A stretch of 64,000 nt of DNA. Source: Antedon mediterranea (lineage: Eukaryota > Animalia > Echinodermata). The notes beneath the pieces were generated by a model. The model was not told where the DNA came from, did no database searches, and saw nothing but the letters and a program-made list of their open reading frames with translations. Of this stretch, positions 1-64,000 are shown piece by piece. The position numbers and the translations under genes are program-made. How positions within the stretch are numbered: the stretch's first letter is position 1; every line of letters begins with the position of its first letter. The DNA lies in the NCBI RefSeq assembly GCF_964355755.1, contig NC_092670.1, forward strand, positions 10,650,795-10,714,794, in the 5' to 3' direction.

Positions 1-7
1 ACATACT

Positions 8-840
8 TTGATACCATTACCGATTATAAGTACACCATTTAAACGTATAGCGATAGACATTGTTGTTGTCTTATCTAGAACAAGCCGTAATAACAAATAT
101 ATGCTTACTATAATTGACTATGCTACGAGATATCCGGATGCTATCCCGTTACCCAATGTTAGAGCTGAAACAGTAGCCAGGGCTCTAATAGAAGTCTTTA
201 CTAGAGTAGGATTACCCGAAGAGATTGTACATGATCAAGGAACTAATTTCATGTCTTCAATTATGCAATCTATATGTAGTATGTTGGGGATTAATCAATT
301 AAAGACTACAGTGTACCACCCCCAAAGCAATGGGCTTGTTGAAAGATTTCACGGTACATTGAAAAATATGATAAGGAAACTTACAGTTAAGCAAAGAAAA
401 AATTGGGATAACTACATACCCCCCTTTCTGTTTGCATACAGAGAAGTTCCTAGTAAAGCGACGGGCCATTCACCTTTTAAATTGCTTTATGGTAGAGAGG
501 TGAGGGGACCCTTGAGTTTACTCAAAAGTAATTGGGTAGAAGATGAAGAAACATCTACTGATGCTATCAAATACATGTTAGACATAAGAGAAAAAATGGA
601 GGAATTAATGAAAGATGCTAATGTAAACAAACTTGAACAACAAGAAATTATGTCCCACAATTATAACAAGAATGCTATTGATAGAGAATTTGTAGAAGGG
701 GACAAAGTGTAAATGGCAGTAAATGGCAAGGCCCCTTCACTGTTACAAAAAAGGTCAATGATGTAAATTATGAAATATACATAGGAGGTAGAAGAAAAGA
801 AAAACAAATTCTACATGTTAATATGTTAAAGAGATGGTAT
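8..840 (+). pseudogene. Retrotransposon integrase core plus GPY/F module (disrupted)
   Basis: PFKRIAIDIV...HDQGTNF...YHPQSNGLVERF (DDE triad). There is a stop at 710-712 at a GTAAATGGCA duplication/deletion, after which KWQGPFTVTKKVNDVNYEI...HVNMLK continues into the RT frame. Confidence 0.88.
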
Positions 841-1839
841 GATAAAGTAGAAATAAGTAAAGATGGTTATTATGTAGTAACAAATGTTCAATCGATAGAA
901 GAAGTAGACTTAAATGAAACAGTCCATGGCAATGAGTTAGATAGTGAAATAGACATAGGATTGTCTTATCATCAATCACAAACATGGAGAGATGTTAACG
1001 TTAGTAGTAATTTAAATGATACACAAACTAAACAATTAACAGAATTGTTAAAGTACCAACAGAATGTATTCTCGGATGTACCAGGTAGAACTCACTTAGT
1101 GACACATGAAATTAAGACTAGTGGTGAAATGCCTATAAGGCATAGGGCATATAGAACGCCCCAAGCATTAAAGGGTAAATTGAAAGAGGAATTAGATAGT
1201 ATGTTGGCTATGGGTATAATAGAACCTACAGTTAGTGCCTATGCTGCACCTATTATTGCCCTGAAGAAAGGCCAGAACCAAATTAGAATGGTGACAGAAT
1301 TTAGATCACTAAATAAGACTACACAATTTGACCCTTATGTTATGCCTCGCATAGACGAAATGTTGGATGAGGTATCATCCGCAATATACATAACTACGTT
1401 AGATCTAACTAAAGGATTTTACCAGGTGCCTCTGGATCCTAAGACCAAAGACAAATCAGCATTTATTACACAATTTGGACAGTATTGTTACAATGTACTT
1501 CCATTTGGTATGCAAAATAGCTCTAGTACTTTCCAAAGATTAATGGATAAGGTATTACAAGGTACTGAGGGATATGCTAAGGCATATATAGATGACATAT
1601 GTATTTATAGTCAAACTTGGAAAGATCATATTTTTCATTTGAATGATGTATTAGAAAGATTAAGTAGTGCTGGATTGACAGCAAAGCCTTTGAAATGTAA
1701 AATTGCCTATGCACAGGTAGAATTTCTGGGGCATAAGATTGGTAATGGAGAAATTAGACCCATGATTGATAAGGTTGAGGCTGTGGAAAAGTTCCCAGAC
1801 CTTTGTCTAAGAAACAAGTCCGATCATTTCTCGGATTAA
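823..1839 (+). pseudogene. Gypsy reverse transcriptase (frameshifted at about 1800 into the RNase H frame)
   Basis: Motifs PGRTHLVTHEI, YAAPII, MPRIDEML, TLDLTKGFYQV, LPFGMQN, YIDDI and FLGHKI. Confidence 0.9.
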
Positions 1840-2358
1840 CTGGCTATTACAGAAAATTTGTACAGAACTATGCCGATATTGCTAAGCCATTGATTGATTT
1901 AACTTTAAAGAGTAAAAGTAATACCGTTAAGTGGAATGAACAATGTGAAAATGCCTTTGTAACCTTAAAGAAACGACTTACTGATGATAATGTATTAAAA
2001 GCCCCAAATTTTGATAAGATGTTTATATTGCAAACCGATGCCTCAAATTATGGTATAGGTGCAGTGCTGAGCCAAATAGATGGTGAGGGTAATGATTATT
2101 CCATTGTGTATTTAAGTAGAAAGTTATCTGTACATGAGCAGAGATATTCTGTGCCAGAAAAAGAGTGCCTCTCTATTGTTTGGGCTATCAATAAACTTAA
2201 GTATTATCTGTATGGTTGTGAATTTCAAGTTCATACTGACCACCAGGCATTGAGATGGATGGACTCAATGAAGGGTGCCAATGTTAGACTTATGAGGATA
2301 TAAATTTAAAAGAAAGGATCATTAAATGGAAATGCAGATGGATTAAGCCGTGCATAAT
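1803..2358 (+). pseudogene. RT connection/RNase H domain of the Gmr1-like element
   Basis: Motifs VRSFLGLTGYYRKFV, LQTDASNYGIGAVLSQ, EKECLSIVW and TDHQAL. The remnant NGNADGLSR follows a deletion near 2300. Confidence 0.88.
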
Positions 2359-2447
2359 AATATTATAGAGGTGTTATTTGTAGATAGTTTATAGTAAAAT
2401 GGTTTTAAATGTTAAATTTTTGGAAAGATTGACACAATCTTTTTCCC

Positions 2448-2458
2448 AAAAAGGGGAA
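2448..2458 (+). promoter_or_regulatory. Polypurine tract (plus-strand primer) of the Gmr1-like element
   Basis: AAAAAGGGGAA lies immediately before the TGTCA start of the LTR. Confidence 0.75.
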
Positions 2459-2796
2459 TGTCATATTATTTATGTTCTGATTCCCTGTGTTTAGATAAGG
2501 ATGCTTTAGACCAGGTCCGCCAAATATTATTAGCCAATCAAAATTGTATAATTTTTGGAGGGAATATGTTATCCTCCTCTGAAGCCTAAAATTTGCATGT
2601 CCAGTATAAAAGTGGAATGTAATAGATATTAGGGGGGAGAAGAGAGAATAAGATCAAAGTGGATAAACGGAAAGATGATAAAGAAAATATTAAGGCTTGA
2701 CTGGTAGTGGTAGAAAGATGTATTAATCGAGTTACAAGGAATAAAAGTTCTAGTTGACTTAAATATACTTTTTGTATGAGTTATCATTCAGTGACA
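2459..2796 (+). repeat. 3' LTR (~338 bp)
   Basis: TGTCA...TGACA inverted termini, TATAAAA near 2605, AATAAA near 2740, and position directly after the PPT. Confidence 0.75.
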
Positions 2797-2956
2797 GCAG
2801 TGTACGTCGCGTGGAAATATATACGCCTGAGAAAGCTCGGAACCAACTAAAATATATTCACTACACAACTGATAAGCTGTCAGAGTTAGCCAAGGACCGT
2901 TGTGGCTGGAGAAAGCTTGTAGTCGCTTGCTCCGCAGCCGACTGATGATGATGATG
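2797..2956 (+). mobile_element. RTE-type LINE 3' end with (TGA)n tail, probably the target of the LTR insertion
   Basis: Reads ...LSELAKDRCGWRKLVVACSAAD* (RTE-type DRxxWR terminus) followed by TGATGATGATGATG. Confidence 0.55.
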
Positions 2957-4075
2957 CGCACGCGCTCGTAAAAAAATGCGCACGCGTGGGAATTTTTAAA
3001 ATGTTCAAAATGACATGAAACGCGTAGAAAGTTGATTAGAAGTTGATTTTTTGCATTTTGAAATTTTAATTTTGGCGTAACTTTCTGTGAAACATGCCAT
3101 TTTTAATCCATAGAAAGTTTCCCCTTCATATGAATTAAATTTTCACCAAGTGTCAATACAAAATGACTTTTGGTTTTTAATATATGATCAATCATTGAAA
3201 TTCATAAAATCGCGCGTAACTTACGCTGCGCAACTCGGACGGGACCGAAAACCTTATTACGACATCTTCAGATAGAGGTCAATCTTCTGATAAAGTTATA
3301 CAATGTTATGTTGAGAAGATTTAGAGATACACGCACAACAAAATTCTGGGAAAGAAAGAAGAATAAGAAAGAAAAACTAGATTTGAACTCGTCACAACGG
3401 ACGAGTTAGGTTATCCGCAGAGCAAACGCCACGTGCACGTCATACGTTAGAATATTGCGCAGAGAAAAACGCTTATGCCATTGAAAAAATGTTAGCGCGC
3501 TCTCTATTTTGTGTCACGTCTAAGTATAAACAGTTTAAACTATATATTGTATACGTACTACATACAGTGAAGAATAGGTGAAAATAAGTGACCAAAGTTA
3601 TTGACGCCTTTGGACATGATGACGTCACAAAAAAATTTAAAAATGGTAAATCATGCGAAAGATAATTGATTGACCTAGACAATATAAAACATGGGGGGAA
3701 ATGAAATACGGATAAGTGGAGATGCGCTCTATTAAATGTGATGAGCTATGACGAAAGAGACAAAAATCCTCTATTTTATTATCGAGTGGCCATACGATGA
3801 CGTCACAATATCTGGATAGCCATATCGATGCATGATTCGATATCTACAACTCATCGACTTTCAGAATATGTAATAAACAATAAAATTCACCGTATAGTTT
3901 AGAATCTATTTTTGATCAAAAACGCGCGCAAATTATCCAATTCCAGGTGCTCGTATGACGTGATTTTAAGGCGAAATTGTTAAAAAATTTGTAAAATTAC
4001 TAGAAAAGGCTGGAAAAACATAAATCACGCGAAAAAAGTATGTTTTTAACGCTATGTGCGCACGCGCTCGTAAAA
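2957..4075. repeat. Cluster of non-autonomous interspersed repeats (CG-rich MITE/HINE-like)
   Basis: TGCGCACGCGCTCGTAAAAA occurs at about 2955 and 4056. The AAACTAGATTTGA start at 3374 recurs near 55582 and 56303, and the interior resembles 56330-56700. Confidence 0.4.
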
Positions 4076-4916
4076 ATATATACTCAAATAAATAATAAAC
4101 CCAGTTTTTATGCTTCATAGAATTTAATATTACTGTATTTAATTTTTTAAATTAAATGTATTGTTTTTAACATATATTTGCACTGTTTTTGCTATAAAAG
4201 TTGGGTTTTAATAATTAATATAAGTATCTGCCCTTGTTTGTTTGTAATATTCTGAGCCTCGTTTGGTCTTGTTTGTTTCCATTTGGTTCCATTTAGTGTG
4301 ACCGGTCACATACACAATACAATTAAAATCATTTGCGTTCATTCCGTAGCGCCCTTCGTAGCTTTTTTTTTGTTTGTTCCGCCAGTTTTGTCACACATGC
4401 CTTGTGCAATGTGTTCAAAAAGTGGGTTTTTTTAGATTGTTTAGTTAGAACTGAACAATTGTAAGTCATTGTCGGTTTTGTACCTGATTTTGAATTCTAT
4501 TTTCTATAGGATAATAAAAAAGCTCTTTCGCTATTTATATTTTATTACATAACTATGATAAAGAACTTTAAAGGTCAGTTCATTTTTAAAATTAAAAGAA
4601 TGGATTTGCACGCAGTATTTTATTTACATTCACCCAAGAAAGCGGCCTCCCCTAAATTTTAATAAAATTACGCTAGAACTGTTGCTTCCGTGAACTTTAG
4701 ATCCTGACGCCACCGCTGCTTAGGTACAGTACATGTCTCAAATTCTGTCCCAGCAGTTTAAATGCGATATTAAAATAAAATTCTACAGTATGTGGGTATT
4801 CATTGATTATTTTTACTACAAGGTACTAAGTGTCTATAAGGCCTACAAAAAATGTTAATTCTTTGTATACTTTAAATGTGTTTTTTAGTGTAAAAATTGA
4901 TTAAAGATATACTAAC

Positions 4917-7900
4917 CTGCCGTTCCTGTGTATCCACTAATTGTCAAAACATAGTTAGAGTCCTCAGTACCAACATGGAAGTGAGAATATCTTGCAAACT
5001 TTGTTACATCCAAGTGGTCCGTCATCTCTACTAAGAGCTCAAAACTGCCATGGGAAGTTATACGGTTGATCTGTTCATTACCAAGCCAGAACTCTGTGTT
5101 CAAATTTCCAAAACCCTCTTTGTATTGCGACCAATTACGGTTGAAATTAACTGGTCCATCTTCTCTTCTCTGTATCACCTGATAATGAAAGGATAGTAAT
5201 CTATACTCTATTTTCTAAAACACTGATTTCAAGTTCATCAACTGGAGTAAATAGAAATAAATGAATTAAGAACCTGAATATTAATATTACTATGAGGTTA
5301 CGTCAATATTTAACAATTTAATTTTGATGTTCCTCGATTTGATTTGATTATACTTATTTTACAATAATTATGCAAGTTTTTGAACATTTAGTGTGATTGT
5401 TCTTGTATTATGTTTAGATCATCATAGTTTTGTTGGTTTTACATGTGACCTCCAGGCAACGCTTTACTCACTCGATCTGCATGTGCGTAGGTATAGTTTT
5501 TTAGATTGATTTTTTCATTAATTTCTGTTGAACAAAATGGTAAATCTAAAGTTATGTTTTTAATAAAGCCGAATATTATTAAGAATTGTTCATTTGCAAT
5601 AGGCTATTTATCCACCAATATGCAAGTTTTAAACATGCCTAACAACTGTTCACTTAACTATGTTGTGCAAATGAGTAGAATGCTGACGTCATTCGTTAAA
5701 GTTCCCTATTTTATTCTTGCCATCATCTAAAGGTCAACATCGCCTTCTATCTATTTTCAAGACGTAAGGAGTGCAGGGTGTGACGTCATATGTGAGATGT
5801 GCTCCTTCAGATGTATTTACATAAATTGTTGCCAATACTTACTGTCCATCCTGCATCACTTCTCATGTCACAGTACACAGTAATTTGTGGTCCTCCATCA
5901 CATAGCTGTATCACATATTGACCACTCACAGCAGAAGGATTATTTTGTAAAATGTTACTACACTCCCTCATAAAACACTCTAAAATTACAAAATTTGAAG
6001 ATCACATATTAGATATAACATTGAAATAAGCCTATACATTGAATGAAACGTCCATTTGGTTATAAGATTGATTTTATAGTAGGTCAATACAACAGAAAGT
6101 ACTTTAAGAATATTAAAGAGAACATTTCCTACAGGCAAATTCAACAGAAACAAAATGTCACTGCCAGCAGCCAATCACTAATAATAAAAGTGAACCTCCA
6201 TATGAAAAATAAATTTATTTAATAATAAATTGTATACTTACTTGTTTTGGGAATCAGTGGCCAGGACATGAAGAAAAATGAAATATAAAATAATTAACAT
6301 AATGACCGTATATAGATAGAATGCCGCTATTACAGTAATTTAATAACTACAGACTATAGTTTTGGAGAGAGAGAGAGAAGAGGAGCAGCATTTGACAGTA
6401 GTTGAAATAGTGAACTTCCTATTGAGAGTGACCACACGATAATGTAGGTGCATCACATTGGCCAATTGGTGTAGATATGCTAGTTTAAGGTCACATCCAA
6501 AAACATTATTTTTTATCATACGTTCACTACACAGTCATGCATCATGCCTGCGTAGAAATGTATTCTGATCAAGAATGTATAAATTTCTGACTTTTGAGCC
6601 CATTATTATTTATAATTTATTTAAACGATATGGATTTTTGTGCTGATAGTTTTTAATTTATTTACGCAGATTACACCAATATAGTAGTCTCACCATGACA
6701 GTAAATCAAGAACTAAATAAAGTTTCTTCTTTCAAATAACAAAATATTTGAATACTATACAGAGATCCAGATGAACGTTTTTACTACTTTTTGCTTAAAT
6801 CTAATAACGTATCACCCAATATACTTACAACAAATGATATCATGTGTAGTAGACAACACATAACAATATTCAAATTATGATTGACAATATTGCTATTTCA
6901 CAGGTTTCTCATTAAAATTATAGATGAAACACTAACATGGGGGCATTCCAAAGTATATATATTTTTTTGAAATTGTATAATTTTGCTATTGAAAAAAATG
7001 AAAAAATTAGTTTTTTTACATCAATTTAGTCTTTTATTTACAAATCAAAATATTATTCAACCTTTGAAACACTGTTGAAGTTTAGGTCAAGTGAAACTAT
7101 TAAAATTCATAAAATTATATAAAATATTATTTATAAAATTAATTATTCAAAGAGAGAGAAGCAATAATTGTTAAATGTTATCAAAGTAATTTATTTATTT
7201 AAAAAAAATTATGTTTAAAAGTTATGTTTCGTATAAATAAATCTTCAAGCTATTAACACATTTAAGGCGAATTTAAAAAAATTTACATTGGCATTTGACG
7301 TCTGAATTTCTTAGTGGATCCAAGTTGAAAATGAAATTTTCTTCTATCCTTGCTTGAATTTAATATTATTTCTATGAAATTCAATCTATTTTTTTTGTCT
7401 TAATTATTTTGCATTTGATTTATAAAGGTTCACAAAGAATGAAATCTACCAAGTGAAAAAAAAACTAGTTTAAATCTATTGCAATTTAATATCTTTAAGA
7501 ACAGTTGAAAAATACAGATTTTGGAATCATTATTTCAGTAAACACTAAAATGAGGAAAAAAACCCAACCAAAATTTCTCAGAAGTGAAAATTATGAATTT
7601 TTAAATAAAAATTATGTATGAATATGAATATGAAATTAATAAAGGAACAATTTTAATAAAACATTTGAATATGAACAAACTCGCCATTTCTTGAAGTGCC
7701 CTTTTAAACTATAGTAGGCTTTATAGTCCTAGGAAAAACCCATACCAGCATTTGTTATTTATCCTCTATGAATGTTAAATGGTAAAATAAATTGATACTT
7801 GACTCTCTTTTATATTGATAGAAATATATTTCTATTTTATATATGGATTTAATTGATATTTGGATTTAAGTGATTCCTCTTAATATTTTAGTTCATTACT

Positions 7901-8316
7901 TTTATGTACTAAACACCTTCAGGAGTCAACAAAATTCAATAGGCGTTTTCCCAAAACCATGTTTTGTTGAATATTACGTACGTTGTTCATTCCATCAGTA
8001 CACTAAATCAGAAAATGTAACTCACCCTTTCGATGTAACTAAACTCAGGCTTTTGAATTATGTTGTTTTCAATTGATGCTTCTTCCAGTATTTGCTTACT
8101 GATTTGACAAACATGATCTTTCTGGTTATAGTTGACCGACAAGCAGTATGATTTGTCGGAACATTCCAGCAAACAATTTACACGGCTTATATTCTTCAAC
8201 TCATAACTCCAACCATCAAGAGCCTGCCCCTGGATAACTGTATAGAATGAATTGGTCGAAAGAACGACAATAGGCAGAAGATTAAGAACGACAACCAAAG
8301 TTGCAAACGTATGCAT
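4917..8316 (-). CDS. Copy A: signal peptide + PAN/apple exon (8026-8316), FReD exon 1 (5843-5979), FReD exon 2 (4917-5178); terminal FReD exon not in the window; integrity uncertain
   Basis: MHTFATLVVVLNLLPIVVLS signal; CLLEC...CLSVNY...C PAN pattern; CFMRECSNILQ...SGQY...VYCDM...GWT; VIQRREDGPVNFNRNWSQYKEGFG...EFWLGN; all with GT-AG boundaries. The PAN donor is phase 0 while the first FReD acceptor is phase 1. Confidence 0.8.
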
Positions 8317-8486
8317 TGCGACGTTTTTGGAAATACGTATTGACAAAAATAAAATGTATGATGTACCTTCAAATGCAACTTGTCGTACACCAATATTTGT
8401 GGTAATAAGGAACTACTGTACGTTTTCATCTTCTGATGTGCGTATTATAGATGTTCCATCCAAGTATAATACAATAGAACTTTGTC

Positions 8487-8512
8487 TGCACCAATCAAAA
8501 AGGTGTTAGTAA
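8487..8512. promoter_or_regulatory. Conserved CCAAT-containing block upstream of the PAN exons (also 31189-31214 and 45071-45096)
   Basis: TGCACCAATCAAAAnGGTGwTAGTAA is found 110-175 bp upstream of all three PAN-exon ATGs. Function is inferred. Confidence 0.35.
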
Positions 8513-10869
8513 TAATAAGGTGTAATTACATAACAATGTATGAACAAACTTGATGCTTTTTTTCTAATAGCCTATCAAATTGAACCATCAAATGCATGTA
8601 GTTATAGTTTTTTAATTATTATTAAATAAATTAAAGAAATTATCATTAAATCATAACTTAAAGCAAAAGAGGACACATCCATCATTTTATCAGTTGACAT
8701 AGAGTTTTGCGATGCTGACGTCACAACAGTAGGTGGCGCTGCGTGGTTGCTAGCCAACCAAAAAATGCGTTCAACCTGCCTGAGTGACTCCAAGGTCACC
8801 ACATAAAATGTAAACATATAGAGGTTTATTGTTCTTTACTGAATTTTCCTCTTTCAATCTTTATAATATTATATAGTATTATATGGTGATGCTATTAAAT
8901 GAGATAAAATGTAAACATATAAAGGATTATTGTCAAGTTTACTGAATTTTCTTCGTTCAATCTTTATAATAGGATAGTATTATATGGTGATGCTATTAAA
9001 ATTCAAACATATTGTAATGTTTGTCTTCCACTTGTCTCTATTCTTAGATATTATTATTTAAAACACGCTCTCTGCATGTAGAATAATAGCATCTGCATAA
9101 TTTAGTATCTTGTTTGAAAATGAAGGTTAATGTAGTGAAATGATAAACATTATTACACTACAAATCAATATTTAGAGTAACCATGAGGTGACTTTGGTAT
9201 TGACACAGAGGGACAGGTGTAAGCTCCTATTTTTCACGCTGCTGCTCTAGCCCGCTACGTCACACGAGATGACTCATTCATTAGATGAAATCAAGCAGCA
9301 GTAATAGTACTACACTTTGACATTTTTGTTAAAATGGAAACTTGACTATAATTTATAGGTACCACCTGTTGAATCCAAAAAACGGCTGGGAAAAGAGTCT
9401 AATGACAAATCCCAAAGCATTTCTGGTATTTATGAGTCCCATGATATTACTATAATTCACTGTCAGATAATCATTGAATTATTATCAAAACAGTCCATTG
9501 AAGTTTTTGTTTGTAATAGGATACTTGAAGTATCTAGGCTTGATGAAGTGACCCCCAGACTTGACCTTAGCAATAACAATAAGCAAGCAGCGTTTTTTGT
9601 AAGAAATATTCTTGTTTAAAACTGTAATTGGCTGAATCACGATTTAAAAGAATATGTGTGTTTTAATCATTGACAGTACCCAAATGACTACAATTTAATT
9701 GTTAAGTTCAAAGTATGGAACCCGCAAAGTAATATTTTCACCCGTATTACAGTAAAGGGTTTGTACTGTTTTCTTAATTATCAGTAGGCCTACAATTAAA
9801 TCAATTAGTGTATGTCAATGGCAAAAGTTGAAATGAACTATGGTGACCAATTAATACAGAAACAGGAAGTTCCTAAGTCCTGTGGGGCTATGTTTGTGTC
9901 CAGTTGTGACAGTTTTATCCTAAATTTCGTCAGTCTATCTTGAGATCTGATCGAGAAGCCTCAGAAAAAGGGTATGTTTTACTTTACTTTTGTATTAGAT
10001 TTTGTTAATTTTATGCTTAGGATTTAGATTTTTTTTTGGCTAAGCTCTTAGACTGAATTGAATTTATATTTTGTAGACTAAGTTATATTTCTTTTTAACT
10101 ATTATTTGCTTGTTAACAAATAATTGACGTCACTGTCATGCACAATAATGATTGATAGGCACATGCCAGTTAAATTATATATTTACTGCCAAGAAAGGTG
10201 TAGTGTAGTGCAGGTTTATCAAGTATCAATTTATTTTGAGCCTTTGTATTTTTAGTTAAGACTTTTTATGTTGTTATTCTTAGTTTAAGTATACTTTTGA
10301 GACTTCATTGCTCAAATGTATTTATTTTTAATCTATACATTTAAAGGCACTCTTTAATTAACTTGCATAGTGTAAAGAAGCTGAATCTATAACTTTTTGT
10401 TTGTTATAATGACCAACAAAATGAGTTTGTCAGTCCTATCAAATATGTTGAAGTATTGCAAAATATTCACTTGATTTATTTTAGGCTGTATGTGGTATAT
10501 ACGAACATGAAATAAGACTTCGTATGAGGCCAGTGCCAAGAGAGCCACTGAGCTGGTAAGACATTAAGATATAATTGTTAATTACAAGTTATATTAGTGT
10601 AATGTGGTCGTTTTCTAAAGAGAATTGGAAATCCTTTATTTTCACGAATAATTGTATTTTGATATTTATAGTTATGCATTGCTGCTCAAATTTAATTTAG
10701 TTTATTAAGTTTATTATATATCCTTAATGTAATATAATGTTGCGTTGAGGTACTAATGAAGACTCTTACTCGCTTGACTGTCGTAACACATTGTTTATTC
10801 AGTATAATACTTCAGTACAATATACAACTATAAGTATAGATAAGGAACGGAGGATCAATGATGCTGTCG

Positions 10870-10978
10870 GTGAGGTGTGAAGTGTGTAAGTCTGCTTCTG
10901 AAGAAGTGGCTGTGAGGTGTGTGCTCCGTGAAGTGGCTGTAAGGTGTGTGCTCCGTGAGGTGGCTGTAAGGTGTGTCT
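10870..10978. repeat. 27-bp minisatellite (~3-4 copies)
   Basis: Unit GAAGTGGCTGT(A/G)AGGTGTGTGCTCCGT; it explains the three overlapping repetitive ORFs here. Confidence 0.75.
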
Positions 10979-12063
10979 GGGCCCTTCTGAAACTTGGGAG
11001 TATATTGGCCCTCGGTTCATTTACATATGTCACTACGTAATCTGTGAGGGTAACGATTGGTCCTAAGTTGGTCCAGGGGTGTTTAAGTGGGAATGATTGA
11101 TCTTATCTGGGGAGGTTATAATGATGAATTGGCCCTGTCGAATCTCTGCTTAAAACTGTCAATATCTAATTGTTTTACGATGGGAACAGTCACAAAATTA
11201 AGCTAAGTGTTTTCTTTAGGGATTCTATTATAAACTAAATGGTCAATAAAACATCTGGACAAACTCTCCTCTGGACTTTCTGGGTCAAGTTTGTGAACCT
11301 ATTTGAATTCCGATACAAAGGTCGATTTCTTAAATATAAAAGTATATCGTTATATTACATTTTTTGTATGGAGTTTAATACCTTGTATTATATATTTTCA
11401 GTTTTGTCGTTTTGCTGTATTTCTTGTTATTCAAATAAAATCATATGAACCCAACAGTGCTTTGCCGTTTCTTTTTCTGACATCCGACCATGCCCTGTAA
11501 TATCCCGTATTACTACAAAATGTATTGTAGATGGAGAAGCATTCTATATACTTAAGTTTAGAGTTTACGATTTTTTATTTTCTTTTTCTATTTATACGTT
11601 TATTAATATGGATGATATTTCCGAAATAAAAAGAAATTGAATTGAATTGAATTGAATTAACATGAATTAATTTTTCATATGTTGTTTTCACATAGCTACC
11701 ACAGTATTATTTAATACACTGCACTCTCCTCACCTCTGCTGGCTTGATGACAACTTGAGCAAAAAAAAACCAACCACCTGACATGTTTTAACTTCAGATG
11801 TTGACTTTTCCAATGGCATTGTCTAGTTAGGAATCAAAAAGTAATATAGTACAATGTTGTATATATGATCTAGAAATGGATATACAGTATATATAGCATT
11901 ATAAGATAAAGTTGTTCCTATTCATTCTTAAATCAATATTTGAGTGTCTACTGTATTTTGTTTTCATTAATTCTAAAAGCCAGCAAAACTTCTTTTATCT
12001 TGTTTAAAAATCTCAATTATTTCTGTGTTTACCTTTGAAATGTACTTACTTTAATTGTGTTAA

Positions 12064-12500
12064 CTAGATGGTACGCTCGCTTCGCTCGAGTACCATCTAG
12101 GTCGTGCCCACAGATGGTTCTCGAATACATAATAATTTCAGCGTTAAAGAACTGGCGATTTCAAATGTACGTACCGCAGGACAATAATACATGTCGTTTA
12201 CAGGAACGAATAAATAGACACTGTGATTTATGTACTCAACTAAAATTAGCACCCTGGGAATTACTTCCGAAAGAGAAACTTGTCACAAAATGAGACACAT
12301 TGTCAAGTCAAATTTAAACAAACTTAATTTGTGTTTTGTATGTAACATTAGGGTTGAGGGATGGGGAAGAGGATGGGTGCAAAGAAGAACAATTTTTAAA
12401 TATATTCTTTATCCATTTAGTAACGAAATATTAATTGTTTTCATGTTTTACAAATAATATACCACTATACACAGTAAAACATTTAATACTTTGTTGAAAC
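12064..12500 (-). mobile_element. Helitron 3' terminus (hairpin + CTAG) and adjacent repeat
   Basis: CTAGATGGTACGCTCGCTTCGCTCGAGTACCATCTAG has the same GAGCGAAGCGAGC loop as the Helitron end at 33410-33445. The stretch 12150-12500 resembles 57080-57550. Confidence 0.5.
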
Positions 12501-13824
12501 TATCACCGTCGATTGAAATAGTATAGTACATGTAACGATACATCACTACGACGTGTATATGTTTATATAATTTAAAACAATTTGTGAAAACCACCTCTAT
12601 TCGGGCAAAATCATAAATTCGATTTAATGGTCAATAAATATTAAATTATCTAACTCAACTTAATTAGTAGGCATAATGGTTTTCAATTGTTTCTTAGAGC
12701 CAATTCATACTTAAGTTGGTTCCTACCCTACCCTCCAAAGTTGTTCTGCGTTTAGTTAGGGCATGTGATGTACCGTAGGCATGTGATGCCCCTGTATTGA
12801 ACTAATAGTATATTTTTGAATATCTTTTAAAAAAAAGTGACCAATAATCAAATCTGATGTAATAATAAAACAATTAAAGCGTTAAATTTGACTGTTATAA
12901 GACAAAGTTTAATGTACCCTACCTAGTGAGTTTACTGGTAAAATTATTAAATAAAGAAGTTAAATTTAATTTTGATCTTCATTGTTCTTTTAGGCTTGAA
13001 GCTGTTCATTGTGGGTGTCTTCCATTGTGTCCTAACCAGCTGGTTTATCCTGAGATATTTCCAAGTAAGTTCAAATCTTATGAGTTCAGAGTTCTCAACT
13101 TGCTATAATGGATTTCATTAGTTTGGATAAAAAAAATTCTGTAGTAATTACACAATTTCAATAGTTGTGTACATGTTTCAGAGCATGTACAAAATGAGAT
13201 TCAGAAAGGCTATCACACTGTGATTGTGTTTTGACAAATTGTAATTCAGAAATGGAAATGGAAATCCAGAACAAGGGCTTTTCGTGGATTTTGGTTCGAT
13301 GATTTGTCCGTCATAATTTTGTGTTTTATTAGGGGTTTCTCATAATTTTAAGCCAAATCATAAATTTGCCTAATATGTATTTCCATAATATGTATTTCCA
13401 TAGTATTTATCGCCATTTCCATATATTATATGGCAGCACTGAAATAAGTAATTCAATATTCCAATAATAAAGATGTATTGTCCCTTTGACTAATTCAAAC
13501 AAAATTTTGAAGTATCATAATAGTTATTAACTTTCACCAAAAATGTGTCCAAAAAAATTAATTTAACTGAAATACAGACTTTTTTTGTTAAAAAAATAAC
13601 TTTGACTTCCAGTCAAAGTTTGGCTACTCTGTATGCATAATCATAAAACTTCCTCGCGATCTGTGTGAAAACACCTTCTCAACCGTGACGAGTTGTAAAC
13701 AATCCTAATTAGCAGCATACTCGTGGTTTAAAATCTTTGTTTACTTTCTCGCGACGATTTTTCAGATGAAATCAAATTAATTAACCTGTTAATTACGTAA
13801 ACTTGTTGTTTTTGGCTCGAATTT

Positions 13825-14985
13825 TTGACATCTACTTCTAGTAAGATAACCTGTGGCGTCCCGCAAGGGACTAAGCTTGGTCCCGTGTTATTCTTGGTGC
13901 TCATTAATGATGCATGTGTCGGAAGCTGCAGAAGGTGGAAATACGTAGATGACCTCACCCTGTTAGTTAGTAAAGGAGCAAGGCCTGCAATGCAAGAGAT
14001 GCTTAATGATGTTAATGATTGGTGTAGAAAGAATAATATGATCCCAAAGCCCTCTAAGTGCCATACTGTTAACTTTTTGAAAGACATCAGCGTTGACGCT
14101 GCGTCTCCCATTTTTAATCTAGATGGCTCCAACCTTGATGTAGTAGAACATATGAGATTGCTTGGCGTCATAATTCAAAGTAATTTGAAGTGGGACCTCA
14201 ACACCCAAGATATTGTCTCACGGGCATCAAGAAGACTCTTTGCTCTATGTATTTTTAAAAAAGTCAGTGTTGTTCTTGATGACCTAATCACTGTGTACAC
14301 TTCCTACATTAGGCCCATCTTGGAATACGCTTGCCAGGTATGGCATGGTGCTATTACCAAGAAAATGGCCAACAGCATTGAGACCATTCAGAAAAGAGCA
14401 TGTCGAATAATGTTAGGTGCTACCTACATTTCCTATGACAATGCCCTAGAGGTTACAGGGTTACCTTCTCTCGAGGCAAGGAGAGACACTCTTATGTTGT
14501 CCTTTGGCAGGGGGTTACTCAAGTCCAACTGTTTTCGAGACATGCTACCTCCTTGCCAAGGGCAGAAGAGAAGAGAACCCTTAGGTCTAATACAACTAGT
14601 ACCGGAAGTCTCCTTCCCCCCAAGTGTAAAACTGAAACCAAAGGTCTGCCATACATACGATTGTTAAGTTTATTAATGCTAACTGATATGGGTTGATTTC
14701 CATGATTATTTCTTACTTTCTCGATGCCGTTTTGACTTTTTATATAATAATTTTAATAATGTATACTAATAATAATCTTAAATAATAATAATAATAATGA
14801 CGTACTTAATTTTATGAACGAATAATATTGTATTTTGTGTTTTATAATATATAGTTATTTTTCTATACTGTTTATAATTGTGCCTCTTTTACTTGTAATT
14901 ATATGTATATTGATTGTAAACAAACGTTATCAGCCAATGGCTGGTGTTTTTGTATGTGTTTTTAAACCTAAATAAATAAATAAAT
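13825..14985 (+). mobile_element. 5'-truncated CR1/L2-group LINE (RT C-terminal half, (AAAT)n tail)
   Basis: GVPQGTKLGP, KYVDD, LLGVII, IRPILEYACQVW and IETIQKRA motifs; TAAATAAATAAATAAA tail near 14970. Confidence 0.85.
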
Positions 14986-17207
14986 TATGACAGGTAGCGT
15001 TAGGTTCGACGACAGTGATATTCCGTCGGCTTCACATACAATGTAAATAGATAGATAAATGAGGAAAGTAAGTAGATTAAATTCTCATGAGCCTTTATGA
15101 CTCTTTTATTCATAAACTTGCCAACTACAGTATTGATTAATAACAAAGATACAAGAACTACGGGATTTTAAAGTCAATTTACGTCTCACTCACTCAAAAT
15201 CAAAACGAATACAGAACAACAGTTATTTAAACATCTACGACGATTCTGCAGAACACCAAATATTGTACGTAACTATGACAGAAGTACACTGAATGAAATC
15301 ACTGCAAAATGTAGCTGGACATCTCTCAAGCAACAATATCTAACACTGCTTTCAAGTCAAGAATCATAATGGTGTATCACAATTTTTCAAGATGCATAAT
15401 TGGCGTGAATGGTAAATCAATAACTTATGTACTACTTTTAAATTGGTATTCACTTTTATTATACCTGCCTTAGTACAATTCCAACTAATTTGATACATCT
15501 CATAACCCCGGACACCAGTATCTCCCTGTATTCACCAACCTCCACCCCTCTTCAATCACATCCCTCACTCGGGTGGAAAAAAAATCCTTCCCAGAAACCA
15601 AACTATAGCTTCATAATAAGAGGCCAAGAGGATTATGCACAACCATGATAGGCCTATGGTTTAGATACTTTGCAAACTGTGTAAATTAATAGGTGTCGTA
15701 TTGGCTAATGATTAAAATATCAAGACAGCTACGTATGATACTGCTGAATTACCTTAGCCCAAGGCTTTTTTACTCCTCTCCCTATCCCAGCCACAATCAA
15801 CAAACCCTAACTCCTTTCTAGAACAGTTCAATCCCAATCATGTTGTCCTTCATTAGCCCCAAAACGCCAGTATCTCCACCCCACTAGGTTTGAGACGTTT
15901 CTAGTATAAATTATATTGAGCCATACAGTATATCACTCCCAACCCATAACCCCGCAGTGGAAGTTTTTTTTAAATATAGTTTAAAACATTTCCAGTAGAG
16001 TTTCAGCCATGTTGATAGGCCTACGACCCACCCCAAACTCCCAACCCAAACTCCCAACTCCTTTCCAGAAATACTCCCAACTCCTTTCCAGAAATACTTT
16101 TTCAAATTGATAGCCTACTACTCTTAGCCCAAGCAAAAATCCCCACCATTCCTTTTACCGCAACTCCCCCTCCCCCTCCTGACTTTGGGAATTTTTTAAA
16201 TGTAGTTTAAAACCTTCACAGACAATTGCAGTAATTTTGATAGCCATAAGTATGGTTACGTGCAGAAACAGAAATTTGTATAACGAACAGAAAAACACAA
16301 AAAGTGGAAAAAAAGTTTGGAATTTTGACCCATAACATGTATTCAAGATGGCGGATGATGTTCAATATAGTTTAGAACCTTCCCTGTACCATTACGGTCA
16401 TTTTGATACCCCATATGTGTGCAGTAACAAAAATGTGTATAACTAACATACAAACATCAAAGTACAAGCAGATTCATAAGTTAAATTCATACAAAAAGAA
16501 TTGATCAAATTTTTGTTTTTTCTGAAAGTGATTTTTGACGCTAATACATTCAAAGTTGAATTTTGTAGTTGTTTATTTGCTTTTTAATATTTATATACTT
16601 TTACCTTTACCTTGGAAAATACATTAGCATTCATCTTGTGTTTCCTTATGTCACTAATTTCTTAGATCAAAACCAATATAATAAGATATATAATATGTAG
16701 GCCTACATTTATTGTAAGTTTTTATTTAATTTTTAATCATTTCAAAACAAGATTCAATTTAAAAACTACTGCAAATATCCATTGAAAATACTCCTAAAAT
16801 TAGATTAAGATTTATGATTAGATATCAATTTGATTTTATTAATTAAAAACAACAATAATAATAATGTTACTATTATGCATTTATTAGCATAGTTTTAAAA
16901 TATTAATTAAATTCTTAATAAAATTAATAATTTTTTTACATTATATTATTTGGTATAATATTTAAAAATGATTAATAACAACAAATTCATTGTTACTATA
17001 TTATATACTTTAAAATTCAAAATAAAAAATTCCATATAATAAATTTTAAACAAATCACAGTTGATATGACATTGACAATATATTGATTATTAATGTTATA
17101 ACATTTGGATTATTATAATAAAATAATTATTTAATGATAAGGCAAAATGATATTCAAAAGAAACAAAGAAGAATCTAAATTATTCAATAATTACAGATTC
17201 TGATTTG

Positions 17208-17321
17208 TTATGGTGCTCTTTTAACCATCATCCCTTCAAAAGCATTCCAGTTGATGCCTTTAGAATCATGTGTATCTGGTGTAAGGTAAATCCCATTCAG
17301 GTCTGAATCATGAACATTCTC
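17208..17321 (-). pseudogene. Post-stop variant cassette of the FReD C-terminal binding loops (copy B)
   Basis: Directly after the TAA and in frame it reads ENVHDSDLNGIYLTPDTHDSKGINWNAFEGMMVKRAP*. Confidence 0.85.
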
Positions 17322-18261
17322 TTATGGTGCTCTTTTAACCATCATCACTGTCTTCTTGAGACTGTTGTTATTATTATCGAAATGATACCAGCTGATGCCT
17401 TTATTACCAACTGTACCTGGTGTAAGGTAAAGGCCATTCAGGTTTGAATGATGACAGTTATTGTACCACCAAGCACCTTTGTTATACTCAGCACAGTTAC
17501 TACCACTATTCTTATCATTGTCTCTATCATACGTTGTAAATTGGTGACCATTGCTGTGTTCCAAAGAATCACCTAAACAAACAAGATAATATTAGATCAT
17601 CTTTAGTTTACTTCATAAATCTTAAATTAACATTCATTTTTAAATATTTGTTTTTCTTTGTGTTATAAAATAAAAGATATTTGATATACCAAAAGGGAAA
17701 ATAATAATATACAGTATACCCTAAAATTCGTAATATATTTTATAATTGATTTCATTTATCTGTAAATTGTATGCCATAAATTAAATCATAGCACAATTAT
17801 ATAAATAGTTTTTTTTATATGTACTGTATATATATTTTTTATTAACTATTCTTATATCATAGTTGCTTTATTTTAATATTTTATATATTTTGTTTTGTCA
17901 TAGTTAATTTTACTTTAAAAGCAATGCATTTAATAATGAAGAAGAAAGAAGAAAACACAAGTTATATGAAACTGTACTAGATTCACACTATGATTTTTAA
18001 TTTCAATTTCTTTAACTTTATTTTGTGTACTTTTAAATCAGAGTGGTCCTTAGTTGTTATAACTGGCTCCTTTTTGAGGGACCACTGTCTAAAAAATAAC
18101 TTTAATGTGCGAGTGGGCTATGTTATTGTAAGGTACAAGGAGGATTTTTACAACAAAAATTATTTTGGGTAGAGAATTCTATAATTCTGTAGTTACTGGC
18201 AGTAATTATATTTTGTTATATCTAACCTGTTTGTGCAATTATTTAGCAAGCTTGTTTGGAT

Positions 18262-18415
18262 ATTAATCATACATATACTGTTGCATTGACTGCCTCATAA
18301 ATGCCTACTACATTAATCATACACATACTGTTGCATTGACTGCCTCATAAATTCCTACTACATTAATCATACACATACTGTTGCATTGACTGCCTCATAA
18401 ATGTCTACTACATTA
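18262..18415. repeat. 50-bp minisatellite, 3 copies (same at 59805-59958)
   Basis: Unit ACATTAATCATACACATACTGTTGCATTGACTGCCTCATAAATGCCTACT. Confidence 0.9.
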
Positions 18416-19019
18416 AAACAAAAATCAGTAAATGTAGTTACTGCAGTAAATGCAGTATAATAATTTTAACATGATCTATTGATAAGATAAGTTGTTGTAC
18501 TGTGGGTATGTGAACATTTTAATAGATTCGTTTCAGGCCTGTAAGAAGGAATTGCGAAGTGGGAGGTCCATCCAAAAATGTACTTTATAGACAGTTTACA
18601 TTCAAGATGATCACCTTTGGGCTTTACATTATATTTGAGAAGCGACATCAATTGATAATCAAAAAGTATCAAATGATTATCATTTGTTGTTTAAACTTTT
18701 AAATATTGTGGTCTAATTATGACATGACTGGCTAAAACATGGGGCTATATGTCACAAAGGCGTAGAAGTTTTTTTTGCATGAGATTCACTTCAATATCAT
18801 TATTAGAATTGTTTTGTTCCATTTTCAGATGTTTTTAGAAGCTTTTCTTTTAATGTTTGTCCAATTTCTTTAGCTTTAGTATGTTGCGTATACCGTTATT
18901 TTTAGTCCTACTGTATGGGCCTTGGCTATGATCCCGGATGTTTATAATATGGTGCCTTGTCAAGAAAAGCGGTCATCTATTTGACCTTTGTAATACAAAA
19001 AAATCAATATTTTAAAAAA

Positions 19020-19975
19020 TTAATTTAAACGATCACAAAAGATCTGAAATATCTAAAGGTAACTTTACAGGTTTGATGGTCCTTGACATACAAAAGGCCT
19101 TTGATACAGTCAACCATCAGATATTATTGCAAAAACTGGTTCATATGGGCATTGATAAAGAAGAAAGATTGCAAACAAATGACATCAGTAAATGGCGTTC
19201 AGTCCCAACCATGTACTATATCTAGCGGAGTTCCCCAAGGTAGCATTTTAGGACCTCTTTTTTATGTTATATGCTGAAGATACAATATTGAAGTCCAAAT
19301 CTGGCATCATGTAACAACTGGCTTATACTGTAAACAACAAACTATCATTACATCTTGATAAAACTGAGTCAATATTTTTTGGTACTAAAAGAAAACTTAA
19401 GAATGTTCTTGATTTTGCTGTTATTTTTAAAACTAAGTTGATATGTAAGAAGAATATGATCTCATATCTTGGTTGTTTGCTTGATGAAGACCTGTCTGGA
19501 GAATCTATGGTTCAAAAAGTTCTTGGTAAGAATAATTCAGGACTTAAATTTTTGTATAGACATTCTGCATGTCTAAATTTCTTTTCTCGCAACATTCTAT
19601 GCTCTGCACTCATTACCTGTCACTTTGATTATGCATGTTGCTCCTGGTTTCCAGCTGTTTCTAAAAAACTTAAACAAAGACTTCAAAACAGTCAAAATAA
19701 AGTTGCTAGGTCTATAAAATAAATATATAAATAATCGAGCACATATTGGTAAAGACGAACTGAACCAAATCGGTCAATTATTTTTAGAGGATAGAATTTG
19801 CCAACTCAAACTAAATCATGTTCATAAGATTTTTTATGGAAAATCTGTACCTTATTTGACTGAAAAGTTTAAAAGAGTTTCATCTAACCACCTTTATAGG
19901 ACTAGAAGTAGTGTCAATGGTTTCAGTTCCTAAATCTGATAGTCAAATATCTCAAACTTTTTATTATACAGGCAA
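19020..19975 (+). mobile_element. Degenerate CR1/L2-group LINE RT fragment in the last intron of copy B
   Basis: LDIQKAFDTVNHQILLQKL, GVPQGSILGPL, YLGCLLD and HFDYACCSW motifs across frameshifts. Confidence 0.8.
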
Positions 19976-19989
19976 AAAATATCCACAAA

Positions 19990-20361
19990 CGGTTTCAGAT
20001 TTTCACCAACTGTAAGTTAATCTTTGAGAAAATTCTTTCCGATTTTTTCACACTCGATCCCAGGCCAACAATCGAACGGGCCCACCGAGATGGTAAAAGT
20101 ATGAACGGTAAGCCAAGGCATATCATTGCCCGTTTTCTCTCATACGCTTCTAAGATTGAAGTTATGAAACAACGAAGTTCTGCGCTAGATAGCCAGAAAT
20201 TTTATATCATAGATGATCTTACTGCTGCCGATCTACTGGAAAAAAAGAAATGGAGATCACAAGTAAAAGAGATGTACAATAAAGGTACCAAGCTTCGTTT
20301 TACGGCTGGAAAATGGCGAACTTCAACTGGCATTCCGGTAAACTTTTCGAAATTCCATTGA
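19990..20361 (+). mobile_element. LINE ORF1 fragment (L1 ORF1p/Transposase_22-like RRM-CTD)
   Basis: PTIERAHRDGKSMNGKPRHIIARF...FYIIDDLT motif, followed by a 28-bp tandem duplication at about 20334-20395. Confidence 0.7.
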
Positions 20362-20719
20362 AATAGTTCCGGTAAACTTTTCGAAATTCCATTGCCATAC
20401 TAGTGATCGGAATGTTGTTGTAAACACTTGGACTGACTAAGAATCTTTTATCCATTATTTTCCTTACATCTGCATACTTTGCTTAATTTGTACAAGCCAC
20501 TTGATTGATTTTACATAATAATTTTACAATAGCGTTTTCAGGAGTCTGTTCTCACATAATTGCATTGTCATAAGATGTTTAAATCACTTAAAACCATTTA
20601 TTCACCTTTGTTTTATTGTTACCCCCCAATTCTTAACTTGTTTCTTTATATTTACGTTCTTGTACTTTTCTGTTTTTACGTAACATTACCAGGCATCTTT
20701 TATTACATACTATTGAATA

Positions 20720-22453
20720 AACTGATCACTACTTCCCAAAGCAGACCTAGTATTGATTTATGTAAGCTCCCTACGTATTTACCTGCTAATAAACCCCCTA
20801 ATGTAAAAGAATGGGAAATGTACAATCAATTAAGAAAAGTTAAAGTAAAAAAGTCCCCGGGCCCTGATAATGTGCCTAACAGATTAATAAGAGATTTTGC
20901 ATGCGAACTAAGCATCCCTATGACTAATATCTTAAATGCCTCCCTCAGTGAGGGTCATGTCCCAACTATGTGGAAAGATGCTATTGTTACTCCGGTTCCC
21001 AAAGAAAATGGTTGTACTAGGGTTGACAAATTTCGACCAATCTCACTTACATGTATCCTAGCTAAGGTAGCTGAGGGCTTCATTAAAAAATGGCTCTTAA
21101 CAGATATCGAGAAAAATCTTGATAACAACCAATATGGTTGCCGTAAACACTTTTCTACAACCCATAATTTGGTTGATCTACTAAATGTGTTCTATGAAGG
21201 TAGTAACATTCCCAAATCTGTTGGTCAGTTAGTTTTAACTGACTTTAGTAAAGCATTCGATTGTGTTGACCACACAATAGCAGTTTCTAAATTAGTAACA
21301 CTTGGTTGTAGACAACAAGTACGCTATAAATCCACCTTATCAATGAGTGTTAATCTAACATGTGGCGTCCCTCAAGGTACGCTCCTTGGGCCTATGATCT
21401 TTCTTGCTCTAATTAATGATGCCATGCAAGACTCGCCATGTAAAACTTTGAAATATGTAGATGATTTGTGCATAGGACAGATAGTAAAAAAGGATGTAAT
21501 TTCCTCAATTCAGAATGATGTTGCTTTACTGAATGTATGGTCTAATGAAAACAAACTAAAACTTAACCCAACTAAATGTAAAACTATGTATTTTAACTTT
21601 CAAAGAAATCAATATGAACATGAACCCCTTTTCATTGGTAATGCTACAATTGAAATCGTTAATGAAACTAAGTTACTAGGTTTATGGATACAAGCTAACC
21701 TCAATTGGGACCGTAACGTTAAAGAAATTGTATCCAAAGCCAGCAGACGTCTGCATATATTATGTAGATTAAGAAAGTTCAATCTTCCGAAATTTGATCT
21801 TGTAGATGTATTTAAGAGTTACATAAGACCAAGTGTTGAATATGCTGTCCCAGTATGGCATTCTAGTCTCACTAAGAAACAAAGTGATATGATAGAATCT
21901 GTCCAAAAAAGGGCTTGCAGAATAATATTGTGTAATGACTACATATGTTATGACCAAGCACTCAATGATCTTTCTTTATACACTTTATCTGATAGAAGGC
22001 GTAATCTATGCTATAAGTTTGCTCTGAATTGTTCAAAAAGTATTCATTTTGGAAAATGGTTTCCAGTGAAGAATGTAAGTAACATGAAACTACAGTAAGA
22101 CGTGTAAAGTATCAACAACCCAAATGCAGAGTTGAAAGATATAGAAAAAGTGCAATACCATACCTTATCTCGCTTCTAAATGAATAATCAGTATATATCA
22201 CCCAGTACAGCTTTGCGATTCTTATTGATGCTTTTAGGTGTTTTTTTCTTTTCTATTTTAATATTTTAAGCTAAACTTTTTGAATGTTCCTGTATTGTAT
22301 TTCTTGTGTAAATTGCCTCCTTTTTTATATTTTTTTATCATTGGTTTTGTACTTTTATACAAATTTTAATATTGAACAAATGTAAATGTCTTTGTAATTC
22401 AGCTAAGGCTGCGATAATGATATTGAAATAAATGAAATGAAAAAAAAAAAAAA
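20720..22453 (+). mobile_element. CR1/L2-group LINE RT with 3' UTR and GAAAT/poly(A) tail (internal deletion)
   Basis: KSPGPD, FRPISLT, NQYG, DFSKAFD, GVPQGTLLGP and YVDD motifs; AATAAATGAAATGAAAAAAAA tail. Confidence 0.9.
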
Positions 22454-22485
22454 TTATGTACCGAATTTAGCAAGCTTGTTTGGAT

Positions 22486-22990
22486 ATTAATCATACACAT
22501 ACTGTTGCCTCGACTGCCTCATAAATGCCTACTACATTAATCATACATATACTGCTGCCTCGACTGCCTCATAAATGCCTACTACATTAATCATACACAT
22601 ACTGTTGCATTGACTGCCTCATAAATGCCTACATTAATCATACACATACTGTTGTATTGACTGCCTCATAAATGCCTACTACATTAATCATACACATACT
22701 GTTGCATTGACTGCCTCATAAATGCCTACTACATTAATCATACACATACTGTTGCATTGACTGCCTCATAAATGCCTACTACATTAATCATACACATACT
22801 GTTGCATTAACTGCCTCATAAATGCCTACTACATTAATCATACACATACTGTTGCATTAACTGCCTCATAAATGCCTACTACATTAATCATACACATACT
22901 GTTACATTAACTGCCCCATAAATGCCTACTACAACATTAATCATAAACATACTGTTGCATTGACTGCCTCATAAATGTCTACTACATTAA
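22486..22990. repeat. 50-bp minisatellite, ~10 copies, within a direct repeat (22465-23605) of 18241-19005
   Basis: Same unit as at 18262. The flanking sequence is a diverged copy of the segment on the other side of the LINE block. Confidence 0.9.
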
Positions 22991-23819
22991 AACAAACTAA
23001 AATCAGTAAATGTAGTTACTGCAGTAAATGCAGTATAATAATTTTAAAATTATACCTATTGAATGTCCTTTGACCTTGTGAGTTGTTGCATTACAGAATA
23101 GAAGTTGTTGTTGTACTGTGAGTGCATTTGAACATGTTAGATTTGTTTCAGGCCCGTAAGAACCAATTTTGAAGTGGGAGGTCATCCAAAAATTTACGTT
23201 ATAGAGTGTTTAGAGAGTACTTTGCATTCACCTTTGGGCTTTACATTATGTGAGACGTGGATAATAAAAAAATATCAAATGATTAGTATTTGTTGTTTAA
23301 ACTTTTAAATATTGTGGTCTAATTATGACATGACTGGTGAAAACATGGGGCTATTTCACAGAGGCGTAGAATTATTTTGCATGAGATTCACGTCAATATC
23401 ATTATTAGAATTGTTTTGTTCTACTTTTCAGATGTTTTTAGAGGCTTTTCTTTAAACATTTGTCCAATTTCTTTAAGCTTTAGTATGTTGCATATACCGT
23501 TATTTTTAGTCCTACTGTATGGGCCTTGGCTATGATACCGGATTTTATAATATAATGGCTTGTCAAGAAAAGCGGTAATCTATTTGGCCTTTGTAATACA
23601 AAAAATAGCTATATATTAAGCTAAATTAGGCCTAAGACTAAAATATCAACAAACGAAAAGTTATTCACGAAAAATGTTGTACCTGAAAACGTTATTTGCA
23701 GTATTAATTTGAAATCAGTTTCTTTTATTTCTAACCTAAATAATTTCCAAATATTTTGGTCAAATTCAATTTCCGTTCTTTTATTTGATATTTTTTACAT
23801 GATTTGCAAATAGAAATAA

Positions 23820-24085
23820 AATTTATTGCAAAATCAAAAATACAGAGATATGTGGTCAAGGACCACTTCATTAAATTTTGGAGGCAATCCGGACCACGCT
23901 CTTAATTCTGGACCACTTTTTAGTATTATTTTCAAATCTTCAGATGTTAAAAGATAAGACAGAATTTTCAAAAGCCGGCAAGCAGTCTAAAAGTAACAAG
24001 TAAACTGGAATTGGATTGTCCAAAAACCTCATTTTTGTACAAGAGGCAAGAGTTATAATTTGTGATTTGTAATTTTAAAACATAA
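23820..24085 (-). mobile_element. Fragment of the HINE family found at 54388-55583
   Basis: Reverse-complement match to 55240-55500 (GATATGTGGTCAAGGACCA, AAAAGCCGGC, TTGTACAAGAGGCAAGA). Confidence 0.65.
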
Positions 24086-25487
24086 TTTTATTTAATGTAC
24101 AGTTTTTTTGATACGAGTAGTTTTAAAAAACCTATTTTTTTACAAATGTATTGAATGCACTAACCTGCAGTTCCTGTTTATCCACTGATTGTCAACTTAT
24201 AGTTAGAGTCCTCAGGACCAATGCCAAAGTGAGAATATCTTGCAAACTTCATTTTGTCTAAGTGGTCCCTCATCTCTACTAAGAGCTCAAAACCTCCGTC
24301 AGATGTTATACGATTGATTTGTTCGTTACCAAGCCAGAACTCTGTGTTCACATTTCCAAAACCCTCTTTGTATTCTAACCAATTACGGTAGAAATCAACT
24401 GATCCATCTTGTCTTCTCTGTATAACCTGATAATGAAATGATCTATACTCTAAAGACTTACTAAAACATTGATGGCAAGCCCATCAACTGGAGTAAATGG
24501 AAATAAATGAATTAAGAACCTGACCACTAATATTACGATGAAGGTACCATGTGTAAACTTGTGTATTTAACATTAATATAATGAACGCCGAACACTTGGA
24601 CAGTAATCCGTGGATTAGCTTACCACTTGCGTGAACCACGCCAGTCTTGTGCCGTACATGTGAACGTACCCTTAGCAGGGAGTTGTACTCCCTGCCCTTA
24701 GTAAGCTCTGCCAAGGCTTTTGGAATTGCACTTGCTGATATCTTTGAATAGGTTGGCCTATACTTACCGTCCAACCTCCATCTTTTCTCATGTCACAGTA
24801 TACAATTAACCGTGGACCTCCATCAATTTGCCGTATCACATATTCACCACTCACAGCATAAGGATAATGTTGTAAAATGTCACCACAGTCCCTCATAAAA
24901 CACTCTAAAATTGCACAGTTGGCATTGGCATTACACGATCACATTTTGTTTTGAATACGCAATATTTCAACATAAATTGTGAAGGTTTTATTCAGTGATG
25001 TAGCCACAAGAAATAAAGTGGTGCGGTTGTTGCAAGAAAAAGGAACACTCCCATGTGCAGCCCATGGTTGTCAAAGGCCTGTGGTGAAAAAGTGGTCAGT
25101 TTGAAACCGTACCTACCTGCCCTGTTATTTCAAAGTATTTTTTAACAAAAAGGTTGTTAATAATGTTAGCATACAATTCATTTTTTTAAAAGAGGATTTA
25201 ATTTAAGTTTTTTCAACTTGTTTGCATTGTCGTGAGATGTTTTCCAAGTGATTGTACTAACGTTCTTGTGACCAATGAATCATTCATTCATAGAAAGTAC
25301 TGATGTAGAAGTCGGCGACTCTACAATGGACCAGAGACCTGAGTTGTATATTTTTTTTGTCTCCATTTTTCGTTTAAATACTTTACTTACTTGGAGGAAT
25401 TGGTAGACACACGTCATCCTGACATGAGTGAAAGGTAGCCAGTACAGCTAACATACAGCAGATCATGAATGCTTTAGAATACGTTTT

Positions 25488-26437
25488 ACGCCGTGGTTAG
25501 GATTCCGGTACCGGAACTCAACTTCCCACCGTTATGGAATCCGACACGCTATTGCGCATGCCCAGAGCGAAGTAATTATAGCTTGCACTAGTGCCACAGA
25601 CCACGCACCACATTACCCGAGAGTCGGAGTGTTAACTAGGGATGTACTGTGTAGCCAAAGATAGTGTCACTATCTTTGTTGTGGCCTAGTTAGTCGTCGC
25701 GCAGGGGAGAGAGCGATGGATGAAACTTGGCCTAGGCCATACATGAATTAATAATTACGCCACGCGTTAAAATAATTATTATGATATGCGTATTTCAAGA
25801 AATGTACGAAAATGAATAGCGTAGCGTTGCGAAACCGACTTCTTCCGAACAGTTTTTTTTTCACATCCGCCCGGCGGCTGCTGTCAACAAATCAACTTGT
25901 ATACGATTGCATGATGTTATGTACAGTATATAAGTGCGTTATATAAAATCTTTTATTTTGTACTTGAAAAATCATAAAAATTAAAACTAGTCATGTAATT
26001 ATAATTCATAATTATATAAAGTTTATATATGAATTAAGCAACGACTTTTTTAATTACGAAATAAATAGGCCCAATGGTCACATCTAGCTGGTAGGCCTAC
26101 TAGTATTAGTAGGCATGTAGGCCGGCTAGTTCGCCATGGCGCAGCTATTAAAATGATCGATCGCTGTAAAGCTTGGTTCCCACTAGAACGTAACGCAAGT
26201 GTTTTAACCAATGACAAGCGAAGTTATAGACAGTTAGCAATCACAAGCGAATAAGCCATCGCTTGTGATTGGTCAATTCACTTGCGTTACGTCCTTGTGT
26301 CGATAGTGGGAACCACGCTTTAGTCTGTAGACAAAAATAGAGTCGCTGATTACCTCGCTCTGGGCATGCGCAATAGCGTGTCGGATTCCCTAACGCTGGG
26401 CAGTTGAGTTCCGGTGCCGGAATCCTAACCACGGCGT
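25488..26437. mobile_element. MITE with ~80-bp terminal inverted repeats and a nested small MITE (26170-26320)
   Basis: ACGCCGTGGTTAGGATTCCGG...GCGCATGCCCAGAGCGA is matched by its reverse complement at 26355-26437. The nested GCTTGGTTCCCACTA...TAGTGGGAACCACGC element has relatives near 53878 and 56270. Confidence 0.85.
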
Positions 26438-26957
26438 TCATTTTATGTTACATTTCTTGAAAGCTCACTAAATACAATTGACAGGTTATTTTCATTTAAC
26501 TAGATTAGAAAAGTATGCAGTCAAACGACAAGTATTATGTTGTATTTTCACCTGATCTACCTTGCAGTGTATTAGAAATCGCCAAGTTTCTAGCCATAGG
26601 CAAGTTACTATCACATGTCTAATAGAGTGTTGTTTTGTCTCATATTTGATCAATTGATAATTTTCAAAATAAAATCCATTTTACATACTTGTTTATTTGC
26701 CATAATAAATACTATTTTTAAAGTTCATTAATTTTTACAATTATGAAAGTATTAACATTTCAATTGATACTTTGGAAAAAAAAGTGACCAATAAAGAAAT
26801 TAAATCTAATAATAGCAATAGCATATTTCTAGGTAACTTTGATTGTTATATTCTATAGGCATTCTCACCTTTAAATGGCTGACCAGTAAAAATATTAAAA
26901 ATAGAAGTTTAATTTTATATTGTTCTTTGTTGTTGTTCTTTTAGGCTTGAAGCTTCT

Positions 26958-27155
26958 TGGATAAGGACTATAAACCATAGGTCCAGTGTACACAACTTGC
27001 TCGTGTGCACTTTAAAGAACCTAGTACATCTTTCGAGACGAGTAGGGGGTTACCCCGGTGTATTAGTACATCACAGCCACTGATTACCAACTGGGCCCTC
27101 TGGGAGACCAGTCTTTGACTGAAGAGGTTAGCCAGTATAAATATATATTTCAATC
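26958..27155 (+). mobile_element. SINE-like insertion (3' part)
   Basis: GGATAAGGACTATAAACC...GCACTTTAAAGAACC resembles a conserved invertebrate SINE core. It interrupts a segment that is contiguous at 12994-13064. Confidence 0.45.
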
Positions 27156-29059
27156 AAGCCTACATATCACATGTTAAATGTTTAAAAAATAAGCATTATT
27201 ATACTGTAATTGTGGGTGTCTTCCATTGTGTCCTAACCAGCTGGTTTATACTGAGATATTTCAAAGTAAGTTATAATAAGTTCTAAACTTACTTATATAA
27301 TAATTTTAGTAGTATTTTTTTTTTTTCAAAAGTCAATTTGTGCTGTATTTTGACAATTGTACGGCCATGGAAAACCCTTTTTGTGAAGTAACTTATGTCA
27401 TTTGAAGTGTACAGAGGTCATAATTGATTTGTCTCTAGTTTTTTTCCAAGCATAGTTTATTCCATTTCCTTGTGACAATGTGGCAGCACTAAAAAAATAA
27501 TTCAATATTCCAATATTCTCTTTTATTATATTATATGGTGATGATATTGTTCAACAAAGTGCTTATTTTGTATCCCATTCCATTCCATCATTGTATTGTA
27601 TTTGTATATGTTTTGTTTTATTTTGGAATAAAAATGTTTATGATTGATTGATTGAAAATAAATGATTATTGTCCCATACCGAATTACCTCTTTCAATCTC
27701 TTTTAGAAGACTGTTTATACAATACAGAACAACAGTTATTTAAACAGCTACAACGATTCTGCAGAACACCAAATATTGTACGTAACTATGACAGAAGTAC
27801 ACTGAATGAAATCACTGCAAAATGTAGCTGAACATCTCTCAAGCAACAATATCTATCAGTGCTTTCAAGTCAAGAATCATAATGGTGTATCACAATTTTC
27901 AAGATACGTAATTGGCTTGAATGGTAAATGAACTTATAATATTTATAATAAGAATTTAGTTGAAATGCGCTGATACTGCGATATGAATGTTTATATTAAC
28001 ATTTTGATTACTTGAATACTGCCATATAGCCAATGACTGCTCTACTAGGCAAAAAAACATGTTAAATGGCTTTAAAATAGCTCGCATTTTAATTTCTAAA
28101 TGCTCCAGCATGTCAGTTGTGGAAAAATATCCAGTCATCAAAGTGTTGGTAAATGGCTCTTTGGAGAAATTAACAATAAACAAAATGATCGGTCCGGTTG
28201 GCGAAAGATCCAACTTCAAGAATAGATCTCTGAAAGGTCATATATTTCATTGGGATCATCCATAATCAAATGAGGATTACTATCAAGTATAGATAGAAGG
28301 CAATGTTGTTGTATCAATGCCAATCTTTTTTTATTTATTTTACAGTGTGTTGTAATGTGTTTTGAATAGTTTGATTATTTCATTAGGTTTTTGAATCCTT
28401 AATTGAGAAAATATGGGTCGCGATTTATTATCAATTATACACTGATCTAAGATGTGAATGTTCTCAGTTTTGTAGAATCTACAAAACTGATACTTTAAAT
28501 CTACAGATTTTCTCTGTGTTGAAGCGAGTAGCGCACCGACACAATTGGGAATCAACGACGGGGCAATGGCCGCTTTTGACACATCGTTAATATACAAGTG
28601 AGGAATCCTATGACATGGATTTACCTACCAACTGGTTCTACGGATTCTGTAGTTTGCAAAAGAGTATGTAACTTAACTGAAAAACAGTGAACTTTGATGT
28701 ACCGGCAGTGGGAACTTTACAATGAACATTGAGTAGAAGAAAGTCCAGCCCAAATGATGTTATACTCATAGTATTATTCAGGTCCTAGCCAGGGGAAAAT
28801 TTATGGTTCGGGAGAACCCCTTGACGTTAGCATTGAACGCAATTTAAGCTATCCTTAGTCGCTTGTGTTTACCTGTGAAAAAAGTATGCTACAATCAAAA
28901 TGTTATTTGCAAGTGTGCTATTATTATCATTTTCGGCCAACTAGTGGTGCCATTTATCATGATTTTACGTGCAAGATTACCATTTCCGGTCATCTAGGAT
29001 TGTCATTTAACAAAATTCGCTTTGCTACAGGCCCCACTACATGAAAAATGAAAGTTTTT

Positions 29060-31080
29060 CTTAAATTTACTTTCACCTTGACCTTGAAAAATACATCAAC
29101 ATTCATCTTGTGTTGCTTATGTCAGTAATTTCTTTGATCAAAATCAATATATTAAGATATATAATATGTAGCCCTACATTCATTGTAAGTTTTTATTTCA
29201 TTTTTAATCATTTCAAAACAAGATTCAACACATCATTTAACAACTGCAGTGAATATATATTATTTAAAATACTCCTAAAATTTGATTAAACTACTAATTA
29301 TCATTAATGAAAATATAAGAAATACTGATTTATGATTAGATATCAATTTGATTTTATTGATAATTAAAAGCAATGAATAATAGTAATGTTATTTTTGAAT
29401 AAATTGAAATAATAATAAAATCGATAATTTTATAAAATAAATTTAAACAAATCACATTTTTGGAAATATTATTTGACTATTAATTTTATAACATTTTGAA
29501 TAAATAACTAGCTTTTATTATAATAAATTAATAATTTAATGATAAAGCAAAATGATATTTAAAAGAAACAAAGAGGAATCTTTGTTATTCCTATTACTAT
29601 TATTATTCATAAGTCAAATTATTCAATAATTACAGATTCTAATTTCTTTTATGCTGCTCTCTTAACTATCATAACTGTTGTTTTATTTTTAATATTTTGA
29701 TAGCAAGTCCGGCCTAGGCAGGCAGGAATTCAACGTGAATATGGAACCAATAGATAGATAGAAAGTTTCAATTTTTTCTCAAGTTCTTGAGTGCAGATCA
29801 ATTGTCAAAAAAAAAGTGAAAATTATTATGTGCAAAAGGAAATGTCTCTAAAAAAATGTTCAGCTCTAATAAGCAAATAAGTTTAGCGGTAGGATTGCAA
29901 CAATTAGGCCTATTCACAGAGTGAAGCATTACATTTGTTGATACAAACAATTTCCTAGGCAGAATTAATAGCAACAAAATATACCCATCAATGATGATGT
30001 GAATATCCATATAAAAAATACTGTTTTTATTTAATAAAGGAGTTTGCAAAGTTGTATACTTACGCTTTTTGACCAGGACCTAAAGGAAAATGAAATAAAG
30101 TATAGTAGTAGTTCAACATTTATTTATTTCTATCAATGGTACAATGATAAGAAATCATATAAAAACATTGTAATATTAAACAATAGGCCTACAACAATAT
30201 CATATCTTGCAAGAAGAAATTACTTGAAGGAAATGTAATGAAATTGTTAGCCCCATCAGTTTGAAGTCACGCCCACTATGTAGTTGCATATCAACGCAAG
30301 ATTAGACGTAATTATGGTCCTTGTATGTAAAAATGTAAAACTTTTACCAATACATTATTCATTTTATTGCCAATATATTCAGTTTTTCTGTGATTCTTAA
30401 TACATTATTTTTATTTACTAAATTATTTACTAAATAAAGTTAGCTGTTTCAGGTCAATCTATAAACATAAAACACGCTATCAATTTAATGTATTGAACCC
30501 GAGATAAAATAACAAGCTGAACAAACAATTCTGAAAATTTGTAAACTTTAAACTCAATTTTATAATTACATTAGATAGCACAATCAAACTAAATCGTACC
30601 AATTAGTCAATTAAAAAAAATTGGATCTAAATTTGACTGGTAACAGATTTACAAACTTTTGAAGGCCTAATAGAAACACCTGTACATGCATCTATTGAAC
30701 TAATTTTTGTTTTTGTTGAAACATATTAAAACACATTAAAGTTGTTCATTTCATGAGTACTCAATTAATCAGTTGATGCTCAGAACATCACTCACCTGAT
30801 TAATGTGATTCAAATGAGACGCTTGAATGTTGTTGTTTTCAACTGATGTTTCTTCCAGTATTTTTTTACTGATTTGACAAACACGATATTTCTGGTTATA
30901 GTTGACCGACAAGCAATATAATTTCTCGGAACATTCCAGCAAACAATTTACACGGCTTATATTCTTCAACTCGTAACTCCAACCATCAAGAGCCTGGCCT
31001 CGTATAACTGTATAAAATGAATTGGTCGAAAGAACACTGACGACAAAGGGCAGAAGAAAGACAATCAAAATAGTATGCAT
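29060..31080 (-). pseudogene. Internally deleted cluster copy: intact signal+PAN exon (30796-31080) plus last-codons remnant (29649-29684) and 3' flank
   Basis: MHTILIVFLLPFVVSVLS...CLLEC...CLSVNY with a CAG|GTGAGT donor. 1.1 kb downstream only KTTVMIVKRAA* survives, followed by sequence homologous to 16590-17207. Confidence 0.7.
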
Positions 31081-32128
31081 TGCGACGTTTTAGAAATGTG
31101 TTTCTGTACAGTTTTGGTGTCAATGAATTTCTTAGTTTATACTAATATGAACTGTTCCATCATCCAACCACTTCAATAGACAACTCAGTGCACCAATCAA
31201 AACGGTGATAGTAATATATGATTTACATAATAATGTATGAACAAAAATTAAGAATATAGAAGATACATTCATTGCATTTTTAAAAATAAATTTGGTGATA
31301 TTGAGCTTCATGTGTCTAGGTAGGCTTCAACTTCATCGTTATGAGTTCTCACAATCATCATGTAGATTATTATGGAAATAATTCAGCAACAATGTCGTGT
31401 GAATGAAATATTGTCCCTGTAGTGAAATATACTTAATACATTCATTCATTTTAAAGTACTGTATATGCATTTAATTTACCATTTAATGTGTACCTCTGTT
31501 GTAATAAAATCACAGCCATGCTTTAAAGCTAACATAATTAAAACAATAATGAAAATATTAACAATCATATATCAACAAAACGATTTTTACAGAATGATCC
31601 ACAAAGATATTCGGGAGTTATCCATGTTGAACACCCTTTAATGACCTAATATATGTACGTTATCCATTACATTTGTTGTCGTTCTCCAGCTCTGTAATTT
31701 TGATTCCAATATTTACAGTTACATTTTCTATGGTTACATCGTTATTGTACAAATCTAATTATTTTATTAATAAAAACGATAAATAAAACGATTAATAATA
31801 ATAATGTTAATTTTATATATGTATGAGCATAATATTTTGATAAATTATTGTAAACACAGTTGTGAACATATTATTAGATATCCTCGTGTATAATCCCACC
31901 CCTACTGATTTTACAAACAGGCATATCTCCGGGTATAGTCCCAGTATTGACTTTTGGCCACTTCAGATGAGTTTTTACAATAAATGCTTAACAGTTATTT
32001 TTTTTCATAAAGTGGTTTACCCGGGTATAGTCTCATGCCCAAAGTCGGCCCAACTTCGTGTTTTAGCGGCATGAAATTATACCAGAGGATATATGGTAAT
32101 AATAAAAACATGTTCATTGTTAAAAGTA

Positions 32129-33445
32129 TCTATATATAAATTATGGTTAATTCTGACATAGGCGAGCACAATGCAAAAACTTCGGTACAAATCTCCGCCT
32201 TGGATACCTACCTTATCTATCTGAGATGTACCGCGAAACGTAGATTTGATAACATTAGTGTTCACGGCGACGCTATTGTTCCATATTTCTATCTTAGGAA
32301 GATATTATAAAGAGTTTTTTAACACAATTTATGATTTCAACATTAGATTTTCATCTCAATTTCAATTCTTCCCGGTCAAAGTAATTTCCGGGTTTAAGAT
32401 AAGTTCACCTGGCAACAACCTGGTATCAAATATTTTCTCTCTTTTATACACAAGGGAGCAGTTAAAATAATAGATTTGACCCTAAAGGTGACTGGAGACA
32501 GGCACTTTCCATCAATCAATACAGTGTCCCTTAAGTTGGCCATTAGTCATTTCCATTTCAGTTTTTTGTTTATTTTAAAACATACCGCGCGTGTGTGAAG
32601 GTACAGTAGTTAAATAATAGGAATTATACTGCAAATTAATAAATATCAAATTAAATATACGCCATAAAGAATCAGAATATATTGTGGGGAATAGTATTAT
32701 AAAATTACATAGGGAGATTTGATGATAAGACATTTTTCGAGTGAAATCCCGATAGCTGAGCTTTATTGAGTAAGCTTGCAGGAATAACTGTAGGCTATCT
32801 TCCTGTGTCCCGTTAGGACCGAGATGTCTGCCCATGTTGCAAGCCGTAATGTCTTCTTTCTTGGGCCCACTCTGTCACGGCAGTTAGTTTCAAAAGATGA
32901 TTAAATTAAATAATGTATTAATAATTATTAGGATGGTATTCATTTGAATAAACGCCTCTCCAATAAAACATCACTTTGAATAATAACCCCCCCCCCCAAC
33001 CCAACTATCTAATAAACGTCCATCCACATATTTATAACAACACAATTATACTATTTGTAGTAGAATTCACCGCACTGTTATTTACAATTTACCAAGCATT
33101 TGTTATTCTTTTTTAGCACTTTTCATATCTATTAGAGGATTTCATTTGATTATAAATGTTACCATATTATTAAAACTACAAAATTTAACATATATCCCTC
33201 GAATATGCACCTCCCTCAAATGACCTCCGCCTCCCCAAAGGGCCCTACCAAACAAAAAAAACTATACTTTAAAATGTTATTAATTATCTAAAACACTGTG
33301 AAACAAAGTAGTTTAGATTTACGAATGTCAAGCATTTTCAATAATGGTAACCGACAGAAAAACGTATAAGGAGAACATTATCATTCCGAGAACCATCGTC
33401 TACACCTCCTAGAGGGGGAGCGAGCGAAGCGAGCTCACCCTCTAG
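32129..33445 (+). mobile_element. Non-autonomous Helitron (1317 bp)
   Basis: 5' TC, 3' CTAG and a subterminal hairpin GAGCGAGCGAAGCGAGCTC, inserted between A and T without a TSD. The empty site AAAAGTA|TTATAACAATT is present in the paralog at 37776-37793. Confidence 0.85.
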
Positions 33446-33637
33446 TTATAACAATTAAAATAATAGTAAATCAATACAAAAATAAATCACAGTTTATTTG
33501 ATGGGACAATGTTTGATTTAGAACATTTGGATTAAGTAACTAGCCTTTATTATAATTTAATGATAAGGCTATAATGTATAATAGATCTGAGAAACAAAAT
33601 AGAAATCTATCCTTATTCCCTTTATTCATAAGTCAAA

Positions 33638-34312
33638 TTATTTATTTATTTATTTATTTATTTACCAGATTTCTATAGCGCCCTTTTCATGAAAACTCAT
33701 GCTCAAAGGCGCTTCACATCATAAAGACAAACATCATAAGCAATAATTATAAAAGTAACCTCAAATTATACGAAATAAGATTTCTTAAACTAAGTTATAA
33801 ATATTCTTACTGTACATTAATTAAAATCGCATAAAATAGAAAAATAAAATGAACGATATACAAAATAGGTCGGAATTTCTTAAACTACGATTACAAAAAT
33901 ACAATTTATTTACATATTAATTATTATTTAATTTATTTATTTATTTATTTATTTATTTATTTTTTTAAATTTTAATTTAATTTAATTAAATTGATTAAAA
34001 ATTAAAAATATTATTGCACAATAATTGACCAAACAAATTGCAGTAGAAAAATACAAGATTACAAAAATAGGCATCAATATACTATATTCAAATTGAAATC
34101 AATCATTGTTGTAGTATGACACAAATAAGTGTGTTTTAAGTTCCCCCTTAAAAATGTTCAAGGAAGAAGCACTGCGGAGCTGGTATGGAAGAGCATTCCA
34201 TAGAGTCGGCGCGGCCTTCATGAAACACCTTTCACCATACGATTTGTTTTTAACTCTAGGAACACATAAAGTAAAAGAATCCTGTGATCGTAATGGCCTA
34301 TTTGGTTGATAA
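33638..34312 (-). mobile_element. L2 LINE 3' end with (TAAA)n tail
   Basis: YQPNRPLRSQ...YGERCFMKAAPTLWNALP...FKGELKTHLF and an L2-type tail AAGCGCCTTTGAG...GGGCGCTATAGAAAT. The segment 33722-33915 is duplicated at 34312-34500. Confidence 0.8.
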
Positions 34313-36559
34313 AGACAAACATCATAAGCAATAATTACAAAAGTAACCTCAAATTATACGAAATGAGATTTCTTAAACTAAGTTATAAATATTCTTACTG
34401 TACATTAATTAAAATCGCATAAAATAGAAAAATAAAATGAACGATATACAAAATAGGTCAGAATTTCTTAAACTACGATTACAAAAATACATTTTATTTA
34501 TTACATAATTAAAACAATAATGAAAATATTAACAATCATATATCAACAAAACGATTTTTACAGAATGATCCACAAAGATATTCGGGAGTTATCCATGTTG
34601 AACACCCTTTAATGACCTAATATACGTTATCCATTACATTTGTTGTCGTTCTCCAGCTCTGTAATTTTGATTCCAATATTTACAGTTACATTTTCTATGG
34701 TTACATCGTTATTGTACAAATCTAATTAATTTTCAAAGAAAAATAAAGAATTTATCATGTCATGTATAATAATAATAATAAATCAACCACCTTCTGAAAA
34801 TGATTAATACGGCGCTTTATTAAAAGTGTTCATTGTATCATTAACTCATAAGATTATTGTTGAATATGTATTATAGTTATGTATTCTGAGATCGTACAAG
34901 GTCGCAAAATATAATACTGTATTTGGGTGTATTATGCTGTGAAAAGTACTGCAATTGTGTAATTCTAATCAAAATTAGTTTAATTATTGAAAACATACCT
35001 TTTGCATAGAATAATAGCATTTGTAAATTTAGTGTCTTTGAGAAATTAAATTGGATGGTGTTGCAATAATTCATTTTTCATAATTATGTTGTTTGCATAC
35101 ATCTTTAAAACACACTTTTTAAATTAAATACTATAGATATTACTACTTTTTATATATATTTAACTGCAAAGTAAATAATACAAATTCATGTTTGGAGACC
35201 AAAAAGAAGTTCTAACCATGAAAAGTATAAAGTATTTGCGATAATTTGTAGAAAGTTTCGAAATAACCCATAAAAAATCACCCAGCACTTAGTACAGTAG
35301 GTAATTCAGATCTTTCTTTCTTCTGTTCGATTTTACTGTATGCAATTTCATTGACGGATTTGAGGATTAATAAATGGGGAAGGTGTGCTTAAAAATTGTG
35401 AACTTAAAGGATTAACTTAATAATAGTATACTTTTCCATTGCAGTTTCCCAAATTTAGAAGGGGTCTAGACAGGTGAGGAACAATTTAAAAAATAAGAAA
35501 ATGTCAGTTTAACTCTGGACGTATGCAATATTTGGTGGTGGGAAGTGCAAACGAGTCTCCACAACATCAAGCACACTTGTTGGAGCTGAGGTATGAAAAT
35601 TGTGAAAATATAAACCTGGAATTGCTCCCTATAAACGTATGGATACTATACAAATTGCAGAAAACAATTCAAACCGCGCAGTTTACTTCAGCTGGTTGCG
35701 TTTCTGTTCCTTTTAAAATAACAAACTGATGGTCTATCGAAAATCTTGTACATCTTTGTACACACTGCGCAAGATCATTCCGCAACATAAAGGGATTGCT
35801 TCTGAATGTTCGACTGACACACACACACACAGATACCAACCTAGCTAGTCTTCATCAGACACGGTGGATAGCAAAAGAAGAACGTATTCCAGATCGTGCA
35901 TAATAGCATACAGTATTTTGATCCGATGATGTGCTTTCAGTTTTAAATAAAATATTGATAATTCTGTGTTATTCTGTGAGGAATACGTAGAAGTGTGATT
36001 TCAGGGCTAGATCATGTGGTTGGATGAAATATGATTTTTTTAAATAACGGTTGGGCATACAGTAGGTATAGGGGCAGTGCTGGAAGTGGCTATTAGCAGG
36101 CAACTGTATAAAGGTGTAATGTAATATTTTCTATTGACATGGTTGACCATTTGTCTAGCCAACCAAGAATTCAGGTTAAGAGCTGTGAATTATCAAATAA
36201 ATAGTTAAACTTTTGTGATAATTTTGTATTTGGCCATTTTATTTCTGTTACACATATTTGTTTTATGTACATTTAACCATATATTATTTGAGCTTAAAAA
36301 ATCAATCACTAATGTAACAGTTTCTTTAAGCACTAACAAAACAAACTTCATTAACCACTAATGTAACACTAATATAAATTTAACCACTAACGTACAGTAG
36401 AAAATGTTGAGATATGTTTGGACTTAAATATTCTGTATTTTTTTGCGGAAAAATTCTTTTAAGTTGGAAATCTTTTTTGTTCAAGTTCAATTTTAATCCT
36501 GTGTGTTTTTTACAAACCTATGTTTAAATTTGTGCAAATACATCTCTTTACTTAGCTAT

Positions 36560-37110
36560 CAGTCTCCACCTTTCGTAAAGCGACCGACTTTAAAAAACAG
36601 CCATCTCGTAAGTAACCACCTCCTTAAAACGACCATATATCGATATGATGCCAGTGTTATTATAATTATGTACCTGGTGTAAGATAAAGGCTATTCAGGT
36701 TTGAACGATAACAGTTATTGTACCACCAAGCACCTTTGTATTGCTCAGCACAGTTACTACTGCATTTCTTATCATTGCCTCTGTTGTATGTTGTAAATTG
36801 TTTACCATTGTGAATTGATGCCAAAGAATCACCTAAACTAAGCGGCAATCTCTCTCTATGGTCTATTACGAGAGGTGGTGGTCCTTTGGAAGAGGTGGTC
36901 GCTTACGAGTTGGTTGATCATGATAAGCTTTCCCTAATGAGAGGATATGGTCGCTTACGAGAAGTGGTCCTTTAAAAGAGGTGGTCACTTACGAGAGGTA
37001 GTGGTCGTTAAGAGAAGTTGTTCCTTAGGAGAGGTCACTAACGAGAGGTGATGAACGTTTAAGAGAGGTGGTCACTTATCAGAGGTGGTCGATTATGAGA
37101 AGCTTTCTCT
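36560..37110. mobile_element. Degenerate TIR element with GAGAGGTGGTCGCTTAC-type subrepeats enclosing a FReD exon fragment
   Basis: The left arm has CTCGTAAGTAACCACCTC/AAGCGACC and the right arm has several GAGGTGGTC(G/A)CTTACGAG, i.e. opposite orientations. Confidence 0.55.
36645..36832 (-). pseudogene. Orphan truncated FReD terminal exon (C-like)
   Basis: TTTAG acceptor, then [55 protein letters not shown], then an out-of-frame NNTGII remnant. Confidence 0.85.
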
Positions 37111-38719
37111 TAGAGAGAAACGTTGTCAGTATATTAGCCAAAAAAGTCAAAGATTTTAGTTAAGTTTAATTTAGTTAAATGTAAAATTATTTTTCCAGTT
37201 AAAGAGAGCTGATAAACTCAGTTCCTAGATTTCCAACTTTCAAAACAAAAAATATGTTGAGTTTTTAAAAGATTTCTTAACATTTTGTCCTGTTGTTACG
37301 TTAGTGGTTACATTTTCTGGTTAACATTCAACTTGTTGCAAAACAAAGATTAAAAACATCACTTAAACATTAAAAATAATTGGATTTGAAAACTACTAAT
37401 TATCACTAATGAAAATATAGGAAATATTATTATTATTTTTATTAAATATCAATTTAATTTTATTAATAAAAACGATAAATAAAACGATTAATAATAATAA
37501 TGTTAATTTTATATATGTATGAGCATAACATTTTTATGTGATAAATTATTGTAAACACAGTTGATATAAACTTGTACGTATTATTTGATATCCTCCTGTA
37601 TAATCCCACCACTACTTTATGTGTAATTTTACAAACAGGCATATCCCCGGGTATAGTCCCAGTATTGACTTTTGGCCACTTCAGATGAGTTTTTACAATA
37701 AATGCTTACCGTTTTTTTTTTAGCGGGATGAAATTATAACAGAGGATACGGTAATAATAAAACATGTTCATTGTTAAAAGTATTATAACAATTGAAATAA
37801 TAGTAAATCCATACAATTAAATACATCACAGTCGTTTTGATGGGACAATATTTGATTTAGAACATTTGGATTAAGTAACTAGCCTTTATTATAATTTAAT
37901 GATAAGGCCATATGTATAATAGCTATAAGAAACAAAATTGGAATCTATCCTTATTCCTATTATTCATAAGTCAAATTATCTAATAATAATTACTACCTGT
38001 GCCATCATCAGGTCTGAATCATGACAACTCTCTTATGGTACTCTTTTAATCATCATCACTGTCTTCTTGAGACTGTAGTGATTAGTATGGAAATCATACC
38101 AGATGATGCCTGTCGCATTATCGGTACCTGGTTTAAGGTAAAGCCCATTCAGATTTGAACGATAGCAGTTATTGTACCACCAAGCACCTTTGTATTGCTC
38201 AGCACAGTTATAACTTCTCTTATCATTGTCTCTGTTGTATGTTGTAAATTGTTTATCATTGTGAATTGATGCCAAAGAATCACCTAAACAAACAAAATCT
38301 TCAGTTTACTTCATTAATATTGAATTTATTTGTTTTTAAAATAAAAAATAATAATAATAAAAACAATATTACCTACAAACCCAACTTTTTTCTCCTCAAA
38401 ATATCAGTATCAATAAAACACCTGAAATGTGTTTATAACATCATGAAGGTATGATTTTATTTGATTAGGTAAAGAAATCTATAATTGTGTAATAAAAATA
38501 TTCTACTGCAGTTACGAGATATATGTGCATGTTATCAGACCTCGTGCAATGATTTCGTTCGTCGGCTTTTGTACCTGATTTTGAATCCCATTTTCTCACT
38601 TTCTTACTAGATAAGCTCTTTCACTCTGTTTATATTTATTATAACCACGATAAATATTGGCATCCAGATCTTGTTGGCCGATTGCTACGTTCTGAAGAAC
38701 TCAAATGGCCGATTGCTAC

Positions 38720-38721
<2 letters not shown>

Positions 38722-38801
<80 letters not shown>
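38722..38801. repeat. (TA)n microsatellite
   Basis: Two TA runs separated by GATT. Confidence 0.95.
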
Positions 38802-38803
<2 letters not shown>

Positions 38804-39469
38804 AACTTTAAAGGTCAATTAATTTTTAAAAATGGATTTGCACACAGTAAAGTATTTTATTTACATGTACCATAAAAATGACAAAAGTCGCCTCCCCTAA
38901 ATTTAATTAAAACAGCACCACCGCTACTTGGTTACAGTACATGTATCAAGTTCTGTCCTTATGATATAACTGTGTTTAAGCAGTCGTAATTCTAAAATTG
39001 CTTTTTATTATATATACTTTAGACCTAAATGTGACAAATGCAACAGAAACCCTACAGTATGTTAGTAGTGCATGACTATTTTTACTGCTAGATACAAAGG
39101 CCTACAAAAAAGTTAATTCTATGTTTAATTGAAATGTGCTATTTTAGAGTGTAAAAATTGACAGAAAGATATACTAACCTGCCGTTCCTGTGTATCCACT
39201 GATTGTCAAATTATAGTTATACTCTTCAGTACCAACTCGAACGTGAGAGTAGTTTGCGATCTTCGTTTCATCCAAGTGATCAGTCATTTCTACTAATAGC
39301 TCAAAATCTCCATCAGATGTTATACGGTGGATCTTTTCGTTACCAAGCCAGAACTCTGTGTTCACGTTTCCAAAACCCTCTTTGTATTCTGCCCAATTAC
39401 GATAGAAATCAACTGATCCATCTTGTCTTCTCTGTATCACCTGAATGATAATAATGATAAAAGTAATAG

Positions 39470-39935
39470 TGTAACACTCTGACCATCAGGTCAACAACCC
39501 TTTTACACTATTTCTCCCTACTCCATCTATTAACATTCCTAGTGGTTTCTTCCTATCCCTAGTCACTATCCTATAACCCACATCCTTAATCAATTACTGT
39601 TTTCTCATCATCAAGGAATGTTCCCTTTACTAAATAGTCCCCTCCCGTTACATGCATATTAATTAGGACCGTTCCTTAAATATGAATATACTGGTAAGAG
39701 AAGAGAGAAGGAAAAGAAGAGCTTGATAGAATAAAACATTTATAAATAGAGAGAAAATGTATTTGAGATAGCCAGAACAGACTGTATTATATTTAGTATT
39801 GAAATAAAACTATATCTGGACAAAACCATATTTACTGTTTGTACATTTCTGTGACTGTGTGAAATCCTGCCGCTGATACTATATGATATAGTAACGGATA
39901 CACTAAAATACCACCGTTACAACTGGTTCCCACAC
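39470..39935 (+). mobile_element. 5' LTR (39470-39921) with tRNA-Glu-type primer binding site (39924-39935) of a truncated LTR retrotransposon in an intron of copy C
   Basis: TGTAAC...GTTACA termini with internal AATAAA. TGGTTCCCACAC follows 2 nt downstream and is complementary to the GTGTGGGAACCA 3' end of metazoan tRNA-Glu(TTC). Confidence 0.55.
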
Positions 39936-41042
39936 AATTTGAACCCACAGAAGCCAATAAAACAAAAAGAAAAAAGAAGAAAAAACAAGAAGATAAAACA
40001 TGGATCAGATTTGGAGTTTGCAGAGTTTGTGGAGCTGCAGATGCTGATGGATGAATGAACCCAGACAAAGAAGAGCAAAAGAAGAAAAAACGAAGATTAT
40101 TGGATGAAACAATTGCAGGACCAGCCCCAGGAATAGAAAACGGAAGACAGAAGAGACAACGCCGAGGACAAGGAAGAAGATCATTAACTGTTTTTTGCGA
40201 CCTTTTGTTTCACTTTCTTTTGACATTTTAATACTATTTTTGAACGCTTTATATAAATTTATAACATTTGTTTAATACTTTGGATGGCCTGGCTGATTTA
40301 TTTTTAAACATTATTTTGGACGTTAACCTATAGTATATTCAGCTTGGATTGAACACAATATTAACGATGTGGTAAGTGATCCATCATTTCTAGTTCTTTT
40401 CTATAACCTCCTCTTTCTTCGGGTGATATATTATTATTATAGATATAATCATATTGTAACATGTTTTTACGTTCGGGAAATTCGGCTGTTAATACTCCAA
40501 TTTCAACACACAGTCTTATACCTGGTAAAGATACTAGCCCGATTACCCCATCACCCACCTCATTAACACAACTGGATTTAGCCCTTTCTGGCAACACTTC
40601 AACATAATTTTCAGCCTGTAACGTCCCACTGCTGGGCAACGTTTCTCTGCTAAATCATGACATTATTTTCAATAATAAATGATTTCTGTCCACGCTGAAC
40701 CCTGGCAGTACTTACAGTAATGATGATGCACCGTTTTCGTTTTTTGGAATGAAGTAATAATTAAGGATATCTTAGAATATTGCCTACACTTCTTACCGTC
40801 CAATTGCCACTTTCCCTAATGTCACAGTACACAGCAAACTCTGGTCCTCCATCACATGGCTGCATCACATATTCACCACTCACAGCAGAAGGATAACATT
40901 GTAAAATGTCTCCACAGCCCCTCATAAAACACTCTAAAATGTACAAAGTTTGATGTGTTTAACACATCAAACTATATTTTAGTAATTTTATTAATACATT
41001 TAGGCCTACTCAATTTTGTATTTAAACTTTGTACTTTCAGAG

Positions 41043-42688
41043 AAAAGGATTAGTAAGGCAGGATACGAATCATTGGGACCGAAGAAGACCAGTAAGACAG
41101 GATACGAAATATCGGGATCGAAGAGGACCAGTAAGACAGGATACGAATCATCGGGACCGAAGAGGACCAGTAAGGCAGGATACGAATCATCGAGACCGAA
41201 GAGGATCGGTAAGGCAGGATACGAATCATCAAAACCGAAGAGGATCAGTAAGACAGGATACGAATCATCGGGACCGAAGAGAACCAGTAAGGCAGGATAC
41301 GAATTATCGGGACCGAAGAGAACCAGTAAGGCAGGATACGAATCATCGGGACCGAAGAGGATCAGTAAGGCAGGATACGAATCATCGGAACCGATGAGGA
41401 CCAGTAAGGCGGGATACGAATCATCGGGACCGAAGAGGACCAGTAAGGCAGGATACGAATCATCGGGACCGAGGAGGACCAGTAAGGCAGGATACGAAAT
41501 ATCGGGATCGAAGAGGATCGGTAAGGCAGGATACGAATCATCGGGACCGAAGAGGACTAGTAAGGCAGGATACGAATCATCGGGACCGAAGAGGACCAGT
41601 AAGGCGGGATACGAATCATCGGGACCGAAGAGGACCAGTAAGGCAGGATACGAATCATCGGGACCGAAGAGGATCAGAAGGCGGGATACGAATCATCGGG
41701 ACCGAAGAGGACCAGTAAGGCAGGATACGAATCATCGGAAGAGGACCAGTAAGGCAGGATACGAATCATCGAGACCGAAGAGGACCAGTAAGGTGGGATA
41801 CGAATCATCGGAAGAGGACCATTAAGGGAGGATACGAATCATCGGAAGAGGACCAGTAAGGCAGGATACGAATCATCGGAAGAGGACCAGTAAGGCAGGA
41901 TACGAATCATCGAGACCGAAGAGAACCAGTAAGGGAGGATACGAATCATCGAGACCGAAGAGAACCAGTAAGGCAGGATACGAATCATCGGGACCGAAGA
42001 GGACCAGTAAGACAGGATACGAATCATCGGGACCGAAGAGGACCAGTAAGGCAGGATACGAATCATCGAGACCGAAGAGGACCAGTAAGGCAGGATACGA
42101 ATCATCGGAAGAGGACCATCAAGGGAGGATACGAATCATCGGGACCGAAGAGGACCAGTAAGACAGGATACGAATCATCGGGACCGAAGAGGACCAGTAA
42201 GACAGGATACGAATCATCGAGACGGAAGAGGACCATTGAGGGAGGATACGAATCATCGGAAGAGGACCATTAAGGCAGGATACGAATCATCGGAAGAGGA
42301 CCATTAAGGGAGGATACGAATCATCGGAAGAGGACCATTAAGGGAGGATACGAATCATCGGAAGAGGACCATCAAGGGAGGATACGAATCATCGGAAGAG
42401 GACCATCAAGGGATCAGATTCGAATCATCGGAAGAGGACCATCAAGGGAGGATACGAATCATCGGAAGAGGACCATTAAGGGAGGATACGAATCATCGGA
42501 AGAGGACCATCAAGGGAGGATACGAATCATCGGAAGAGGACCATCAAGGGAGGATACGAATCATCGGAAGAGGACCATCAAGGGAGGATACGAATCATCG
42601 GAAGAGGACCATCAAGGGAGGATACGAATCATCGGAAGAGGACCATTAAGGGAGGATACGAATCATCGGAAAAGGACCATTAAGGGAG
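41043..42688. repeat. Compound minisatellite: 39-bp units grading into 34-bp units
   Basis: GGATACGAATCATCGGGACCGAAGAGGACCAGTAAGGCA (39 bp) on the left and GGATACGAATCATCGGAAGAGGACCAT(C/T)AAGGGA (34 bp) on the right, interleaved in the middle. Confidence 0.95.
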
Positions 42689-45136
42689 TGTTTAATTGCA
42701 GGAATGGCTCAAAGATTTTAAGACATATTGTACACATTATTATTTAGATCTAGATGTAAAGTTTGATGCCATATTAAGTCATTTGGGGGATCGGCTAAGG
42801 AAACTAGGTACATTACCAAATGTCCATATTGGGTACAAGTAAAAATTCCAGAAAAGCCATTCAAGTATTACAAACTTTTTTACCGTTCTGGGGGACAATT
42901 ACATCTTTAAGCGTGAGGTTAGCACTCGTAAAAAAGAAAAGCATTACATTCAGTTGGTAAATTAACTTCTTTAAACATGACTGACAAATTAATAAATAAC
43001 ATTTTGAATTAAACTAAATATATACAGTAGAATGGACAGAAAAGGAGAAAGAAATACTATAAAAAAAATCAAACAAAGAAGAAACTTCGTCCGTTTATGT
43101 ATTGAATTGGAAAAGTTGTGTATTGAGGGCGCTGCGTTGTCATTCTGTAATTAAACATACAGGTGATTGTGTGTGATATAATGCCGTGCGTAAGCAGAGC
43201 GGGTCTTTTGTTCGTTACAGTTGTTATTTTTCATTTGCAGTTGTTAGCATATATGTAAGTTATCGTATTATATACTGTATTTAGCAACTGAATTACATGT
43301 AATTTACTTGGTTATAATAACATTACAGTTCTTGTTCATATCGTAGGCCTATGTAGGCCTATAAGCAATTTACCAAACTAATAATCATGCTGTGCTTAGC
43401 AATAAATGAGTCTTACATTTACAATATTTATCTTAGTTTTGATATGTTTCGAATGATTTTCGGGCGACTATTATATGTAGTCAATGTGCTCGATCAGAAG
43501 TAATGGGTCCACACATGTGTTTAGGGCAAGTTGCCGTGTCACGAACATCAAAGAAATTAGAAACCCTGTCTAATGAGGAAAATGTTAAAAGATACTAACA
43601 TCAAAACAAAGGTAAAATGTGTAAAATATAGTCTGATATCGGGTAATAAATACATAGTTTTAAGTATTATAATAGGATACAGTTTTCCTTCTGTAGTTAA
43701 ATTAATTAAATTAACTAAAACTAAACTTTAGTACTGTGCTTATTCCGGGGGTAGGGGAGTTACTCCCTGTACAAACAACTCTAATTTTTCAGAACCATCG
43801 TCGTACAGCCGTCGCTAATCAAACAATTCTTCATCTATACACACACACACACCAGGAAAGAGGGTTCAAACCATCCGTTAAAATGATTTACCATATAACA
43901 AGGATTTGACCATGTAAACAATGTTTTTGTTTGGCTGTTAATGGATTCATTTTAACTCAACAGCCAAAACGAAAACATTGTTTATTGAACAGGTTTATAC
44001 ACGCTAGCACACATCTCATAGACCTTCCCAGACGTGCTTTGGGGGTTGAGGATGCATGATCCTAAATTTGTCCTTTTTAGGTCATATGCATACATATTAT
44101 TTTCAAAAGCAATATATATTTCTATTTCTATATTTCTTTTCACATTTACTTTAAATAGGTTAAAATAATGAGTGTAATTGATGCGTCAAAACTATGACCT
44201 CTTCTGATTCCAACACATATAGACCTATTAACATTGCTTAACATTAAATCGTTGAAAATTGAACTTGTTCACAATCTTAATATAAATGTGACAAGGTGAC
44301 AATTTCTTTGTTACAAAAATGATACGTAGGTTAATCTATTTTGTGTATTTTAAACTCTTCTATGAAGAAATTTCAACTGGAAATTCTTTAATAAACAAAT
44401 TATTGTACAACTATGCCATTCGACTTGTAATATTTTGGGCTTTCTTCCAATTTTTGCATACCTATACGTATACCAATTTCCATTTCCTTTTCCATCGTCT
44501 ATTGTAGCAAACGGTAACAAAATATCACTACCAATCAACATTGGTATAAACCTCCATATAAAGAATCAATTTATTTAATATAGAAGTTTGCAAAAATTTA
44601 TACTTACTCCTTTCAATGTAACAAAATTTAGGCGTTTGAATTATGTTTTCAACTGATGCTTTTTCCAGTTTTTTCTGACTGATTTGACAAACACTATCTT
44701 TCTGGTTATAGTTAACAGACAGGCAATCGGATTGCTTGGAACATTCCAGCAAACAATTTAGTTTATGTATATTCTTCAACTCGTATAGTAACTCCAACCT
44801 TCAAGAGCATGCCCTTGGAGAATAACAGTATAATTATATGTATTGATCGAATCATCACTGATGACAAATGACAGAAGTAAGACAATTAAAGTTAGCATTT
44901 CGACGTTTTTAGAATTATGTAGTGACGAATGAAACGGTTATTGTGCCAATACAATCTACAATTCGTCTTAAAATACTCGATGATACTGTATGAGTTACCT
45001 AATGTGGTACGAACTATATTTTTATCTTTTACATATTCCATTATCCAATCACTTTACATACAACCCAGTGTGCACCAATCAAAATGGTGATAGTAAGATA
45101 TGATTTACATAAACAAAGTTAAACATGAGGATATAG

Positions 45137-47440
45137 TAGGGAGGCCAATGTGAGCTTTTTCATCATTGGGGACATTTTCTGTTAATAGCAGGCAACCATG
45201 TGGAATATGTTCCTTATGGGATGAAAAAAAAAATAGGGGTGGATGCCGCTCTCAAATTTCAAGTTAAAGGTCATTTTTAAGGTTATAAGGTCAAATATGG
45301 TAAAATCGGGATTTAAGGTGTTTTCAACAACTTATAAGCAAATTAAAACATATTTAACAATAATTGACATCATGTCGATGATGATCAAGTTTTTCAATAT
45401 ATCAACTTAAAAGTTTAAAGGTCATTTTCAATGTTATAAGGTCAAATTATGGTAAATTCATGTTTTTTAGCTGGTTCAACAATGTACAAGCAATATGAAA
45501 CAAATGTAACAATTATTAGATCATTATTGACGTATTATAGAAGATGGTTAAGTTTAAAGGTCATTTTCAAGGTCATAAGGTCAAATAGAACACAGACCTG
45601 TTAATTATTATCAGTATTAATAATTTAAATAAATATTAATAAATAACTAATTTTCATGAGGATAACCTGCTGGGGCTGATGGGTAGTGATGTGTCAAAAT
45701 TACCAGAATTGTCCTGGGGAGATTTTAAACTTGACATTTCATGGGGAGTCATGGAATATAAAAATAACCGGAATTTAAGATTTTTAAGAATTTTAAAAGA
45801 ATCACAGAGGGGTTGTGGGTTGGAAGAGACCATGGAATATCAACATGAGCGGAATTTGTACTTGGAATGTTTTAAACTACTGGTGTAGGATTGGGAGAGG
45901 TAGCCGCACTGGGGTGGGTATTTCTTCTATTACATAATATAATTGCATGCATATTAGCCAGCTGGGTATTCAACAATCACACATGCATATTTACGGCAAC
46001 AAATATATCTGGCTCTTTCATTTCATTTTGACCATAATATTGATTTACAAATTCCATTTACAAGGAGTGGATGCGTTACGAATGATTTCCAGTATGACTG
46101 CTTCCCATAACCATCAAATGATGATGTCTTGACACCTGTAAAGGTACGAAAGCTGTTTTGATTATCCGTAATATTTTTTCGGCCACTTTTTTGTTCAGTA
46201 TACCAGATATCGTCCTTTAGTATGTTTGCTATAAGACTTAAAAAGTGCACATTATTACACATCAACTGTCATGTATAAGCACATAAGCTTCTTCGTGATT
46301 GATATAGCAGATCATTTCTCCTTGTTTACCTTGCATCTTGAAAATCTACCCACTGTTACCAACTCGTATTATTCTTGAACTGTTCTCTATGTATTCATTA
46401 TCTAGGTAACTAAAATGCCTGACAGCCATGTTTACTGAATCCTTAAACTAGTAATGAATGATTATCATGTTTTTAAGTTCCAGCTTCTGGAACATCTGTG
46501 AGTATGTCAACGCCATTCACCATTAAATTATGTATGAAGTCAGATTTGACTAAAGAAATTGAAATTGAACTATGATCAGGCTCTACTTTATGATATTGAC
46601 CAACTCCAATGGTTGGTCAGCAGATTTTCTGTCAGCTTTTTTTCGTAAATTTTGTTTTGATATGCACTATTAGAAATGGTTGCCTTATAGAAATCAGCAA
46701 AGGTTTAGAGCGATGCTTTCTCAGTGGCTTATAAAATTCTACTGTTTTTCTCTTTCTTTAAATGTAAGCTCTTCCACATCATCCGTCAGGTTGAAAAGAT
46801 ATTGTGTATGTACCATGTCATGCAGAACCTATCACTGAATGAATTGTTTCTTGTTGTACCATAGGCCTATAATTCTATAGGCCTAACAAACTTCTCAATA
46901 TTACGTTATATATAGATAGTAATAATATTATAGTAAAATATGAATATTTTGGCACATATGGCGTTTCATACCTATAATAATTTAACTATTTTCCCGACTA
47001 AAATCGAAACGCTGACTGGTGGACAACATAAAAAAAGACAAATTAACAACAGACTGGGGAAAGTCTAAAAAAAATTTGTTGTAATTAAAAGATGTTTTAT
47101 CTGAATTATGTTAAAACAAAATTTTGAGAAAATGACACTTTTGTATTTAATTTCCTATATTTTTATGTGTAGAATAAAATGCTTATCTTATAATTACTAT
47201 AATATAAAACATTAGTTGATCTTTGTTGATGATTTTCCATGAATAAAGTAAAAATCCCATATTTTGACCTTGTTTGACCTTTTGACAATATAAACTTACC
47301 TTAAAACCTAAAACTGAGAATGGCATCCACCCCTATCATTTTTTGTCAACCCACAATGGATACATTCAACATGGTTGCCTGCTATTAACAAAAAATGCCC
47401 CCCAAACCTTTTCTAGAGGACTTTTGAGTATTTGGCCTCA
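45137..47440. mobile_element. Non-autonomous DNA transposon with long imperfect TIRs (Academ-like termini, tentative), ~240 bp upstream of the copy C start codon
   Basis: GAGGCCAA...TGTTAATAGCAGGCAACCATGT...GGGGTGGATGCC is matched by GGCATCCACCCC...ACATGGTTGCCTGCTATTAACA...TTGGCCTC. The element is bracketed by the direct repeat GTTAAACATGAGGATAT. Confidence 0.7.
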
Positions 47441-50070
47441 TGTTAAACATGAGGATATGTTGTTTTTTAGACGCATTTAATTTTTTATTAATTTTATAAA
47501 TTGGGCAATATTAGGCTTCACGTATCTTGGTAGGCTCATGAAGTAATTAACACATCAACAGTATTGGGTGCATGTCATATTGTCCCTGTTTAATGTGATG
47601 GTCTCTTCATACCTCCACCTCCCGCAGCAATACTTCAAAGCTAACAATAACATTAATGTACAATAAAAACAGTTATAATAATATTGACAACATTGGCAGA
47701 TTATCCTCCACAGAGACATATTTGGAAAATGGTGTGATGTTTATGAGACAGTAAACGTCATCCATGACGATTATGTATATAAGTGCGATGACGTCTTTCA
47801 GAATTCAGAGTTTTACATTTAAAGTTTCTTATTTTTCCATTCACATTTCACTAAATAAATGTGTGAGGTGTAAGATTTTTAAAACGTGATGTATTGAATA
47901 CAGTATTCTAATTTAAAGTTTTTTGGAGAGTAGTCCTACAATGAGTGGACATTTGTATGCACAAAAACATCCCATAAACAATCGGTTCACCTCCACGGCG
48001 GTGCAATAATTCAATTCAATTCAAATAAACATTTATTTCTTTCATTCATATTTGAGTAAAAAAAAAACATTATAATTTCTGATATTTTATAAATAAATTT
48101 TTTTTTTTTTTTATAGATACAATACAGTAAATCATAATGTATAAAAAGATGATTCAGTTATATACAAAATGAAAGAGGCAAAAAAACCCAAGAAAGTATC
48201 GATCAATTGGAAAAAAAAAATCCAATTGAAACTTGTATGTTGGGAAGCCATGTAAGAAGAGTTTATGAAAGTTGGGACGAGAAAGTTAGTCAGGAACAAA
48301 TAATATTTTATATGCATTTTCAAATATTGTTTGTTATCCGAGTAAGATTCTTTAGGAGCGGGATAACATTTTCCAAAACTACAAATTTGTTTTACTCTAA
48401 ATCTGCTCCGGTGAGTGTGATTTTCAAAATCTTTTGTCCAGATATAATATTTAATTTGCATGTCGTATACGTATTCCAATTGAATCGTGTGAATTTTCTG
48501 TATGCACGTCCCCCATCAATAAACATATTAATCATTCATTCATTAAACCATACTTACAAAATCAATTGCATCACATAAGAAAAAAACAAGTTTATCTCAG
48601 GATGTCCATCATTTTGTTATGGAGCCTGGATGATTCAAATGATGATAGTAATACTTCTTTCTTGGAGATACAAGAAATATTTATTATATATGGCCTTTGG
48701 CCCAAATAATATACAATGTAATACAATATTAAATAAATATCATTTGAATGCGTTTAAATGAAAAAAATAAATATTTTCCAAGTTTAACAATAAGATCAGA
48801 ATTTGTGATAGACATAAGATCAATATATTTTAATTTAGTTGGGTTGTTTGTATAAAAGGAAAACATATATTTAGTTCTAATATCTTCATAAAATGGACAA
48901 ACTAAAGTCAAATAATATTCATCTTCAATTGATTGTAAAGCACATAATTTACATAATCTTTCATTTCTATTTATACAATTCCATCTTCCTTTTTCAATTT
49001 ATAATTCTAAAATTCCTAATCTTATCTTAGCAATAATTTGTCTATGTTTGTAATTTGTTACTTTAGTTAGATATTCTTCAATTCCAAAATTATATTTAAT
49101 GTGTTTGTAATATTGGAGCTTAGAGTGTAGCCTAGTATCTTCATAGAATTTTTGTCGTTCAATGTCTGTAAGCCTTTGTTTAATATTTGAAATAAAAGTA
49201 TATATATTATTAACCTGTTGTGAGTACCATATGTTACCAAATCCATTTATGCATAGTATTTGTTTTACGTCATTGGCCCAACATTGATCATTTCTTTGAG
49301 CTTTTCTATATTGAAAATCATAACATTGTTTAATAAATTTGTCATTATCCATTTGGATTACTCTTAGCCAGTAACGAATTATATTAATGATAATTTGAAT
49401 TTGGATAGTAAATCTTCCACATTCTCCTCTCACTGCAACACTTGGTGCAGAATTTTTTTTTTAAACACCATATTTAATGAGGGTTATCCATCCAGCTATT
49501 GCTGATCATTAGGGACCCTCAGAGGTTCACACGACAAACATATACACAAGATGCTCTACATAAACAAAGTCTTATTACAAGTCTTTGGGAGTGAATTGTA
49601 ATTTGGTCCTTAGAAAAAATCCTGACATGTGACGGGACTTGGAGTGGTAGCCAAGCATCATAACCACCAAGCCACAACTCCACTCCTAGAATGTATTTAC
49701 AGAATCTTAGATGAACTTTCTCTAATACTGATATATCATTTAAACCCCATATTTCGCTACCATAAAGTAGGATTGGCATAATCTTAACATCAAATATGGT
49801 TCCATATATTAACTTGGAGGTTGCCAAAACGCATATGGGTCAATCCCTTCAATGTGAACAAAGCCTTATTAGCTTGTTGACAATTGTATTCTTTAGCTAT
49901 TCCAATTACCATTTGAGTTGAAAACAACTCCTAAATATTTAAAGGATTTGTCAATGTCAACTGTATTTCCATTGTAATTCCATTGTTCAAATTTGTTAAG
50001 ACTACCACCATTCTTAAACACTACAATATTACTCTTGTTAACATTGACAGTTACATCCCATCTTGTACAA

Positions 50071-50620
50071 TATCCCTTTCACACCAAAAGCAAAACTCCG
50101 GAGACACTCCGGAGTTGACGCCCCGCTGCTGTTTGGTGTGAAAGGTAAAATCAAGCAACTCCGGAGTTTAAAACTGCGGGGTTGAACAGCTGAACATTCT
50201 CCGGAGAGCGAACTGCGGGGACACCCCGGTGTTTTGGTGTGAAAGGTACCAACATCAAACTCCGGAGTGTTTCGGGTCAAAAGGTCATCCTCACACGATC
50301 ACTCATTGCTTTAGTTTTATTTCAAAATACTTTAAATATTTTTAAAAAATATATAGCGGGTTTAAAAAAATAATAAGTAGTATCAATAAAACGTTATATT
50401 ACTTCTAAGACTTTTGAAAGTAATTATTAAATTTATAATATTATTAATTAAAATGATTCTAATGATCGTCGCTATGTAAACAAACAAAATAGAGGGCGAC
50501 ATTTACAATGTTATTTTGTAAACCCCGGTGTTGCTAGGTTGGTGTGAAAGGGGTATCTCCGGGGTTTCTCGACGTTTTGAATGGTCATAAACCCCGGGGT
50601 GTTTTGGTGTGAAAGGGGTA
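50071..50620 (+). mobile_element. MITE with CCCTTTCACACC TIRs and ACTCCGGAG palindromic subrepeats, inserted in the LINE RT
   Basis: TATCCCTTTCACACCAAAA...TTTTGGTGTGAAAGGGGTA with TACAATA repeated at both junctions. An inverted sibling lies at 54586-55135. Confidence 0.85.
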
Positions 50621-50793
50621 CAATAGTAGATAACTTGTTTAAATAATATTGTAGACCATAAACGGTATCACCGAATAATATAAGGTCATCTGCATAGAGT
50701 AAATGATTAATTTTTAGATTTCCTATTTGGATTCTATGCCCGTCGCCTTCCTCATTTAATGTTTCACTCAAATCATTAATAAAAATATTAAAT

Positions 50794-51504
50794 AACAAGG
50801 CCATATAGATGGCTGCAGTCGCGTGCTTAGTGTTTACCGACCGACCGACCAACCTACCATCTGACCGAAATTACTGAACATGTTTTAAAATGTTGAAATG
50901 TTTAAAAACAGTAAATATTTTTTTAATTTACACGTGCGTAGCCTGTCACTTTTGACGTGCTCGTATAACGTAATTTCGAATTGAAAAGTAAGTCAAGAAA
51001 ACAGAAATCGGGCAAAACGATTGCGCAATAACATTTAACGCGCAGCGCGCGCGCAAAAATCTGCGCACTCATGGCAATTTTGTAAACGCTTAAAATTGCC
51101 TGACACGTACTCTTATTTCATCGAAAATAAATTTTGAAAATTGTAAGCGTGCGTACGCATGCGTTACATGCGCTACGCACGTAATTGTATTGCCATATGA
51201 TGATTTATGCCCTGAAATTTATGAATTGTGATTCATGGTTGTGAAGATATGATTACAAGCGTGATTTCGTTAAATCGTGCGTAGACCGCGTAATTTTTTT
51301 ATTGCGCACCGTGAAAACATAACCACATCGATTCCTGGCCATAAGGAATATACTGTGAAAAATTGACTTAGCTAGATTAAACTGATATCAAGATAAGGTC
51401 AGAAAGCGATAAAACGCATAGTGATACCGGACCGACAGACCGACAGACCGACCGACCGACCGACCGACATAGTAAACTATAGAGTCGTTTCCACGCGACT
51501 AAAA
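50794..51504 (-). mobile_element. Helentron-associated element (HINE/DINE-1-like)
   Basis: On the minus strand it begins TTTTTAGTCGCGTG and has a (GTCG/GTCT)n microsatellite, subterminal IR CACGCGACT and 3' hairpin GCCATCTATATGGC. It is inserted in a T-run that splits the LINE motif GSPLSSF|LFNIFINDL. Confidence 0.75.
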
Positions 51505-52529
51505 AGGACGAGAGTGGCGAACCCTGTTGTATACCTATTAAACATTTGAAAGAATTACTAATATTGCCGTCGACCTTAACATGTGCTGATAACTTATTGT
51601 ACATTGAATTAATAACGTTTAACATTTTTCCTTTTACTCCTTAATTTTTTAGTTTTATGTGAAGATATTGATGTCCTACGGAGTCAAAGGCTCGTTTAAA
51701 ATCAATGAAAGCAGCATACTTTCCCACGTTTTTTTCCTAGGTATTTGTTAATTATTGTGTTAAGAATAAATACATTATCCGATGTTCTGAACCCCTTTCT
51801 AAAACCGGCTTGTTCCTGATGTAGAATGTTATTATCTTCTGCCCAAAATTGTAATCTTTTATTAATAAAATAAGAAAATTTTAGCAAAAACAGGAATAAG
51901 TGATATTCGTCTATAATTATCTGGTTGTTCTTTGTCACCTTTTATAAATATTGGGACAATAAGGCTGGTTGCCCATTGCTGTGGAAACTGTCCTGTATTA
52001 TAAATTATATTATATAATTTTGTTATTAGATTGATTACATTTTGAGATGAGTGTATAAAAAGTTCTGGTAATAATCCATCAATTCCAGGTGATTTACCTG
52101 TTTTTTGGATTTAATGGCATGAATTACCTCATCTACTGTAATGTCATTATTTAGTTCGTTTTCATTTACAGCAGGTTCATTATTAATGACTTTCTACAGT
52201 TTGATTATCTCTATTTTCATTATTATGAAATAAGGATTCGAAGTGAGTGCGCCATGTATTAATACGTATGTTATTTGGAAAATTTTGTTTTGTTTGTTTT
52301 AGTTTAATCCAGAATGATTTTGAGTTTTTTTCTCCTAATGATCTAATCAATTCTGTACGTGATCTTTTAATATAGCTGTATTTCTTATTTCTTATTAATG
52401 TTTTATATTCTTTTTTTATTTCCAGGTATGCATTAAGCAATGTTTGTGTACGATCGTGTCGGAATCTATTTAAACTTCTTCGAACTTTGTTTTTAAGTGT
52501 AAGACATTGATTGTCATACCTTCATTGTT

Positions 52530-53878
52530 CTTCGACTTGGTCCATAGAATATTAAATGCATTTGAAAAAAGGGAATAGGCACTTACTACCTTTATGGATT
52601 TGTCAAAAGCGTTTGACATTATCGATTACAGTATTCTGTTGAGCAAATTGGCGCATTATGGTATAAGAGGCATCGTTTTAATGTGGTTTAGAAACTATTT
52701 AAGTGGCCGCAAACAATATGTTTATGCCAATGGTAGATCATCATGTTTAAAAGACACCAATATAGGGGTGCCACAGGGTTCTGTTTTAGGACCACTTTTG
52801 TTTTTAATTTACATCAATGATATAAGTCGAGCAAGTAGTAAAATAGATATAATTAGTTTTGCTGACGACACAACTTGTATAACAAGGGGAGATGACCCTA
52901 CAATGTTAAACCATACTATGAATATTGAACTAGAAAAAATAAACGTATGGCTTAAAGCAAATAAGCTGTTACTGAATGTCAGCAAAACTAATTACGTTGT
53001 TTTTAGAACTAACCAAAAGTATTTTGACAAAAACCAGTTTAAAATAAAAATGAATAATGTGTTATTACATAGAAAAGGAAATGTGACATTTCTAGGTGTA
53101 ATTTTAATCGAAAATCTTAACTGGAAACATCACATACAGCTTATTAGGAAAAAAATGTCTAGGGCAATATACTTTTAAAAGTAAGAGAATTCTTTCCTCA
53201 TAAAGTCCGTATTAGTCTTTATAACACCTTAGTATTACCTCACCTTCAGTATGGTAACTTAATATGGGGAAATACATACAAGAGCACGTTAGAAGTAATA
53301 CTAAAACTCCAAAAGAGAGCTGTAAAATGCATTACCTTCTCTAAATTCAGACAAACCTCAGAGCCACTGTTTAAGAAACTAAAATATTAAACGTTTATGA
53401 TATTTACAAAGTAAACGTCATAGGATTTATGGCAAACGTAAAATTCAATGAATTACCACATCACATTTTAAATATTTTTAATTACTCTGACAGTATTAGG
53501 CCTACTCATAACCTCAGAACAGAAACTGAATTCGAAATTCCCTTCACAAGACTAACTTGCAGTCAACAGTTTATACACATATATGGACCAAAATTGTGGA
53601 AAGAATTCACTTGTAATGGTGGTAATAAACCGGTTATCTTAAAGAAACAAAATAAATGTATAAAAAAACAGGTCAAAAAATACTTTTTATCACTATATGT
53701 TGATTAACAACACCTTTGTTTATTTAAGTTCTATATACTTGTTCTTATGTAAAGGGGTCCTACAAAAAAACGAAGCTACAGCTTTTTTATGCAGGATCCC
53801 TGTTTTCAGTTGTACTGTAATTATGATGTACTGTAATTGATGACTAAATAAATGTGGAATAAATGAAATGAAATGAAA
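52530..53878 (+). mobile_element. 5'-truncated CR1/L2-group LINE with (GAAAT)n tail
   Basis: DLSKAFD, GVPQGSVLGPLLFLIYIND, FADD and FLGV motifs with frameshifts; AATAAATGAAATGAAATGAAA tail. Confidence 0.85.
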
Positions 53879-54387
53879 GCGTGGTTCCCACTAGCGACGC
53901 AACCGACGCAGCGTAACTAATGCCCTTTCAATAATTGTGTTTTCCTCCTAACCAGCTGGTTTATCCTGAAATATTTCAAAGTAAGTTGAAATCGTCTTTG
54001 TGCTGATTTCTTAACTTACTATTATTAATTTCAATAACCTGGATACTAAACAAGTCTGCAGTCAATACAGAATTTAATCAATGTCACCACTTTAATCAAT
54101 AAGTTGTTCAATATTCCAATATTGAATCACCTCGATTCTTTGAATCTTCTTTTTTTCTTTCTATGAAATTTCATATATATGTATATTTCTATTACAGATT
54201 GCATATATAATATATATGATGAAGATGTTTAATAAAATTAACAAATAAATTATTATTGTCCTATATTTAATTACTACTTTCAATATCTTTTTATGACTGT
54301 TTATACAAAACAGCTTACGATTCTCAAGCAACAATACTTTCAAGAAAAGAATCATTATTTTCAAAATTGAAGGGAAAATCTTATAAA

Positions 54388-55583
54388 ACTAGAAAGCCAC
54401 TTCGAGAGTGCATACGTATCTCCGCCTACTGTAAAATTCTCCTACATAAGATTTCTCCGGGGATATATTTGTGTCTGTCTTAATGCTGTTTGTGATTGAG
54501 GCTAATTTCACAAGCATGTGTATGCGAGTTTGGTGTAATGGTTATGTAACAAGCCTTTCAATTAACAATAGCTTCAGTTAACATATTCCCCTTTTACACC
54601 AAAACTCCGGAGTGATTTCCGGAAACAACCCGGGGTTTATGACCGTTCAAAACGTCGAGAAACTCCGGATATACCCGTTCACACCAACCTAGCAACACCG
54701 GGGTTAATAAAATAAAATTGTAAATATCGCCCTCTATTTATTTGTTTATATAGCGACGATCATTAGAATCATTTTAATTGACAATATTTTTAATTTAATA
54801 ATTATTTTCAAAAGTCTCAGAAGTCATATAATGTTTTACTGTTACTACTTATTATTTTCTAGACCCGCTATATATTTTTTACAAATATTTAAAGTATTTT
54901 GAAATAATACTAATACAATGAGTGATCGTGTGAGGATGACCTAAAAACTCTGGAGTTTGATGTTGATACCTTTCACACCAAAACACCGGGGTGTCCCCGC
55001 AGTTAGCTCTCCGGAGATTGATCAGCTGTTCAAACCCGCAGTTTTAAACTCCGGAGTTGCTTGATTTTACCTTTCACACCGAGGCGTCAACTCCGGAGTC
55101 TCTCCGGAGTTTTGCTTTTGGTGTGAAAGGGATATAACAATAGAGCAGCAACGCGAAAATCACACGAGTGAATTTGAAAAGAAATAGGTTTTTTAAACTA
55201 ATCGCATCAAAAAAGGTGCACATTAAATCAAAAGATTATAAATCACAAATTATAATTCTTGCCTCTTGTACAAAAATGAAGTAGTTCTCACGAAAATGCA
55301 ATTTCAGTTTACTTGTTACTTTAAGACTGCTCGCCGGCTTTTGAAAAATTCTGTCCTATCTTTTAACACTAGCAGTGTTTGAAAAGTCTGAAAAGTATAT
55401 TAAAAAGTGGTCCAGAATTGGGACCATGGTCCCAAATGATCACAAAATGTAATGGAATGGTCCTTGACCACATATCTATCTGTATATTTATTTTGGTAAA
55501 TATCTGGTAATTACTTTTTGAGTAATCCTGCTAACAAACAAACACACGCGACGGATTACATATACCTCCTTGGCGGAGGTAAA
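54388..55583 (+). mobile_element. HINE/DINE-1-like element containing a nested MITE
   Basis: AAACTAGAAAGCCACT...TCTCCGCC at the start and (CAAA)n...ACCTCCTTGGCGGAGGTAAA hairpin/subTIR at the end. Confidence 0.7.
54586..55135 (-). mobile_element. Second copy of the CCCTTTCACACC MITE, inverted relative to 50071-50620
   Basis: Reverse-complement similarity over the full length. Confidence 0.85.
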
Positions 55584-58500
55584 CTAGATTTGAGCTTGTC
55601 ACTTAGTTAAGTTAAAACAACAGCAACAACAACAATCATGTTAACGTGTGTGCACGTTTGTGTTTGTGTGAATAACCTAAGCGACAGGTTCAACTCAAGT
55701 TAGCGTTAAGTAATGGAATGCAACGCAAGAACGTAAGCGCAATACAAGCAGTTGACCAATTAACAAGAGATAGTTCGAATAATCCATTGCTTGCGTTGCA
55801 TTATACATTTGCGTAGTTTGTATTTATCTCCATTTGACAATAATATTTCACCACTGCAATCAATAAGTTGTTCAATATTCAATATTCGACTCTTTAAAAT
55901 CTCTTTTAGATCATAAGACATGAGATAACTTAATAACATAATGTGATTTCCAAGAAGTTTCATATGTATATTTCTAATACAGACTGCATATTTATAATAT
56001 ATATGATGAAGATGTGTAACAAATACATTACTCTTTCAATCTCTTTTGATGATTGTTTACAGAACAAAAACAGCTACAACGATTTTCAAGCAACAATATT
56101 TAAAATGTCTTTCAAGTCAAGAATCATAATGGTATCACACTTTTCAAGATTGGAGGGTAAATCATTAGGGCGCAAATCCTATTAGGACGTTAGCGCAACG
56201 GATTATTCGAACTGTCGCTTGTCATTGGTCAACTCACGTTGTGTTTGCGCTTACGTCATTGCGTTGCGTCTTAGTTGGAACCATGCTTTAGGCTCAATGC
56301 TGACTAGATTTGAACTTCCGCGCAAACATAACGTGCACGTTAAAAATATGAACGCAGAGAAAATTGATTATACCATCCCTTGACCATTAATAAATATATT
56401 AAACGTGTTGAATTGTGTCTAGTCTGTGTCATATAGTATAAACAATACTACTACATTGTAGCATAGGTGAAATTAGGAACGCAGTTAAATTCAAATTTTT
56501 TTAATGATGTCATCAAAATTAAACATGAATATAACAATTTTGGAAGATAATTATCTGGAGATCGAAGAAATTCGGGAACATAGAAGCGAGATGTGCGCTC
56601 TTTAGAATGTGATGAATTATAACGATAAAGATGAAAATCCCTCTTTTTAAATTCAGCTCAACCATATATGATGACGTCATACCGATAGGCAGCAAAATCA
56701 TTTTATACATGAATTCGTATCTATTTCAATAGCATCTCTATTAATGATTTCCAAAATAATGTTGCATTTGTTGATTGTGCAAGGTAAAATTACAATGTCA
56801 TGTATTCAAATAGTATCCTAATAATGCAAGAAGTTTCGTTAGGTAAAAACAAACAGTACATTTTAGATTTAAAAGATGGCGGATTTTGTTGTGAATAAAA
56901 TGAAGATGTTTTTGTTTTGAACAATTTTATTTCATTCTAATAAACATTTATTTCCTTCCTTTTTTCTTTTTTTTAGAATCATGACGATATCATGTAAAAA
57001 AAGTTGAATGGATTATTGATTATGGATTGACGTGCGGCCGTCATACGAACATAGGTTGCGGGTAAAATTACCCACAAAACTGGCGATTTCAAATGTACGT
57101 ACCACCTATAATACATTGTCGTTTACAGAAACGAATAAATGATGATTTATGTAGTCAACTAAAATTAATACCATGGGAATTACTCCCGAAATAGAAACCT
57201 GTCACAAAATGAGTCCAAATGTTTGATTTGGACTCATTTAAACAAACCCAATTTGTGTTTTGTATGTAACATTATGGTTGAACGATGGGTACAAAGAGGA
57301 ACATTTTTAAAATAAATTCTTTACACTCAGTAACGAAATATTTGTTCATGTTTTATAGGCCTATAAAAATTATATCATTAAATACAGTAGAACATTTGCG
57401 ATTTAATACTTGAAGGATGGGTACAAAGAGAAACAATTTTTACATATACTCTTTATTCACTCAGTAACGAAACATTATGTTCATGTTTTATAAGCATATA
57501 AATATTACACCACTAAATACAGTAGAACATTTGTGAATTAATACTTTGTTAAAATCAGGGTTAAAACCCCACCATTCCTTTTACCGCAACTCCCCCCTCC
57601 CCCTTCTGACTTTGGGAATTTTTTTAATGTAGTTTAAAACCTTCACAGACAATTGCAGTCATTTTGATAGCCATGTATGGTTACGTGCAGAAACAGAAAT
57701 TTGTATAACGAACAGAAAAATACAAAAAGTGGAAAAAAGGTTGGGAATTTTGACCCATAACTTGTATTCAAGATGGCGGATGATGTTCAATACAGTTTAG
57801 AACCTTCCTGTACCATTATGGTAATTTTGATACCCCATATGTGTACAGTAACAACAATGTGTATAACTAACATACAAACATCAAAGTACAAGCAGATTCA
57901 TAAGTTAAATTCATACAAAAAGAATTGATCAAATTTTTGTTTTTTCTGAAAGTGATTTTTGACGCTAATACATTCAAAGTTGAATTTTGTAGTTGTTTAT
58001 TTGCTTTTTAATATTTATATACTTTTACCTTTACCTTGGAAAATACATTAGCATTCATCTTGTGTTTCCTTATGTCACTAATTTCTTAGATCAAAACCAA
58101 TATAATAAGATATATAATATGTAGGCCTACATTTATTGTAAGTTTTTATTTAATTTTTAATCATTTCAAAACAAGATTCAATTTAAAAACTATTGCAAAT
58201 ATCCATTGAAAATACTCCTAAAATTAGATTAAGATTTATGATTAGATATCAATTTGATTTTATTAATTAAAAACAACAATAATAATAATGTTACTATTAT
58301 GCATTTATTAGCATAGTTTTAAAATATTAATTAAATTCTTAATAAAATTAATAATTTTTTTACATTATATTATTTGGTATAATATTTAAAAATGATTAAT
58401 AACAACAAATTCATTGTTACTATATTATATACTTTAAAATTCAAAATAAAAAATTCCATATAATAAATTTTAAACAAATCACAGTTGATATGACATTGAC

Positions 58501-58631
58501 AATATATTGGTTATTAATGTTATAACATTTGGATTATTATAATAAAATAATTATTTAATGATAAGGCAAAATGATATTTAAAAGAAACAAAGAAGAATCT
58601 AAATTATTCAATAATTACAGATTCTGATTTG

Positions 58632-58863
58632 TTATGGTGCTCTTTTAACCATCATCCCTTCAAAAGCATTCCAGTTGATGCCTTTAGAATCATGTGTACC
58701 TGGTGTAAGGTAAAGCCTGTTCAGGTCTGAATCATGACAGCTTTTGTACCACCAACCACATTTGTCTAAGGCCTCTATCAAAAGTATACAAGTTGATGCC
58801 AGTGTAATCAGCTGTACCTGGTGTAAGGTAAAGCCTGTTCAGGTCTGAAACATGAACATTCTC
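58632..58863 (-). pseudogene. Two post-stop variant cassettes of the FReD binding loops (copy D)
   Basis: ENVHVSDLNRLYLTPGTADYTGINLYTFDR, then in a shifted frame GWWYKSCHDSDLNRLYLTPGTHDSKGINWNAFEGMMVKRAP*. Confidence 0.85.
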
Positions 58864-59114
58864 TTATGGTGCTCTTTTAACCATCATCACTGTCTTCTTG
58901 AGACTGTTGTAATTACTATGGAAATGATACCAGCTGGTGCTTGTCACATCATTTGTACCTGGTGTAAGGTAAAGGCCATTCAGGTTTGAATGATTACAGG
59001 CATTGTGCCACCAAGCACCTTTGTATAGCTCAGCACAGTTACTATGTCTATTCTTATCATTGTCTCTATCATACGTTGTAAATTGGTGACCATTGCTGTA
59101 TTCCAAAGAATCAC
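58864..59114 (-). CDS. Copy D FReD terminal exon (upstream exons lie beyond the window end)
   Basis: TTTAG acceptor; GDSLEYSNGHQFTTYDRDND...CAELYKGAWWHNACNHSNLNG...KKTVMMVKRAP*. Confidence 0.88.
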
Positions 59115-60564
59115 CTAAACAAACAAGATAATATTAGATCATCTTTAGTTTACTTCATAAAATCTTAAATTAACATTCATTTTAAAATATTTGTTTTTCT
59201 TTGTGTTATAAAATAAAAGATATTTGATATACAAAAAGGGAAAATAATAATATACAGTATACCCTAAAATTCGTAATATATTTTATAATTGATTTCATTT
59301 ATCTGTAAATTGTATGCCATAAATTAAATCATAGCACAATTATATAAATAGTTTTTTTTATATGTACTGTATATATATTTTTTATTAACTATTCTTATAT
59401 CATAGTTGCTTTATTTTAATATTTTATATATTTTGTTTTGTCATAGTTAATTTTACTTTAAAAGCAATGCATTTAATAATGAAGAAGAAAGAAGAAAACA
59501 CAAGTTATATGAAACTGTACTAGATTCACACTATGATTTTTAATTTCAATTTCTTTAACTTTATTTTGTGTACTTTTAAATCAGAGTGGTCCTTAGTTGT
59601 TATAACTGGCTCCTTTTTGAGGGACCACTGTCTAAAAAATAACTTTAATGTGCGAGTGGGCTATGTTATTGTAAGGTACAAGGAGGATTTTTACAACAAA
59701 AATTATTTTGGGTAGAGAATTCTATAATTCTGTAGTTACTGGCAGTAATTATATTTTGTTATATCTAACCTGTTTGTGCAATTATTTAGCAAGCTTGTTT
59801 GGATATTAATCATACATATACTGTTGCATTGACTGCCTCATAAATGCCTACTACATTAATCATACACATACTGTTGCATTGACTGCCTCATAGATGCCTA
59901 CTACATTAATCATACACATACTGTTGCATTGACTGCCTCATAAATGTCTACTACATTAAAACAAAAATCAGTAAATGTAGCTACTGCAGTAAATGCAGTA
60001 TAATAATTTTAACATGATCTATTGATAAGATAAGTTGTTGTACTGTGGGTATGTGAACATTTTAATAGATTCGTTTCAGGCCTGTAAGAAGGAATTGCGA
60101 AGTGGGAGGTCCATCCAAAAATGTACTTTATAGACAGTTTACATTCAAGATGATCACCTTTGGGCTTTACATTATATTTGAGAAGCGACATCAATTGATA
60201 ATCAAAAAGTATCAAATGATTATTATTTGTTGTTTAAACTTTTAAATATTGTGGTCTAATTATGACATGACTGGTGAAAACATGGGGCTATATGTCACAA
60301 AGGCGTAGAAGTTTTTTTTGCATGAGATTCACTTCAATATCATTATTAGAATTGTTTTGTTCCATTTTCAGATGTTTTTAGAAGCTTTTCTTTTAATGTT
60401 TGTCCAATTTCTTTAGCTTTAGTATGTTGCGTATACCGTTATTTTTAGTCCTACTGTATGGGCCTTGGCTATGATCCCGGATGTTTATAATATGGTGCCT
60501 TGTCAAGAAAAGCGGTCATCTATTTGACCTTTGTAATACAAAAAAATCAATATTTTTAAAAATT

Positions 60565-63500
60565 AATTTAAACGATCACAAAAGATCTGAAATATCTAAA
60601 GGTAACTTTACAGGTTTGATGGTCCTTGACATACAAAAGGCCTTTGATACAGTCAACCATCAGATATTATTGCAAAAACTGGTTCATATGGGCATTGATA
60701 AAGAAGAAAGATTGCAAACAAATGACATCAGTAAATGGCGTTCAGTCCCAACCATGTACTATATCTAGCGGAGTTCCCCAAGGTAGCATTTTAGGACCTC
60801 TTTTTTATGTTATATGCTGAAGATACAATATTGAAGTCCAAATCTGGCATCATGTAACAACTGGCTTATACTGTAAACAACAAACTATCATTACATCTTG
60901 ATAAAACTGAGTCAATATTTTTTGGTACTAAAAGAAAACTTAAGAATGTTCTTGATTTTGCTGTTATTTTTAAAACTAAGTTGATATGTAAGAAGAATAT
61001 GATCTCATATCTTGGTTGTTTGCTTGATGAAGACCTGTCTGGAGAATCTATGGTTCAAAAAGTTCTTGGTAAGAATAATTCAGGACTTAAATTTTTGTAT
61101 AGACATTCTGCATGTCTAAATTTCTTTTCTCGCAACATTCTATGCTCTGCACTCATTACCTGTCACTTTGATTATGCATGTTGCTCCTGGTTTCCAGCTG
61201 TTTCTAAAAAACTTAAACAAAGACTTCAAAACAGTCAAAATAAAGTTGCTAGGTCTATAAAATAAATATATAAATAATCGAGCACATATTGGTAAAGACG
61301 AACTGAACCAAATCGGTCAATTATTTTTAGAGGATAGAATTTGCCAACTCAAACTAAATCATGTTCATAAGATTTTTTATGGAAAATCTGTACCTTATTT
61401 GACTGAAAAGTTTAAAAGAGTTTCATCTAACCACCTTTATAGGACTAGAAGTAGTGTCAATGGTTTCAGTTCCTAAATCTGATAGTCAAATATCTCAAAC
61501 TTTTTATTATACAGGCAAAAAATATCCACAAACCGTTTCAGATTTTCACCAACTGTAAGTTAATCTTTGAGAAAATTCTTTCCGATTTTTTCACACTCGA
61601 TCCCAGGCCAACAATCGAACGGGCCCACCGAGATGGTAAAAGTATGAACGGTAAGCCAAGGCATATCATTGCCCGTTTTCTCTCATACGCTTCTAAGATT
61701 GAAGTTATGAAACAACGAAGTTCTGCGCTAGATAGCCAGAAATTTTATATCATAGATGATCTTACTGCTGCCGATCTACTGGAAAAAAAGAAATGGAGAT
61801 CACAAGTAAAAGAGATGTACAATAAAGGTACCAAGCTTCGTTTTACGGCTGGAAAATGGCGAACTTCAACTGGCATTCCGGTAAACTTTTCGAAATTCCA
61901 TTGAAATAGTTCCGGTAAACTTTTCGAAATTCCATTGCCATACTAGTGATCGGAATGTTGTTGTAAACACTTGGACTGACTAAGAATCTTTTATCCATTA
62001 TTTTCCTTTCATCTGCATACTTTGCTTAATTTGTACAAGCCACTTGATTGATTTTACATAATAATTTTACAATAGCGTTTTCAGGAGTCTGTTCTCACAT
62101 AATTGCATTGTCATAAGATGTTTAAATCACTTAAAACCATTTATTCACCTTTGTTTTATTGTTACCCCCCAATTCTTAACTTGTTTCTTTATATTTACGT
62201 TCTTATACTTTTCTGTTTTTACGTAACATTACCAGGCATCTTTTATTGCATACTATTGAATAAACTGATCACTACTTCCCAAAGCAGACCTAGTATTGAT
62301 TTATGTAAGCTCCCTACGTATTTACCTGCTAATAAACCCCCTAATGTAAAAGAATGGGAAATGTACAATCAATTAAGAAAAGTTAAAGTAAAAAAGTCCC
62401 CGGGCCCTGATAATGTGCCTAACAGATTAATAAGAGATTTTGCATGCGAACTAAGCATCCCTATGACTAATATCTTAAATGCCTCCCTCAGTGAGGGTCA
62501 TGTCCCAACTATGTGGAAGGATGCTATTGTTACTCCGGTTCCCAAAGAAAATGGTTGTACTAGGGTTGACAAATTTCGACCAATCTCACTTACATGTATC
62601 CTAGCTAAGGTAGCTGAGGGCTTCATTAAAAAATGGCTCTTAACAGATATCGAGAAAAATCTTGATAACAACCAATATGGTTGCCGTAAACACTTTTCTA
62701 CAACCCATAATTTGGTTGATCTACTAAATGTGTTCTATGAAGGTAGTAACATTCCCAAATCTGTTGGTCAGTTAGTTTTAACTGACTTTAGTAAAGCATT
62801 CGATTGTGTTGACCACACAATAGCAGTTTCTAAATTAGTAACACTTGGTTGTAGACAACAAGTACGCTATAAATCCACCTTATCAATGAGTGTTAATCTA
62901 ACATGTGGCGTCCCTCAAGGTACGCTCCTTGGGCCTATGATCTTTCTTGCTCTAATTAATGATGCCATGCAAGACTCGCCATGTAAAACTTTGAAATATG
63001 TAGATGATTTGTGCATAGGACAGATAGTAAAAAAGGATGTAATTTCCTCAATTCAGAATGATGTTGCTTTACTGAATGTATGGTCTAATGAAAACAAACT
63101 AAAACTTAACCCAACTAAATGTAAAACTATGTATTTTAACTTTCAAAGAAATCAATATGAACATGAACCCCTTTTCATTGGTAATGCTACAATTGAAATC
63201 GTTAATGAAACTAAGTTACTAGGTTTATGGATACAAGCTAACCTCAATTGGGACCGTAACGTTAAAGAAATTGTATCCAAAGCCAGCAGACGTCTGCATA
63301 TATTATGTAGATTAAGAAAGTTCAATCTTCCGAAATTTGATCTTGTAGATGTATTTAAGAGTTACATAAGACCAAGTGTTGAATATGCTGTCCCAGTATG
63401 GCATTCTAGTCTCACTAAGAAACAAAGTGATATGATAGAATCTGTCCAAAAAAGGGCTTGCAGAATAATATTGTGTAATGACTACATATGTTATGACCAA

Positions 63501-63995
63501 GCACTCAATGATCTTTCTTTAGACACTTTATCTGATAGAAGGCGTAATCTATGCTATAAGTTTGCTCTGAATTGTTCAAAAAGTATTCATTTTGGAAAAT
63601 GGTTTCCAGTGAAGAATGTAAGTAACATGAAACTACAGTAAGACGTGTAAAGTATCAACAACCCAAATGCAGAGTTGAAAGATATAGAAAAAGTGCAATA
63701 CCATACCTTATCTCGCTTCTAAATGAATAATCAGTATATATCACCCAGTACAGCTTTGCGATTCTTATTGATGCTTTTAGGTGTTTTTTTCTTTTCTATT
63801 TTAATATTTTAAGCTAAACTTTTTGAATGTTCCTGTATTGTATTTCTTGTGTAAATTGCCTCCTTTTTTATATTTTTTTATCATTGGTTTTGTACTTTTA
63901 TACAAATTTTAATATTGAACAAATGTAAATGTCTTTGTAATTCAGCTAAGGCTGCGATAATGATATTGAAATAAATGAAATGAAAAAAAAAAAAA
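60565..63995 (+). mobile_element. Duplicated block of three LINE fragments (RT fragment, ORF1 fragment, RT + tail) in the last intron of copy D
   Basis: Same lesions and junctions as 19020-22453. Confidence 0.9.
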
Positions 63996-64000
63996 TTATG

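Follow-up and report, generated by a model that had tools for sequence, protein, structure and literature searches.

Mosaic pocket exons in a crinoid fibrinogen-domain gene family point to probable segmental gene conversion between paralogs

Introduction

How can two gene copies that are almost identical over several kilobases differ at 24 positions within a single short exon, and only in codons that alter the protein? This question is raised by a stretch of 64,000 nucleotides from the feather star Antedon mediterranea (hereafter, the window), a member of the crinoids, the earliest-branching living echinoderm class. Among the gene copies that it carries are B and D, which arose by recent duplication within a large family of crinoid fibrinogen-domain genes. 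The initial annotation of the window attributed the divergence of their terminal exons to extreme positive selection, to exon-restricted gene conversion, or to both. Here, we compare the two copies with each other, with their flanks and with the wider family, and conclude that segmental gene conversion, which reshuffles pocket loops shaped earlier by long-term diversifying selection, as in MHC and plant R clusters, is the most probable explanation (probability of roughly 0.65).

Results

Genes and fragments in the window

The window encodes members of the crinoid PAN-fibrinogen (FReD) family (Table 1). Genes A and C correspond to annotated proteins of Antedon mediterranea, exons 2-4 of C being those of protein P0018, and exon 4 of B or D occurs in no listed annotated protein, which is weak evidence on the status of D. 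Exons 2-4 match PF00147, with exon 4 scoring 70-88 bits against a Pfam cut-off of 22. No collagen triple-helix match was found in the nine family proteins scanned, which have PAN or DED-like parts instead, and no Ig match was found in the nine proteins or in the scanned exons of the window. Exon 3 of B contains a premature stop that had escaped the initial annotation, and the PAN exon of C carries a frameshift. Judging from the order of the exons, the PAN exon upstream of B would belong to this gene, with the 3' remnant of another paralog sitting in between. The first of the fragments behind the D stop looks like the end of the exon in a different, P0015-like subtype. One contig of sequencing run X1 has a loose end at 17351.

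Table 1 Genes, fragments and duplication arms located in the window
Feature	Position	Strand	Support
Exons 1-3 of paralog A (annotated protein P0067 matches); exon 4 outside the window	4917-8316	-	
B arm of the duplication (partner: 57563-64000)	16137-22458	.	self-BLAST, global alignment
Truncated exon-4 copy (variable 3' half), non-coding, immediately behind the B stop	17208-17321	-	
Copy B exon 4, P subdomain, 82 codons and stop	17322-17572	-	Pfam Fibrinogen_C positions 143-219, E 1.7e-22
Remnant of a LINE reverse transcriptase, B intron 3; twin copy at 62103-63641	20560-22098	+	Pfam RVT_1 E 4e-24
Copy B exon 3, premature stop at 24180-24178	24165-24426	-	
Copy B exon 2, start of the fibrinogen domain	24768-24902	-	
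Exon-4 end and 3' flank left over from another paralog, in B intron 1	29065-29690	-	
Copy B exon 1 (by exon order), predicted signal peptide and PAN domain	30796-31080	-	Pfam PAN_1 E 2.5e-5
Orphan exon-4 piece (5' two-thirds, splice acceptor included), downstream of C	36669-36832	-	
Paralog C: exon 4 38033-38283, exon 3 39179-39440, exon 2 40797-40931, PAN exon from 44898	38033-44898	-	
D arm of the duplication	57563-64000	.	self-BLAST, global alignment
Two non-coding truncated exon-4 fragments behind the D stop	58632-58863	-	
Copy D terminal exon; upstream exons past the window end	58864-59114	-	Pfam E 2.5e-19

Divergence is concentrated in exon 4

On the minus strand, the terminal exons of B and D can be aligned gap-free over 251 nt, of which 24 differ. 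The differences affect the same 17 codons as originally listed, and none of these is purely synonymous; counting along mutational pathways yields ~1.1 synonymous steps within multi-hit codons, a pN of 0.117 and a pS of 0.022 (Fisher p 0.035), and hence a pN/pS of 5.3. Since only 0.17 synonymous changes are expected in this exon at the intron rate, finding none is unsurprising in itself, and the surprise lies in the 23 replacements. The changes are clustered, with 12 of the 23 successive gaps no longer than 2 nt (p 5e-5). Codon positions 1-2 account for 21 of the 24, only 11 are transitions, and the scaffold shows no synonymous difference over 37.8 synonymous sites. The scaffold had been described as invariant, which holds for 13 of the 17 codon changes, located at columns that are hypervariable in the family, and fails for the other four (residues 22, 36, 58 and 59), where D deviates from columns conserved in 32-34 of 36 paralogs. 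Several D residues are absent from all 36, and residues 4, 6 and 9, common to B and D, occur in 1, 0 and 0 of them.

On the intron side (17573-22458), the copies differ by 15 substitutions and 2 indels in 4,886 nt (about 99.7% identity). The LINE remnant, which served as a neutral clock, contributes four of the substitutions in its ORF, as estimated initially. Relative to all 17 intron events, the exon shows a 27-fold excess (Fisher p 8e-22), and relative to substitutions alone about 31-fold, close to the ~30-fold first proposed. The accompanying claim of near-identical flanks is accurate for the intron side and for 16432-17207 (99.6% identical to the D arm), but not for 16137-16431 (94.6%) or for the non-coding fragments behind the two stops (4 substitutions in 21 nt and a 118-nt indel), so that the downstream flank is patchy. 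Homology ends at 16137/57563, beyond which the neighbours differ (A versus C, with PAN exons 74% identical); the D side extends past the window end.

The same pattern recurs across the family, extending the original observation. Among 16 close paralog pairs, hand-picked from seven sets and not independent, 14 have bodies 0-6.1% apart and terminal exons 15-29% apart, and two show little exon-4 divergence (2.5% and 5%). The pattern includes DED-transmembrane-FReD genes on three contigs, and bodies ~98% identical on different contigs carry exons 4 that are 16-27% apart. Four of four such paralogs scanned from outside the window gave a match to PF01335 (E 9e-8 to 2.5e-5), at 25-33 bits, under the cut-off of 35.9, so that this end is termed DED-like. 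The paralog counts leave out isoforms (P0161, P0165-67, P0169-72), truncated proteins (P0013, P0157, P0174, P0175), the distant P0060 and the fused P0178.

Recombination and selection signals

In the B-C and D-C comparisons, pN/pS was 3.7-5.1 in loop codons versus 0.4-0.5 in the scaffold, values that come from three in-window exons only and from hypervariable columns chosen by amino-acid entropy with C among the defining sequences, which inflates pN and makes the choice of sites partly circular. Synonymous divergence in the loop codons was not above that of the scaffold.

Two recombination tests, performed on protein rather than DNA sequences and additionally leaving out P0025, P0069 and P0071, support the proposed gene conversion in exon 4. 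A PHI-like test on 35 sequences gave p 0.0045 (raw) and 0.0005 (rate-corrected) for exon 4, against 0.28 and 0.09 for exon 3. Discordance between the 5' and 3' parts of exon 4 reached p<0.001 in 5 of 595 pairs, three of which include gaps from the altered tail of P0024; recombination-free simulations attained this level once in one set of 300 runs and never in the other 300, while yielding fewer loop differences (14-15) than the 17 observed. The B-D pair itself is not discordant (6/10 versus 7/12, p 1), and conversion would therefore have to have involved more than one tract.

Residues 25-53 of B are the same as in P0024 and P0159, which makes these two the candidate donors for B at the protein level; this run of 29 residues covers 5 of the 17 B/D differences, whereas B differs from P0024 at 19 of 88 residues in exon 3. 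For D, no long donor tract was found among the 36 annotated paralogs, the best being 14 residues that span two differences. Among 40 listed of 257 rows, at least 11 of D's 24 letters occur in X1 contigs (2-17 contigs each) and also in runs of a second organism. D's exact loop DNA lies on X1 contigs of depth 652 and 731, the lowest depth class being near 155; this depth is a hint only and gives no copy number. Uncovered spots (D 59090-59149 in X1/X4, D loops in X7/X8, and B letters 17275 and 17714-17753) were not used. At the level of the sequences compared, exon 4 has a mosaic structure.

Variable sites align with the predicted ligand pocket

The variable clusters had been placed in the loops of the S1 pocket and the Ca2+ site, and alignment with FIBCD1 bears this out: the variable sites align with its S1 pocket and Ca2+ surface (E 4.5e-15 for exon 4). 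The mapping is based on sequence alignment, an AlphaFold model of P0021 (25-sequence alignment) having a mean pLDDT of 43.7 and being unusable. The equivalents of Asp393, Asp395, Cys401 and Cys414 are present in both B and D, and in 35, 38, 36 and 36 of 38 sequences. The S1 residues Tyr405, His415, Tyr431, Ala432 and Trp/Tyr443 are found in 13, 9, 1, 1 and 1 of the 38, where the register at 431/432 is uncertain by one column beside a gap and a Tyr stands in the next column in 10 of 38. B retains only the His and D only Tyr405, so that neither has the full S1 residue set of the acetyl-binding lectins FIBCD1, M-ficolin and TL5A. Because these residues are mostly unconserved, "acetyl/sugar pocket" names a position here and not a ligand.

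Discussion

Our results suggest that the terminal exons of B and D diverged through short conversion tracts copied from other family members, whose loops had probably been diversified beforehand by selection. The conserved blocks between the loops would serve as homology anchors, and the exchanged tracts would thus consist mostly of loop codons. The loop codons appear to hold only ~12 synonymous sites and to differ within the family mainly by replacements, so imported tracts would seem to lack synonymous change even if the receiving gene were under no selection. The exchange may also draw in pseudogenes and orphan pieces of the exon, and intact secreted PAN-FReD and membrane DED-FReD members may gain new putative binding specificities, most plausibly for non-self recognition. 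Some of the changes, especially D's four at conserved columns, are probably ordinary point mutations.

Several other histories could be imagined. That extreme positive selection between B and D was the main cause, as initially put forward, is unlikely, since exon 3 of B is interrupted by a premature stop and a stretch of its exon 4 is identical to other paralogs. Point mutation alone under very strong selection after the duplication would fit the pN/pS of 5.3, the 21 of 24 changes at codon positions 1-2 and the D residues found in none of 36 paralogs. It would nonetheless require ~23 replacements while the flanks gained 0.3%, and the clustered multi-base changes, the broken B, the exact 29-residue match to distant paralogs and the positive recombination tests make it quite improbable. 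An older split is also unlikely, though better placed: under the opsin-type model described in passages of PMC3924837, B and D would predate their flanks, conversion between them having erased the intron and 3' differences while selection guarded the exon. The patchy divergence of the distal flank speaks for such a history, but the scaffold lacks synonymous differences, nothing should now guard the exon of a broken gene, near-identical bodies with divergent exons 4 also occur between contigs, and the tract that B has in common with P0024 would be left unexplained. It is very improbable that B and D are alleles falsely assembled in tandem, with balancing selection as the signal: the homology ends next to different downstream genes, and the same pattern appears between contigs, despite the identity of about 99.7% over 4.9 kb and the lack of B-specific letters at several places in X1, where holes prove nothing. 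The swap of a whole exon from one donor is disfavoured as well, as none of the 36 paralogs matches either exon in full and B and D share the rare residues 4, 6 and 9.

Lamprey VLRs and snail FREPs are precedents for templated diversification. A dedicated, possibly somatic, process of this kind, with pseudogenes and the fragments behind the stops as donor cassettes, would account for divergence that stops at the exon borders, for the conserved anchor block kept both by the fragments that follow B, C and D and by the one at 36669-36832, and for the reshaped exon of even a broken gene; the very high summed contig depth on conserved blocks is a hint only. We nevertheless regard it as decidedly unlikely, given that all differences observed are between assembled genomic loci, that the adjacent fragments cover residues 40-65 only and depart from both exons at 16-21 of 78 nt, and that ordinary meiotic conversion with selection predicts the same picture. 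The hallmark of diversity-generating retroelements is adenine-specific differences between the template and the variable repeat. The anatomy here is similar, with a variable 3' exon, an adjoining non-coding repeat that could act as template and a nearby reverse transcriptase; adenine is involved in 17 of the 24 changes, and Asn, Tyr, His, Ser and Asp dominate the loops. We reject such a mechanism as barely conceivable: differences between fragment and exon were not enriched at fragment adenines in any of six comparisons (Fisher p 0.38-1.0), adenine accounts for 61% of those codon positions in any case, K, E, Q, W or M stand at 84 of the 792 loop residues and are not derivable from AAY templates, the fragments miss the 5' variable sites, and the reverse transcriptase is a LINE remnant. 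Hypermutation of the AID/APOBEC type was dismissed in view of the small share of transitions and of loop synonymous divergence no higher than in the scaffold.

Segmental conversion on previously diversified loops, our preferred reading, carries a caution for similar analyses: conversion can bring a very high dN/dS into a pair of duplicates from outside, even when the receiving gene is broken. The observations also point to a crinoid recognition family whose hypervariable part is the very pocket that is fixed in ficolins and FIBCD1, with a single exon combining variable loops and a constant scaffold. Proteins predicted to be secreted use this exon, and so do putative membrane receptors, whose DED-like cytoplasmic end would link variable recognition to signalling. 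With the diversity residing in a single exon of 250 nt whose ends are conserved, one amplicon would be enough to tell germline from somatic diversification in an echinoderm. At the speculative end, we consider it a long shot that feather stars run targeted cassette conversion on the pocket exon, with pseudogenes and orphan fragments as its source and either germ-line or immune cells as its site, supplying secreted PAN-FReD lectins and membrane DED-FReD signalling receptors, in effect an antibody-like repertoire on a fibrinogen scaffold.

The literature that we searched contained no description of this crinoid family, the expansion of which may be listed in crinoid genome papers. Its domain is that of FIBCD1, ficolins and tachylectin-5A, and the Ca2+ aspartates and the P-domain disulfide are conserved in the crinoid family too; the S1 residues conserved in those lectins, according to passages of PMC3908420 and PMC10825690, are the hypervariable positions here. 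FIBCD1 is described there as a type II membrane receptor, a topology like that of the predicted crinoid DED-FReD members, whereas ficolins have a collagen stalk, of which the nine crinoid proteins scanned show no trace. Biomphalaria FREPs, which combine IgSF and fibrinogen domains and diversify by somatic gene conversion and point mutation (in the relevant part of PMC7588048), are likewise an expanded invertebrate fibrinogen-domain family shaped by these two processes. The crinoid proteins, however, carry PAN, a DED-like part with a membrane helix, or a short Cys-rich leader in place of IgSF, and their variation, centred on the fibrinogen pocket, is seen from one genomic locus to another. The sea urchin SpTransformer (Sp185/333) genes, as portrayed in sections of PMC13428168, form a clustered echinoderm family with mosaic sequences and segmental duplications, features found in the crinoid family as well, but encode an unrelated protein, while the crinoid product is a folded lectin-type domain with a fixed scaffold and variable loops. 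Finally, in MHC, plant R-gene and self-incompatibility clusters, germline conversion acts together with diversifying selection, with pseudogenes as templates (outlined in parts of PMC3924837). The crinoid family resembles these clusters in its many paralogs and pseudogenes, its mosaic ligand-binding exon and the excess of replacements at contact sites, and it displays both a recombination signal in exon 4 and a pN above pS at the loops, with a lower ratio in the scaffold; the fold is unrelated, the diversified unit in crinoids being the fibrinogen P-subdomain exon.

Divergence of the terminal exon between B and D

The terminal exons (exon 4) of the PAN-fibrinogen paralogs B and D, which are recent duplicates, differ at 24 of 251 nucleotides, as the initial annotation reported; 17 codons are changed, and none is purely synonymous. 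Over 4,886 nt, the intron side of the duplication carries 15 substitutions and two indels. Exon divergence exceeds this by a factor of 27 when all 17 events are counted and of about 31 on substitutions alone, in line with the roughly 30-fold excess first proposed. The near-identity attributed to the flanks holds at 16432-17207 (99.6%) but not at 16137-16431 (94.6%). The exon changes are non-randomly clustered (p 5e-5), and pathway counting gives pN 0.117 and pS 0.022 (p 0.035). Because only 0.17 synonymous changes are expected in exon 4 at the intron rate, the anomaly lies in the 23 replacements and not in missing synonymous changes.

Coordinates of features in the window
Feature	Position	Strand	Remark
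B exon 4	17322-17572	minus	aligned to D exon 4
D exon 4	58864-59114	minus	aligned to B exon 4
B/D duplication	16137-22458 vs 57563-64000		extends past window end
Stop codon, B exon 3	24180-24178		
Further exon-4 remnant	36669-36832		
Further remnant	29065-29690		
39-nt tandem array	41052-42669		about 44 copies, C intron 1; long open frames on both strands
50-nt tandem unit	18262-18416; 22486-22990; 59805-59959		3, 10 and 3 copies
Recurring segment	18241-19015; 22465-23619		
Fragmented Gypsy-like pol	685-2303	plus	downstream of A exon 3, apparently within the last intron of A
Further degraded LINE-like reverse-transcriptase fragments	13801-14667; 48729-53707; 19315-20361		
Inverted repeat pair	50070-50604; 54623-55135		535 nt, 89%, about 4 kb between

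Genes and remnants in the window

The four minus-strand paralogs share one exon plan: a single exon holds the leader and the PAN domain, two exons of the fibrinogen domain follow, and the P subdomain makes up the terminal exon. Among annotated Antedon mediterranea proteins, P0018 is equal to C exons 2-4 and P0067 is matched by A exons 1-3, which assigns the window to this feather star or a very closely related form; neither B nor D exon 4 was found within any listed protein. The PAN exon of C is frameshifted, and the upstream exons of D lie beyond the window. B has normal splice sites and a stop codon in exon 3; if the stop is not an assembly artefact, no fibrinogen domain can be produced from B, and the earlier account had to be corrected accordingly. 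Past their stop codons, B, C and D all carry truncated exon-4 copies that are non-coding and cover the variable half. Of the fragments following D, the first is like the exon end of another subtype (P0015), and one contig of the public sequencing run X1 carries the same letters fused in register to a normal exon end.

Among the repeats, the 39-nt array is probably a minisatellite, and the two copies of the recurring segment form diverged direct repeats on either side of the portion of B intron 3 that contains the LINE. The reverse transcriptase and RNase H of the Gypsy-like element were recognised by eye in translation.

A family-wide hypervariable exon

The B/D phenomenon is real and wider than initially perceived. 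When 36 annotated paralogs are aligned, entropy is above 2 bits at 21 of the 82 columns of exon 4, compared with 2 of 88 in exon 3. Thirteen of the 17 B/D differences occupy columns of at least 2 bits (mean 2.12 vs 0.78 bits, p 2.5e-5); four fall at conserved columns where D deviates, so the scaffold is not fully invariant, contrary to the first claim. In 14 of 16 close pairs, hand-picked from seven sets and non-independent, the proteins are 0-6.1% apart outside exon 4 and 15-29% apart within it; the remaining two show little exon-4 divergence (2.5% and 5%). P0021 and P0160 show no difference over 231 residues, whereas 14 of their 80 exon-4 residues are changed.

Outside the window, P0005, P0016, P0020 and P0168 combine an N-terminus like a death effector domain (a match below the Pfam cut-off), a predicted membrane helix (a hydrophobic stretch judged by eye) and a C-terminal fibrinogen domain. 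They are candidate type II signalling receptors with a hypervariable exon, a combination of which we found no description in the literature searched, and are 0.7-2.7% apart over 410 residues and 16-27% in exon 4. Since this set shows the same pattern on three contigs, a local assembly artefact cannot account for it; that B and D themselves are a false duplication is very improbable.

Five further isoforms or genes (P0165, P0167, P0169, P0174 and P0175) stop just past exon 3 with a short, different tail and no pocket exon. P0178 has two tandem fibrinogen domains and may be a fusion of neighbouring gene models.

Recombination and selection

The best mechanism for the B/D pattern is a conventional one. 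With a probability of about 0.65, conserved exon-4 blocks anchor short gene-conversion tracts that would bring in loops (the hypervariable codons) already diversified through selection. Because the loop codons hold only about 12 synonymous sites, imported tracts would look non-synonymous throughout, also where the recipient gene is defunct.

Compatibility between adjacent exon-4 sites is higher than after shuffling (p 0.0045; rate-corrected, 0.0005), and the same test gave no signal in exon 3 (p 0.28 and 0.09). Five of 595 pairs, three of which include P0024 with its altered tail, are near-identical in one exon-4 half and very different in the other (p<0.001). Recombination-free simulations with the fitted tree and site rates, which produced too few loop differences, gave five such pairs in 1/300 and 0/300 runs. 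Residues 25-53 of B are identical in P0024 and P0159, a tract spanning five B/D differences; in exon 3, by contrast, 19 of 88 residues separate B from P0024. Alongside these signals, we regard selection on point mutations alone as improbable. The in-window exons have pN/pS of 3.7-5.1 in loop codons and 0.4-0.5 in scaffold codons, and loop synonymous divergence in B-C and D-C is not above that of the scaffold; both fit selection on the family pool, and the latter disfavours hypermutation.

For D, no comparable tract was found among the 36 annotated paralogs. At least 11 of its 24 letters are present in public contigs (among the 40 of 257 matches listed); every one of them recurs across several contigs, and a second organism has them too. 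X1 contigs with exact D loops reach about four times the depth of the lowest depth class, which hints at further copies, though not at their number. An opsin-type protected peak of divergence is unlikely, if the foremost alternative to conversion; a targeted or somatic cassette system acting on exon 4 is slightly less plausible. A mechanism like that of diversity-generating retroelements can practically be dismissed, as adenine specificity failed in all six comparisons.

Predicted ligand pocket

Exon-4 positions were mapped by HMMER alignment with FIBCD1 (4m7f), numbered from the cysteines and aspartates in the consulted portion of PMC3908420; the structure model was too poor (pLDDT 43.7), so the mapping uses sequence alone. 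Tyr405, Asn413, His415 and Trp443 align with residues 30, 38, 40 and 67, Tyr431/Ala432 with about 55/56, and Lys381, part of the FIBCD1 adjacent pocket according to an excerpt of PMC10825690, with residue 5. B and D differ at every mapped residue but 67, whose neighbours 65, 66 and 68 differ, which agrees with the proposed placement of variable sites on predicted pocket positions. The Ca2+ aspartates and disulfide are the same in both. Acetyl-pocket residues are weakly retained across the family, and the ligand is therefore probably not simply an acetyl group.

Comparison with known systems

The B/D family is a FReD family without the hallmarks by which ficolins, acetyl-binding lectins and gastropod FREPs are defined, although its pattern resembles FREP diversification as outlined in part of PMC7588048. 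Its domain, expansion and pocket variability suggest an immune function. We found no description of it in the largely open-access main texts searched; in the consulted sections of a 2026 review (PMC13428168), echinoderm recognition diversity is described as germline-encoded and the word "crinoid" is absent. According to the MHC and R-gene model, as presented in a portion of PMC3924837, pseudogenes stay on as templates, and the conversion-plus-selection mode proposed for the feather-star family would agree with that model.

Follow-up and report, generated by a model that had tools for sequence, protein, structure and literature searches.

Partial terminal-exon copies behind the stop codons of crinoid fibrinogen-related genes: probable scars of recombination in a lectin-like cluster

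Known systems and the crinoid cluster

Zhang et al. 2004 is the work reportedly cited for the diversification of FREP3 in the snail Biomphalaria glabrata. The FREPs of this snail, FREP3 included, are clustered and are reported to diversify by point mutation and gene conversion, with somatic conversion and hypermutation of FREP3 also reported in the part of the source available to us (PMC10903818). In the sea urchin, the available parts of two papers link repeats and segmental duplications to the instability and fast diversification of the SpTransformer (Sp185/333) genes (PMC5103432, PMC3091723), and for another echinoderm, Apostichopus japonicus, the accessible portion of a third describes expanded tandem FREP clusters and their expression during regeneration (PMC5638244). 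We found no literature on the diversification of crinoid or Antedon fibrinogen-related genes and, in sources available in part, no description of post-stop exon copies as donors in fibrinogen-related genes. To our knowledge, crinoids are the echinoderm class least studied for immunity. In the chicken, immunoglobulin V genes undergo pseudogene-templated conversion, in which tens of upstream donors serve one acceptor in a somatic, AID-driven and one-way transfer.

The locus considered here is a stretch of 64,000 nucleotides of Antedon mediterranea, hereafter the window, and by analogy its closest kind would be the clustered, fast-diversifying immune gene families of invertebrates. Its DNA is AT-rich (26-43% GC) and holds retrotransposon fragments together with a minus-strand row of lectin-like genes, in which stop-to-stop frames give three-exon fibrinogen-related domains (FReDs) with PAN exons upstream. 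A Ty3/gypsy-like pol fragment with rve, RVT_1 and integrase C-terminal domains occupies 2-2300 (+) in the last intron of copy A, and two identical LINE-type reverse-transcriptase ORFs of 512 aa lie at 20560-22095 (+) and 62103-63638 (+) in the last introns of copies B and D. An approximately 50-base tandem satellite adjoins the LINE insertion at 22465-23062, with single units in the B and D introns (18262-18416 and 59805-59959).

The Pfam profile Fibrinogen_C (PF00147; cut-off 22) matches the terminal exon of copy D at 71.1 bits and the middle exon of copy C at 111.8 bits, which places the window genes among the FReD (PF00147) proteins, and an annotated relative, P0015, has the domains PF00024 and PF00147. 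Used as a protein query, the D terminal exon finds mainly 'fibrinogen-like' proteins of Antedon mediterranea encoded on one 41.4-Mb contig. The protein P0013 of this species matches the three FReD exons of gene C at 98-100% identity (tblastn), and P0048 matches the exons of copy A, whose last exon lies outside the window, at 96-98%. The whole FReD of P0013 aligns to the solved domains of angiopoietin-related proteins, tenascin, ficolin and FIBCD1, with E down to 2.7e-51. The motif set D.DND, NCA...WW..C..SNLNG, which we take to be the calcium-site and disulfide framework of the C-terminal FReD subdomain, is found in the exons of D, B and C and in 24 Antedon paralogs, and it aligns to angiopoietin-related protein 2 and tenascin-R. 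The genes are PAN and FReD lectin-like genes in a crinoid cluster. The terminal exons of D and B are open as far as their own stops, and an incomplete germline gene that needs flanking cassettes, the feature of lamprey VLR, is not what is found, as the germline exons of gene C give the complete annotated protein P0013 at 100% identity.

Set against the available part of the snail account, the crinoid locus is alike in having clustered FReD lectins, diversity in one part of the gene and conversion invoked among many close paralogs; the snail proteins, on the other hand, carry IgSF domains and are reported to vary somatically and in the IgSF region, whereas here the partner is PAN, variation falls in the binding end of the FReD and the differences observed are germline ones (PMC10903818). 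The N-terminal immunoglobulin-superfamily domains of Biomphalaria-type FREPs are lacking, the upstream exons matching PAN_1 (24-29 bits, cut-off 21.4) and not Ig, and the portion of that source at our disposal makes no mention of post-stop partial exon copies for the snail genes. The likeness to Sp185/333, as far as the available text of those papers goes, lies in echinoderm immune-type clusters, near-identical duplicates beside divergent coding elements, and repeats proposed as recombination substrates (PMC5103432, PMC3091723), although the protein family is unrelated and the mosaics there are exon 2 element patterns flanked by microsatellites and not post-stop exon tails. With Apostichopus japonicus, the locus shares an echinoderm lineage-specific tandem FReD expansion, and neither hypervariable loops nor mosaics nor repeats behind the stop are described for its FREPs in the accessible part of that paper (PMC5638244).

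Partial exon copies behind the stop codons

The terminal exon of copy D lies at 58867-59133 on the minus strand, as placed by its ORF, Pfam and tblastn of Antedon proteins. Its coding part (58867-59115) is the C-terminal third of the fibrinogen-related domain and ends ...SLKKTVMMVKRAP, followed by the stop TAA at 58864-58866. The 232 bases 3' of this stop consist of two partial copies of the last 120-140 exon bases. Within the main exon, motif positions and alignment define a conserved anchor of 36 bases at 58954-58989 (minus strand, SNLNGLYLTPGT), and homologous anchors stand in the two units at 58813-58848 and 58695-58730; main and cassette anchors are identical at 32/36 positions and the two cassette anchors of D at 36/36. 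Cassette 1 (58750-58863, minus strand, delimited by alignment and absent from B as a 118-base gap) reads ENVHVSDLNRLYLTPGTADYTGINLYTFDRGLRQ... and runs from its anchor SDLNRLYLTPGT through the loop variant ADYTGINLYTFDRG to a junction (LRQ...). Cassette 2 (58632-58775, minus strand, with its own TAA at 58632-58634) begins further 5' than cassette 1, at ..KCGWWYKSCHDSDLNRLYLTPGT, carries the loop HDSKGINWNAFEG and reads (LD)KCGWWYKSCHDSDLNRLYLTPGTHDSKGINWNAFEG-MMVKRAP, its end being ...GWWYKSCHDSDLNRLYLTPGTHDSKGINWNAFEGMMVKRAP and the stop; its frame differs from that of cassette 1, it is without the SLKKTV/GLKTTV codons, and it matches Fibrinogen_C at 29.3 bits. Repeat detection returns three copies in D at spacings of 118 and 141, and blastn aligns unit 1 with unit 2 at E = 2.5e-22 and the main exon with unit 2 at E = 1.6e-18. 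In the whole 64 kb, a 24-base tail motif occurs four times and a 14-base anchor motif five times, always on the minus strand and at these loci. Similarity of this kind is far above chance, and units and exon tail are homologous.

Copies B and C carry related structures, also on the minus strand. The B terminal exon (17325-17591, stop at 17322-17324) is followed by a single cassette at 17208-17321, in frame with the main ORF and ending MMVKRAP and a stop. The terminal exon of gene C, which corresponds to P0013, lies at 38036-38305 (tblastn), its stop at 38033-38035, and behind it stands a stub of 36 bases, ESCHDSDLMM (37997-38032), in which the post-stop junction is as in B and D and is followed by two deletions. 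The original prediction had described just these partial repeats behind the TAA of B, C and D, and both its coordinates and its count (two units in D, one in-frame unit in B, a stub in C) proved correct. It had further proposed that the B unit is a 118-bp recombinational collapse of the two in D; B and D do differ behind the stop by a gap of exactly 118 bases, and the B cassette is identical to D cassette 2 but for four substitutions within 21 anchor bases, but those four are unexplained by a simple collapse. A simple recent duplication in place within D would likewise not explain why the loops of its two units differ at 9/35 positions, and in terms of the direction of change in unit number neither simple collapse nor simple duplication fits.

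Two further exon remnants lie in the window, both on the minus strand. Lying 1.2 kb downstream of gene C, at 36669-36839, a truncated extra copy of its terminal exon has kept the splice acceptor and about 91% identity to the C exon, meets an in-frame TAA straight behind the anchor and ceases to be homologous shortly beyond the first loop. An orphan exon tail at 29541-29680, reading KTTVMIVKRAA and a stop, has unrelated DNA in front and the family 3'UTR directly behind it; here the exon tail runs straight into the UTR without a cassette, and a cassette-free state, probably the ancestral one, thus exists.

The anchor itself contains ..CAG/GTACA.. preceded by a pyrimidine-rich run, and it might be proposed that it acts as both donor and acceptor of an intra-exonic splice that swaps the main loops for cassette loops in the mRNA. 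The joined frame from main exon to cassette 2 is indeed open and ends at the cassette 2 TAA. Against this, the four real donors all have G at +5 (GTAAGA, GTAAGT, GTTAGT and GTGAGT) where the anchor offers GTACAA/G/C, the product would be without the conserved strand, and cassette 1 would yield a nonsense tail; no such joint occurs among the run contigs either, which is weak evidence, as these short contigs break at anchors. We consider such splicing extremely improbable. Stop-codon readthrough as the purpose of the units is rejected, since the in-frame readings of D and C end in nonsense tails and a meaningful one is found only in B, whose unit had a one-in-three chance of being in frame.

The units themselves carry several signs of decay. 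First of all, residues that the coding tails hold constant have changed: in an alignment of 26 coding tails (24 Antedon proteins together with B and D), SNLNG is present in 25/26, and its G, like the PG after the anchor, in 26/26, while the cassette equivalents read SDLNR in both D units and SDLNG-I...PD in B. Second, D cassette 2 is without 5-9 codons of the conserved strand SLKKTV/GLKTTV, the junction from unit 1 to unit 2 is out of frame (the spacing, 118 bases, is not divisible by 3), and the C unit is nearly all gone through its two deletions, 36 bases being kept. Third, the four substitutions between the B and D cassettes comprise, in the native frame, three amino-acid changes and one silent change. 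Finally, a 47-aa query found no protein ending like cassette 2 at E 0.1 or better in the protein database, where there were three candidates, and this is weak evidence. The cassettes look like decaying relics: changed invariant residues, indels and an out-of-frame junction agree with neutral evolution and random indels, the pattern that the original prediction had itself named as telling against a donor role. Homology, a common junction, differences in copy number and degenerative indels, the features of a relic of partial tandem exon duplication or unequal crossover, are all found.

The reading that we prefer, with a probability of roughly 65%, is that the post-stop units are non-coding scars of out-of-register recombination between the 36-base anchors and not a maintained donor store. 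Of the explanations offered at the outset, that of 3'UTR debris fits best, to which we would add that the debris is probably itself a product of recombination.

Block exchange at the binding end and the question of donors

The B block (16136-22458) is a segmental duplicate of the D block (57563-64000), with 98-99% identity in megablast, and the last introns of both contain one and the same LINE insertion. Aligned with MAFFT, the two blocks differ by 75 substitutions and 133 gap columns overall. There are 14 substitutions in the 4.8 kb of intron and LINE at 59200-64000 (about 0.3%) and three in the 600 bases of 3' flank at 58000-58600 (about 0.5%), compared with 23 in the 137 exon bases at 58911-59047 (about 17%) and four in the 21 bases of cassette anchor at 58699-58719; one further substitution stands at 59100, in addition to the 118-base gap. 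The Poisson probability of at least 23 substitutions in 137 bases is about 1e-32 at the background rate, and about 1e-23 when all other aligned DNA is taken as background. Every differing codon is non-synonymous (17/17), with dN 0.123 and dS 0.022.

The exon patch and the cassette patch are parted by 55 identical bases, and since these bases are conserved throughout the family anyway, a single exchange may have replaced all 350-400 bases at once, carrying the cassettes along with the exon. The middle FReD exon of copy B holds a nonsense codon directly ahead of its donor site, TAA at 24178-24180 on the minus strand, at a position that reads TAC (Tyr) in copy C; despite its open terminal exon, B is thus a pseudogene in this assembly. 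Because of this nonsense codon, and because the best identity of B and D to any annotated protein is at most 74%, selection on B itself is unlikely to have caused the B/D patch, which is most simply read as an import from other paralogs. Recombination in this cluster is real and strong, and the more notable fact is that two duplicates with about 99.7% identity elsewhere have had their binding end replaced block-wise.

It had been suggested that the architecture can feed loop variants into the coding exon. The architecture exists, and the family does recombine at or near the anchors, but the local cassettes are not the source of the local exon differences. At the alignable columns that vary between B and D, the cassettes agree with B at 9 sites and with D at 2-4, while C agrees with D at 9 and with B at 7. 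As the B-like cassette states are mostly also carried by C and the pseudo-exon, it is D that is the altered copy, and the new states of D are absent from the cassettes. The longest identical loop runs between main exon and cassette measure 4-11 bases, the maximum being B against cassette 2. This 11-base run includes the AAA GGC ATC (KGI) that the original prediction had singled out as common to the B exon and the cassette, and it is real; it is not diagnostic, however, as 7 of its 11 bases are the family-wide GGCATCA and, among the 26 coding tails, KGI occurs in 4 and GI in 22. No donor-specific tracts are found in the main exons of the window when compared with the cassettes, and the cassettes do not account for the states at the sites where B and D vary. 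For the B/D exon differences seen here, the local cassettes are not the donors.

Among the annotated proteins, two are mosaics. The last residues before the stop are ...TADYNGINW(N/D)RYFDLLRQQ in P0048 (gene A) as well as in P0122, an end that corresponds to a cassette-1-like module (ADY.GIN...FD..LRQ), including the LRQ after FD..L. Over a run of 28 residues the head of P0122 matches that of B exactly, while past the anchor it is different throughout, and GWWYKSCH is common to P0048 and the 5' extension of cassette 2. Both proteins are head/tail mosaics broken at the anchor, which could have arisen by anchor-to-anchor unequal exchange between main exon and cassette or, equally, by exchange from exon to exon. 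Removal of one base from the intact LKTTVM codons of a run contig would also appear to give the LRQQ end, and both P0048 and P0122, which are without the final strand (...LK(K/T)TVMMVKRAP), may be damaged genes.

The last 24-27 cassette bases are identical to the main tail at 26/27 positions in B and D, while the C exon differs at 2-3/27, and the identical states of the two D anchors are in the minority among the paralog contigs (58836/58837). Because the cassette tails match the exon tails so closely, and because the D anchors are identical throughout despite their different loops, exchange that involves the cassettes, with the exon or with each other, is ongoing.

Such exchange is not required of a purely passive relic and counts against the scar reading, as do P0122 and P0048, the product expected from cassette capture by anchor-to-anchor deletion, and the persistence of the cassette architecture in several paralogs and in the runs of a relative. 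The same observations favour a maintained germline reservoir, in which the anchors would be recombination sites and cassette loops would be moved into the exon by unequal crossover or conversion, giving new lectin specificities, those of P0122 and P0048 included: the P0122 mosaic joins a B head to a tail like that of P0048 and cassette 1, GWWYKSCH is found on both sides, and an anchor-to-anchor deletion preserves the native frame of the cassette. We nevertheless regard a reservoir as unlikely. There are only 0-2 units per gene, changed at invariant residues and without the conserved strand, and the unit of C has been lost; the local exon differences do not follow the local cassettes, and the protein database search for a cassette-2-like end, weak as it is, was negative. 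Furthermore, both candidate capture products stop early, at LRQQ, without the MMVKRAP strand, the cassette-bearing copy B is itself a pseudogene, and transfer could have run from exon to cassette as well as from cassette to exon.

The comparison with chicken immunoglobulin genes bears on the same point. In both, an expressed gene is accompanied by silent partial copies that keep the framework and vary the loops, but in the chicken there are many upstream donors, whereas here each gene has 0-2 downstream, degenerate units and none of the acceptor sequence could be traced to a donor tract; neither donor tracts in the acceptor, within the window, nor a sizeable array of donors with intact frameworks, as among chicken pseudo-V genes, is present. 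We also think it quite unlikely that these genes have a built-in module-swap device, in which the 36-base anchor would divide the binding end between a head and a loop/tail module, anchor-to-anchor recombination would repeatedly move spare modules from behind the stop in and out of frame, and P0122, P0048 and the 17-replacement differences between B and D would all be the outcome.

Origin and spread of the units

Returning to recombination scars as our preferred reading, the sequence just 3' of the stop aligns across B, C and D, the exons of C being about 84% identical to those of B and D (blastn), and since it does so, the second exon tail is likely to have come to lie behind the stop in one ancestral event that preceded the split of B, C and D. 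The number of units per copy is now none, a stub, one or two. Run contigs extend this picture beyond the window, within the scope that contigs of about 100-250 bases allow, broken as they are at anchors common to many paralogs and hence blind to anchor joints, to the 118-base form of B and to splices. A 195-base contig in runs X1 and X8 has one full-length cassette-1-type unit whose tail reads FDRGLKTTVMMVKRA and then passes into UTR. Contigs that run from exon tail through the stop to a cassette anchor occur in X1 (record 5) and X8 (records 27-30), and also in the runs of a second organism, X5 (record 10) and X6 (record 19). These stop-crossing contigs each differ from D at 4-16 positions, and the post-stop architecture is thus spread among paralogs and probably present in a related species. 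Run X8, which we guess to be RNA, has no depth over the intron 59114-59400, unlike the three other runs, a contrast that is no proof of transcription; the units are predicted, and likely, to reside in the 3'UTR.

The contigs also bear on whether the assembly is at fault, in which case the B/D pair or the extra unit of D would stem from a spurious tandem duplication or from haplotypes joined end to end. The B and D flanks are, as noted, nearly identical, and run X1 may be the assembled sample. Contigs with 0 differences, however, cover the D-specific stretches 58627-58724 and 58886-58983 while B-state letters occur in the same run X1, similar stop-to-cassette contigs come from other paralogs and from the runs of another organism, and an artefact would make neither the shared junction of C nor the degenerate residues. 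An assembly artefact is thus very improbable.

The scar reading would proceed as follows. At the start, the second exon tail would have arrived behind the stop either by a partial duplication long ago or by unequal exchange between paralogs of two types. Later, misaligned pairing of anchors during recombination or conversion between paralogs would expand, contract and patch the units, and the same process would shuffle loop modules among the coding exons, the units riding along in the predicted 3'UTR. An occasional misaligned exchange could bring a cassette loop into frame, and P0122 and P0048 look like the product or the reciprocal source of such an exchange. A coding exon may thus capture a cassette now and then, but this would be a by-product of the architecture and not what it is for.

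The window thus presents a lectin cluster whose ligand-binding end changes by blocks, with near-identical surrounding DNA and with recombination scars alongside. If it is true that the scars also serve as substrates, they would offer a simple germline route to lectin diversity; if they are debris only, the units would still be markers for the order of exchanges in the cluster. For annotation, the locus calls for caution in two respects, namely, the exon-like open frames in 3'UTRs and the truncated gene models with the LRQQ end. The P0013 model of gene C starts at a short exon, 46361-46429, without a PAN domain, and PAN-domain exons with signal-peptide-like starts lie on the minus strand at 30787-31080 and 44609-44898 and are part of none of the annotated proteins matched. 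Between the annotated first exon of gene C and its FReD exons sits a minisatellite (41004-42744) of 39-base units with 38-43% GC, several frames of which are open and read as GYESSGPKRTSKA-like repeats.
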